Of a stretch of 38,814 nucleotides of DNA, positions 1 through 38,814 are shown piece after piece. The translations under genes and the position numbers were made by a program. The notes beneath the pieces were generated by a model. It did not search any database and had not been told where the DNA came from. It saw only the letters and a program-made list of their open reading frames with translations. Numbering within the stretch: the stretch's first letter is position 1; every line of letters begins with the position of its first letter. Where the stretch lies: positions 1-38,814 of the IMG/VR virus record IMGVR_UViG_3300031344_000003. One strand, written 5' to 3'. The stretch comes from a virus. Its lineage: Duplodnaviria > Heunggongvirae > Uroviricota > Caudoviricetes.

Positions 1-1
1 C

Positions 2-106
2 CTCGGTGCATTTGACAAGGGGTTGCTCCGCGCGCGCGCGGATGATACATGGCGACAGCGTTCGCAAACCACTAGGACCGCGGTTGCTCCACGTAGCGTC
101 GAATGA
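2..106 (+). CDS. 3' end of a small protein, paralog of 21525..21818 (partial, runs off left edge)
   Basis: Frame from nt 2 reads LGAFDKGLLRARADD-x12-VAPRSVE*, aligning without gaps to LGAQCKGLLRAHEDD-x12-IAPRVSE in 21525..21818; nt 17-46 match 21699-21728 at 28/30. Confidence 0.8.
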   Translation, partial: LGAFDKGLLRARADDTWRQRSQTTRTAVAPRSVE

Positions 107-112
107 TGGCGC

Positions 113-141
113 CTGAACACTGTGCCCGGTGATGATAAGAT
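113..141 (+). promoter_or_regulatory. sigma70-like promoter, probably leaderless
   Basis: CTGAAC-N17-TAAGAT with extended -10 TGn; ATG 6 nt after the -10; same spacing as 32136..32164. Confidence 0.7.
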
Positions 142-147
142 CAACCC

Positions 148-768
148 ATGTCGTTGACACCTGAGCAGATTGAGCAGAACTGGCTACGCTTTCGGACGTT
201 GTGTGGCAAGTTGGGTGAGCGCTCACCCGCGGTGATGCGGATGGTCGATGAGCTCGATGAGCGGCTGTGCCTGTGCCCGGCGTCGTCGAAGAGGGATTTC
301 CACCACGCATTCCCAGGAGGTTTAATTTCGCACTCATTACGCGTATTGAACAATTTGGTCATTCTCAATAATTCATATGGATGGAATTTGCCTAAGGACA
401 GCATGATTATCGCCGCATTGTTTCACGACATCGGAAAATGTGGGCTACCAGGCACTGATGCGGTGAATGACTTTTATACACCTCAAACAGACGGCTGGCG
501 TGTTGAAAAAATGGGTGAGGAGTACAAGTACAACAACGATCTAGCCTATATGACGACGCCTGATCGAAGTATGTTTATGATGCAACACTACGGTATTCAA
601 CTCTCTATTGATGAATATTTGTCAATCAAATTAAATGATGGCTTTATCGTGCCTGAAAACAAGTCATATGGATTGAAGATTTCTCCACTGGTCTATGGGA
701 CGATGACAGCAGATTATGTCAGTACAATGGAAGAAAAACACGTAGCATATTGGCCGTCTGAACAATGA
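148..768 (+). CDS. HD-domain phosphohydrolase
   Basis: HHAFPGGLISHSLRV ... LFHDIGK HD signature. Confidence 0.85.
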   Translation: MSLTPEQIEQNWLRFRTLCGKLGERSPAVMRMVDELDERLCLCPASSKRDFHHAFPGGLISHSLRVLNNLVILNNSYGWNLPKDSMIIAALFHDIGKCGLPGTDAVNDFYTPQTDGWRVEKMGEEYKYNNDLAYMTTPDRSMFMMQHYGIQLSIDEYLSIKLNDGFIVPENKSYGLKISPLVYGTMTADYVSTMEEKHVAYWPSEQ

Positions 769-1673
769 CAAAGTCACTTCAATATGAAGTGTACTGTTAC
801 AGTTGTCATTGCGCACGATGCACGTGGCGCGATATCTACGTCGGTAAGGCTAAATATGGCACCAATGATCGGCACCATACGCACGTAGTCGTTGCTCGTC
901 GAATATTGTCAGGGCGCGGCACTAAAAAAGACCTGAAGTTTGATTACTTCATGGCAAAGCACGGGATTGATAATCTTCATGTAAGAACTTTGATCACGTG
1001 TTCATCTGAAGACGAAATGAATGACCAAGAGATTAAGATGATTGTTGAAAAAAAGACGTTCCACGAGTTTGGTGGAATGAATTTTGATCGTGGTGGTCGT
1101 GGCGGGCGTAGAAAGGGAGTTTATACACCTACGCCTGAGACGCGTGTTAACGCTAGCATTGCACAAAAGAAAGCTCATGAAGCTGATCCCACATTGCGAT
1201 ACAGAGCAACGCGTGGTTTAATAGAAGGTGGAAAAGTGTGGCGTGAAGCAAATCCTGATGCGATGAAAGGTGTTGTTGAACGTGGGTGGGAAACAATTCA
1301 TAAGCAACTTGAAACTGATCCTGAGTATGCTGAACAATTCACAGCCATGCACATGGAGAAGTCGCGCAAGGGTGGCGATGCGTTCTTGGTTAAACACGCC
1401 AATCCAGAATTTGCAGATGATTTTGCAAAAAAGTGTGGTGATGGCGTAAGTGCTTGGTGTAAGGCAAACCCAGAAAGTGTCAAGCTACGTGCACAACGCG
1501 CCGCGGGAACTAAAGCTGCTAATGGTACTGGGATTAAAGCTGCTCGCGCCACAGCGCAAAAAACGCCTAAATCAGAGTACACACGTCGTGGACTAAAAGG
1601 GTGGGAGTTACGACGTCAAAGGCAATTTCGCCAAAAATCTCACTCATGGCTTACGAGAGAAAAGGCAGAGTGA
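765..1673 (+). CDS. free-standing GIY-YIG-like homing endonuclease
   Basis: YEVYCY...IYVGK..R, E..E..MI, MNFDRGGRGG, then a basic helical tail; AT-richer than neighbours; ATGA overlap with HD gene. Confidence 0.75.
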   Translation: MTKSLQYEVYCYSCHCARCTWRDIYVGKAKYGTNDRHHTHVVVARRILSGRGTKKDLKFDYFMAKHGIDNLHVRTLITCSSEDEMNDQEIKMIVEKKTFHEFGGMNFDRGGRGGRRKGVYTPTPETRVNASIAQKKAHEADPTLRYRATRGLIEGGKVWREANPDAMKGVVERGWETIHKQLETDPEYAEQFTAMHMEKSRKGGDAFLVKHANPEFADDFAKKCGDGVSAWCKANPESVKLRAQRAAGTKAANGTGIKAARATAQKTPKSEYTRRGLKGWELRRQRQFRQKSHSWLTREKAE

Positions 1674-1975
1674 TGACTTCACTCATTGTTCCCGGCGATG
1701 TTGTTTCCCTCAAAGGCACAAGCGGGGGTATGTCGCGTCAACACCTGTATTCGACACCGGGTATCGATGCTATCGCCGACGTAAGTGATGATGGGGTGTT
1801 GTTCGTTGTGTCTACCCTTGAGGTCAAGGACGCATACAAGAGGAGCGGCATACTTCGCAGCGAGTTCTTCTTCTACGTTCTCATCATGTCGGGTCACATT
1901 AGTGGCCATATGGCCGGGTGGATCACTGCTGGTCGAGTGGTGAAGTTGTGGAGTGCACATGAAGCAGTTGCCTGA
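1673..1975 (+). CDS. hypothetical small protein (PGD-x-V N-terminus, SH3/KOW-like)
   Basis: TGATG overlap with upstream stop; MTSLIVPGDVVSLKG...GWI. Confidence 0.6.
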   Translation: MTSLIVPGDVVSLKGTSGGMSRQHLYSTPGIDAIADVSDDGVLFVVSTLEVKDAYKRSGILRSEFFFYVLIMSGHISGHMAGWITAGRVVKLWSAHEAVA

Positions 1976-2135
1976 TGACAAGACCTATGCGTGTCCCAAG
2001 TGCGCGGGACCTACCACTAAGTTGAAGGGCTTTGCATGCTACTGGTGCCGACCCTGTGACCACGTCATTGATCTGTGGTATACCGATGATCTCGTGGTCA
2101 TTGATGCGTCAAAGTCACCCGTCAAGCCTATTTAG
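1959..2135 (+). CDS. small zinc-ribbon protein
   Basis: CPKC...WCRPC; fills the gap between neighbours. Confidence 0.55.
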   Translation: MKQLPDDKTYACPKCAGPTTKLKGFACYWCRPCDHVIDLWYTDDLVVIDASKSPVKPI

Positions 2136-2138
2136 AAC

Positions 2139-2363
2139 ATGAGCAATTCACTGCTCGAAAAGTACATCAGGTTGATGGTTCAAGAGGCACATGATGCCCG
2201 GGTACCCAATCAATTGGTCGGTGACTCGGGTGATGAGGGCGAACAGGTTGAAGTGGATGAGGCATCGGTGGTTGGCGGCATAGCAGGCTACACTGCACCT
2301 CTCGGCATGGATCCAGACAAACTAGGACGTAGGAAGAACGCATCCAAGCGGAAGCGCAAGTAA
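2139..2363 (+). CDS. hypothetical protein, possibly virion-associated
   Basis: MSNSLLEKYIRLMVQE leader variant; preceded by CCTATTTA motif 4 nt upstream of ATG. Confidence 0.7.
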   Translation: MSNSLLEKYIRLMVQEAHDARVPNQLVGDSGDEGEQVEVDEASVVGGIAGYTAPLGMDPDKLGRRKNASKRKRK

Positions 2364-2388
2364 TTCAGCACAAAGCGGTAACAGGAAC

Positions 2389-2414
2389 GGTGGCGCAGAA
2401 CAATCTGCGCCACC
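2389..2414. terminator. perfect 11-bp hairpin (terminator or processing site)
   Basis: GGTGGCGCAGA-ACAA-TCTGCGCCACC; no strong U tract. Confidence 0.5.
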
Positions 2415-2416
2415 CC

Positions 2417-2445
2417 TTGAACAAGGCAACGGACGAAGGTATGAT
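2417..2445 (+). promoter_or_regulatory. sigma70-like promoter (leadered)
   Basis: TTGAAC-N17-TATGAT. Confidence 0.7.
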
Positions 2446-2490
2446 CCAATGGTAGGTGCACTGATGCACTCACATAGTGGTTCATTCTGA

Positions 2491-2507
2491 GGTAGTAGGA
2501 AAGAGGA
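2491..2507 (+). repeat. direct repeat copy 1 (ribosome-binding region), copy 2 at 3670..3686
   Basis: GGTAGTAGGAAAGAGGA vs GGTAATAGGAAAGAGGA, 16/17 identical. Confidence 0.75.
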
Positions 2508-2513
2508 TAGAAA

Positions 2514-2738
2514 ATGGCACAGGAATTCAATCCCGGTGATCAAGTTAAACACTTGTCAGGTGGACCTGTAATGACGGTTGACTATTGCAACGGCACCGCA
2601 GCTACTTGTTCATGGTTCGATCATAAAAGTGGTAAGTTTGAAACAGCGACACTCAGGAAAATAGCTCTCAAACTTCATGTGGAAGAGCATCAACCTGTCG
2701 TCCTACAAGACGACGGATACAAGTGGCCGACGGACTAA
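2514..2738 (+). CDS. YodC/DUF2158-like small protein
   Basis: FNPGDQVKHLSGGPVMTV...CSWFD matches the family pattern; strong SD. Confidence 0.75.
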   Translation: MAQEFNPGDQVKHLSGGPVMTVDYCNGTAATCSWFDHKSGKFETATLRKIALKLHVEEHQPVVLQDDGYKWPTD

Positions 2739-2741
2739 TCG

Positions 2742-3674
2742 GTGCTGATTACCAAGCTTTCCGCCACGCGTGCACTATGTGCGTGTGATGTTTGTGGCAC
2801 AGAAATTGTTCGTTCATTCAACCGTATGGGTGAACTGCAATTCTGTACACGTGCATGCATGACTTCAGCGCGGAAAGCTGGTGGTGTTCTACAACGGAAG
2901 ACCGAAGCTACAGCACTTACAAAGTACGGTGTCACGAACGTAGCAAAATCAGTTCTCATCAAGGAACAGACGAAGCAAACGTGCATGGTGCGCTATGGTG
3001 TCTCAGCACCTGTGTTATCGCCTGAGATTGATGCCAAACGTCGCAAGACGCTTGAAGAGCGGTATGGTGTTGATCAGACGTTCAAGTCTACTGATGTGCG
3101 TGCCAAGTCTCGTGATACCAAACTTGAACGGTATGGTGAGGAATGGCCTGCTAAATTAGACGCCACGAAGCAAAAAGTGATAGAGACGAACATGGAGCGT
3201 TACGGCGTTCCAAGTCCCTTTAGTCTCGGATCACCCTTTCGCAGCGCTGATGATTGTAGTAAAGGGGGACAGGTTAGCTATCGTGCTCAAGGACTTAAGG
3301 CGGGTGGCGAAGGGTTCTTATCGAAACCTGAACTTCAGTTACGTGATCTATTGGTTGAACAGTTCGGCGTTGAAGATGTTGATCAACAAGTTGTGGTGCA
3401 ACACGGCGTTCGAAAACCTTGGTTGATCGACTTCTATGTCAAGTCAATTGACACCTACGTGCAATCAGACGGCGTCTATTGGCATGGGCTTGATAGGGCA
3501 TATAATGAACTGCATCCGGATGCACAGAAGACGTATGATCACGATAGACAGCAAGATCAATGGTTCGTGAACAATGGACGACGTCTGATTAGGATTACTG
3601 ACAAGCAAGTGAAAGAGTGGATGAAGACGGGATCCGCGTCAGATGCGCTGAAGCAGATTCTTCTTCAACGGTAA
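2742..3674 (+). CDS. free-standing endonuclease: Zn finger, RYG repeats, DUF559/Vsr-like PD-(D/E)xK domain
   Basis: CDVCG/FCTRAC; five [KR]YG[VE] repeats; C-terminal KPE...IDFYV...DGVYWHG. Confidence 0.7.
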   Translation: MLITKLSATRALCACDVCGTEIVRSFNRMGELQFCTRACMTSARKAGGVLQRKTEATALTKYGVTNVAKSVLIKEQTKQTCMVRYGVSAPVLSPEIDAKRRKTLEERYGVDQTFKSTDVRAKSRDTKLERYGEEWPAKLDATKQKVIETNMERYGVPSPFSLGSPFRSADDCSKGGQVSYRAQGLKAGGEGFLSKPELQLRDLLVEQFGVEDVDQQVVVQHGVRKPWLIDFYVKSIDTYVQSDGVYWHGLDRAYNELHPDAQKTYDHDRQQDQWFVNNGRRLIRITDKQVKEWMKTGSASDALKQILLQR

Positions 3675-3686
3675 TAGGAAAGAGGA
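3670..3686 (+). repeat. direct repeat copy 2 (SSB ribosome-binding region)
   Basis: See 2491..2507. Confidence 0.75.
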
Positions 3687-3694
3687 ATAGGAAC

Positions 3695-4621
3695 ATGGTA
3701 GATCTCGAGGCGATTCGTCGCAAAGTCGCGCAGCTCAACGGCGAGCGCAAGAATTCAAACGTCCAGCTGTGGAAGCCCGCCCCGGGCGAGTACAAGGTCA
3801 GGGGACTGCCGTGGAAGCCCGGCACCGCGACCGCTGATTCCCCCTTCATTGAGCGCCAGTTCTACTACTTGGGCGATCAACCCCGGATCCTGGCCCCTCG
3901 CCAGTTCAACAAGCCCGATCCCATCAATTCGCTGATCACCAAGCTGTTCCGCTCTGGCAACCCCGATGACCGCGAGAACGCCAAGAAGCTGATGCCCAAG
4001 ATGGTCGCCTACATGCCCCTCATCGTCCGCGGTGAAGAGGACAAGGGCGTGCAGGTGTGGTCGCTCAACAAGCTCGTCTACAAGGACCTGCTGGCGCTGT
4101 TCACCAATACCGAACTGTCGGATGATGGCAGCCTCATTGACTTTCTCGACCCGGTCGATGGCATTGATCTCAAGGTGACGATCACCAAGTCGCCCAAAAA
4201 GTTCAACGGGCGTGACGTGATGGACGTCAAGATCGGCGCCGTCCGCAAGCAGAGCAAGTTGTCGAACGACGACGCGCAGGCCAAGAAGTGGCTCGACAAC
4301 CTCCCCAACGTCGACGACATGTTCCCGACCAAGACGACGGCCGAGATTGAAGCGGCGCTCAACGCTTACCTGTCGGGTGATTCACCTGACGCTGACGGTT
4401 CAAGCCGTGGCACTAAACCTCAGGACGAACTCGACAAGTTGGCCGATGATGTCAAGGCCGAAGTCAAGGCGCCCGCGACCGAAGCAGCGAAGGCGCCAAA
4501 GGCAGCGCCCGCCGCGAAGAAGGCCCCTGCCAAGAAGGCCGAAGTTGATGACGACGCTCCCGCTGAAAAAGTGTCGCTCGATGATGCCTTTGCATCGTTG
4601 ATCAACGACAACGACGAGTAA
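3695..4621 (+). CDS. phage gp32-like single-stranded DNA-binding protein
   Basis: LWKP..GEY.VR.LP, DPI, IVRGEEDKGV..W, DP..G.DL; Ala/Lys-rich linker and acidic tail; SD upstream of ATG 3695 (earlier start in ORF track rejected). Confidence 0.85.
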   Translation: MVDLEAIRRKVAQLNGERKNSNVQLWKPAPGEYKVRGLPWKPGTATADSPFIERQFYYLGDQPRILAPRQFNKPDPINSLITKLFRSGNPDDRENAKKLMPKMVAYMPLIVRGEEDKGVQVWSLNKLVYKDLLALFTNTELSDDGSLIDFLDPVDGIDLKVTITKSPKKFNGRDVMDVKIGAVRKQSKLSNDDAQAKKWLDNLPNVDDMFPTKTTAEIEAALNAYLSGDSPDADGSSRGTKPQDELDKLADDVKAEVKAPATEAAKAPKAAPAAKKAPAKKAEVDDDAPAEKVSLDDAFASLINDNDE

Positions 4622-4630
4622 CAACAGATC

Positions 4631-4650
4631 GGCGAGGGTCCTTCCTCGCC
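4631..4650 (+). terminator. 7-8 bp hairpin downstream of SSB
   Basis: GGCGAGG-GTCCTT-CCTCGCC followed by TT. Confidence 0.4.
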
Positions 4651-4742
4651 TTGCGAGCCAGGTGTAAAGGTGCACAGTCGGCTACCCGCCGGCAGGGCTA
4701 GGTTCAATGCCTAGGGTTTCGCTCGAAGAAAGGCAGTGCCAT

Positions 4743-5939
4743 ATGGCGAAAAAAGTCGAGGCTCAAGATCCCAAAGCTAGCAGTGCTGACGTCGACGACT
4801 TCACGTCGCAATTGATCAAAGACATCAATAAGGAAATGGGTCTTCGTGTGGCCTATAACCTCAATGAGGCTACGGCACCGACGATCGTCAAAAGGTGGAT
4901 CCCGACTGGCTCACTTCAACTCGATTATGCGATCAGGAATTGTGCTGGCGGTGGTTATCCTGAAGGTCGCATCATTGAGATTGCAGGGACGCCGTCTGTC
5001 GGAAAGTCGCACTTGGCCTACCACGTCGCCGCCAACGTGCAGGCGATGGGCGGATTGGTCGTCTACATTGACACCGAGAACGCAACCCCCGTTGACAAGC
5101 TGAAACACATGGGGATTGACGTTCGTAAGCGTTTCGTGTATTGTGATGAGCATGCAACGGAGAACGTCTTCAAGATCATTGAATCGATCATCCTTAAGGC
5201 AAAGACGTTGCCCGCGACCAAGGACATCCCGATTGTCGTGATTTGGGATTCGATTGCTGCCACATCGCCGCTAGCCGAATTGAACGGTGAGTATGAGGAC
5301 AATACCATAGGGTTGCAAGCACGCGTCATCAGTAAGGGGATGAGGAAGATCACTGGCGTCATAGGGCAAAACAATGTGACGTTGTTGTGCTTGAATCAGC
5401 TACGTGATGCCATAGGCGTGATCCATGGTGATCCTCAGGTGACACCCGGGGGAAAAGCAGTGCCATTTCATGCATCAGTTCGTATACGACTTAGCTCTGG
5501 CACGCAAGTCAAGGACAGCAAAGGCAACACGATCGGCATCCACGTCATTGCCACAATCAAGAAGAACAAGGTTGCACCACCTTTTAGGAAGCATGAGTTC
5601 GACATCATCTTTGGTGTTGGGATCGTTGAACACGAGTACATCTTTGATGAAGTCAGAGCATACTGTGCTGACAACAAGGTGTTTGCAGCGTCAGGTGACA
5701 AGCAAGTAGAGATCAAGATCTCTGGAGCGAGTTCATGGAAGGAACTTATTGTCAGCGATGCTAAGACTGGTGAGGTCATCCTCGAGAAGAAGTTCTATAA
5801 GAGTGACTTCGGTGACCTAATGAAGGACTCGCAGTATAAACCATTCATTGATAAGGTGATCGAGGCAACTTACATGACTGTTTCTGGTGAGAAAGCCGAA
5901 GAAGGTGAGACGCCTGTTGACGATGAAGAGGCGGCCTGA
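4743..5939 (+). CDS. recA: RecA/UvsX-family recombinase
   Basis: IPTGSLQLD, GRIIEIAG..SVGKS (Walker A), YIDTE, IWDSIAA, GGKAVPFHASVR, KNKVAPPF; ATG 4743 has an AAAGG SD. Confidence 0.95.
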   Translation: MAKKVEAQDPKASSADVDDFTSQLIKDINKEMGLRVAYNLNEATAPTIVKRWIPTGSLQLDYAIRNCAGGGYPEGRIIEIAGTPSVGKSHLAYHVAANVQAMGGLVVYIDTENATPVDKLKHMGIDVRKRFVYCDEHATENVFKIIESIILKAKTLPATKDIPIVVIWDSIAATSPLAELNGEYEDNTIGLQARVISKGMRKITGVIGQNNVTLLCLNQLRDAIGVIHGDPQVTPGGKAVPFHASVRIRLSSGTQVKDSKGNTIGIHVIATIKKNKVAPPFRKHEFDIIFGVGIVEHEYIFDEVRAYCADNKVFAASGDKQVEIKISGASSWKELIVSDAKTGEVILEKKFYKSDFGDLMKDSQYKPFIDKVIEATYMTVSGEKAEEGETPVDDEEAA

Positions 5940-6739
5940 TGGTAGAGCGCATGGTGTGTCATCGAACCATGACGATGGTGACCAATACACATTTGAAGCG
6001 TCATGCACTGTCGGTCGACGAATACAGGAAGAAATTCCCGGGTGTCACACTAGGAAGCACGCCATGGCTTGAGACCTGGCGCAATAGTGAGAAGAACAAG
6101 CAATACGCTCGTGATCTACTGGTTCACATCGGCCAAGATGAAGAGTTGCAAACGCGTCGGAAGGCTAGCGTAAAGACTGCGTGGAAGAATGTTGATCTAC
6201 TCAAGCGCCACTCTGACACAATGAAATCAGTAGTTCTCATGAATGAAACATACGCAGCACACCTGAGAAACAAGCCAGTCACGGATCGCATGCGCATGTC
6301 GAACTTCGATAGGTGGGTGATCGATCATGGGTACTCCGAAGCTGTTATTCGTCAGCAGGAATGGCAGAAGAACAATGTACTGCCCACGTCGTCAAGGGAC
6401 ACGAAGATAGAACTTCGTGTGCGTGATCTACTAGATGAGTTGGGACACATGTATCTGACACAGTTTGCCGTGCTTCACTACAGGTGTGATGTGTATGTTC
6501 CCGCGTTGAACCTTATCATTGAAGCGAACGGTGATTACTGGCACGCTAACCCAACAAAGCATGCACCAGACGATCTCATTGGTCCGTCACGCTCGTCAGC
6601 AGCGTCTATTTGGGAGCGTGATGTACATAGGGTACATGCATTGAGAAACATGGGGTTCACCGTTCTTATGTTATGGGAGAGTGACATCAAGTCATTGAGT
6701 GCGGAGAGATTAATGGCGTTGATGAAGGAGTGTAACTGA
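5939..6739 (+). CDS. free-standing Vsr/DUF559-like endonuclease with degenerate N-terminal Zn-finger-like segment
   Basis: HLKRH..S.DEY...FPG; TKIE...IIEANGDYWHANP...LWESDI; TGATG overlap with recA. Confidence 0.7.
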   Translation: MVERMVCHRTMTMVTNTHLKRHALSVDEYRKKFPGVTLGSTPWLETWRNSEKNKQYARDLLVHIGQDEELQTRRKASVKTAWKNVDLLKRHSDTMKSVVLMNETYAAHLRNKPVTDRMRMSNFDRWVIDHGYSEAVIRQQEWQKNNVLPTSSRDTKIELRVRDLLDELGHMYLTQFAVLHYRCDVYVPALNLIIEANGDYWHANPTKHAPDDLIGPSRSSAASIWERDVHRVHALRNMGFTVLMLWESDIKSLSAERLMALMKECN

Positions 6740-7146
6740 TGGACACTCACGTGCAGTGGGCGATCTCTGCCGATGTTGAGGGCTTGGTCAAGGTGATCAC
6801 CGATTGTAGAAAGCAGTTGATCGACATTGCCAAGCGTAAGCACAACAAGTCTCGCGTCACCGTCGTGGCGTGCGATGCCTATGCAGATCCCAAGGTCGTT
6901 GAATTGCTACGCCTGAGTGAGGCGTGGATCGGTGCTGACCCACTACCCGCCGTCATCAACAAGCGGACGGGTGAGGAACAGGTTGAGTTGTCGGAGCGTG
7001 TCGCCACATTTGACTCCTTTCAACTGCACACCCACCCGATCATGGGTGAGCGCGACATCAGGTTGATCATGGAACTTGGAGTGGGTGACGACCGCGATCA
7101 GCTCTTTTTCGGCAATATTGCACTGACAGACGGAACGACGCCATGA
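6739..7146 (+). CDS. hypothetical protein
   Basis: TGATG coupling; codon usage like core genes. Confidence 0.65.
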   Translation: MDTHVQWAISADVEGLVKVITDCRKQLIDIAKRKHNKSRVTVVACDAYADPKVVELLRLSEAWIGADPLPAVINKRTGEEQVELSERVATFDSFQLHTHPIMGERDIRLIMELGVGDDRDQLFFGNIALTDGTTP

Positions 7147-7376
7147 AGAATGCACTGATCTTTCTGGAGCTATTGACCAAGCAGTTCCCGCCACTGGCCC
7201 GTCATGCCCACTCGTTGACCCTGCACCGTGGCAAGTTGATGGTGGCCTTGGTCAACACAGCGCCGTGTTCCACGTTCATCCTCAACGCTGCAGACCTGGA
7301 GCACGACCCTGCCAAACTGGTCAGGGAGATCGTGGGCCTGATGTCGAAAGAAGATCAACCGAAGCAGCCGGCCTGA
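7143..7376 (+). CDS. hypothetical protein
   Basis: ATGA coupling. Confidence 0.65.
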   Translation: MKNALIFLELLTKQFPPLARHAHSLTLHRGKLMVALVNTAPCSTFILNAADLEHDPAKLVREIVGLMSKEDQPKQPA

Positions 7377-7401
7377 ACTGTGTGCCCGTGAGGGGTACAG
7401 T
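7373..7401 (+). promoter_or_regulatory. sigma70-like promoter, probably leaderless
   Basis: CTGAAC-N17-TACAGT-N7-ATG; -35 contains the upstream TGA stop. Confidence 0.7.
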
Positions 7402-7408
7402 GATAGAC

Positions 7409-8383
7409 ATGTCAAGTGATCGTCCTATCCTGATTGTGGATGCAATGAATCTGTTCGTCAGGAGTTGGGCCGCTTATCCGACCATGTCGAGCCATGGATA
7501 CCAGATGGGCGGTTGCATCGGCTTTCTGAAGACGTTGAAGCGCATTGTCAATGAAGTGCAGCCCCGGGCCGTCTATGTCTGTTGGGAGTCAGGAGGTAGC
7601 TCACGCCGTCGCAAGTTGTTCGCCGAATACAAGCTCAACCGCAAACCTGGTAAGCTCAATCGCTTCTATGAAGACGACATTCCTGACACCGAAGAGAACA
7701 GGCGCCACCAACTCGAGGCACTGGTCTACATGTCAAAGTGTGCGCCCTTCTGCCAGTTATTCGTGCAGGACTGTGAGGGAGATGACCTCGTCGCCTACCT
7801 GTGTTGCGGGCCCCTGCGCGGCGACGACAAGGTCATCGTGTCGTCCGATAAGGACCTCTACCAGCTGCTCGACGATCGGACGAAGTTGTACAGCCTTCAC
7901 AAGAAGACCTACGTCACTAAGGCCGATGTCATGGAGGAATTTAGAGTACAGTCAAAGCACTTCGCGTTGGCCAAGGCACTGTGCGGTGACAATGGTGACA
8001 ACGTGCCTGGCATCAAGGGCTTGGGTTTCAAGACGGTGGCCAAGCTGTTCCCAATGTTGGGCCTCGATGATGACTTGTTGTTGCAGGACATCATCGACTA
8101 CGCTCATACCCACGTCGATGAGTCGAAGATCTTTCAACGCATCGTCGAACAAGCGGACGATGTGAGGCGCAATTGGAGACTAGTGTTCTTAGACGGCAGC
8201 ATGTTGTCGGCGACACAGCAGGCGGCGATAGACCAGCGATTGCAGAACTTCGTGCCTAGGCCTGATAGGATTGGGTTGGTCAGGCGCCTCATCAATGAGG
8301 GCATCGGTGACTTTGCCGTTGAGGACTTTTTTGGTGCGTTCAATTGCATTGAGAACACGCAACACAAGACGGGAGACGAGTGA
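7409..8383 (+). CDS. 5'-3' exonuclease / T4 RNase H-like flap nuclease
   Basis: ILIVDAMN, EYK.NRK, EGDD, SSDKDLYQL, GDNGDNVPGIKGLG.KT. Confidence 0.92.
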   Translation: MSSDRPILIVDAMNLFVRSWAAYPTMSSHGYQMGGCIGFLKTLKRIVNEVQPRAVYVCWESGGSSRRRKLFAEYKLNRKPGKLNRFYEDDIPDTEENRRHQLEALVYMSKCAPFCQLFVQDCEGDDLVAYLCCGPLRGDDKVIVSSDKDLYQLLDDRTKLYSLHKKTYVTKADVMEEFRVQSKHFALAKALCGDNGDNVPGIKGLGFKTVAKLFPMLGLDDDLLLQDIIDYAHTHVDESKIFQRIVEQADDVRRNWRLVFLDGSMLSATQQAAIDQRLQNFVPRPDRIGLVRRLINEGIGDFAVEDFFGAFNCIENTQHKTGDE

Positions 8384-9804
8384 TGGCGATAGCTTCGACA
8401 GTTTCATTCGGGACTTATGGGAAAGCGTTCCAAGAGAAGGTCATACAGGCCCTGCTCACCGACCGCCCGTGGGCCGAGCAGATGCAGGAAGTCATCGACA
8501 CTTCGTACTTTGACCTACGCTACCTGACGTTCCTCGCCGAGCACTACTTCAACTACGCCAAGAAGTACAAGGTGTTTCCGTCGTTGCAACTGCTCATCAC
8601 CATCATCCGTGACGAACTGAAGGTGGGCACTGACACCGTGCTCCGCGATCAGATCATCGAGTACTTGACGCGGATGCGCACCAGCCCCGACATGGGTGAC
8701 CTGCAGTACGTCAAGGAAAAGTCGCTCGACTTCTGTCGTAAGCAGGCACTGAAGCAGGCGTTGGGTGAGGCCGTCGAACAGATGCAGGACGGCAAGTACG
8801 AGCAGATCGTCGAGGGCATCAAGAAGGCCGTCTGCGTGGGCACTACACCCGCCTTGGGCCATGACTTCTTTCAGGACTATGAGGCCCGCTTCACCCGGCT
8901 GCAGCGTAACTGCGTGGCCACGGGCCTCGACGAGCTCGACCGCAAGGACATCCTCAATGGAGGTTTGGGTGGTGGTGAACTCGGCGTCATTGTCGCTCCG
9001 ACTGGGGTCGGCAAATCGCACTTCTTGACGTGGTTGGGTTGTCACGCGCTCCGTCGAGGCGTCGACGTGCTGCACTACACCTTCGAGCTGTCTGAGGCGG
9101 CGACGGGTCTACGTTACGACTCCAACCTCTGTGACATTGACTCCAACACCGTCATCGAGAACAAGGACAAGGTCATCGAGACGTATCGGACGGCGAAGAT
9201 GGGTCGGCTGATGATCAAGGAATTTCCTGCCAACACGGCGACGATCTACACTCTTCGTGCACACATGGAGCGGCTCGATCTCAAGGGCTTCAGCCCGGGC
9301 ATGCTGATCATTGACTACGCCGACATCATGCGGTCAACGCGTCAATACGACTCGCTGCGCCATGAACTGAAGTTGATCTATGAGGAATTACGTAGCTTCT
9401 CAATGGAGAAGAGGATCCCAGTATGGACCGCCAGTCAGAGCAATCGCGAAGGCAGCACGCAGGATGTCGTTGACCTCAATAACATGAGCGAAGCGTACGG
9501 GAAAGCGATGACTGCAGATGTTGTGTTGAGCCTGAGTCGGCGCACACACGAGAAGTCATCTGGTGAGGGGCGCCTCTGCGTGGCCAAGAACAGGTCGGGC
9601 AGAGATGGGCTGGTTTATCCGGTGCTGATTGACACCGCGCGGAGTAAGTTTGCCATAACGGGCGGAGTGATGGGCTTTCAAAAGGCGACTGACGACGATG
9701 AAAAGGAGAAGAAGCGACAGATCCGGGAGAAGTGGCTCGAACTCAAGCGAGAACCAGCATTCAATGAATCGCTCAAGCCCACTGCAACGCCGAGTGAAAG
9801 CTGA
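8383..9804 (+). CDS. dnaB: replicative DnaB/gp41-like SF4 helicase
   Basis: GELGVIVAPTGVGKS, HYTFELS, IIDYAD, WTASQSNR, AKNRSG. Confidence 0.92.
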   Translation: MAIASTVSFGTYGKAFQEKVIQALLTDRPWAEQMQEVIDTSYFDLRYLTFLAEHYFNYAKKYKVFPSLQLLITIIRDELKVGTDTVLRDQIIEYLTRMRTSPDMGDLQYVKEKSLDFCRKQALKQALGEAVEQMQDGKYEQIVEGIKKAVCVGTTPALGHDFFQDYEARFTRLQRNCVATGLDELDRKDILNGGLGGGELGVIVAPTGVGKSHFLTWLGCHALRRGVDVLHYTFELSEAATGLRYDSNLCDIDSNTVIENKDKVIETYRTAKMGRLMIKEFPANTATIYTLRAHMERLDLKGFSPGMLIIDYADIMRSTRQYDSLRHELKLIYEELRSFSMEKRIPVWTASQSNREGSTQDVVDLNNMSEAYGKAMTADVVLSLSRRTHEKSSGEGRLCVAKNRSGRDGLVYPVLIDTARSKFAITGGVMGFQKATDDDEKEKKRQIREKWLELKREPAFNESLKPTATPSES

Positions 9805-9940
9805 TGCTGATCATCACCCGAACTTTGCGCAAACCCTAAACCCGGGCAAGTTGCGTGATAGTTATGACCCTGGTAACGTGTCATCGGGCACCGCAAGTTA
9901 GCCCCCTGATATTCCACTTGGTCTCACAGGAGAGGGCAAA

Positions 9941-12448
9941 TTGACGACGACGTACACCTATGATGAGGCGCGTGACGCCTCGCTTACTTACTTTGACGGC
10001 GATGAGCTGGCGTCTGACGTTTTCGTTGGCAAGTATGCGCTGCAGGACTTGAAGGGCACGCTGTTCGAGCGCACGCCCGATGACATGCACGCCCGCGCTG
10101 CCCGAGAGTTTGCTCGCATCGAGGCCAACTACGCGAACCCACTGTCCAAGAGGGAGATTCAACGCCTGTTGTCATCGTGGGAAGTCGTCATGCAAGGCGG
10201 ACCCATGTCGGCGATAGGCAACCCCTACCAGGTGCAGTCGTTGAGCAATTGCTTCGTCATTGAGTCACCCTATGACAGCTATGGCGGCATCATGAAGGCT
10301 GACCAGGAGCAGGTGCAGATCATGAAGCGCCGCGGCGGCGTGGGTTTTGACATGTCGACGATTCGTCCGCAAGGCCTACCTGCTGCGAACGCGGCCCGGA
10401 CGACCGACGGCATTGGCATCTTCATGGAGCGATACAGCAACACCTGTCGCGAAGTGGCCCAAGGTGGCCGTCGTGGGGCACTGATGCTGACGATCAGCGT
10501 TCACCATCCCGAAGTACTGACCTTCGCCAACATCAAGCGCAACACCTTGAAGGTGACGGGTGCCAACGTGTCGGTGCGGGTGACCGACGACTTCATGAAC
10601 GCCGTCATCAATGATAAACAGTACCAGCAGCGCTTTCCCGTCGACGGCCCACCCGGTAAATTGGTCACCGAGCAGTGGGTCAGCGCCCGCGAAGTGTGGT
10701 ACAACATCATCGCGGCGATGCGTGACTGCAGCGAGCCCGGCATGCTATTCTGGGACACCGTGCAACGGATGGGCCCGGCAGATGCCTACGCACAGTTCGG
10801 CTATGGATCGGTGAGCACCAACCCGTGCGGCGAAATTCCCCTCTCGTGCTACGACAGTTGTCGGTTGATGCTGATGAACTTGTGGAAGTTTGTCCGTGAG
10901 CCCTTCACTCCTCGAGCCAAGTTTGACTTCGCCGCTTTCGAGGCATCGACTTACATAGCTCAACGGCTGATGGACGATCTCGTCGATCTGGAGCTCGAGG
11001 CCATCGATAGGATCTTGGCCAAGCTCGACGCTGACCCCGAACCCGCCGGTGTCAAACGCACTGAGGTCGAATTGTGGCACAAGATCAGGAACGCAGGCGC
11101 CAATGGCCGTCGCACTGGTCTGGGCATCACCGCACTGGGCGATTGCATCGCCGGCCTCAACATGCACTATGGCAGTGACGAGTCGATCGCGGTGACTGAC
11201 GCCGTCTATCGGACGCTGGCACTGTCGAGCTATCGCTCGTCCGTCGCCATGGCCAAGGAACGCGGTGCCTTTCCGATCTTTTCTCATGACGTGGAACGGG
11301 GCAATCCATTCATCCAGCGCATCATGGCCGAGGATTACTCCCTTCGTCGTGACTATGAACAATACGGCCGCCGCAACATCGCCAACACCACGACGGCCCC
11401 AGCAGGCAGCGTGTCGATCCTGACGCGGACAACGTCGGGCTGTGAGCCCGTGTTGTTCCTGAAGAGCCGTCGCAAGCGCAAGATCACCGCCGCTGACAAG
11501 CAGGCCCGCGTCGATGAGACCGATGCGTTGGGTGACCAGTGGCAGCACTATGACCTGTTTCATGCAGGGTTGACAGAGTGGATGCGAGTGACGGGCGAGA
11601 CCGACATCACCAAGTCGCCCTACCACGGTGCGACGGTCGAGTCGATCGATCCCCTGAAGAAGATCGCCGTGCAGGCCGCTGCACAGAAGTGGATCTGTCA
11701 CGCCATCAGCAATACCACTAACCTGCCCGAAGACGTCACGGTGGGCAGCGTCGAGGCCCTGTGCCTCCGCGCGTGGGAGACTGGGTGCAAGGGCGTCACC
11801 ATCTACCGCAAGAACAGCCGAGCCGCCGTCATCGTTGATGAAGCGTCGGCAAACGCGGGAGGACAACCGCTGGTCGTCACCGAGACCCACGCGCCCAAGC
11901 GGCCCAAGGAACTGGAGTGCGACGTGCACCGGGTCGCCGTCAAGGGTGAGCAACACCTCGTCCTGGTGGGCCTGTTGAACGGCTCGCCTTATGAGATCTT
12001 CGCGGGCCTGTCGGAGCAGGTCGAGGTGCCCAAGAAGGCCAAGCGAGGCACCCTGATCAAGAACGGTAAGAAGGATGGGTTGGCCACCTACAACCTGCGC
12101 ATTCCATTGGGTGATGATGACCAACTGTTATTGAGGGACGTGGTGTCGCTGTTCGACAATGCACTGCACGGCGCCTTCACCCGGACGTTGAGCCTGGCGC
12201 TGCGTCACGGCGTGCCCGTCCAGTACCTGGTCGAACAACTGCGCAAGGACAAGCACAGCGACATCACCTCGTTCAGCGCCGTCATCGCTCGGGTGTTGAA
12301 GGGCTACATTAAGGACGGTGCAGCGACGACGACTGACAAGGCATGCCCCAACTGTGGCGGTGCAACGCTGGTCTACCAACAGGGATGTGTGCAGTGTGTG
12401 GGTGGCATGTTGCCCAATGGAACGGCGTGCACGTGGAGCAAGTGCTGA
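9941..12448 (+). CDS. nrdJ: class II (AdoCbl-dependent) ribonucleotide reductase with C-terminal TSCPD-like and Zn-ribbon domains
   Basis: LSNCFV, GGVGFD, GGRRGALM, TNPCGEIPL, TAPAGSVS..T.SGCEP, ISNTTN, CKGVTIYR; TTG start with AGGAG SD. Confidence 0.9.
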   Translation: MTTTYTYDEARDASLTYFDGDELASDVFVGKYALQDLKGTLFERTPDDMHARAAREFARIEANYANPLSKREIQRLLSSWEVVMQGGPMSAIGNPYQVQSLSNCFVIESPYDSYGGIMKADQEQVQIMKRRGGVGFDMSTIRPQGLPAANAARTTDGIGIFMERYSNTCREVAQGGRRGALMLTISVHHPEVLTFANIKRNTLKVTGANVSVRVTDDFMNAVINDKQYQQRFPVDGPPGKLVTEQWVSAREVWYNIIAAMRDCSEPGMLFWDTVQRMGPADAYAQFGYGSVSTNPCGEIPLSCYDSCRLMLMNLWKFVREPFTPRAKFDFAAFEASTYIAQRLMDDLVDLELEAIDRILAKLDADPEPAGVKRTEVELWHKIRNAGANGRRTGLGITALGDCIAGLNMHYGSDESIAVTDAVYRTLALSSYRSSVAMAKERGAFPIFSHDVERGNPFIQRIMAEDYSLRRDYEQYGRRNIANTTTAPAGSVSILTRTTSGCEPVLFLKSRRKRKITAADKQARVDETDALGDQWQHYDLFHAGLTEWMRVTGETDITKSPYHGATVESIDPLKKIAVQAAAQKWICHAISNTTNLPEDVTVGSVEALCLRAWETGCKGVTIYRKNSRAAVIVDEASANAGGQPLVVTETHAPKRPKELECDVHRVAVKGEQHLVLVGLLNGSPYEIFAGLSEQVEVPKKAKRGTLIKNGKKDGLATYNLRIPLGDDDQLLLRDVVSLFDNALHGAFTRTLSLALRHGVPVQYLVEQLRKDKHSDITSFSAVIARVLKGYIKDGAATTTDKACPNCGGATLVYQQGCVQCVGGMLPNGTACTWSKC

Positions 12449-12455
12449 GCTGACC

Positions 12456-12475
12456 GATACTTATCGCTCAGGAGC
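12456..12475 (+). promoter_or_regulatory. TACTTA-class (putative late) promoter plus SD; exact 20-nt repeat of 28306..28325
   Basis: GATACTTATCGCTCAGGAGC occurs identically at both sites. Confidence 0.7.
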
Positions 12476-12481
12476 ACGCGC

Positions 12482-12850
12482 ATGAGGGTCAGTTACCGCG
12501 CACTGAAGAAGATCATCCGTGAAGTGGCGCTGTCGCCCTCCGTCTTCAAGAACAACCACGTGGTGCAGGATCCCATGGATCGGCCCAACATCGCGCAGGC
12601 ACTGACGGCGTTGGAGCAGCCCTTCAAGACTGGGTTGGAGACCAACCTCGTCCTCGATGCCCGTGACAGCTACGACGAGGAGACGCGGGAGCTCGACGAT
12701 GCCGAATACGCGAGGATCAAGGACGTGGCGGCGAAGGCGACTGAGTTGATGCTGGCTCGCGCCCACAAGGCGGTGCAGGCGTCGTGGGCCGAGGCGATGA
12801 AGGGCGTGGGCAGCGCCGACAAAGCAACCGTACAGAAGAAGGTGGCGTGA
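12482..12850 (+). CDS. hypothetical protein with shared N-terminal leader (putative virion protein)
   Basis: MRVSYRALKKIIRE. Confidence 0.75.
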   Translation: MRVSYRALKKIIREVALSPSVFKNNHVVQDPMDRPNIAQALTALEQPFKTGLETNLVLDARDSYDEETRELDDAEYARIKDVAAKATELMLARAHKAVQASWAEAMKGVGSADKATVQKKVA

Positions 12851-13101
12851 TGGCAAAGGTAATCAAGCTAACGCAGGAGCAGCTCAGGAATCTCATCAAG
12901 GAAGGGATTAGTACCGGCGAAGTGCGTGCAATGACCCATCACCTACAAGACATTAAACGCTCTCTTGGGCGGATGGGTGCTATTCAACAAGGCATTGGAT
13001 ATGGCAATACGACATCCGAGATCTCCAGTGCACTCGATGCGCTTAAAAGTGCCATCGATGAAGTCGACGAAGTGCTCATTCAGGCACTCGGAGGTAAGTG
13101 A
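12850..13101 (+). CDS. hypothetical protein with shared N-terminal leader
   Basis: TGATG coupling; MAKVIKLTQEQLRNLIKE. Confidence 0.75.
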   Translation: MAKVIKLTQEQLRNLIKEGISTGEVRAMTHHLQDIKRSLGRMGAIQQGIGYGNTTSEISSALDALKSAIDEVDEVLIQALGGK

Positions 13102-13445
13102 TGGTAAAGTTGTCAGTGAAACAACTGCGGAATCTCATTCGTGAAGCCGGTGAAGGTCTGAAGACCCCTTCTCGGCACATGAGGTGGGGCACATGGATGG
13201 TTGCATGGGGCGTAGCGCTAGCCGATGCAGGTGTCAACCAAGAGGATCTGCCGATCTTCGACGTCGTTGATGAGGACATGGGACAACTTGCTCTGGAGAA
13301 GATGTGGGGCGACTTCTTCGATAAGGGCAAGTCACCTGAAGAAGCCGTAGCACTGGCGATGGATCGTGATGCGTTCGCTGCTGACTATTACGATCCCTAC
13401 ATCGACGAATTCACTAGTGAACTTGAACACGCTGGGAGGCTGTGA
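13101..13445 (+). CDS. hypothetical protein with shared N-terminal leader
   Basis: TGATG coupling; MVKLSVKQLRNLIRE. Confidence 0.75.
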   Translation: MVKLSVKQLRNLIREAGEGLKTPSRHMRWGTWMVAWGVALADAGVNQEDLPIFDVVDEDMGQLALEKMWGDFFDKGKSPEEAVALAMDRDAFAADYYDPYIDEFTSELEHAGRL

Positions 13446-13449
13446 TCCA

Positions 13450-13743
13450 TTGAAATCCACGGTGGGCCAGCTGCGCCGCATCCTCTTTGAAGAGGCACCT
13501 CCGCGCGTGCTGCACGAGGCCTACCTCAACGGCGTGCCCGAGTGGCAGCTCCGCCAAGATACCACCGACTACGTTGACCAGATCCGCGTCCGCATCAAGC
13601 AGTTCATCCTGCTGAACAAGAGCCAGAGCTCGTCAGACCAGCGTGAGGCCATCAACGCCATGAACGACGTCTGTGATGAACTCGAGATGAAACTCTATGA
13701 CCAACTGGAAAATAGTCTCTTCGACTTCACGCGGCGAGTTTGA
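13450..13743 (+). CDS. hypothetical protein with shared N-terminal leader (TTG start)
   Basis: GGGAGG SD; MKSTVGQLRRILFEE. Confidence 0.65.
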   Translation: MKSTVGQLRRILFEEAPPRVLHEAYLNGVPEWQLRQDTTDYVDQIRVRIKQFILLNKSQSSSDQREAINAMNDVCDELEMKLYDQLENSLFDFTRRV

Positions 13744-13783
13744 GGTACGTTCATAATCGTCAGTGAACAGCCTAGTTATCAGT

Positions 13784-13996
13784 ATGACCCTCCTAATGCT
13801 GTTCGCCGCCGTCCTCATCTTTGCACTTTTCATTTGGATTGCCAGCATCGTGCCGGTGCCTGCAAAGATGCCCTGGCTCCGTACCATCTTCTACATTTTC
13901 ATCGCGCTGGTCGCGATCGTCCTTTTGGCGCAGTTCGCCGGCTGCACTGACCTGGGCCTCAACCACAGCATCGGCGTCGGCCACCGCGCCAACTAA
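13784..13996 (+). CDS. small two-TM membrane protein
   Basis: Two hydrophobic stretches; CCTAGTTA motif 5 nt upstream of ATG. Confidence 0.7.
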   Translation: MTLLMLFAAVLIFALFIWIASIVPVPAKMPWLRTIFYIFIALVAIVLLAQFAGCTDLGLNHSIGVGHRAN

Positions 13997-14001
13997 TTGC
14001 C

Positions 14002-14030
14002 TTGACCATCTCGCCCACCCGGTATAGGGT
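14002..14030 (+). promoter_or_regulatory. sigma70-like promoter, probably leaderless
   Basis: TTGACC-N17-TAGGGT-N6-ATG. Confidence 0.65.
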
Positions 14031-14036
14031 GTGGCG

Positions 14037-14360
14037 ATGGACCTTGAAGAGCACTACGTAGCCTGCGCCTGCAGTGACTTCAACCACGTCTTTCGCTTCG
14101 TCTTTGACCCCGACGACGGCGACCTGTGGTTGGAGGTGCAGTTGCGCCAGTGGCGACCCTGGTACAAGCGTGCGTGGATTGCACTGCGCTATGCCTTCGG
14201 TCTGCAACAGGCCTATGGCCACTATGACGTCACGGTGCTGAAATCAGCCGACTTCGCGCGGTTGCATGCGCTGCTCGATCGCGCCGAGGCCTTTGACCGT
14301 GCCCGCTCGGCCGCCGCGGCCCTTGGTTCACTGCAGAATAAACCCGTGTTGAAAGGATAG
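14037..14360 (+). CDS. hypothetical phage protein
   Basis: C.C....H..RF...WYKR.W.A..Y.FG pattern; promoter spacing. Confidence 0.7.
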   Translation: MDLEEHYVACACSDFNHVFRFVFDPDDGDLWLEVQLRQWRPWYKRAWIALRYAFGLQQAYGHYDVTVLKSADFARLHALLDRAEAFDRARSAAAALGSLQNKPVLKG

Positions 14361-14368
14361 GTTCTCCA

Positions 14369-15280
14369 ATGGCCTACAATGCAAAGGTGCTGTGTGATAG
14401 CCTGAGTCCTGATGGCGTGCGACTCATCACGATGGAGGTGACATTCGCGAGATGTGTCCTCGCTGAGATAAATACGCATAGGGCATTTTCCCGTAACAGC
14501 GCATCATCCCGTGCAATCCCGATTGCAAAGATGTTGCAAAGAGTACAGGATGATCCTTTCATCCCCATTTATTGGGGGCGCAATCAAAGCGGGATGCAGG
14601 CGAATGAAGAGTTGACACCTGAAGCACAAGCGCTAGCACTAGAACAGTGGTTGTTGGCTCGTGATAACGCTGTGAAAACGGTGGAACGTCTTCAGTCGCC
14701 CGACATCAACCTTCACAAACAGATCGCTAATCGGCTACTAGAACCCTTTCTTTATCATACTGCAATCATAAGTGCCACCGAGTGGGGCAATTTCTGGGGC
14801 TTGCGCTGTCACCCCGCCGCGCAGCCCGAGATCAGGAAGGCCGCCGACTTGATGCGCGCCGAGTACGATGCATCGGAACCCTTTCCCGTCAACTATGGCG
14901 ACTGGCACCTGCCGCTCGTGCGCCACGCCGAGGCCTTCGACCTGCAGGTCAACGGCATGTCGCTCGACGACGTCGTCAAGGTGTCTGCGGGTAGGTGTGC
15001 CCGGGTGTCGTACCTGACTCATGCTGGGATAAGAGATCCGAAGGCCGACATTGAACTGTGCGATAGGTTGGTGAGCTCGGGCCACATGAGTCCGCTCGAG
15101 CACGTCGCTAGGCCGATGACGCGTGAAGACGCTGAGCGGTTGGTATGCGCCAGTGTTGATTTACCCGCTCGTCACTACATCGACATCAAGCAGGTGTTCT
15201 GTGGCAATTACAGAGGGTGGGTACAAGCGCGCAAGGAACTGCAACACGAGGCCGACTTCTCTGCACGTCCGTCAGTTTGA
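14369..15280 (+). CDS. thyX: flavin-dependent thymidylate synthase-like protein
   Basis: THRAFSRNSASSR (variant of the RHRx7S motif), GRCARVSY, HMSPLEH. Confidence 0.75.
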   Translation: MAYNAKVLCDSLSPDGVRLITMEVTFARCVLAEINTHRAFSRNSASSRAIPIAKMLQRVQDDPFIPIYWGRNQSGMQANEELTPEAQALALEQWLLARDNAVKTVERLQSPDINLHKQIANRLLEPFLYHTAIISATEWGNFWGLRCHPAAQPEIRKAADLMRAEYDASEPFPVNYGDWHLPLVRHAEAFDLQVNGMSLDDVVKVSAGRCARVSYLTHAGIRDPKADIELCDRLVSSGHMSPLEHVARPMTREDAERLVCASVDLPARHYIDIKQVFCGNYRGWVQARKELQHEADFSARPSV

Positions 15281-15309
15281 TTATCGTTTTAGAGGGTCCT
15301 GAAATATAA
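15277..15309 (+). pseudogene. 10-codon remnant resembling a dTMP kinase N-terminus
   Basis: TTGA overlap with thyX stop; reads MIIVLEGPEI*; compare AFEGPD in the intact tmk 100 nt downstream. Confidence 0.45.
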
Positions 15310-15380
15310 TTTGTTAACATATGAACAACTTGCGCTAATGACAGACGTTACATGGAATAAAGGAGCAAAGGAATACATTG

Positions 15381-15992
15381 ATGAAAAATGCAATAACGCT
15401 GGCATTTGAAGGGCCCGATCGGCACGGAAAATCGACGCAGGCCAAGTTGCTGCACGAGGCATGCCTTGCCGCTGGGTACAAGGCCATCCTCGTCAAGGTA
15501 CCCACCGATTCCTGCACTCGGACGCACCGCTTGATCTACGCCATGTTGGCCAACGGTTGGGCACGCAAGGTGCCACACCTGTTTCAACTGGTGCACTTTC
15601 TCAACAAGTTGCTGTTTCAATTGCTGTACTTGCCCATCATGTTGAAGTGGTGTGACATCGTCATCCTCGATCGTTGGGCGCTGTCGGCGACGGTGTACGG
15701 TACCGTCGACGGTGCCAATCGCTGGTTCTCACGCGCGCTGTTCTCCCTGTTGAAGAAGCCCGACATCACTGTTGTTTTTCACGGTGCGCCTTTCAAGCGG
15801 GCGTCGGTCGACGATTCCTACGAGAAGGACGGCGGCTTTCAACAGCGCGTCGCGCAGGGGTACGTTGACTGGGCGATGGAACACCCGTTTGATCACACGT
15901 TGATCAACAATCAGTTCAAGGATGTCAATGGCATTCACAGCGACATCATCACTCGACTCCTTCAACGCGGCTTGATACGTGGTGTGAAGTGA
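15381..15992 (+). CDS. tmk: thymidylate (dNMP) kinase
   Basis: FEGPDRHGKSTQ P-loop, ILDRW..S..VYG, PDITV; AAGGA SD. Confidence 0.88.
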   Translation: MKNAITLAFEGPDRHGKSTQAKLLHEACLAAGYKAILVKVPTDSCTRTHRLIYAMLANGWARKVPHLFQLVHFLNKLLFQLLYLPIMLKWCDIVILDRWALSATVYGTVDGANRWFSRALFSLLKKPDITVVFHGAPFKRASVDDSYEKDGGFQQRVAQGYVDWAMEHPFDHTLINNQFKDVNGIHSDIITRLLQRGLIRGVK

Positions 15993-16597
15993 TCTTCGAT
16001 TGTCTCGTCGCCGACCCGCCTTGGGCCTTTGACGACAAGTTGGCGCGGATGAAGTCGCCCACTCGCCGCGGCGCCGCATCGCAGTACTCGACGTTGTCGC
16101 TGGCCGACATTGCAGCACTGAAGGTGCAGGACCTGATCAATCCTGCCGGTTGTGTGCTGGCGCTGTGGGTGCCGTCAACGCTGCTGCTCGACGGGCTCCG
16201 GGTGATGCAGGCTTGGGGGTTCTCTCCCAAGAGCACCGTCATCTGGGTCAAGACGTCAAAGAAGGCGCAGCCCATCGACGTGGCGACGGGTGACGGCCTG
16301 GCCTTCGGCATGGGGCGGACGTTCAGGCAATCGCACGAGCTGGCGCTGATCGGCACCGCGGGTAAGAGCGTCTATCCGACGATGCAGGATCACTCGCAGC
16401 GGTCGGTCATCTTTGCGCCCAACATGGGCCATAGCCAGAAGCCCGATGAGCTGCAACTGCGCCTCGAGAAAATGTGGCCTGACGCTCAGAGGTTGGAACT
16501 GTTCGCCCGGCGCTCGCTGCTCAATTGGACGTGCGTGGGCGATGGAATTGACGGCCTCGACATTCGCGACGCTATACAAAAGCTCACAGCGCTGTAA
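15989..16597 (+). CDS. MT-A70-family adenine methyltransferase
   Basis: ADPPW, YSTL, LALWV, WVKT, HSQKP, LELFARR. Confidence 0.88.
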   Translation: MIFDCLVADPPWAFDDKLARMKSPTRRGAASQYSTLSLADIAALKVQDLINPAGCVLALWVPSTLLLDGLRVMQAWGFSPKSTVIWVKTSKKAQPIDVATGDGLAFGMGRTFRQSHELALIGTAGKSVYPTMQDHSQRSVIFAPNMGHSQKPDELQLRLEKMWPDAQRLELFARRSLLNWTCVGDGIDGLDIRDAIQKLTAL

Positions 16598-16606
16598 GAT
16601 CTGCAC

Positions 16607-16915
16607 ATGAAACGAGATTACTCAAAGCGCACGAGCACGATGTACGATGATCGTGACGGCGACACCTTGACGACGTTGAGCGCGCCTCTCATCAAGACGT
16701 GTGACAGCGAGAAGCCCATCATGACGTTCTTCTTGATGCCGGTGTCGGGGACGGTGCCGACGTCACAGCATGGACAACCCGCGATTGGTTTTGAAATCAT
16801 CGGTTACGTGAGACTGGACGCATTATCGAGGGACCTGCAGGCCGCCGTCCGCAAAGAGCTACATACCCGCCCACCAACCGCGCCATTGGGCACGCGCACA
16901 GGAGATGCAGGATGA
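16607..16915 (+). CDS. hypothetical protein
   Basis: TAAGAT (overlapping upstream TAA) 6 nt before ATG. Confidence 0.6.
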   Translation: MKRDYSKRTSTMYDDRDGDTLTTLSAPLIKTCDSEKPIMTFFLMPVSGTVPTSQHGQPAIGFEIIGYVRLDALSRDLQAAVRKELHTRPPTAPLGTRTGDAG

Positions 16916-17418
16916 CATGTGTAGTCAGTGCTGTTGATGGTGATAAAGTCGTGATGATGGGTGATCATTCCTATATGCAGACGGATCATCATACCATGAA
17001 TGGTTGCAAAAAGGTCTTAAAGTCGGGTGAATTCATATGTGGTTTTGCAGGGTTTATTGACCCTGCAATGGCAACACTTAATGCCATTGAAAAAACACCG
17101 CTAATTGGGAAAACGCTTGACGAGCGCCGGAATGAATTACTTGCTAGATTTAATAAAGTTCAACCTGTACGTGCCAATAACACCTATCTAGTGGGACACA
17201 AAGGTAAGCTCTACACCGTTCTACCTAACACTGTGTTAGAGTCGAATGTTGGTTTCATTGGATCAGACGTAAATCTGTACGCAATCGTGTATAAATACGC
17301 CATCGCGAGGGGCGACAGCGTGAAAGTTGCGCTGGCATCAACAATCGTGTTTGCCGCAGATTATCTGCCTAGATATGTAGTTCTCGATCATGAAGGACCA
17401 ACGATTGAAGAAGTTTGA
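16912..17418 (+). CDS. HslV/proteasome-like Ntn-hydrolase
   Basis: M-T-C-V start (Thr2), VVMMGD, KKV..SGEFICGFAG pattern. Confidence 0.5.
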   Translation: MTCVVSAVDGDKVVMMGDHSYMQTDHHTMNGCKKVLKSGEFICGFAGFIDPAMATLNAIEKTPLIGKTLDERRNELLARFNKVQPVRANNTYLVGHKGKLYTVLPNTVLESNVGFIGSDVNLYAIVYKYAIARGDSVKVALASTIVFAADYLPRYVVLDHEGPTIEEV

Positions 17419-18205
17419 CGGCGTTCGCTTCTATGGCTACAAGCACTGGACGCTTGAGGCAGTGCCGCGTTGTTTCAACGTGGGCAAGGGTGTTATAGGT
17501 CGTTCTGACGTTGACCGTGGGCGTAATCACAAGTGGCACGCCATGGTCAAACGCCTTGGTCTCCGTGTTGAGGTCTGCATCGGCCCGGTGACCAATGAAG
17601 AGGCATGTGCTTGGGAGATTGAGTGGATTGCTAAGGAGAACACTTTCTCAACCAACCACTCACATGATGATCCCAATGACATCGGATGCAATTTCACGAA
17701 GGGTGGTGGGGGCGTTGTAGGACGTCCTCAAACAGATGAAGAACGTCGTAAACGGCGCGCAAGTTTGAAAGTTACATATGAATCGCCTGAACTTCGTCAA
17801 GGGCAAAGTGCATTGCAGAAGGATCACTGGTCAGACGATGAACGTAAGCAAGCGCATGTTCGTGGTATTAAGGCTCAAGCGAACACCCCTGAAACGTTGG
17901 CGAAGAAAAGAGCGGCTACAACGAAGAGTTGGGAAAATGAAGAGACGCGGCAAAAGCATGAGGCGGGCAATGCTCGACGTTGGAGCGATCCTGCTGAACG
18001 AGAACGTCATGGTAAGGCAATACAATTGGCTGCTCAGGCTCCCGGCGCTAGAGAACGACGTGTACAAGCCGCGCGTGAAATCAATAGTCGTCCTGAGGTC
18101 AAACGCATAAAGAGCGCAAAGATGACAGCAATATGGGTTATACGCAAAGTCAAGGCGTTTAGAGAAAAATCACACACGTGGCTTACACATCAACGCAAGG
18201 TGTAG
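17390..18205 (+). CDS. free-standing GIY-YIG-like homing endonuclease (start could be TTG 17405)
   Basis: FYGYKH...FNVGKG...R, EEACAWEIEWI, NFTKGGGG, NUMOD-like T.E.R.K tail. Confidence 0.72.
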   Translation: MKDQRLKKFDGVRFYGYKHWTLEAVPRCFNVGKGVIGRSDVDRGRNHKWHAMVKRLGLRVEVCIGPVTNEEACAWEIEWIAKENTFSTNHSHDDPNDIGCNFTKGGGGVVGRPQTDEERRKRRASLKVTYESPELRQGQSALQKDHWSDDERKQAHVRGIKAQANTPETLAKKRAATTKSWENEETRQKHEAGNARRWSDPAERERHGKAIQLAAQAPGARERRVQAAREINSRPEVKRIKSAKMTAIWVIRKVKAFREKSHTWLTHQRKV

Positions 18206-18217
18206 TAGAGATAGAAT

Positions 18218-18487
18218 ATGGAAAATGAGTTCAAGTTCGCAGACGAAGTGTTTCACCGCCTCGTGCAGATCGTTCAGGAGGCGCTACTGTCCGGCGTCGA
18301 CTGCGCCGATCTCCTCCGCCAGATCCGCGTCACCGTGGGTGATGCGGGTGACTTGGTGCTGACATCAGCGTATCAACAGCAGGTCAAGGAGATGCACGAC
18401 AAGATGTTGGAACACGCTCGCGAGCTGCAATCTGTGCAGGCGGGCAACAAGTTCATCGTGCCGGGTGGCAACGACGGTAACAACTGA
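18218..18487 (+). CDS. hypothetical protein
   Basis: Core-like codon usage; fills the gap. Confidence 0.7.
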   Translation: MENEFKFADEVFHRLVQIVQEALLSGVDCADLLRQIRVTVGDAGDLVLTSAYQQQVKEMHDKMLEHARELQSVQAGNKFIVPGGNDGNN

Positions 18488-18488
18488 C

Positions 18489-18863
18489 ATGAGCGCCCCC
18501 ATCGACATGCGTGTCCTCTGGGAGCAACAGTTGGCCTTCATGCGCCTGCTGCAGGAGAAGCGCAACTGGCCTCAATTCCCAGTTGACATCTCGACGAAGC
18601 AGGGGCAGACGCTGTTGCACGACATCCGCCATCACATCATGGATGAATTGTTCGAGGCGGGTCAGCACCTGAAGAACGCCAAGGCCCACCGGGCGACTGA
18701 GGTGCCTGAAGTCGACCGTGAAGCCTACAAGGAAGAACTTGTCGACGCCCTCCACCTGTACTTCGAGCTTGTCATTGCCAGCGGCATCTCGATTGAAGAG
18801 TTGGCTGACGCCTACATGAAAAAAGGTGAAGTCAATGTTGAACGTATCATGCGCGGATATTAG
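18489..18863 (+). CDS. all-alpha NTP pyrophosphatase (dimeric dUTPase/MazG-like)
   Basis: DELFEA...K.H...YKEELVDALH acidic EExxD motifs. Confidence 0.75.
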   Translation: MSAPIDMRVLWEQQLAFMRLLQEKRNWPQFPVDISTKQGQTLLHDIRHHIMDELFEAGQHLKNAKAHRATEVPEVDREAYKEELVDALHLYFELVIASGISIEELADAYMKKGEVNVERIMRGY

Positions 18864-18879
18864 GTGACGCCAACTGAAG

Positions 18880-18909
18880 GTGAACTTGTGACCGCACCGG
18901 TGTTACCAT
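18880..18909 (+). promoter_or_regulatory. sigma70-like promoter, probably leaderless
   Basis: GTGAAC-N18-TACCAT (TGn extended)-N6-ATG. Confidence 0.6.
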
Positions 18910-18915
18910 TGAGGA

Positions 18916-19350
18916 ATGGCACCGAGCAAAGGTTCTTTCAACTACGACTGGTTGGGCGACATGGCTGAGTCGTTCAACAACATGTTTTCACAGTCTAAGA
19001 TGTCAACGACGGTGACGGAGACGACTGAAGAGGACAACACGCCGGGCACCTATCGCAATGGTCCTGGCTACCACACCACGAAAGACGCGACGGGCATGAC
19101 GTTGGTCATTGACCTGCCCGGTGTCGATCCCACGGGACTCGAGGTGTGGGCCGAAGGTGAGAGCGTCATCGTCGTCAGTGGCAAGAAAGTCGGCGGCAAG
19201 AACGCCTCTTTCACCGCACGTTATCGGCTCGACATCGGTTATAGTACGTTCGCAGCGACGGCGGAAGCGAAGTTAGGCCAACTCCACATCCGTGTTTTCA
19301 CGGCATCTCCTTTTGTTACCGTGAAGCCAATTCCCATCGACATCAAGTGA
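18916..19350 (+). CDS. small heat-shock protein (Hsp20/alpha-crystallin-like)
   Basis: LVIDLPGV...LEV....VIVVSGK...F..RY.L...AEAKLGQL.I. Confidence 0.7.
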   Translation: MAPSKGSFNYDWLGDMAESFNNMFSQSKMSTTVTETTEEDNTPGTYRNGPGYHTTKDATGMTLVIDLPGVDPTGLEVWAEGESVIVVSGKKVGGKNASFTARYRLDIGYSTFAATAEAKLGQLHIRVFTASPFVTVKPIPIDIK

Positions 19351-19961
19351 TGCAGCCCTTCATCGTCGACCCGGCGACCTACGACAAGCGGCAGGCCTTC
19401 GACGCTGCGTTGGTCTACGTCAAGGCCTTCCTCGACCTCAACGGCATCGCACCCGTCACCGAGTACCTGACGGAGCCCGATGACGCCAAGAAGCCACCTG
19501 GGAAGAACCCGTGGCACGATCGCGGTTGGTACTGGTTCGGCACCGTCTTCGTCAACCTAAAGAAGACGCGGACGCCCGTCAAGGTGCCCGGCTTTCAATG
19601 GTCTTATACGGGTTACAAGGCCGACCTCACCACACCCGGAGTGCTGGCCCACGAGGTCGGTCACCACGTGCACTTTGAGCTCGACCGCGTGCGTGGCGAA
19701 CACGTGCTGGGCAAAGTGCGTGCAGTTTACGCGATTGAACCACCAGTGTCTGGCTATGAACCCAACCCGTACGAGGTCTTCGCTGAGTCGATGCGACTGT
19801 TCATCCTCAACCCGATGTTGCTAGCCGAGGGTCGCCCTGAGCGGTACAGCATGTTGATCAAGCTGAACCTGCAACCACTACACCATGCACCGTGGCGCGA
19901 GGTGTTGGTAAACGCTCATCCGAAGATCATCGCGGCGGCCGAGAGGTGGATTGAACGATGA
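19350..19961 (+). CDS. zincin-like metallopeptidase
   Basis: LAHEVGHHVH (HExxH) plus downstream EVFAE. Confidence 0.65.
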   Translation: MQPFIVDPATYDKRQAFDAALVYVKAFLDLNGIAPVTEYLTEPDDAKKPPGKNPWHDRGWYWFGTVFVNLKKTRTPVKVPGFQWSYTGYKADLTTPGVLAHEVGHHVHFELDRVRGEHVLGKVRAVYAIEPPVSGYEPNPYEVFAESMRLFILNPMLLAEGRPERYSMLIKLNLQPLHHAPWREVLVNAHPKIIAAAERWIER

Positions 19962-20977
19962 ACTTCGACATTGACGCACGGACGATCCTGCAGGTTCGGC
20001 ACGGCTCACACGCCTACGGCCTCAACACCCCCACGTCCGACCTCGACATCAAGGGTGTTTGCGTCAAGCCCAAGAGCGCGTACCTCGGTTTCACGCAGCG
20101 CTTCGAGCAGCAGGAGCACATAGGTGGTAAGGACGCCAGTGATGGCGTCGATAAGGTCACCTTCTCGCTCGACAAGTTCGCCGCACTGGCCGCCGACTGC
20201 AACCCGAACATCATCGAGATCCTGTGGGTCGACGACAGCGACGTGCTGAAGTCAGATGCCTTCGGTGATGAGCTGCGTGGCCTGCGCGCGGACTTCTTGT
20301 CGAAGAAAGCGCGGCACACATTTAGCGGCTACGCCTTTGCGCAGTTGAAGCGCATCAAGTCCCACCGTGTGTGGCTCTTGAACCCGCCGTCTGCACCGCC
20401 TACACGTGAACAGTTCGGTCTGACGGAGCTGACGAAAGTCAGCAAGTCTGAGATCGGCGCCTTCGACTCGCTATTCAACCTGCACACCGTCGATGATGAA
20501 GCCACGTCGGCCGAGCGCATCGGTGAGATCGTTGAGACTGCACGCAGCGTCCTCAATGTCGAGCTACCCAAGGACGTCATCACCCTGTTCACCCGGGAGA
20601 AGGCGTACCGAGCGGCACTAGCCCACTGGGAGCAGTACCTCACGTGGAAAAAGGCACGTAACCCAAAGCGGGCCGAACTCGAGGCCAAGTTCGGGTACGA
20701 TACCAAGCACGGCATGCACCTTTGGAGGCTGATGCGCATGTGCAAGGAGATCTTGATGACGGGCAGGGTGCTAGTTAAGCGGCCAGATCGCGAAGACCTA
20801 TTGCGTGTCCGCAATGGTGACGTCAGCTACGATGAGTTGATTGAGCAGGCCGATCGCCTCGAGGTCGAGTGCGATGAGTTGTACCAGACGTCGTCGCTAC
20901 CTCGTGAACCCAACCGAGCCTACCTCGATAGGTGCATCGTCGACATGACCGATCGCTACCTGACGCTGCACGGTTAA
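19958..20977 (+). CDS. Pol-beta-superfamily nucleotidyltransferase (RlaP-like)
   Basis: GSHAYGLNTPTSDLDIKG, NPNIIE.LW, YDTKH.MHL.RL, P..P. Confidence 0.85.
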   Translation: MNFDIDARTILQVRHGSHAYGLNTPTSDLDIKGVCVKPKSAYLGFTQRFEQQEHIGGKDASDGVDKVTFSLDKFAALAADCNPNIIEILWVDDSDVLKSDAFGDELRGLRADFLSKKARHTFSGYAFAQLKRIKSHRVWLLNPPSAPPTREQFGLTELTKVSKSEIGAFDSLFNLHTVDDEATSAERIGEIVETARSVLNVELPKDVITLFTREKAYRAALAHWEQYLTWKKARNPKRAELEAKFGYDTKHGMHLWRLMRMCKEILMTGRVLVKRPDREDLLRVRNGDVSYDELIEQADRLEVECDELYQTSSLPREPNRAYLDRCIVDMTDRYLTLHG

Positions 20978-21002
20978 ACACGGCCCCACACCGGTGTACT
21001 GT
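20974..21002 (+). promoter_or_regulatory. sigma70-like promoter
   Basis: TTAAAC-N17-TACTGT-N8-ATG; -35 contains the upstream TAA stop. Confidence 0.55.
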
Positions 21003-21010
21003 GTGATCAG

Positions 21011-21502
21011 ATGTTGTTCATTGTCGTCTTTGCCGTGTCACTGCTCACTGCGACATTCTTCGGCCACGCGATTCACTGGGCCCTGCACCAACGCTGGTCG
21101 CGGGTCTTCAATCGGGCCCACATGGAACATCATTGTGATTTGTACCCTCCCGGTCGCCTGTCGTCCGACAAGTACCGCCTACCACGCTGGTACCACCGCG
21201 GGGCCTTGCTCTTTACGCCGCCACTCCTCATTATTCTGGCGACGGCGGGTGGGCTGTTGTGGTTGCTGGGTGCGCCGTGGTGGACGTTGGTCGTCTTTGG
21301 CATCGTCTTGATTGGCTTCGGCCTCTTCAACGATGCGGCCCACGACACCATGCACATCAGGCAGTACCCGCTGATGAAGCACAGGTGGTACCGTAACATG
21401 CGGAAACTGCACTACCTGCATCACGTCGACATGAAGACAAACTTCGGCATCGTGAGTTTCACCTGGGATAAAGTGTTCAGGACGTTCGCTGATAAACGCT
21501 GA
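21011..21502 (+). CDS. fatty acid hydroxylase / sterol desaturase superfamily membrane di-iron enzyme
   Basis: His boxes HWALH, HMEHH, HDTMH, HYLHH, NFG; TM segments. Confidence 0.85.
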   Translation: MLFIVVFAVSLLTATFFGHAIHWALHQRWSRVFNRAHMEHHCDLYPPGRLSSDKYRLPRWYHRGALLFTPPLLIILATAGGLLWLLGAPWWTLVVFGIVLIGFGLFNDAAHDTMHIRQYPLMKHRWYRNMRKLHYLHHVDMKTNFGIVSFTWDKVFRTFADKR

Positions 21503-21524
21503 CGCACACGAACGCAGTGACAAC

Positions 21525-21818
21525 ATGAAACCCGGTGACCTCATCGAGTGGTTTTACAAGTTGAACGGCGACGTCGTTCATCCTCGTGAAACGTTGTGGT
21601 CGTCGATTGAGCAGCGCTACGTGCCCATCGGGGGCACCCACCTGTTGGTCAGCATCGTCAACGGTGAGCTGACCTTCCTCACTTTGGGGGCACAATGTAA
21701 GGGGTTGCTCCGCGCGCACGAGGATGATCTAGTGAGCGCGTCGGACTTCGAGGCATCGTGGCGGATTGCTCCACGCGTGAGTGAGTGTAAAGTGTTGGTG
21801 CCTCGTGGTAGGATGTAG
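21525..21818 (+). CDS. small MKPGDLIEW-type protein; paralog of 2..106
   Basis: See alignment under 2..106. Confidence 0.75.
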   Translation: MKPGDLIEWFYKLNGDVVHPRETLWSSIEQRYVPIGGTHLLVSIVNGELTFLTLGAQCKGLLRAHEDDLVSASDFEASWRIAPRVSECKVLVPRGRM

Positions 21819-21822
21819 CTAG

Positions 21823-22080
21823 ATGTGTCCCTATCGCTATGCGCTGCAGCCGTCGTCGGTGCCCCGTCCTCGACGTACCCTATTGGGTCGTTACAGGACG
21901 TTCTGCCGGCGCGTCGAAGTCTTCTTCGGTCGCCTGCACTTGGGCCGCCTGAAGCGAGACACCTGCTTTGCGTGCGGCAAGCGAGAACCGGGACCTGCGA
22001 ATCGTACGTCACGGCACCGAGATTTTCCTGACCTGTACGACTGTGGTTGCATTGAGAGGAGTTGCTCACATGATCGCTGA
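21823..22080 (+). CDS. hypothetical protein
   Basis: TGgTAGGAT 8 nt before ATG; CFAC...CGC. Confidence 0.5.
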   Translation: MCPYRYALQPSSVPRPRRTLLGRYRTFCRRVEVFFGRLHLGRLKRDTCFACGKREPGPANRTSRHRDFPDLYDCGCIERSCSHDR

Positions 22081-22603
22081 AGTTGACCCGAAGTTGCTCT
22101 CGATCGCCGCCGCGTTCATCGGCGCGCGCCTGCAGCACGTGCTGCCACGCTGTAATAGCCGCCACCTTGGCCCGGTGTCGACGATCAGCGTTGAGCAATA
22201 CAAGAGCAAGTTCAATTACGTACGCATCTATTGCACTCTGGCTGATCCCGACCTGGTGCAGGCAAAGGCTGAGGCCGCCGGGTTCGCAGTCGACGCCCTC
22301 TTCACGGCCACGTGCCTCAGGCGCGACGCCATGTTCTACCGCCAGTGTTACCTCGACATGGTGACGTTGATGCCGCACCTGCGTGAGGCGATCTGTTCGC
22401 AGGCCGACTACTACGAGCTGTTGTTCGCCGACGTCGCTGAGCTGCATGCTCACCTCGATGAGTTAGCAATACCTGATCCGAAGGTGATCAACAAGTTCGA
22501 GCACTATTTCAGGCGGTACGGCGTTGATAGCGTCGACAAGCTGAAGGAGCTGCTGGCATCGTTCTACCCGCCGCCCTCACGCGATACGACTGTCAACCGC
22601 TGA
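22070..22603 (+). CDS. hypothetical phage protein (KxKF..xRxY motif)
   Basis: GAGGAG SD before ATG 22070; QYKSKFNYVRIY. Confidence 0.65.
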   Translation: MIAEVDPKLLSIAAAFIGARLQHVLPRCNSRHLGPVSTISVEQYKSKFNYVRIYCTLADPDLVQAKAEAAGFAVDALFTATCLRRDAMFYRQCYLDMVTLMPHLREAICSQADYYELLFADVAELHAHLDELAIPDPKVINKFEHYFRRYGVDSVDKLKELLASFYPPPSRDTTVNR

Positions 22604-22628
22604 ACAACATCGCCGCGTGGTGTACGAT
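22600..22628 (+). promoter_or_regulatory. sigma70-like promoter, probably leaderless
   Basis: CTGAAC-N17-TACGAT-N6-ATG; -35 contains the upstream TGA stop. Confidence 0.72.
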
Positions 22629-22634
22629 TGTAAC

Positions 22635-23447
22635 ATGACACAATTCGCGTGGGCAACTGATTGCCATCTCGATCACTTGGGTGACGACAATCAACACTTG
22701 ATCAAGTTCGCCGAGTCGCTGATCAAGAGCAACCCGACGGGCGTCTTCTTGACAGGCGACATCTCCGTCGCGCGCAAGCTGGTCTTTCACCTGTCGGCGA
22801 TCGAGAAGGTGGTGCAGCGACCCATCTATGTCGTGTTGGGCAACCACGATTACTACGGGAGTTCGATTGAGCACGTCCGCAAGATGATGCGAGAGCTGAC
22901 CAACGTCAGTCCCTTCATCCGCTACATGCCGACGATGCCCTACTTTTCCCTGACGCAGGCAACGGGCATCGTCGGCCATGATGGCTGGTACGACGGCTAC
23001 ATCGGTGACTGGCAGAACAGCTCGTTCAACATGACTGATTGGACTGCAATTCACGACTTCTTGCCCGTCAACGGTGCCAAGTCGACGATCGTCGGGCTGG
23101 CCCGTAAATTGGCCCACGAGGGCGTCCTCCACATGCAGAACGGCATCAAGCAGGCCGTCAAGTACCACAAGCACATCGTCGTCCTCACCCACTACCCGCC
23201 CTTTGCCGAGGCCCACGTGCACGAAGGTCACCCGGGCGAACAGAGCGTCATGCCATTCTTCACCAGCAAGATGTGCGGTGACATGCTGATGGCGGCATCG
23301 AAGGCGTACCCGAACGTCAATTTCAACGTCTTCGCCGGTCACACACACGGGAAGGTCGACTTGAAAATCACGCCGAATTTGTCTGTCCACGTGGGCGCCG
23401 CGACCTACGGCAAACCCGAACTGCAGGGGCTGGTCGACGTCGCATGA
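22635..23447 (+). CDS. calcineurin-like metallophosphoesterase
   Basis: TDCH, GDIS, GNHDYY, THYPP, GHTH. Confidence 0.9.
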   Translation: MTQFAWATDCHLDHLGDDNQHLIKFAESLIKSNPTGVFLTGDISVARKLVFHLSAIEKVVQRPIYVVLGNHDYYGSSIEHVRKMMRELTNVSPFIRYMPTMPYFSLTQATGIVGHDGWYDGYIGDWQNSSFNMTDWTAIHDFLPVNGAKSTIVGLARKLAHEGVLHMQNGIKQAVKYHKHIVVLTHYPPFAEAHVHEGHPGEQSVMPFFTSKMCGDMLMAASKAYPNVNFNVFAGHTHGKVDLKITPNLSVHVGAATYGKPELQGLVDVA

Positions 23448-23731
23448 ACTTCAAGATCGTCATGGGGGAGACCGCTCTCGGCATTGAGCACAAGTTCGTT
23501 GGGCCCGGCCTTTCACAGTACGCGAACGGGGTTCACTTTCTTCAGGTCCCAAACGCCTGGGCGCTCAAGTGCATGGAGGGAGACGAGGTACTCTCGTGCG
23601 AAGAGAAGATTGATCACAGCTTTGGTAAGCGCCAAGCTGAGACAGTCATACAGTTACTCGAACAGGCGTTTGAAGCCGGGAAGACCGAAGCCAAACGGGA
23701 ACTGCGCGCCATGTTGGGCATTCACCAGTGA
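23444..23731 (+). CDS. hypothetical protein
   Basis: ATGA coupling. Confidence 0.6.
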   Translation: MNFKIVMGETALGIEHKFVGPGLSQYANGVHFLQVPNAWALKCMEGDEVLSCEEKIDHSFGKRQAETVIQLLEQAFEAGKTEAKRELRAMLGIHQ

Positions 23732-24618
23732 GGGTTGAGACCTTCACCGACGGCTACGCCATCTGCGCTGACTGCACCACAGTCGAGACCGTCAACGCAG
23801 TCCGTGAACTGACGGGTGCGATCCCATTAATCATTGCGGATCCGCCTTACGGGCACATCCTATCAGACGCTTGGGACAACCCGATCGAACTCTCCAACGC
23901 CAGCGAGTTCGCGCAGTGGATGTTGGAGTGGACATACAAGTGGTCACAATTGTTGCTGCCCAACGCAGCTTTTTACGTCTGGGGGGGAACGGGGAAACCT
24001 GACTTCAGGCCCTTCTTTCGCTACATCATCAAGGTTGAGGATCAGTTTACTGGCACGGGTGATCCACGTAGTGCAGTCGGCCTGAAACTCGCCAATCTGA
24101 TCACCTGGTCGAAAAAGCGGGCCTACGGCGTCAAGCACAACTACTTGTTCACACGTGAAGAGCTGGCTTACTTCATCAAGGGTGATGACATCAAGAAACC
24201 TCGTTGTTTTAACATCCCATTGCTCGAGACATTGCGTGGGTACAAAGGCTATAACAAAAAATACCCGGCAAAATCTGATTTTTACCGTCGCACCAACGTG
24301 TGGACTGACATCACCGAAGTCATGCGCGGCAAGGTGCACTCGGCGCAGAAGGCCCAACGTGTCATCGAGATCCCGATCGAGGTGCACACGCAGCCCGGTG
24401 AGTACGTCATTGACCCATTCGCGGGTTCGGGCACCACGGCCCTGGCCGCCCGCAAGTTGGGCCGCAAGTTCGTCGTCATCGAGAACGATGAAAAGACGTT
24501 CGATGAGATGGTCGCTAGACTACACGAAAGTGCCATTGTAAACGGGCACGGCCCAAGTGTAGAGTCTGACCATGGACACCAAGCAGCCACTGATCGGTCA
24601 GACACCGACGTCGACTGA
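23728..24618 (+). CDS. DNA N6-adenine/N4-cytosine methyltransferase (beta class)
   Basis: IIADPPYG ... HSAQK ... VIDPFAGSGTT. Confidence 0.9.
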   Translation: MRVETFTDGYAICADCTTVETVNAVRELTGAIPLIIADPPYGHILSDAWDNPIELSNASEFAQWMLEWTYKWSQLLLPNAAFYVWGGTGKPDFRPFFRYIIKVEDQFTGTGDPRSAVGLKLANLITWSKKRAYGVKHNYLFTREELAYFIKGDDIKKPRCFNIPLLETLRGYKGYNKKYPAKSDFYRRTNVWTDITEVMRGKVHSAQKAQRVIEIPIEVHTQPGEYVIDPFAGSGTTALAARKLGRKFVVIENDEKTFDEMVARLHESAIVNGHGPSVESDHGHQAATDRSDTDVD

Positions 24619-24898
24619 ACCCGTACGCGAGGATCCCGCCACGTTGCAGCGGCAGATTGCGTACTACACTCACGTACAGCGCTGTGCGTCAATTCGCCGT
24701 GAACGTGCCGAGGAGCTGATGCAGCGTCCCGTCGCCAAGTCTTGGGACGCGGCCAAGAAGGCCAAGATGGTGCGCAAGTTGATGGCGTCGAAGCAGGAGT
24801 TCGATCAGTCGGTCAGCGCGCTCGACCAGCTCAACTTCAGGTTGCAGCAGGTCACCAACGGGCAGGGCACTTCGGGACCTGTCACCAACACGCCATGA
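24572..24898 (+). CDS. hypothetical helical protein
   Basis: TAGAGT 6 nt before ATG; coupled to next gene by ATGA. Confidence 0.6.
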   Translation: MDTKQPLIGQTPTSTEPVREDPATLQRQIAYYTHVQRCASIRRERAEELMQRPVAKSWDAAKKAKMVRKLMASKQEFDQSVSALDQLNFRLQQVTNGQGTSGPVTNTP

Positions 24899-25671
24899 AT
24901 ACCATTCACCAAGCCACTGCGTTGTCGGTGCTGAAGGCGACGCCTGACAACAGCGTCGATCTTGTGTACTCCGATCCGCCTTTTGGCACCGGCGTTGTGC
25001 AGTCGTCTCACGGTATGGCATACAACGACGTCACACTGGAGTACGGCGCCTTCTTGAGCCAGCACCTCGTTGAATTTCACCGCGTCCTGAAACCCACGGG
25101 TACCCTGTACCTGCACCTCGACTGGCGACACGTGCACATCGCTCGTCTCGACTGCGATCAGATCTTCGGTACAGACAACTTTCTCAACGAGATTATCTGG
25201 AGCTACAATTTTGGGGGCCGTGGCAAGACGACATGGGCACGTAAGCATGATAACATTCTCGTCTATGCCAAGCACGCTGGTCAGCACGTCTTCAACTACG
25301 ATGACATTGACCGCGTGCCCTACAAAGCTCCCGACATGCAGCGAGTGGGCAGGACACCTGAAGACGCTGAGGCTCGCATCGCACGTGGGCAGGTGCCGAC
25401 CGACGTTTGGGAGATGAGCATCATCGGGACGAACGCCAAGGAACGCACGGGGTATCCCACACAAAAGCCCCTAAAGCTCGTCGAACGCATCATCACCGCC
25501 AGCTCGCCACCCGGGGGTCTGGTCATGGACGTCTTCGCGGGTTCTGGCACCACAGGCGAAGCCGCACACAAGCACGGCCGTTCGTTCGTCCTTGCCGACA
25601 CCAACCCACAGGCGATTGAAGTGATGCAGCGACGATTGAAGGACGTGCCCACTGATTGGAGATTACCGTGA
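24895..25671 (+). CDS. DNA N6-adenine/N4-cytosine methyltransferase (beta class)
   Basis: VDLVYSDPPFG, NEIIW.Y, GYPTQKP..L..RII, MDVFAGSGTT. Confidence 0.92.
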   Translation: MNTIHQATALSVLKATPDNSVDLVYSDPPFGTGVVQSSHGMAYNDVTLEYGAFLSQHLVEFHRVLKPTGTLYLHLDWRHVHIARLDCDQIFGTDNFLNEIIWSYNFGGRGKTTWARKHDNILVYAKHAGQHVFNYDDIDRVPYKAPDMQRVGRTPEDAEARIARGQVPTDVWEMSIIGTNAKERTGYPTQKPLKLVERIITASSPPGGLVMDVFAGSGTTGEAAHKHGRSFVLADTNPQAIEVMQRRLKDVPTDWRLP

Positions 25672-26612
25672 CCGACGTCGTGAACTTCAATGAAGTCAAG
25701 CTGAACAAGCCCCTGTTGACGATGCTGCACGAAGGCCAGCTCTTCAACCGTGGCACGTTGGAACTGCTTGGGCTCGTCTTCGAGCACGGTGGCTACATCG
25801 CTGGCGGTTTTGCGGCGTTGGTCGCCCGCCACGTGGTCATGTGCACACCAGCGGCAGACTTTTACCGTGATGTCGTCAATCACACGGGAGGCCCGATCAA
25901 GGTCGCTGGGTGGTCGCATGCGTTTCGTCGCCACGGTGACATCGACGTCTTCTTCTCGTCACAGCAACAACTCGACGGCTTTCTCAACGATCCACGTCGG
26001 TCGATCGTCGACTTGAACGTCACGCCGACGGTGACGGGCGCTGGGTTGGATCACATCGTCGATGGAGATGTCAAGGTGCAGGTCATCACCCGGTGGGCGA
26101 GGCCGATGAAGGAGCACATGACCAGCTTTGACATCTACAACTCCATGGCGGGCGTGACGAATGAAGTGTTGGTGATGGCGGAGCAGTGGGAAGCGCTCGA
26201 GCGAGCCATGATGCTGCACGTGACGACGTGGGCCGGGCCGTGGACAGTCGGCCGTGTCTTCAAGTATGTCAACACTAAGGGCTACAGTACACTGACACCG
26301 TTGACTGCGGCTTACCTACACAGTGAGGTGTGCAAGACGCTGGAGCAGGTCAAGTCGGTGCGCTTTGAGATCGAACACGCTCGCATGGTGACTCGCAAGG
26401 CTCCTCCCGCTCACCTCCACCTCGAATTGCAGCGTAACACACTGTTGAGGTACATGGTCGGGTGTAGAGAGGGTAGGAAGCAGTGGGTGTTGAAGCCCCT
26501 GCTGGCCAGTTTCACTGCAGAGCAATTGCTGACGTTGTCGGCGCTGTGTGGGACGGAACCCGCGTACGACTACGCCATGAAGGAAATTCACAGGCGCATG
26601 CCCGTCGGGTGA
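25668..26612 (+). CDS. nucleotidyltransferase-fold protein (CCA-adding/poly(A) polymerase head-like)
   Basis: YIAGG...GDIDVFF...VQVI...SFDI; GTGA coupling. Confidence 0.55.
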   Translation: MTDVVNFNEVKLNKPLLTMLHEGQLFNRGTLELLGLVFEHGGYIAGGFAALVARHVVMCTPAADFYRDVVNHTGGPIKVAGWSHAFRRHGDIDVFFSSQQQLDGFLNDPRRSIVDLNVTPTVTGAGLDHIVDGDVKVQVITRWARPMKEHMTSFDIYNSMAGVTNEVLVMAEQWEALERAMMLHVTTWAGPWTVGRVFKYVNTKGYSTLTPLTAAYLHSEVCKTLEQVKSVRFEIEHARMVTRKAPPAHLHLELQRNTLLRYMVGCREGRKQWVLKPLLASFTAEQLLTLSALCGTEPAYDYAMKEIHRRMPVG

Positions 26613-26657
26613 GGTGTGATGCATAAGATGCATCAGCACTGCCTAGTTATCGCTGAC

Positions 26658-27608
26658 ATGTACCTCGCGCCCAAGCGGCTTCGACCCGGAGCCCGCGTTG
26701 CCATCATCGCCCCTGCTTCACCCTTTCGCCCTGAAGAGCTGGTGGTGGGCCTCGACGTCGTCCGCGAGTGTGGCCTTGAGCCCGTGCTGGGCCCCAACGT
26801 CAGGTCACTGCGGACGGTTGACATCCACGCCGCACCGCTGGTCGACCGCGCTGAAGAACTGATGTGGGCCTTCACCGACCCGACGATCAGCGGTGTCATC
26901 TGTGCGTTGGGTGGCTACGGCAGCGCCGAGACGTTGCCCTACCTCGACTTTGACAAGATCAGGGCCTCAAGGCGCCCGCTGCTAGGCCTGAGCGACATCT
27001 CGGCCCTCAACAATGGCCTGTTGACGGGCGCGGGCCTCATCAGCATCAATGGCCAGTACCCGGCGATCAGGCTCGACAAGGGTGAGCGCATCAAGAAGCT
27101 CGACTGTGAGTCGCTGAAGTTTGGCTTGGAATTGATGATGAGCGACCAGCCGTGGGACGTACGTCCCTTTGCAGTCAACCAGTTCCTGCCCCGGACGGTG
27201 TCGCCCGGGCGGGCCAGCGGCCACGTCATCGGCATGAACTTGGAGACGTTCTGTTGCTTGCTGGGCACCCCCTTCTTTCCCGACGCCCAGGATGCTATTC
27301 TGTTCATTGAGGACGTGCGCAAGGACGGCGAAAAAGTGGCCCGCATGTTTAGCCAACTGCGCCTCGCTGGCGTCCTTGACAAGGTGGCTGGCATCGTCGT
27401 CGGTGAGTTTGCCGAGGTGCCGACGAAGTTGGAACCCGACGTGCCGTCGATCGAGGACGTCATCCTGCAGTACCTGTCGAACGGGCCCCCGTGTATGTAT
27501 GGGGCATCCTTCTCTCACGGCGATTGGACAATTCCCGTCCCGGTGGGAGCACAGTGTACGATGGATGCAGATACGGGTGAAGTGTCCTTTGACTTCTCGA
27601 TGGCCTGA
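26658..27608 (+). CDS. S66 peptidase (LD-carboxypeptidase/MccF family)
   Basis: LRPG.RVAIIAPAS, GGYG, LGLSDISAL (Ser), LFIEDV (Glu), FSHG (His), PVG; CCTAGTTATCGCT upstream. Confidence 0.9.
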   Translation: MYLAPKRLRPGARVAIIAPASPFRPEELVVGLDVVRECGLEPVLGPNVRSLRTVDIHAAPLVDRAEELMWAFTDPTISGVICALGGYGSAETLPYLDFDKIRASRRPLLGLSDISALNNGLLTGAGLISINGQYPAIRLDKGERIKKLDCESLKFGLELMMSDQPWDVRPFAVNQFLPRTVSPGRASGHVIGMNLETFCCLLGTPFFPDAQDAILFIEDVRKDGEKVARMFSQLRLAGVLDKVAGIVVGEFAEVPTKLEPDVPSIEDVILQYLSNGPPCMYGASFSHGDWTIPVPVGAQCTMDADTGEVSFDFSMA

Positions 27609-27633
27609 ACACCCCCGCGTTCCGCATTAGGAT
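27605..27633 (+). promoter_or_regulatory. sigma70-like promoter
   Basis: CTGAAC-N17-TAGGAT; -35 contains the S66 stop codon. Confidence 0.6.
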
Positions 27634-27734
27634 TGGACTGTGATCTTGTCAGTCGAATTTTTGAGTGTGGTGCCGTGGGCTGTGCAAGCGTGTGCGGTGT
27701 AAGTATAGGATGAACTCTGACGAAGGATGATCCC

Positions 27735-28292
27735 GTGAAGCGCGCCCTGCTCCTCAATGCCGATTACACACCCCTCCATTTCATCAGCGATTGGCGTGCC
27801 ATTCGCCTGGTGATGCTCTCTCGCGCCGAGATCGTCATTGACTTTCAGACGGGTCTGCCGTCGGTGTGGGATGACGAGGCCTTCACTTCGCCCGGATTGA
27901 TGCCCACTGATCCACTGCGATCGGTCGCCATCCCGGCGACGTTGCGGATGTACCGCAAGATCCACAAGAAGTGGAAGCCACCGCGTTTTCGCAGCCAAGT
28001 GTTGTTCAACCGTGATGATTGGACGTGCCAGTATTGCGGCACCAAGTTGTCGTGGAAGACGGTCGAGATCGAGCACGTGGTGCCGTTGTCACGTGGTGGG
28101 CCGACGACGTGGCTCAACTGCGTGTCTGCGTGCAGGGACTGCAACAAGCGCAAGGGCAACAGGACGCCCGACGAAGTGGGCATGAAGCTGTTGAAGAAGC
28201 CCGCCAGTCCGACGGCACTGCACTTCTGGGACGCCGCCAAGACCGATTGTTACCACCCGTCGTGGGATACATTCCTCCCGAAGGAACGCTGA
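27735..28292 (+). CDS. HNH endonuclease
   Basis: LLLNADY.PL, RD.WTCQYCG, EHVVPLSRGG..TW.N.V.AC..CN..KG; AAGGA SD. Confidence 0.9.
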   Translation: MKRALLLNADYTPLHFISDWRAIRLVMLSRAEIVIDFQTGLPSVWDDEAFTSPGLMPTDPLRSVAIPATLRMYRKIHKKWKPPRFRSQVLFNRDDWTCQYCGTKLSWKTVEIEHVVPLSRGGPTTWLNCVSACRDCNKRKGNRTPDEVGMKLLKKPASPTALHFWDAAKTDCYHPSWDTFLPKER

Positions 28293-28305
28293 CCGACGCG
28301 TCGCT

Positions 28306-28325
28306 GATACTTATCGCTCAGGAGC
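28306..28325 (+). promoter_or_regulatory. TACTTA-class promoter plus SD; exact repeat of 12456..12475
   Basis: GATACTTATCGCTCAGGAGC. Confidence 0.7.
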
Positions 28326-28333
28326 CTGTGCGC

Positions 28334-29515
28334 ATGCGATTGAACCTGACTGAGTTGCAGCGAGTCGTGGAGCGAACAATTGACGAAGAGAGGGCCGTTG
28401 ATGCCCTGAAGGGTGAAATCCGCCGCGTCTTGGGCCCGGTCGTCATCACTGAGGGTCGGCTAGAACACGTCGTGGCCGAGGCCAATGATCGCCTCGACGT
28501 CCTGCACCGCACGGGCCGCGACGGGCAACTTGACTTTCTCTCCAACATCACCACGACCTTCATCGACCACAAGCACCCCGAGGTTCGACGCTTTGCGGCG
28601 CGCATCATCCCGGAACGTTTCTTGCCCAAGATGGTGACCGACAAGGACGCCGCCGTCCGCGCCGCCGTCGCCATGCGGGTGCCCATGCCCGCGGTTCGCG
28701 AGATGATGAAGCGCTTCAAGCACGACGACCAACTACGTGCCATCTATCGCCAACGCAAGCAGGCGCTGCACGAGGCGGGCATCAGCCCACCCAAGGCAGA
28801 ACCCCTGGGCCATGACCCTGTCGACGGTGCAGAGCGAATGGGCGACGTGGCCCGGACGGCCGAAGGCCCCGAATTGAGCGATGCATGGTACGACGAACAG
28901 GCCCGCCTCTTCATTCACGACTACGCTCGAGCCGAGGCCAATGATCAGCATGCCCGGTTGCTCGATCGGGGGTGGGCATCGCTCGTCGTCCGCCGCTTCT
29001 GTGCCAGCACCAAGGCGACGGCGCACGTTGAGATCGATGCAGAGAAGTTGCTGAAGCACGTCAACGACCTGATGGAAGAGAAGGACGATCGGACGCTGGA
29101 ACGCGACGCGATGAAGGAGACCCTGGCGTGGTTGGGTGCGCAGGACATCAATGAGTCGGCACTGCCTGAATTCCACGAGATCATCGATCCCGTCCGTGCA
29201 CTGCTGGAGGCCAACCTGTCGCAGGAACAGTACGTCGCCGAGGCGCTGAAGCTGTTCAACGTCAAGCGGTCGGAGCTGCCCAAGGGCATCCGCAAGTACT
29301 GCCTGGGTGAGGCCAACCTGCGGGTGACGTTGGTGCCGTGCCTGGGTAGCCTGCCGCACCAGCACGGTTTCCGCGCCGTCGACGAGCGTGCCCTCGACAA
29401 GTTCTGTGAGTCGTGGAACGACGGCCAAGCGCTGGTCGGCGAGCCCTTCGTCCTCAACTGGGGACCTCACCAGGGCGATGCATCGAAGGTCAACTTTACC
29501 GTCACCCTGAAGTAA
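28334..29515 (+). CDS. hypothetical protein with leader motif and LRV/HEAT-like repeats
   Basis: MRLNLTELQRVVE; HPEVRRFAARII and DKDAAVRAAVA repeats. Confidence 0.75.
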   Translation: MRLNLTELQRVVERTIDEERAVDALKGEIRRVLGPVVITEGRLEHVVAEANDRLDVLHRTGRDGQLDFLSNITTTFIDHKHPEVRRFAARIIPERFLPKMVTDKDAAVRAAVAMRVPMPAVREMMKRFKHDDQLRAIYRQRKQALHEAGISPPKAEPLGHDPVDGAERMGDVARTAEGPELSDAWYDEQARLFIHDYARAEANDQHARLLDRGWASLVVRRFCASTKATAHVEIDAEKLLKHVNDLMEEKDDRTLERDAMKETLAWLGAQDINESALPEFHEIIDPVRALLEANLSQEQYVAEALKLFNVKRSELPKGIRKYCLGEANLRVTLVPCLGSLPHQHGFRAVDERALDKFCESWNDGQALVGEPFVLNWGPHQGDASKVNFTVTLK

Positions 29516-29524
29516 GATCTTGAG

Positions 29525-30007
29525 ATGCAGACGACGCTCGGCAAGCTGAAGTACGTGATCAGCGAGGTGCTTGAGGCCAACCAGGTGCTCAATCGCCTGC
29601 GTGCCGTTGCTGCTGGCAAGAAGCCCTACATGGTGGGCCAGTGGGCGACGGTGCCCCGAGATTATTCACAGCCCAGCGTGGGCGTCGCTAGTTGTTGGGT
29701 TGCCGAAGACCCCGAGTTGGGCAAGGTGTACCTGACGTTTAGCTCACACATCACCTACAAGAAGGTCAAGAACAGTCGCCTGCGCGATCCCGGCGGCACC
29801 CGCTATGCCTACACCGCGATCCTGTCGTCGCACCCGTGGGAGACGTTTGAGAACCACGGCAATGTGCCTGTCTTCAAGCTGGCGGCGACGGGTGAAGGCC
29901 GCGAGGACGACAAAGCACTGCAGGCGCGCAAGCAGATGGTGAAGCTGTTCGGCGTCGACCCGATGGCCCACAGGGGCCCACTTGAACCGACGGAGACACG
30001 AAGATGA
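29525..30007 (+). CDS. hypothetical protein with shared N-terminal leader
   Basis: MQTTLGKLKYVISE. Confidence 0.75.
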   Translation: MQTTLGKLKYVISEVLEANQVLNRLRAVAAGKKPYMVGQWATVPRDYSQPSVGVASCWVAEDPELGKVYLTFSSHITYKKVKNSRLRDPGGTRYAYTAILSSHPWETFENHGNVPVFKLAATGEGREDDKALQARKQMVKLFGVDPMAHRGPLEPTETRR

Positions 30008-30339
30008 AGACGACAATCAGCAAGCTGAAGCAGTTGATCAACGAGCACCTGTTGGTCGAGGTACCCGTTGGATCCGGCATGCGCAAGCCGCAGTTCGGCC
30101 TGTCGTCGGGAGGCGGTGGTCTCAGGCCCGCCAAGTTCGATCCTGCAGTGCACGATCTCAAGGACGTCATGTGGGCCGTCATGGACGAGTTTGCGGGCGT
30201 TGCCTCTGACCTCGGTGTCGACGACATCAAGGATCCCGCCTTCATCGGTTACATCGGCGATCAGTTGACTGATAAGGGTGTGCCCAACGACATCATCCTG
30301 CAGGTCAAGGCCAAGCTGCAACGCGGGCAGTCGCGTTAG
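30004..30339 (+). CDS. hypothetical protein with shared N-terminal leader
   Basis: MKTTISKLKQLINE; ATGA coupling. Confidence 0.75.
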   Translation: MKTTISKLKQLINEHLLVEVPVGSGMRKPQFGLSSGGGGLRPAKFDPAVHDLKDVMWAVMDEFAGVASDLGVDDIKDPAFIGYIGDQLTDKGVPNDIILQVKAKLQRGQSR

Positions 30340-30341
30340 GG

Positions 30342-30370
30342 TTGAACATCACGTGCAGTGTGTGTAAGAT
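30342..30370 (+). promoter_or_regulatory. sigma70-like promoter (leadered)
   Basis: TTGAAC-N17-TAAGAT, then GGGAGGG SD. Confidence 0.68.
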
Positions 30371-30393
30371 CATGAACGTGGGGAGGGCAGCAC

Positions 30394-30729
30394 ATGATCA
30401 ATGAATTGTCACAGGCGAGGTTGTCGCCCGAGAGTGATGCGTACAAGCGCGTCTATGACCTGCTCGAGGAACACACAGTCTCGTGGGTGACTGACGCGTG
30501 GAAGAAGAACCCCACGCTCGATGCCATTCAACAGCAACCGCTGTACAAAGTGACGCTTGAACAGGTGTTGAATGCGCCCAACGGGCGTAGTCTAAATCCA
30601 CAAAAAGTACGTGCTCACCTGGCGCTTCGTGATCAATTCGTGGTGTTGGCAGTCAATGGTGTTGAGGTTTGCGTGTTCGGTGAAGTTGCTGATCAGATCT
30701 TCAATGCGTTGGCCGAACATGCGACCTGA
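30394..30729 (+). CDS. hypothetical protein
   Basis: Promoter plus SD. Confidence 0.7.
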   Translation: MINELSQARLSPESDAYKRVYDLLEEHTVSWVTDAWKKNPTLDAIQQQPLYKVTLEQVLNAPNGRSLNPQKVRAHLALRDQFVVLAVNGVEVCVFGEVADQIFNALAEHAT

Positions 30730-30922
30730 TCTTGGTGACATTATTCGGTACAAGTTGGGAATGACAAAGGTGAACGGAGAGTGGGTCGAAGAGCTTAGTG
30801 ATGATTTTGGAACTGTTATTTCGGTTAGCGATAATGACATCGGAGTGTTTTGGAGCGTTACTCAACGCATTGAACATCACTCTCCGGGTGATCTAGTTGT
30901 AGTCGTTCGACGATCCAAGTGA
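30719..30922 (+). CDS. small SH3/KOW-like hypothetical protein
   Basis: MRPDLGDIIRY...FGTVISV...V.W. Confidence 0.55.
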   Translation: MRPDLGDIIRYKLGMTKVNGEWVEELSDDFGTVISVSDNDIGVFWSVTQRIEHHSPGDLVVVVRRSK

Positions 30923-30928
30923 AGTGCG

Positions 30929-31210
30929 TTAGTTGAAGCGATCGACGACGTTGCCGTCCCGGTCGACGACCAGCCCCGCCTTGTCGAGTGCCAGCCCGAT
31001 GGCGTGCTCGCTCGCACCCAGCCAGCTGACCAGCTCATCGAACGACACCTTGCCCGGTGTCACCCCCTTGGGATCCGTCTTGCGCTTGTTGCGCAGCGAG
31101 CTGACGTAGAGGTCTTCCCACGTCGTCCGCACTTCGTCGGGCGACGGCACCCGCTCGATGTCAATGCTCTCATGGATCAATGAGCGCAGGTGTTTGACTG
31201 TCGTCCGCAT
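30929..31210 (-). CDS. hypothetical protein with shared N-terminal leader
   Basis: MRTTVKHLRSLIHE; TGATG coupling on the minus strand. Confidence 0.75.
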   Translation of the reverse strand: MRTTVKHLRSLIHESIDIERVPSPDEVRTTWEDLYVSSLRNKRKTDPKGVTPGKVSFDELVSWLGASEHAIGLALDKAGLVVDRDGNVVDRFN

Positions 31211-32094
31211 CAGATCTCGCCGTGCTTCTTCATGTTCCACGCCACGGCATACGGGTTCTCGACGCCTTTCTGCTTCTTGAGGGCCTTGACGACCTTCTTG
31301 CCTCCGGGCGGCGCCACTTCGTCGACCTTCGACCGCTTGTGTTTGGGGTGAGAAGTGCCTGCGGGCATGTTCGACGTGAAGTCCTCGGCACCGTAGACGA
31401 TTGACGAACTCTCGTCCGTCAACTTGGCGTCCGCCTTCGGTCGCGCACAGTCTGGGCAGGTGCAGCCGGCGGCATGGCCCGGGTGGCGTGCGGGGCCGTC
31501 GCTTTCCTTGACGGCGCGCTTGGCGCGCTTGGGTTTTTCGCCTGAGCCACCGCACTTCGGGCACTTCTTGGTGTTTCCCGGCTTGTTTGATGGAGCGAAC
31601 CCACCACCGTTACACGTCGGACACACGTCTTCGTCGGGTTCGTACGTGGCAACGCCGTATTTGCCTTCGGCCATGTCGGGCGGCGTCCCCATCCGTCCGC
31701 ACTGGGTGCACGTCGACTCGTCCATGCCCATCAGGCCCCCGCACGATTCGCAGGTGGGCTTGTTGATGGGTCCGGGCGTCAGGTCTTCGGCGATCGCACC
31801 AGTCGCTCGCACATCTTCTTCGCGTACCTCGATGTCCCCCGCCGCGGTCGACACCTTGTACCAGAGCTGACTGCGTTGTTTCTTGCCCCCCGGCCGGCCG
31901 GGGCCGAACATGTGTGAGGTGACCTGACCAGCAACGCGTGCACCGTTGCGCTTGACCATGACGGGTGTTCCTGGTGCGAGGATCGCCCCTCCCCCGTGTG
32001 AGTCATAACTCTCCGTGATGGGTTCACCGAACCTCTCGAGCAGTGACTTCATGATCTTGGCAACGGCGTGTTCACTGAGGGGTTGGCGAGGCAT
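31210..32094 (-). CDS. multi-module protein (SH3-like, Zn ribbons, CxxCxGxG), putative virion protein
   Basis: CESC..CTQC, CPTCNGGG, CPKCGGSG, CTCPDC; C-terminal EVAPPGGKKVVKALK...NPYAVAW; TACTTA 5 nt upstream. Confidence 0.75.
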   Translation of the reverse strand: MPRQPLSEHAVAKIMKSLLERFGEPITESYDSHGGGAILAPGTPVMVKRNGARVAGQVTSHMFGPGRPGGKKQRSQLWYKVSTAAGDIEVREEDVRATGAIAEDLTPGPINKPTCESCGGLMGMDESTCTQCGRMGTPPDMAEGKYGVATYEPDEDVCPTCNGGGFAPSNKPGNTKKCPKCGGSGEKPKRAKRAVKESDGPARHPGHAAGCTCPDCARPKADAKLTDESSSIVYGAEDFTSNMPAGTSHPKHKRSKVDEVAPPGGKKVVKALKKQKGVENPYAVAWNMKKHGEI

Positions 32095-32099
32095 GTCGT

Positions 32100-32105
32100 T
32101 AAGTA
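32100..32105 (-). promoter_or_regulatory. TACTTA-class promoter (leaderless-like)
   Basis: Minus strand GAATACTTAACGACATG. Confidence 0.6.
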
Positions 32106-32112
32106 TTCACGT

Positions 32113-32130
32113 CGTGCCCATGTGGGCACG
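32113..32130. repeat. inverted repeat between divergent promoters
   Basis: CGTGCCCA-TG-TGGGCACG. Confidence 0.6.
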
Positions 32131-32135
32131 CATCT

Positions 32136-32164
32136 CTGAACACGGGCGCGGGTGATGATAGAAT
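32136..32164 (+). promoter_or_regulatory. sigma70-like promoter, probably leaderless
   Basis: CTGAAC-N17-TAGAAT (TGn extended)-N6-ATG. Confidence 0.75.
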
Positions 32165-32170
32165 TGACCC

Positions 32171-32551
32171 ATGGCAAAGCGTAAGGGTTATCGGCCCCGT
32201 CACCTGTTGGTCAAGGACTTCACCACGATCCTCTTTGCTCACGACCTGATGGGTTTGACGGGCTTGGGCTGTCCCACTGACGAGTACGAGAGCGAGGCGC
32301 TGAGCATCGTCGCCCGGATGACGGAGACACAGATGCTCGATGCGGCGTCAGGTGCGTCGGCTGAGGATGCGCTGGCAGTGACCCTCCACATCATCAGGGA
32401 CGTCTTCGAACTGTGGTTCGGCACCATCGTCGACGGGGCGAAGGCCCTTGACTTGGCCCGAGTGTTATTGGCTGAGCACGTGGCATCGTACCCCGCGTCT
32501 AAGAAGAAGACGGCACCCGTGGCTGATACGAGCCCTGAATCAGGTGTATGA
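32171..32551 (+). CDS. hypothetical protein (DEY..EA..I motif, YugE/DUF1871-like)
   Basis: HDLMGL....PTDEYESEALSI. Confidence 0.6.
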   Translation: MAKRKGYRPRHLLVKDFTTILFAHDLMGLTGLGCPTDEYESEALSIVARMTETQMLDAASGASAEDALAVTLHIIRDVFELWFGTIVDGAKALDLARVLLAEHVASYPASKKKTAPVADTSPESGV

Positions 32552-32559
32552 TCTGTGAC

Positions 32560-33561
32560 ATGAGCCGCAATGTCTTGATCACGGGTGCAGCGGGGTTTGT
32601 CGGCAGTCACCTGTGCAAACACTACCTCGATGCGGGTGACAGAGTCTGGGGCATCGACAACTTCTGCTCGTCAGACGAGCACTCTGAACACTTGGCGGCA
32701 CTGAAGGCCCACTCGAACTTCACTTTCTCCATGGCTGATGTTACCGATGATCACCAAGACTGGTTTTCAATCTTTGAATTTAACATGGATAATGTCAAGT
32801 TCGACCTCATCTTAAATTTCGCGTGTCCCGCCTCTCCTCCGTCATACCAAGACATGCCGGTTTTGACGATGATGACGTGCACACAGGGTACCGCAAACGT
32901 GCTCGACCTGGCAGATGAACACGGTGCCGTCGTCGTCCACGCATCGACCAGTGAGGTGTACGGTGAGCCGCTGGTGTCACCGCAACGCGAAGACTATAGA
33001 GGAAATGTAAATCCGTATGGGCCTCGGGCTTGTTACGACGAGGGTAAACGTGCTGCCGAAGCGCTGTGCTACGACTACTTGCACATGTACGGCGTCGATG
33101 CGCGTGTGGTTCGGGTGTTCAACACTTATGGGCCGCACCTCGATCAGCACGACGGCCGTGTCATCAGCAACTTCATCAGGCAAGCGTTGCAGGGTGAACC
33201 ACTGACGGTGTATGGGCACGGCCAGCAGGGGCGGTCGTTCTGCTACGTTGATGACTTGGTGCGTGGCATCGTCGCGGTGGGTGACCTGCCTGCGAACCCG
33301 CAGGGACCCATCAACCTCGGCAACCCTAATGAATACAGGGTGATTGAGCTGGCGACGAGGGTGCTTGAGAAGGTCGGTGCACTTGAACGGCACCGCTTGC
33401 GCGGCGATCAAATCATCCACAAGCCCATGCCCATCGACGACCCGACGCAGAGGTGCCCCGACATCACGCGGGCCAAAGAGCTGCTCGGGTGGGAGCCACG
33501 GGTTGGGCTCGACGAGGGCCTAGATCGAACGATAGGCTACTTTCGGCGCGTCGTCAGGTGA
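32560..33561 (+). CDS. UDP-glucuronate decarboxylase (UDP-xylose synthase)-like extended SDR
   Basis: TGAAGFVGSHL, ACPASP, STSEVYG, GNVNP.GPRACYDEGKR, DGRVISNFI.QAL, SFCYVDD; TATGAT-N7-ATG. Confidence 0.9.
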   Translation: MSRNVLITGAAGFVGSHLCKHYLDAGDRVWGIDNFCSSDEHSEHLAALKAHSNFTFSMADVTDDHQDWFSIFEFNMDNVKFDLILNFACPASPPSYQDMPVLTMMTCTQGTANVLDLADEHGAVVVHASTSEVYGEPLVSPQREDYRGNVNPYGPRACYDEGKRAAEALCYDYLHMYGVDARVVRVFNTYGPHLDQHDGRVISNFIRQALQGEPLTVYGHGQQGRSFCYVDDLVRGIVAVGDLPANPQGPINLGNPNEYRVIELATRVLEKVGALERHRLRGDQIIHKPMPIDDPTQRCPDITRAKELLGWEPRVGLDEGLDRTIGYFRRVVR

Positions 33562-33579
33562 GTTCTCCGCACGTGGGTG

Positions 33580-33586
33580 ATACTTA
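33580..33586 (+). promoter_or_regulatory. TACTTA-class promoter
   Basis: GATACTTAACC followed by AAGGA SD. Confidence 0.55.
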
Positions 33587-33607
33587 ACCACGAAGGAATT
33601 CATCACC

Positions 33608-34048
33608 ATGACGATCGATCCGGTTCAAGTAGCCGCGTATGTTACCGCTGGCGCACTCGCTGCGACGAAGTTGTTTAGTGCGTTTCAACCACTGTGGCAA
33701 AAACTGCCGCGGTGGCTCGCTGTCGCCTTCCCGATCCTCGTGTTGGATCTTCCGCAGGTTGCCGTCTACTTCGGCCATACTGCCACGACGGGATCGCTAT
33801 CGACAGCGTTGATCGCTTCACTCGCCTTGCTCGTCCCGGGCGTCGCTGAGGCTGAACTTACGCCGCAGCAGGTGACCGCCGCGAAAATCGCTGCGATTAA
33901 ATCTGCCGCATCTGACACCGCCGACGCTGCCCAAGCGACGAAAGACGCCCACGCAATGCCCGTGGGTGAAGGCGCACCGATGCCGGCGACTGTTGCTACG
34001 GGTGTCACGGGCACCGCCACTGTCGTGGTGACGCCGCCGAAGGCATAA
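33608..34048 (+). CDS. membrane protein, holin-like (2-3 TM plus Ala-rich tail)
   Basis: Hydrophobic N-terminal half; putative late promoter. Holin function is inference only. Confidence 0.6.
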   Translation: MTIDPVQVAAYVTAGALAATKLFSAFQPLWQKLPRWLAVAFPILVLDLPQVAVYFGHTATTGSLSTALIASLALLVPGVAEAELTPQQVTAAKIAAIKSAASDTADAAQATKDAHAMPVGEGAPMPATVATGVTGTATVVVTPPKA

Positions 34049-34076
34049 GTTCTTACGTAGAGAGTTTGTTGTTGTG

Positions 34077-34094
34077 TGGTCTCGAAAGAGACCA
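34077..34094 (+). terminator. 7-bp hairpin with GAAA tetraloop
   Basis: TGGTCTC-GAAA-GAGACCA then TT. Confidence 0.5.
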
Positions 34095-34131
34095 TTCGAC
34101 GTTAAGGGCGTAGAGTGTTGTACTATGTACA

Positions 34132-34431
34132 ATGAGCCTAAGCATCGAACGTGGTCATGAGTTTGAAAGTAATATGTTTCCCGCCGGCATTGGTGCAGCT
34201 TATGGCATTGTGATGGAAATTGATTCTAGCTCTACTCCCGATCGAATCACTGGAAAGTGGTTGATTGGTGACAAACTGCGTAATTTCTGTGCTGTTGCGC
34301 ACAATGAATTTCACCTTCATCATCCTCAATCTGAAATTGGACTGAGTAGGGCGAAGACTATTGGCCAGTGCGACTTTCTGGGTATTGACACAGTCGGCGT
34401 TGTCTCAATGTGGTATGAACAGGAAAAGTGA
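34132..34431 (+). CDS. hypothetical protein (AT-rich)
   Basis: TACTAT-N5-ATG. Confidence 0.55.
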   Translation: MSLSIERGHEFESNMFPAGIGAAYGIVMEIDSSSTPDRITGKWLIGDKLRNFCAVAHNEFHLHHPQSEIGLSRAKTIGQCDFLGIDTVGVVSMWYEQEK

Positions 34432-34646
34432 GGAGAAAATACATGACGAAAAGTTACATATCAGATGTTGATGCGCAACAAGGTGACTTCTATGAAGACA
34501 CTGAACATCGCGTGTATAAGTGTGTCGCAAGGTGCGGCATCACTGTGACGGAAGGAAAGACATCATACACAACTTCATGGGAGTGCGTGTCAAAGGATGT
34601 TGATCTTGCGCCCGTGGGGCATATGAAACAAACTTCACGGCGCTGA
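34428..34646 (+). CDS. hypothetical protein (AT-rich)
   Basis: GTGA coupling. Confidence 0.5.
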   Translation: MRRKYMTKSYISDVDAQQGDFYEDTEHRVYKCVARCGITVTEGKTSYTTSWECVSKDVDLAPVGHMKQTSRR

Positions 34647-34649
34647 CGA

Positions 34650-34695
34650 AAAATTAACGACCTACGGGGCGCACAATTTCTTGGGCACCCCATAG
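34650..34695 (-). terminator. intrinsic terminator of the minus-strand peptide transcript
   Basis: On minus: 14-pair stem with two G-U wobbles (C/A mismatches on plus), one mismatch, GAAA loop, then GTCGTTAATTTTT. Confidence 0.7.
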
Positions 34696-34715
34696 ATCTG
34701 GTTAGATGGTCGTGG

Positions 34716-34781
34716 CTAGCGCTTAAGCAGAGCGCGCAGCACGATGATCAAAACCAGTAGTGTCTGTAGGTTGTGAATCAC
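34716..34781 (-). CDS. 21-aa hydrophobic peptide MIHNLQTLLVLIIVLRALLKR (type I toxin-like or lysis peptide)
   Basis: GAAAGGAG SD 7 nt before GTG; hydrophobic core with basic C-terminus; lies in an otherwise non-coding gap; downstream terminator. Confidence 0.65.
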   Translation of the reverse strand: MIHNLQTLLVLIIVLRALLKR

Positions 34782-34813
34782 GGTGTGTCTCCTTTCTCGA
34801 AGGTGGGAGAAAT

Positions 34814-34845
34814 ATCAGGTCAACGGATGGTGCCGTTGACCTGAT
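34814..34845. other. perfect 13-bp hairpin in the leader of the peptide gene
   Basis: ATCAGGTCAACGG-ATGGTG-CCGTTGACCTGAT. Confidence 0.75.
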
Positions 34846-34878
34846 GCGTTTGTGGGGAACTATTGCCTTCACAGATCG

Positions 34879-34886
34879 TAAATAGG
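34879..34886 (-). promoter_or_regulatory. TATTTA-class promoter candidate for the peptide transcript
   Basis: Minus strand CCTATTTA, identical to 2127..2134. Confidence 0.45.
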
Positions 34887-34914
34887 TGATGGTTGTCGTA
34901 TAATACATGTTGGG

Positions 34915-35121
34915 ATGCCTCGTCATGTTCACGAATTTTCTGTGGGCGGTTTGTGGGCACAGATAACCATTCACATTGATACGTATTCACTCATGCAACA
35001 ATCCGCTTTCCGTGATACGGGTGCACACAGTGATGATCATTCAATGATGTTTGTGCGAAGTGATCTTCTCCACCTCTCCATTGTACGATCCCACCCATGC
35101 CCAGCGATTACTTGGTCGTGA
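34915..35121 (+). CDS. possible hypothetical protein
   Basis: Perfect TATAAT at 34899..34904 upstream; overlaps next gene; no motif recognised. Confidence 0.3.
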   Translation: MPRHVHEFSVGGLWAQITIHIDTYSLMQQSAFRDTGAHSDDHSMMFVRSDLLHLSIVRSHPCPAITWS

Positions 35122-35546
35122 CTGACGCAGAACGTGAAAACGCACGCCGCAAGGCGGAGATCATGGCCGCCAACATCATCCGTCGGGGCTGTGCAGGGGA
35201 CCGCTCGCGCGTGACGGTAGAAAGTGACTGCAACCGTGGCCTCATCGTCGAACAGCTCCGCAATCGAGGCGATGAGGCCTGGTGGAACGATCACTGGGAG
35301 AAAGCACAAGTGGTCGGCGATGACGGAGGCATTGACACCCGCGATGGGACTGACCTCAAGGTTATCAGGCCAGGCAATCGCTTCGTGTTTGTGAAGCGTC
35401 GCAGTGCCCGCGCGGAGAACTATGAGGCCTGGGAACTCGACGATGAGTGCATTTTTGCGAGGCGCATGGGCACCTTCACTCGCGGCGACATTCGCGACAA
35501 CATCTGGGGCGGTGTCAGCGGTGTCCTCGTCAGTGACCTGAAGTAG
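35097..35546 (+). CDS. hypothetical protein
   Basis: TACGAT-N7-ATG. Confidence 0.65.
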   Translation: MPSDYLVVTDAERENARRKAEIMAANIIRRGCAGDRSRVTVESDCNRGLIVEQLRNRGDEAWWNDHWEKAQVVGDDGGIDTRDGTDLKVIRPGNRFVFVKRRSARAENYEAWELDDECIFARRMGTFTRGDIRDNIWGGVSGVLVSDLK

Positions 35547-35944
35547 TGACCTTCTCCGCCTTTCCGTGGTACAGTCTACTCATGCCCAATGACGACGGCT
35601 CCGACGCAGGCCTCCGCCGCACCCACCTCCTCTACGAACTGTTGATCACCGAGCTCATTGTCGGCAGGAATACGATCGCCGATGAATTGACGAAGTCTAA
35701 ACTCGACCAAGATCCCTACTACCTGATGGGCCAAGCCTCCCTCAACGTCGCCCTGCACAGCGCTGCGTCGGCGTTGGAGGATAGCGGCCTGATCGACGAG
35801 GATTCGATGCGGTGCCGTGACTGCGGCATGCGCTTCGTCGACCACGATGAGGATACGCACAACGAAGACTTGCCCGAGATTCCGGGTGCAGCGACTTCGC
35901 CCGAGGGTTCTGCTCCCACCAAGCCGCCGAGCAAGCTGAACTGA
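35546..35944 (+). CDS. hypothetical protein
   Basis: TAGTG coupling; CRDC. Confidence 0.6.
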   Translation: MTFSAFPWYSLLMPNDDGSDAGLRRTHLLYELLITELIVGRNTIADELTKSKLDQDPYYLMGQASLNVALHSAASALEDSGLIDEDSMRCRDCGMRFVDHDEDTHNEDLPEIPGAATSPEGSAPTKPPSKLN

Positions 35945-36453
35945 TGTCTTGTGTTGTTTACGTCATTACCAATCGCGTCAATGGCAAACGATACGTTGGG
36001 AAAACGATCCACCAAACTACAAGGTGGGCAACCCATGTCAGGGCGGCATTTACAAGTGGGTCACAATATGCGATTCATCGCGCGATCCGTAAACACGGAA
36101 AAGAGAATTTTGACTTTCAGGTCGTCAGTGAGCACGCCACTGAAGAGGAAGCGTTTATCGAAGAAACTCGGTTGATCCGAGAGTTGAATACGACTAAACT
36201 GGGCTACAATATGAACGAGGGTGGGAAAGGTGGTATTTCACCGACCGAAGAGGTCAGACAAAAAATCGTTCTAAAAGCCACTGGTCGGAAGCAAAGCGCT
36301 GAACAACGACAACAGGAGAGTGAACGGACGACCGGATCAGGAAACCCGATGTACGGTCGTAAACAGAAGCCTGAAACGCTTGAGAAGATGCGTATCAAAC
36401 GTCTTGAATATTGGGCGAAGCGACGAGCTGAACGTACGTCTAAGGTACAATAA
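35944..36453 (+). CDS. free-standing GIY-YIG homing endonuclease with NUMOD3-like tail
   Basis: VVYVITNRVNGKRYVGKT, AIRKHGKENF, GYNMNEGG, GNPMYGRK. Confidence 0.88.
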   Translation: MSCVVYVITNRVNGKRYVGKTIHQTTRWATHVRAAFTSGSQYAIHRAIRKHGKENFDFQVVSEHATEEEAFIEETRLIRELNTTKLGYNMNEGGKGGISPTEEVRQKIVLKATGRKQSAEQRQQESERTTGSGNPMYGRKQKPETLEKMRIKRLEYWAKRRAERTSKVQ

Positions 36454-36456
36454 AAC

Positions 36457-38814
36457 ATGTCACGCGTTCCGAAGAAGTTTGTTGGTCTACACGCTCATAC
36501 AGGGTTTAGTCCCTTCGATGGACTTGGGTATCCGGATGAACACTTCATCTGGTGCATGGAAAACGGTTTGGACGCGCATACTATCACGGACCATGGTAAC
36601 TGCTCTGCTTATGCGCATGCCATGCTCTGGGCAGAAAAGTGGAACACTGAGCACAAAGACAAGCCCTTCAAGTATATTCCCGGCGTCGAGGCGTACTTTC
36701 ATCCCGATTTGGCGCAATGGTCTCGAGATAAGGCCGCCGCTGATCAAGCCACCATCGACAAGGCCGCCGCCAAGAAGCTACGCACCAAGCTCGAGATCCT
36801 GCAGACCAAGCTCGTCGTCAATACTGACGGCGATGACGAGTCGGAGTCAATTGAAGTCTCCAACGCCCTCACGCTTGAGGACGAGTCAGAATCGAAGAGC
36901 ACCAAGCACTTCAATCCTGTCAATCGTCGGCATCACCTCGTGCTACTACCCAAGAACCCTGCTGGTCTACTGAAGATCTTCGGTCTGGTGTCGCAGAGCT
37001 ATTTGACCGGATTTTACCGTTTCCCGAGGCTTGATGCCAAGATGCTGCGGGAAGCCTGTAAGGAAGGCAACATCATTGCCTCGTCTGCCTGCATTGCGGG
37101 TCAGCCTGCATACAGCGTCTTTCAAGAGGTGCAGAAGCTGAAGTTCGACGACCTAAACCAGGCGTTGCTCGACGATCCTACCACACTGGAGAAGTGCATC
37201 ACTGGTGTCGGTAACACTTACGACCTGATGACGTCGGTGCTGGGCGAAGGCAATTACTACCTCGAATTGCAGTTCAATAAACTACCCGCACAGAACCTCG
37301 TCAATCGAGCCATCATCGAGTTCGCTCGCCGAGCAGGCGTCACCAAGCAACTTATCGTCACCGCCGACTCCCACTATCCACGGCCAGAGCTGTGGAAAGA
37401 GCGCGAGCTGTACAAGAAGCTCGGCTGGATGAATGCGAAGGGAATCGACGCCGATTCGCTGCCCAAGTCGAGGGACGAGCTGAAGTGTGAGCTGTACCCG
37501 AAGAACGCATCGCAGGTGTGGGATGAGTACCTGCGCTCGAAGGTGGGGACGTCGTTCTATGATGACGATCTCGTCGCTGATGCAATTGAACGCACTCACG
37601 ACATCGCCCACCAAGTCATCGGCCCGGTGCCGCCCGATCGGTCACCCAAGTTTCCGAATGAGCGGCTGATCCCGAAGGGCACCAAGTCGTTCGATCACCT
37701 CGTCAAACTGTGCAAGGAGGGCCTGACCAAGAGGGGATTGCAGGACAAGCCTGCCTACGTTGAGCGGTTGAAGGAGGAGCTGGGCGTCATCAAGGCGATG
37801 AAGAATGCCGACTATTTCGTGTCATACCAGAAAATCATGGAGTTGGCGCGAAAAGTGGTACTATGTGGGCCTGGGAGAGGCAGTGGTGGTGGAAGTCTCG
37901 TCGCCTACGTGCTCTACATCACTGACCTCGACCCGTTGAGGTGGGAGCTCCCATTTTCTCGCTTTCTCTCGATCTACAGGAAAGGTGCGCCGGACATCGA
38001 CAGCGATCTCGCCGATCGCGACAAGGTGCTCGAGCAACTACGCAACTTCTTCGGCTTTGAGAACGTCGTCCCGATCAGCAACTACAACACCTTCAAGCTG
38101 AAGACGCTGGTCAAGGACATCGGCAAGTTCTACAGCGTGCCCTTCGAGGAGACCAATGCAGCAACAAGGACAGTGGAAGACGAAGTTCGCAAGGCAACGA
38201 TGAAGGAAAGCGACGACAAGAACCTTTTCACACTGACTTTTGATGATGCGATGTTGTATAGCCCGTCGTTCAAGGCCTTCATCGACAAGTACCCGCAGGT
38301 CGCCGAGAGCATCAAGATCCTGTTCAAGCAAAATCGTAGTTTAGGACGTCATGCTGGAGGTGTTCTCATAACTGATGACCTGCCTAACAAGATGCCGCTG
38401 GTCGCTAGTCACGGTGAACCTCAATCGCCCTGGGTAGAAGGCGTGGGATTTAAACATTTAGAATATATTGGTGCGTTTCTTAAGTACGATCTCTTGGGTC
38501 TTGAAACTTTGCGCTATATCGAGCGCGCAATTGAGTTGATCCTGATCAAGGAAGGCAATCCCAAGCCCACCTTTCCCGACATCAAGGCGTGGTACGACGC
38601 CCACATGGCACCCGATGTCATTGACTTCAACGACCAGAAGGTCTACGAGGTCTATGCCGAAGGCAAGTGGTCGGGCATCTTTCAATGTACGGGTCAAGGC
38701 GCCCAACGCCTGTTCAAGAAGGCTAAGCCCAAGTCGATCATCGACATCGCCGCCTTGACGTCGATCTATCGTCCCGGCCCATTGGCCGCCCACGTCGACA
38801 AGCTGTGGTTGGAG
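36457..38814 (+). CDS. dnaE: DNA polymerase III alpha subunit (partial, runs off right edge; absent from ORF track)
   Basis: Hand-translated: PHP motifs HAH..S.FDG, TDHGN, GVEAY, DSHY; GRGSGGGSLVAY; catalytic PDIDSD (37990..38007); GRHAGG; KYDLLGL; YRPGP at the end; no stop seen in the segments translated and frame consistent to 38814. Confidence 0.95.
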   Translation, partial: MSRVPKKFVGLHAHTGFSPFDGLGYPDEHFIWCMENGLDAHTITDHGNCSAYAHAMLWAEKWNTEHKDKPFKYIPGVEAYFHPDLAQWSRDKAAADQATIDKAAAKKLRTKLEILQTKLVVNTDGDDESESIEVSNALTLEDESESKSTKHFNPVNRRHHLVLLPKNPAGLLKIFGLVSQSYLTGFYRFPRLDAKMLREACKEGNIIASSACIAGQPAYSVFQEVQKLKFDDLNQALLDDPTTLEKCITGVGNTYDLMTSVLGEGNYYLELQFNKLPAQNLVNRAIIEFARRAGVTKQLIVTADSHYPRPELWKERELYKKLGWMNAKGIDADSLPKSRDELKCELYPKNASQVWDEYLRSKVGTSFYDDDLVADAIERTHDIAHQVIGPVPPDRSPKFPNERLIPKGTKSFDHLVKLCKEGLTKRGLQDKPAYVERLKEELGVIKAMKNADYFVSYQKIMELARKVVLCGPGRGSGGGSLVAYVLYITDLDPLRWELPFSRFLSIYRKGAPDIDSDLADRDKVLEQLRNFFGFENVVPISNYNTFKLKTLVKDIGKFYSVPFEETNAATRTVEDEVRKATMKESDDKNLFTLTFDDAMLYSPSFKAFIDKYPQVAESIKILFKQNRSLGRHAGGVLITDDLPNKMPLVASHGEPQSPWVEGVGFKHLEYIGAFLKYDLLGLETLRYIERAIELILIKEGNPKPTFPDIKAWYDAHMAPDVIDFNDQKVYEVYAEGKWSGIFQCTGQGAQRLFKKAKPKSIIDIAALTSIYRPGPLAAHVDKLWLE

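Follow-up and report, generated by a model that had tools for sequence, protein, structure and literature searches.

The internal proteins IPI, IPII and IPIII of bacteriophage T4 bear an N-terminal capsid-targeting sequence (CTS), which the prohead protease gp21 cleaves off (Mullaney & Black 1996; reviews: PMC9026906, PMC3012670, PMC12373910). This protease recognizes L/I-X-E and cuts after the Glu (PMC9026906). All three of these T4 proteins inhibit type IV restriction enzymes, and across T-even phages "at least 10" internal proteins have been reported (PMC12373910). The principle of a capsid-loading tag is already known from T4, in which gp21 also cuts the propeptides of gp22, gp67, gp68 and gp24 at L/I-X-E; T4 N-termini (NC_000866) read MKTYQEFIAE in IPII and IPIII, MAKINELLRE in gp24 and MLKEQLIAE in gp22. 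In the giant phages phiKZ, 201phi2-1 and SPN3US, the propeptides of head and ejection proteins have S/A/G-X-E as their site and mostly exceed 100 residues (PMC5694885, PMC9026906).

Here we describe a stretch of 38,814 nucleotides (the window) from an uncultured 359-kb T4-related phage, of which the contig at hand covers 216 kb, about 60% of the genome. Seven small, putatively late genes in the window share a 14-residue N-terminal leader that is comparable to the T4 CTS in several respects: the tag is short and sits on unrelated small proteins, it starts with MK(T) and ends with hydrophobic-x-Glu, the tagged genes are scattered outside the head module, their candidate cargo is lineage-specific and variable, and the same phage has a gp21-family protease as well as prohead core proteins with similar N-termini. 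Unlike the T4 sequence, the leader has 14 residues instead of 10 and a fixed Leu-(Lys/Arg) at P7-P6, which is missing from the T4 N-termini examined; the resemblance is loose and too short for an alignment statistic. The two also differ in that no fewer than 16 strong copies and about 9 weaker ones occur here on 60% of the genome, compared to three internal proteins in T4, in that weaker leader-like N-termini are found on a DnaJ-WGR protein and a NUDIX hydrolase, and in that the phage is uncultured. With phiKZ, 201phi2-1 and SPN3US it shares giant size and a large set of head proteins, which a gp21-related protease presumably cuts after Glu, while its portal, capsid, neck and sheath are of T4 type; the Ile or Leu found at P3 in 19 of 20 leaders and the 14-residue length do not fit a head propeptide of the phiKZ or SPN3US type.

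Results

The earlier note had proposed that eight to ten proteins of the window share the leader. All ten N-termini that it named are present in the sequence where it had placed them; seven (genes starting at 12482, 12850, 13101, 13450, 29525, 30004 and, on the minus strand, 31210) fit the consensus M-[KR]-[LT]-[TS]-h-x-x-L-[KR]-x-h-[IL]-x-E and score 26.9-34.2 bits with a PSSM, while the gene at 28334 is marginal (-7.5) and those at 2139 (-8) and 32094 on the minus strand (-11) drop out. The profile scan of the genome suggested at the same time was run with this PSSM over 153,672 positions of the contig, the initiator position being left out of scoring, and its strong matches lie at ORF starts only: 16 matches reach at least 16 bits, 16/16 at an ORF start, the lowest at 16.0 and the others at 22.9 or above. 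Together with about 9 weaker copies, every one of these leaders is N-terminal. The same PSSM returned 0 matches at 12 bits or more in the reversed genome, and 1 match at 16 bits or more in distant relatives (325 kb). In a seed-independent test, a six-frame search of the open frames of the 215,857-bp contig gave 19 occurrences of the 7-mer L[RK]x[LIV][ILV]xE, with a Met exactly 7 residues upstream in 8/19 cases when about 0.3 would be expected from a Met frequency of 1.7%; in 2 further cases the codon at this offset is a TTG or GTG start, and 4 more have a start 5-11 residues upstream. A logo built from 20 strong leaders has Leu at P7, Lys or Arg at P6 and a hydrophobic residue at P4 in 20/20 each, Ile (16), Leu (3) or Cys (1) at P3, Glu at P1 and mostly Ala, Glu or Val at P1'.

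Four of the seven window genes follow one another on the plus strand. The first (12482..12850) encodes a 122-aa protein with the leader at residues 1-14 (MRVSYRALKKIIRE; PSSM 26.9), which is retained in three orthologue clusters; AF2 predicts a helix at residues 5-16, a low-confidence linker at 17-26 and then a helical hairpin body. An 83-aa candidate cargo gene (12850..13101; leader ending at Glu18; PSSM 33.8), whose start overlaps the stop of the preceding gene, is followed by a gene for an acidic 114-aa protein (13101..13445; leader ending at Glu15; PSSM 34.2) with a body charge of -14, and by a 97-aa gene (13450..13743; leader at residues 1-14; PSSM 29.1) that starts with TTG, not ATG, 10 nt downstream of GGAGG. 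The remaining three also carry the leader at residues 1-14. A basic 160-aa protein (29525..30007, plus strand; MQTTLGKLKYVISE; PSSM 28.7) has one other cluster only among 5.8 billion proteins, in which the leader is retained. In the 111-aa protein (30004..30339, plus strand; MKTTISKLKQLINE; PSSM 32.9) the leader precedes a domain of roughly 65 aa. Finally, the start of a 93-aa gene (30929..31210, minus strand; MRTTVKHLRSLIHE; PSSM 29.2) overlaps the stop of the gene upstream.

The marginal member is a conserved helical-repeat protein of 393 aa (28334..29515, plus strand) with an MRLNLxxLQxVV... N-terminus and I-D-E at residues 17-19. Its likeness to the leader is limited to the first 12 residues, Glu13 varies in homologues, and in the AF2 model (pLDDT 86) residues 5-33, the "leader" included, form one continuous confident helix. 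Its homologues fall into 116 clusters and lie on contigs as long as 361 kb, and a fold search gave weak LRV/armadillo-like matches only. The PSSM gave no support to the 294-aa zinc-ribbon protein (31210..32094, minus strand), encoded by the first gene of the minus-strand unit; this protein shares with its orthologues a conserved h-L-h-E-RFGEPI near residue 20 and displays a weak Anti-TRAP/Q-like zinc motif. The 74-aa gene at 2139-2363 (plus strand; N-terminus MSNSLLEKYIRLMVQE) does not fit the PSSM either, despite its late-type promoter context with a TATTTA site at 2129-2134.

Neither a prohead protease gene nor a capsid gene is present in the window or on the 216-kb contig. Over its first 13.6 kb, the contig is 99.985-100% identical to 359-kb ENA contigs of the same phage, and the link between protease and phage was drawn via these other assemblies, in which a T4-type portal, a Peptidase_S77, a scaffold-like protein and Gp23 are encoded about 24 kb upstream of the point where the contig begins. 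The Peptidase_S77 has 30% identity to T4 gp21 (E = 6e-23), and its stretches GELDHP and GISSRGVGS align with GELNHP and GVSSRGLGS of gp21. In this head module, four small proteins bear the leader (PSSM 14.5-26.4): two (211 and 101 aa) are encoded between terminase and portal, and two (153 and 90 aa) follow the protease. Their genes lie beside those of portal and protease, an arrangement shared with genes 67 and 68 of T4. The four were assigned to no PHROGs family, and sequence similarity to gp67 or gp68 was not detectable. Three I/L/V-x-E sites (IKE, LVE, LSE) occur at four-residue spacing in the 153-aa protein, a pattern that would be expected of a core protein cut into fragments. In the majority of 80 related S77 loci, the protease is followed downstream by two small ORFs, which start with M(A)KLSRxxLKxIVKE and M..KLTPxxLRRIVLEE. 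Near residue 12, where relatives have L-x-E, the capsid protein of this phage reads L-A-A.

The clusters had also been reported to sit behind TAnTTA sites, and the motif indeed lies 4-20 nt upstream of the first gene in all three window clusters. TACTTA is found at 12458..12463 (plus strand), 18 nt ahead of the 12482 gene that opens cluster 1, at 28308..28313 (plus strand), 20 nt before cluster 2 (28334), and at 32100..32105 (minus strand), 5 nt upstream of the zinc-ribbon ATG; the 5' leader that follows the 28308 site (ATCGCTCAGGAGC) is identical to that of cluster 1. The gene at 2139 too has the motif within this distance, and the window sites read TA[CT]TTA. When leader transcription units are considered, 13/19 have TAnTTA at most 60 nt upstream, with a chance of 1.2% per unit (P about 2e-21). 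The motif is also located upstream of the genes for the Gp23 capsid protein, the scaffold, gp13 (neck) and both sheath proteins, and of a 2512-aa gene; besides, TACTTA is kept upstream of the orthologue of the 393-aa gene in four relatives. Judged by its position, TAnTTA may be a promoter; a single-sequence search of the 216-kb contig with T4 gp55 gave no match.

These observations bear on the possibility that the leader helix serves for docking to, or recognition by, a machine other than the capsid; it could be a degradation tag, an oligomerisation helix or a recognition site for a modifying enzyme. Short amphipathic N-terminal helices do have many uses, but the same leader is present on the four head-module proteins and, in most of the 80 relatives, on the ORFs that follow the S77 protease, it ends exactly in the gp21 site I/L-x-E, and the tagged genes share the promoter-like motif of structural genes; we consider this explanation unlikely. 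A tag of a radical-SAM/SPASM maturase found no support: PF04055 had no match on the 216-kb contig, the part of the 359-kb genome that this search covered, and control matches were obtained in 14/14 genomes.

The claim that the bodies are unrelated held up, since all-against-all BLASTP of the bodies of tagged proteins gave a best E of 0.05. It is conceivable that the tagged proteins are fast-diverging paralogues of one small ancestral gene, whose N-terminus is merely still recognisable and not transferable: many members are small, clustered and lineage-restricted, and their bodies could have diverged past BLASTP detection. Several observations speak against this. The bodies span 83 to 393 aa and pI 4.1 to 9.8, and leader-like N-termini, weaker than in the window genes, precede both a NUDIX domain and, in the DnaJ-WGR protein (PSSM 7.2), a DnaJ J-domain that starts at residue 18, directly after the N-terminus in question. 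Of the 35 clusters in which the body domain of the 30004 protein is found, about 10 have a leader-like N-terminus and at least 17 lack one. In agreement with this, the tag is modular: it sits on unrelated bodies, one body domain occurs with and without it, and syntenic loci of relatives carry different tagged genes. Descent from a single gene, which we regard as quite improbable, would in any case be compatible with a tag function, as T4 internal proteins may share such an origin.

The residues at the invariant leader positions are 95-100% conserved out to codon 14 while their codons differ among copies (CTG, CTA, CTC, TTG or CTT for Leu; GAA or GAG for Glu), so that conservation is at the peptide level. 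It is very improbable that the conservation reflects an mRNA 5' end or translation-initiation constraint on late, possibly leaderless transcripts, a view favoured by the motif ending 4-8 nt before the ATG in 9/13 motif-bearing leader units, so that transcription may in some cases begin at the start codon or close to it, and by Lys and Thr codons being common at positions 2-4 of highly expressed N-termini, but opposed by the freely varying codons at the invariant Leu, Ile and Glu, by the ordinary Shine-Dalgarno leaders that follow the motif at the two main window clusters (12482 and 28334), and by orthologues at 58-64% identity that retain the leader residues.

Discussion

Altogether, we suggest, with a probability of about 0.7, that the 14-residue N-terminus represents the form which the T4 capsid-targeting sequence takes in this phage lineage. 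The products of the seven small, putatively late genes are probably loaded into the capsid as T4 internal proteins are, because the end of their common tag matches the site cut by a T4-type head protease. Points against this reading are the loose likeness to the T4 CTS, the L-A-A of the capsid protein, the long helix and variable Glu13 of the 393-aa protein, and the location of protease and capsid genes on other assemblies of the phage. The capsid-targeting idea of the earlier note comes out partly supported: in silico tests capable of refuting it favour it (S77 together with Gp23 in the same phage, tagged head proteins, the I/L-x-E end, the upstream motif and modularity), whereas two of its ten members do not fit and one is marginal.

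Under the capsid-targeting reading, the tagged genes would be transcribed late, from the TA[CGT]TTA promoter type of head and tail genes. The leader, as an amphipathic basic helix (Leu at P7, Lys or Arg at P6, hydrophobic residues at P4 and P3), would then bind the assembling prohead core, by which unrelated cargo proteins would be carried into the shell. There, the gp21-type Peptidase_S77 would cut after the invariant Glu (Ile or Leu at P3, Glu at P1) and release the mature cargo, which would remain with the DNA and enter the host at infection.

Should the tag function as it does in T4, every carrier is a candidate for delivery into the host with the DNA. On this basis, the leader could amount to a readable "injected proteome" of at least 25-30 different proteins in a clade of uncultured 310-360-kb T4-related phages, including candidate host-takeover or anti-defence factors and possibly the DnaJ-WGR and NUDIX proteins, all loaded by one 14-residue tag and themselves freely exchanged between strains; we see the chances of this wider proposal as evenly balanced. 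Such a proteome, if real, would be far above the three internal proteins of T4, and candidate injected effectors could be listed from metagenomes. The 14-residue signature would then list the candidate injected effectors of an uncultured giant-phage clade from sequence alone, and would provide a second, longer packaging tag for capsid-loading work.

A leader shared by dispersed phage genes

The window corresponds to bases 33,409-72,222 of a linear, 215,857-bp IMG/VR virus contig (G+C 57.5%, about 63% complete according to CheckV), and a megablast search of INPHARED with 8 kb of it returned no close relative. It contains mainly replication and nucleotide-metabolism genes, encoding an HD-domain protein, a gp32-like protein, RecA/UvsX, a Vsr-type endonuclease, a flap endonuclease, DnaB, the ribonucleotide reductase large subunit, ThyX, thymidylate kinase, one MT-A70 and two N6/N4 DNA methyltransferases, an LD-carboxypeptidase, a sugar epimerase and DnaE, the last being interrupted by inteins in some relatives (stretches L133 and L134). 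T4-type neck and tail genes (gp13, gp15 and two sheath paralogues) are found at the contig start.

An earlier note on the window had proposed that eight to ten unrelated proteins share an N-terminal leader, and all ten N-termini that it quoted are present where it placed them. It had also suggested scanning the genome with a model of the leader; this was done with a position matrix built from the 14 residues ending in the conserved Glu (initiator position ignored), applied to all 153,672 positions in the open frames of the two strands. The contig gave 16 matches of at least 16 bits (one at 16.0, the others at 22.9 or above), all of them N-terminal, no more than four residues from an ORF start codon. 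With the same matrix no match of 12 bits or more was obtained in the reversed genome, and a single match of at least 16 bits in 325 kb of distant relatives. Seven strong matches are window genes, starting at 12482, 12850, 13101, 13450 (with a TTG start codon), 29525, 30004 and 31210 (minus strand), and for these the proposed membership stands; the protein at 28334 is marginal, while those at 2139 and 32094 (minus strand) score negative. The rest of the contig holds nine more strong copies and about nine weaker ones. In a seed-independent test, the 7-mer L[RK]x[LIV][ILV]xE was found 19 times in the open frames of the contig, with a Met exactly seven residues upstream in eight cases (0.3 expected from Met frequency) and a start codon 5-11 residues upstream in six more. 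The statistics were computed over all six frames because a greedy longest-ORF caller lost several small tagged genes to antisense ORFs.

We set the 393-aa protein (28334-29515) apart from the strong members because its first residues belong to a long, confidently modelled helix and homologues do not conserve its Glu13; most of the homologues read have I-D-E at residues 17-19. Homologues occur in 116 clusters of a huge-phage clade, on contigs of up to 361 kb. The protein consists of helical repeats and a C-terminal alpha/beta domain, and Foldseek on its AF2 model returned weak LRV/armadillo-repeat matches (E 0.03 or worse) and no functional lead. A TACTTA site precedes the gene here, as it does in each of the four relatives checked.

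The leader and T4 processing sites compared

In a logo drawn from 20 strong copies, P7 is Leu, P6 is Lys or Arg and P4 is hydrophobic in all 20, P3 is Ile in 16 and Leu in 3, and P1 is the final Glu; Ala, Glu or Val predominates at P1', and residues 2-4 are mostly [KR]-[LT]-[TS]. The T4 gp21 protease recognises L/I-X-E and cuts after the Glu; with Asp at the cleavage position, T4 proteins are still targeted but no longer processed (PMC9026906). The N-termini of T4 IPII and IPIII (MKTYQEFIAE), gp24 (MAKINELLRE) and gp22 (MLKEQLIAE; all from NC_000866) share this general plan, the leader described here being longer by one helical turn. Codons at the conserved residues vary among the copies, which indicates that the constraint acts on the peptide. 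A signal peptide was considered and rejected, as the leader is a charged sequence (net 0 to +5, in most copies +1 to +5) that lacks a hydrophobic core.

Tagged genes and a gp21-like protease in the head module

No Pfam match to gp21 or gp23 was found on the 216-kb contig, since the head genes lie just outside it, upstream of its first base. ENA metagenome contigs of 359,154 and 359,321 bp match its first 13.6 kb at 99.985-100% identity, and by walking upstream on these 359-kb assemblies with four exact-protein look-ups we reached the head module (stretch L135). The 359-kb contigs come from samples under ENA ERZ27245389 to ERZ27245409. This encodes, in order, a terminase (L135:1145-3985), 211-aa and 101-aa proteins, a T4-type portal with an intein (L135:5020-8463), a 288-aa protein, a Peptidase_S77 protease (L135:9323-9997, 224 aa), a 126-aa protein, a peptide deformylase (L135:10381-10875), proteins of 153, 90 and 180 aa, a 698-aa scaffold-like protein and Gp23 (649 aa). 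The terminase is unusually long (946 aa), and it is Intein_splicing and HNH_3 matches in the 1147-aa portal that point to the intein. The peptide deformylase gene lies inside the module, between the protease and tagged core proteins; in the relative G003 a 160-aa ORF at this position has an N-terminus resembling that of this protein.

Four head-module proteins carry the leader, namely the 211-aa (...IGLLRLRHLINE), 101-aa (VIRVSVERLRRLIKE), 153-aa (MALSRSELKSVIKE, then LLVE and ILSE) and 90-aa (...KLTPALLKRIIEE) proteins, in a position comparable to that of the T4 small core genes 67 and 68, which lie between the portal and protease genes. PHROGs holds no family for the small proteins of the module or for the scaffold-like protein. 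The protease gene, about 24 kb before contig base 1, encodes a protein 30% identical to T4 gp21 (E = 6e-23), whose stretches GELDHP and GISSRGVGS align with GELNHP and GVSSRGLGS of gp21. When the protease (40-row alignment) and the 111-aa tagged protein were predicted as a complex, the median score was 0.22 against a mark of 0.32, a value that weighs neither way on binding. The protease itself ends in ...RVLNE-ILLRGVPTKDVR, and two of the first three relatives aligned likewise have an L/F-N-E site 4-13 residues from the C-terminus; C-terminal auto-processing, as described for T4 gp21 and SPN3US gp245, would be consistent with such a site.

Most of 80 related S77 loci in IMG/VR share a recurring pair of small ORFs downstream of the protease, which begin M(A)KLSRxxLKxIVKE-CLVEIL and M..KLTPxxLRRIVLEE, and the matrix derived from the dispersed genes of the contig placed exactly those post-protease ORFs among its top matches in two distant relatives. 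The nearest relatives of sheath and protease are Microcystis phage Mel-JY01, an uncultured 484-kb phage and T4-like cyanophages; Mel-JY01, the nearest cultured relative, has a protease 52% identical to ours and a related ORF after it. Between the head and neck modules lie a patatin-like phospholipase gene, the gene of a 2512-aa protein and a run of similar-length genes of 237-271 aa (contig 597-1466; L128:2459-9997), followed by the two sheath paralogues (about 1020 aa each) with a GIY-YIG homing endonuclease between them; the second sheath gene is in two pieces (700 aa and 313 aa) in some strains.

The leader is combined with unrelated and variable bodies

The tagged bodies span 83-393 residues with pI values of 4.1-9.8 and show no pairwise similarity (best BLASTP E-value 0.05), which bears out the earlier description of them as unrelated. 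Elsewhere on the contig, a DnaJ J-domain (Pfam match from residue 18), itself followed by a WGR domain, comes directly after a weak leader-like N-terminus (PSSM 7.2), and a NUDIX hydrolase has a leader-like N-terminus in front (PSSM 13.2). The body of the 111-aa protein (30004-30339) is a domain of about 65 residues; a 1.84-billion-protein library contains it in 35 clusters, of which about ten have a leader-like start and at least 17 have none, and one leader-less homologue, P0145, is on a 15.8-kb contig of unannotated small ORFs. The motif of this domain in the window protein and its homologues (P0123-P0157), DLGV(D/E)D...F.DY.GD.LSD.GVP, weakly matches acyl-carrier (PP-binding) repeats with Asp replacing the modified Ser of carrier proteins, and in some relatives the domain is fused to the C-terminus of the zinc-ribbon family (window 31210-32094).

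Among 5.8 billion proteins, the 160-aa cargo (29525) has one other cluster and the 122-aa cargo (12482) three, the leader being kept in all. The AF2 model of the latter (mean pLDDT 69) has a leader helix at residues 5-16, a low-confidence linker and a helical hairpin body. At the syntenic locus, four relatives carry different tagged genes at different positions, a situation reminiscent of T-even phages, whose internal-protein loci vary (PMC9026906, PMC12373910). PHROGs has no family for the eight leader-bearing window proteins or the 2139 protein, and gave two weak matches for the untagged zinc-ribbon protein; Pfam returned nothing above cut-off for three tagged window proteins, and the 160-aa cargo had no match by tblastn against phages and no usable match in the ESM Atlas.

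A promoter-like motif precedes leader genes

The motif TAnTTA is rarer on the contig than base composition predicts (84-85 sites versus about 186), yet 13 of the 19 leader transcription units have it in the 60 nt upstream (chance 1.2% per unit, P ~2e-21). The earlier observation that it precedes the window clusters was reproduced upstream of 12482, 28334, 32094 (minus strand) and 2139. The genes for Gp23, the scaffold-like protein, gp13, both sheath paralogues and the 2512-aa protein likewise have TA[CG]TTA in front of them, and in the window no replication gene has TAnTTA directly upstream of its start codon. The simplest reading is that TAnTTA is a putative late promoter, analogous to but unlike that of T4, whose consensus is TATAAATA. 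A single-sequence query with the T4 late sigma factor gp55 found no match on the contig, a negative that carries no weight because the protein is divergent and 40% of the genome is missing.

In nine of the 13 units the motif ends just 4-8 nt before the ATG and a Shine-Dalgarno sequence is absent (in the window at 2129, 32105 (minus strand), 13773 and 26644); these late mRNAs would have little or no 5' leader if they start a few bases past the motif, as at T4 late promoters. The capsid, the scaffold and the two main window clusters differ, with 18-23-nt mRNA leaders and GGAG. Two small predicted membrane proteins (70 aa, 13784-13996; 146 aa, 33608-34048) are encoded directly behind TAGTTA and TACTTA, respectively, within the replication region.

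A probable capsid-targeting propeptide

Judged from these comparisons, the leader is most likely a capsid-targeting propeptide of the T4 kind that would be removed by the protease, a reading to which we give a probability of about 0.7. It could instead be a tag for another machine, be shared by plain paralogy, or reflect a constraint on the 5' end of the mRNA, and each of these explanations is weakened by the leader copies in the head module, by an ending that is exactly I/L-x-E, by codons that vary freely and by homologues that lack the leader; as to another machine, a radical-SAM partner for the leader is absent from the 216-kb contig.

The principle of a capsid tag is already known from T4 and its close relatives, in which at least 10 internal proteins are recognised by a signal sequence (PMC12373910). 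What is new is that this 14-residue tag is a distinct one, that it is so numerous (16 or more strong copies and about nine weaker ones on 60% of the genome, and a further four in the head module), and that a clade of uncultured 310-360-kb phages uses it.

Follow-up and report, generated by a model that had tools for sequence, protein, structure and literature searches.

The minus strand of the gap between genes p72 and p149 of an uncultured giant soil phage carries, in the right order and within less than 240 nt, a late-type promoter-like motif, the most hydrophobic of the genome's small ORFs led by a Shine-Dalgarno (SD) sequence, and the most stable of its hairpins with a T-rich tail. We tentatively read these, at a probability of roughly 0.45, as a moron-like, late-expressed unit of ~220 nt encoding a 21-residue membrane peptide, and probably as an ordinary kind of phage add-on gene that has escaped annotation. 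Synthesis of the RNA, its late timing, translation of the peptide, and its action at the membrane are all predictions from sequence. If the unit is real, it represents an unannotated micro-protein gene added to a giant-phage genome, and single-strain inserts such as the one that holds it would come with, or gain, the late-type promoter signal of the phage together with a canonical terminator.

Within an IMG/VR virus record of 215,857 bases (estimated completeness 63%), the window (the whole stretch of DNA analysed, 38,814 nt) spans bases 33409-72222. The phage is a giant (jumbo) one of ~360 kb, with identical proteins on contigs of up to 361 kb; the sequencing runs in which it is found are all rhizosphere DNA metagenomes, and its genome has a GC content of 0.575. 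Nearly all of the genes flanking the minus-strand locus are on the plus strand. On one side are p126 (32171), an NAD-dependent sugar epimerase (32548), the membrane protein p146 (33608), and two genes belonging to an insert discussed below, p99 (34132; probably 85 aa from the ATG at 34174) and p72 (34428; 67 aa from the ATG at 34443, with a GAGGAG SD). On the other are p149 (35097), p132 (more likely p120, see below), a GIY-YIG/NUMOD3 endonuclease (35944), and a DnaE-type polymerase (36457).

The gap itself (34647-35096) has no plus-strand ORF over 450 nt, where the original prediction had given about 270 nt, and is the only sizeable ORF-free gap of the region; the gene callers of public assemblies called no gene in it. 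Between the minus-strand unit and the p149 promoter is a spacer (34887-35055) that is AT-richer (GC 0.44) and contains -10-like hexamers on the minus strand, e.g. TATTAT at 34906-34901, as well as a TGATACG direct repeat. A DNA search of phage GenBank with positions 34000-35600 gave no matches, and a tRNA/tmRNA search found none. An Rfam scan of 33500-36000 (E up to 1) found no family for the locus; a weak Histone3 match on the p146 terminator hairpin was judged to be due to chance. Two contigs with an identical p149 (L021 and L022) are base-for-base the same as the window and thus yield no micro-diversity, and in four low-share runs the contigs were identical fragments throughout, showing neither joints nor an insert-less strain nor variants of the locus. 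A replication origin and a homing-endonuclease target were also considered as explanations of the gap; positive evidence was absent for both, and an origin is unlikely to be located inside a strain-specific insert.

Promoter-like signals, hairpins, and the small ORF

The putative unit begins with CCTATTTA (34886-34879, minus strand), an instance of the motif (GA|CC)TAnTTA that is overlapped by a -10-like hexamer, TACGAT, at 34880-34875. There are 26 instances of the motif in the genome, about the number expected from composition. Their distribution is not random: 17 (65%) are followed within 30 nt by the first start codon of an ORF of 70 aa or more, compared with a mean of 7.8% and a maximum of 33% for 60 permuted motifs. 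The genes that it precedes include those for the tail sheath (PF17482), a gp19-like tail tube whose Pfam match falls below the cut-off, an S66 LD-carboxypeptidase, p146, several small membrane proteins, and a series of proteins with the common N-terminal leader M[KR]xTxxxL[KR]xxIxE. Four relatives retain the core ATA[GC]TTA ahead of their p146 orthologues. Because of this placement, the genes concerned, and the conserved core near p146 orthologues, the motif is taken to be a real promoter-like signal, probably a late one, which bears out the earlier guess that CCTATTTA is a late motif. Nine of the 26 instances have no gene after them, so the motif alone is no proof of a promoter.

In most instances a start codon follows the motif by 4-25 nt, and at seven or more genes the spacing is 4-6 nt. 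The many instances this close to an ATG suggest leaderless mRNAs; some others have an SD-bearing leader. For the instance at 34886, the nearest start is a GTG 6 nt on, which opens a 49-codon ORF, and an SD-led GTG is 97 nt downstream.

The phage has a second class of promoter-like signal (class 1), consisting of AGTG[CT]AAGT, 12 nt, TGGTA[GC][AG][GA]T, TAGATC, and ATG. There are 21 strict copies in the genome, and 35 sites with a PWM score above 10. These sites come from a PWM scan of ~431,000 positions, which replaced a listing of TTGTAC and GTACnAT k-mers that proved too noisy.

Downstream of CCTATTTA is hairpin B (34814-34845), which, as originally described, has a perfect 13-bp stem, with arms at 34814-34826 and 34833-34845 and a 6-nt loop. 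In the predicted minus-strand transcript it would extend from about +27 to +58. Perfect hairpins with a stem of at least 10 bp are rare, with six loci in the whole 216 kb, and hairpin B is the second-longest of them; most of the others are also intergenic. It works on either strand, with a predicted stability of -21.9 kcal/mol (z = -6.84) and a AUUUCUCC tail on the minus strand, and of -23.5 to -24.5 kcal/mol (z = -4.82) and a GCGUUUGUGG tail on the plus strand. It may serve as a 5' stabiliser or attenuator of the minus-strand RNA, as a terminator of the plus-strand p99-p72 operon, or as a protein-binding palindrome. When both strands were folded, as the original prediction had proposed, the 261-nt region as a whole was structured beyond chance relative to shuffled sequences (minus strand, z = -6.65; plus strand, z = -6.72).

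The SD sequence AAGGAG (34794-34789) is 7 nt upstream of a GTG at 34781, which starts the 21-codon ORF MIHNLQTLLVLIIVLRALLKR (34781-34716, ending in TAG); all three are on the minus strand, as predicted. The product would be a short hydrophobic helix with a basic C-terminus, presumably a membrane peptide. Of 356 sites in the genome with an SD plus a start codon, 123 open ORFs of 18-60 aa, and among these the 21-codon ORF is first in hydrophobicity, with a mean Kyte-Doolittle hydropathy of 1.35 and a best 15-residue window of 2.47, the highest of the 123. The hydrophobic run is short, at ~15 residues, and is interrupted by Arg16.

Codon log-odds relative to the phage's long genes are +0.31 per codon for this ORF, a weak test with only 21 codons. 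Windows of the same length have a mean of 0.34 (standard deviation 0.28) in real genes and -0.21 (standard deviation 0.34) in stop-free non-coding frames, with 5.8% of the latter reaching +0.31; the other minus-strand ORFs of the gap (49, 56, and 83 codons) have negative scores. The neighbouring insert genes have a foreign codon usage with a low GC3 (0.41-0.46, vs. 0.67 for the ORF), so the codon yardstick may not fit insert DNA. Pfam, NCBIfam, and PHROG searches with the 21-aa and 49-aa products found no family. A degenerate back-translation of the peptide core was not found in viral contigs, and its single occurrence in metagenome contigs was an unrelated chance match. An exact scan of viral contigs for the hairpin-B pattern also found none, and no homologue of the peptide, the insert, or the hairpins turned up among viral contigs, among metagenome contigs, or in five related genomes.

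The original prediction had the SD hidden by TCTCC...GGAGA pairing. Its G residues are indeed ~79-87% paired in the structural ensemble, via several weak alternatives, but a strong helix of this kind did not emerge: the local minimum-energy stem is UUUCUC/GAGAAA (34812-34807/34798-34793), which uses GAGAAA rather than GGAGA and has a predicted stability of only -4.6 kcal/mol.

The last element, hairpin A (stem-loop 34698-34659, minus strand), has a GAAA (GNRA) loop and a U-rich tail, GUUAAUUUUUC, which ends at 34648, 2 nt from the p72 stop codon. It was originally described with 14 pairs, two of them G-U; the loop and tail are as described, but we count 17 pairs, three of them G-U. It is clearly a minus-strand element, as had been claimed: on the opposite strand the G-U pairs become A-C mismatches, and predicted stability falls from -28.1 kcal/mol (z = -7.19) to -15.7 kcal/mol (z = -2.48). 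Seven of the 10 nt following the stem are U on the minus strand, while the plus strand has no U tract. A stable, GC-rich stem-loop of this kind with a U-rich tract immediately behind it has the form of an intrinsic (Rho-independent) terminator. A simple terminator scan missed it because the geometry of stem and tail exceeds the rules of the scan. When 48-nt windows of the 216-kb genome were folded on both strands, 3070 local hairpins of -16 kcal/mol or better were found; only 14 of these have six or more T in the next 10 nt, and hairpin A, on the minus strand and intergenic, is the most stable of the 14. Its tail, GTCGTTAA, is similar to those of the family's plus-strand terminators.

Every element of the original prediction was found at its stated place on the minus strand, and these elements are far from random. 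From the promoter-like motif through the 5' hairpin and the hydrophobic, SD-led ORF of 21 codons to the strand-specific terminator, they make a coherent unit. In the reading preferred here, CCTATTTA would start an RNA of ~220 nt near 34872. This RNA would pass through the very stable hairpin B, which may protect or attenuate its 5' end, and then carry the SD-led ORF for a hydrophobic, presumably membrane-inserted peptide with a basic tail. It would stop at hairpin A (34698-34648). With its end 2 nt short of convergent p72, hairpin A would insulate the plus-strand p99-p72 operon from minus-strand transcription. The peptide could conceivably help to time lysis, act in exclusion, or modulate a membrane protein. 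Against this reading stand the 97 nt between the motif and the SD-led start, where most instances have a start codon within 4-25 nt; the absence of relatives in the searches; the short, interrupted hydrophobic run; the empty gap in the output of gene callers; and the AUUUCUCC tail of hairpin B, which could end minus-strand transcripts before the ORF is reached.

Other readings of the locus

That tail is part of what would be expected if the RNA is non-coding and the 21-codon ORF fortuitous, which we consider possible but unlikely. Such an RNA could be ~65 nt long, from the motif to hairpin B, with B and AUUUCU as its terminator, or ~220 nt, ending at hairpin A. The region is highly structured; hairpin B, its AUUUCUCC tail, and a single-stranded 5' arm of 26 nt have the layout of a small RNA; the SD and start codon are mostly paired in the ensemble; and no homologue of the ORF was found. 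A third hairpin can also form in the 3' half of the ORF, but on the minus strand it lacks significance (z = -1.77; on the plus strand -24.8 kcal/mol, z = -2.78). The ideal spacing of the SD, the first rank of the ORF in hydrophobicity, and its gene-like codon score all argue for translation instead, and neither an Rfam family nor complementarity to a target was identified.

It is also conceivable, if rather improbable, that there is no functional minus-strand gene. Hairpin B would then be a terminator or 3' stabiliser of p99-p72, or a palindrome, and hairpin A no more than an insulator against stray antisense transcription or a relic of the foreign insert. Hairpin B loses no stability on the plus strand, is intergenic like most other perfect hairpins of this genome, and is followed by the class-1 promoter of p149; the gap is empty as far as gene callers are concerned, and the sigma-70 scan described below found no promoter. 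This reading has most difficulty with hairpin A, the genome's best canonical terminator and strongly specific to the minus strand, which is directly downstream of an SD-led ORF and a late-type motif on that same strand. If it had no transcript to stop, such a terminator would be difficult to maintain.

The original prediction went further, suggesting a type I toxin-antitoxin-like module, which seems to us quite improbable. Here the 21-residue peptide would be a membrane toxin and read-through RNA from p99-p72 its antitoxin, fully complementary to the minus-strand RNA from 34647 to hairpin B and repressing it early via duplex formation and RNase III. One defining feature of type I systems was found, a small (less than ~60 aa) hydrophobic peptide of membrane type, in this case with a basic tail. 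In length class and hydrophobic core the peptide is like Ibs of the E. coli Ibs/Sib system, a very short membrane toxin of 19 aa; unlike Ibs, which has an overlapping antisense gene (Sib), no such gene was found at the locus.

The geometry of the antisense proposal holds. Transcription would be convergent, and there is no good plus-strand terminator from the p72 stop to hairpin B, hairpin A being weaker on this strand and lacking a U tail, so that read-through would be antisense to the whole ORF. The promoters on the two strands are of different classes, and temporal antisense control is conceivable. A dedicated antisense promoter was not found: within 34647-34813 there is no class-1 site on the minus strand, no credible one on the plus strand (best score -10.1), and no late-type motif on the plus strand, and a generic sigma-70 scan of 33000-36500 gave no site. 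Read-through from p99-p72 appears to be the only source that could provide antisense RNA.

Among known type I pairs, bsrG/SR4 (PMC3834814) and yonT/SR6 (PMC5848175), both from Bacillus subtilis prophages, are convergent and overlap at their 3' ends (for reviews, see PMC6562991, PMC6563280). The locus resembles these in having a gene for a small hydrophobic peptide on phage DNA, a structured mRNA, and opposite-strand transcription that could cover all of that mRNA or its 3' part. It differs in that no separate antitoxin sRNA gene with its own promoter was detected, and in having a peptide of 21 rather than 38 and 58 residues, no family relationship, no conservation, and a late-type promoter that would imply expression during lytic growth. 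The weak SD occlusion, the lack of a Pfam, NCBIfam, PHROG, or Rfam match, and the lack of homologues for co-variation likewise speak against a toxin-antitoxin module. In a giant phage that is probably lytic, a late-type promoter is a poor fit for an addiction or maintenance role, and would better suit a peptide for lysis, exclusion, or membrane modulation.

An elaborated version of this idea is very improbable: the p99-p72 mRNA, made early or in mid-infection, would read through the strand-specific terminator as a full-length antisense antitoxin, until the late promoter frees a membrane-depolarising peptide for lysis timing or superinfection exclusion. If true, it would be a type I toxin-antitoxin-like circuit with the 3' UTR of a messenger in place of an sRNA. 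The toxin-antitoxin idea would matter only if confirmed experimentally.

Highly doubtful, finally, is a 49-residue protein with a leaderless start at the GTG at 34872, 6 nt after CCTATTTA: the frame is open to 34723, before hairpin A, and a motif-to-start spacing of 4-6 nt recurs at other genes of the phage, as noted above, but at -0.24 per codon its codon log-odds are what non-coding frames typically give, the comparable leaderless cases all use ATG, the perfect 13-bp hairpin would fall in codons 9-20, and the predicted sequence is polar, low in structure, and without a family match.

A strain-specific insert between promoter cassettes

To return to the reading of the locus as a moron-like unit, the DNA around it is unusual in both composition and distribution. 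The ~950 nt from 34100 to 35055, which include p99, p72, and the minus-strand unit, have a GC content of 0.46, vs. 0.60-0.62 for the neighbouring DNA and 0.575 for the genome. Relatives were identified among viral contigs by their polymerases, which are 42-81% identical. In nine of them, p146 is followed by a terminator-promoter cassette and then directly by DnaE, with no insert. The cassette consists of a GC-rich hairpin, GTCGTT(T)AAG, a -35-like GTGTAGG or GTGCAAT, TGGTAnnnT, ~6 nt, and ATG. A full HMMER search with p149 gave 11 distant homologues, two of them in related phages (L023 and L024) in which the order is p146, cassette, a p149 homologue, and DnaE; in L023 the homologue is directly behind the cassette. 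In this phage the order is p146, cassette, p99, p72, the gap, and only then a second promoter copy and p149.

This second copy is the class-1 promoter of p149 (35056-35096, plus strand), which reads AGTGATCT ... TTGTACGAT, 7 nt, and ATG, a leaderless-type start. It delimits the insert on the right, and its homology to the L023 promoter extends along the entire copy. Since relatives run straight from the cassette to DnaE or p149, and the second promoter copy comes only after the gap, ~34100-35055 is, by this comparison, an insertion. Its position between two copies of the class-1 promoter cassette suggests that it arrived by recombination between cassettes.

The original prediction had named a lack of conservation in relatives as a result that would count against it, and formally this is what was found: the whole insert is missing from every relative examined. 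It is missing at the syntenic site in L002-L009, L016, L023, and L024, and from a complete related genome of 369 kb. Neither its DNA nor its proteins had a match in five related genomes, one of them 100% and another 96% complete. No homologues of p72 or p99 were found among 5.8 billion proteins; word-based protein searches with p149, p72, and p99 gave only self-matches, and scans of viral contigs for close relatives with p149 and p99 gave none.

Such a distribution is that of a moron, an independently expressed gene inserted in a phage operon (PMC2629481, citing Hendrix and colleagues). As in morons, the unit is present in one phage and missing at the same position in its relatives, differs in GC content from the genome, has at the sequence level its own promoter-like signal (the late-type motif) and terminator (hairpin A), and carries a small cargo. 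Unlike them, it is antisense to the surrounding operon and belongs to an uncultured giant phage, its promoter-like signal is of the phage's late type rather than a host sigma-70 promoter, and its product would be only 21 residues long.

The bracketing of cargo by copies of a composite signal, in a variable region, is also reminiscent of T4-type phages, where modular shuffling is mediated by PeSL promoter-terminator cassettes (PMC2839356, PMC4122927). The sequences and the phage lineage are different, and recombination is read here from the arrangement alone. Whatever its part in recombination, the cassette and the two promoter-like classes are now defined for an uncultured phage family with genomes of ~360 kb, and can be used for re-annotating gene starts, many of them leaderless, and for finding hidden small genes. 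One such start is near the insert. The p149 class-1 copy is an 82% repeat of the promoter at 35545-35572 and the weaker of the two by PWM score (ranks 89 and 38). Given this good class-1 site for the ATG at 35582, the gene annotated with 132 aa (p132) is probably a leaderless gene of 120 aa (p120), and together with the GIY-YIG gene it is a second addition.

Variable region upstream of the DnaE polymerase gene

Across this phage family, a conserved terminator-promoter cassette marks a variable region that separates the epimerase/p146 genes from the DnaE polymerase gene. Its layout is a GC hairpin, GTCGTT(T)AAG, a -35 element, TGGTAnnnT, a spacer of ~6 nt, and an ATG; copies are at 34049-34131 in the window, at ~5900-6000 in four viral contigs of related giant phages (L002, L004, L009, and L016), and at 2912-3000 in a fifth (L023). 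The cargo differs by relative: some have none, and others carry a p149 homologue, a GIY-YIG gene, or a gene of 260 aa. In another related contig (L008, ~1300-7700), a GIY-YIG gene directly follows the epimerase, and the polymerase match starts only from query residue 212, pointing to an interruption or rearrangement of DnaE in this relative.

The p146 terminator hairpin (GTGGTCTCGAAAGAGACCAT) coincides with a weak match to the Rfam Histone3 stem-loop (34059-34098, minus strand; 22.4 bits, under the gathering score); this is almost certainly a chance match.

The p149 gene (35097-35546) has no family in Pfam or PHROG. Its 11 homologues are remote (identity 31-46%, E 8e-17 to 1e-4). Two of these occupy the syntenic position in other giant phages, immediately upstream of the DnaE gene, which hints at a replication-linked function.

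Gene starts and a bipartite promoter-like signal

One promoter-like signal is strong and bipartite: AGTG[CT]AAGT, 12 nt, TGGTA[GC][AG][GA]T, and TAGATC. ATG comes immediately after it, giving leaderless starts. Strict copies number 21 and occur on both strands; the signal is seen within the window at 35542-35584 and 35056-35096, and outside it at ~148,900-212,300 of the ~216-kb genome. Because ATG 35582 has a good copy in front of it, the ORF at 35546, given as 132 aa, is probably a 120-aa gene. The copy upstream of p149 is weaker than this one.

In the strain-specific insert, the longest-ORF rule appears to have mis-set the starts of both p99 and p72 (34132-34646). The longest-ORF start of p99, ATG 34132, is overlapped by a TACAAT -10-like hexamer; public gene calls place the start at ATG 34174 (85 aa), and one public assembly has an alternative call, a 61-aa minus-strand gene at 34138-34323. 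For p72, the start is most likely ATG 34443, giving 67 aa, with a GAGGAG SD 7 nt ahead of it.

A probable late promoter motif

The motif (GA|CC)TAnTTA is probably a late promoter: in 65% of instances a true gene start follows 4-30 nt downstream, vs. 8% for permuted controls, and the core is kept upstream of p146 orthologues in relatives. It occurs in the window at 2127, 12456, 13771, 26642, 28306, and 33579 (plus strand) and 34886 (minus strand), and at ~19 further genome sites. Genes behind it encode tail sheath, tail tube, S66 peptidase, membrane proteins, and proteins with a common N-terminal leader. Directly behind one late-type motif is a gene (13784-13996, plus strand) for a strongly hydrophobic 70-residue protein (MTLLMLFAAVLIFALFIWIASIV...). 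It makes a stronger candidate for a holin-type protein than p146 does.
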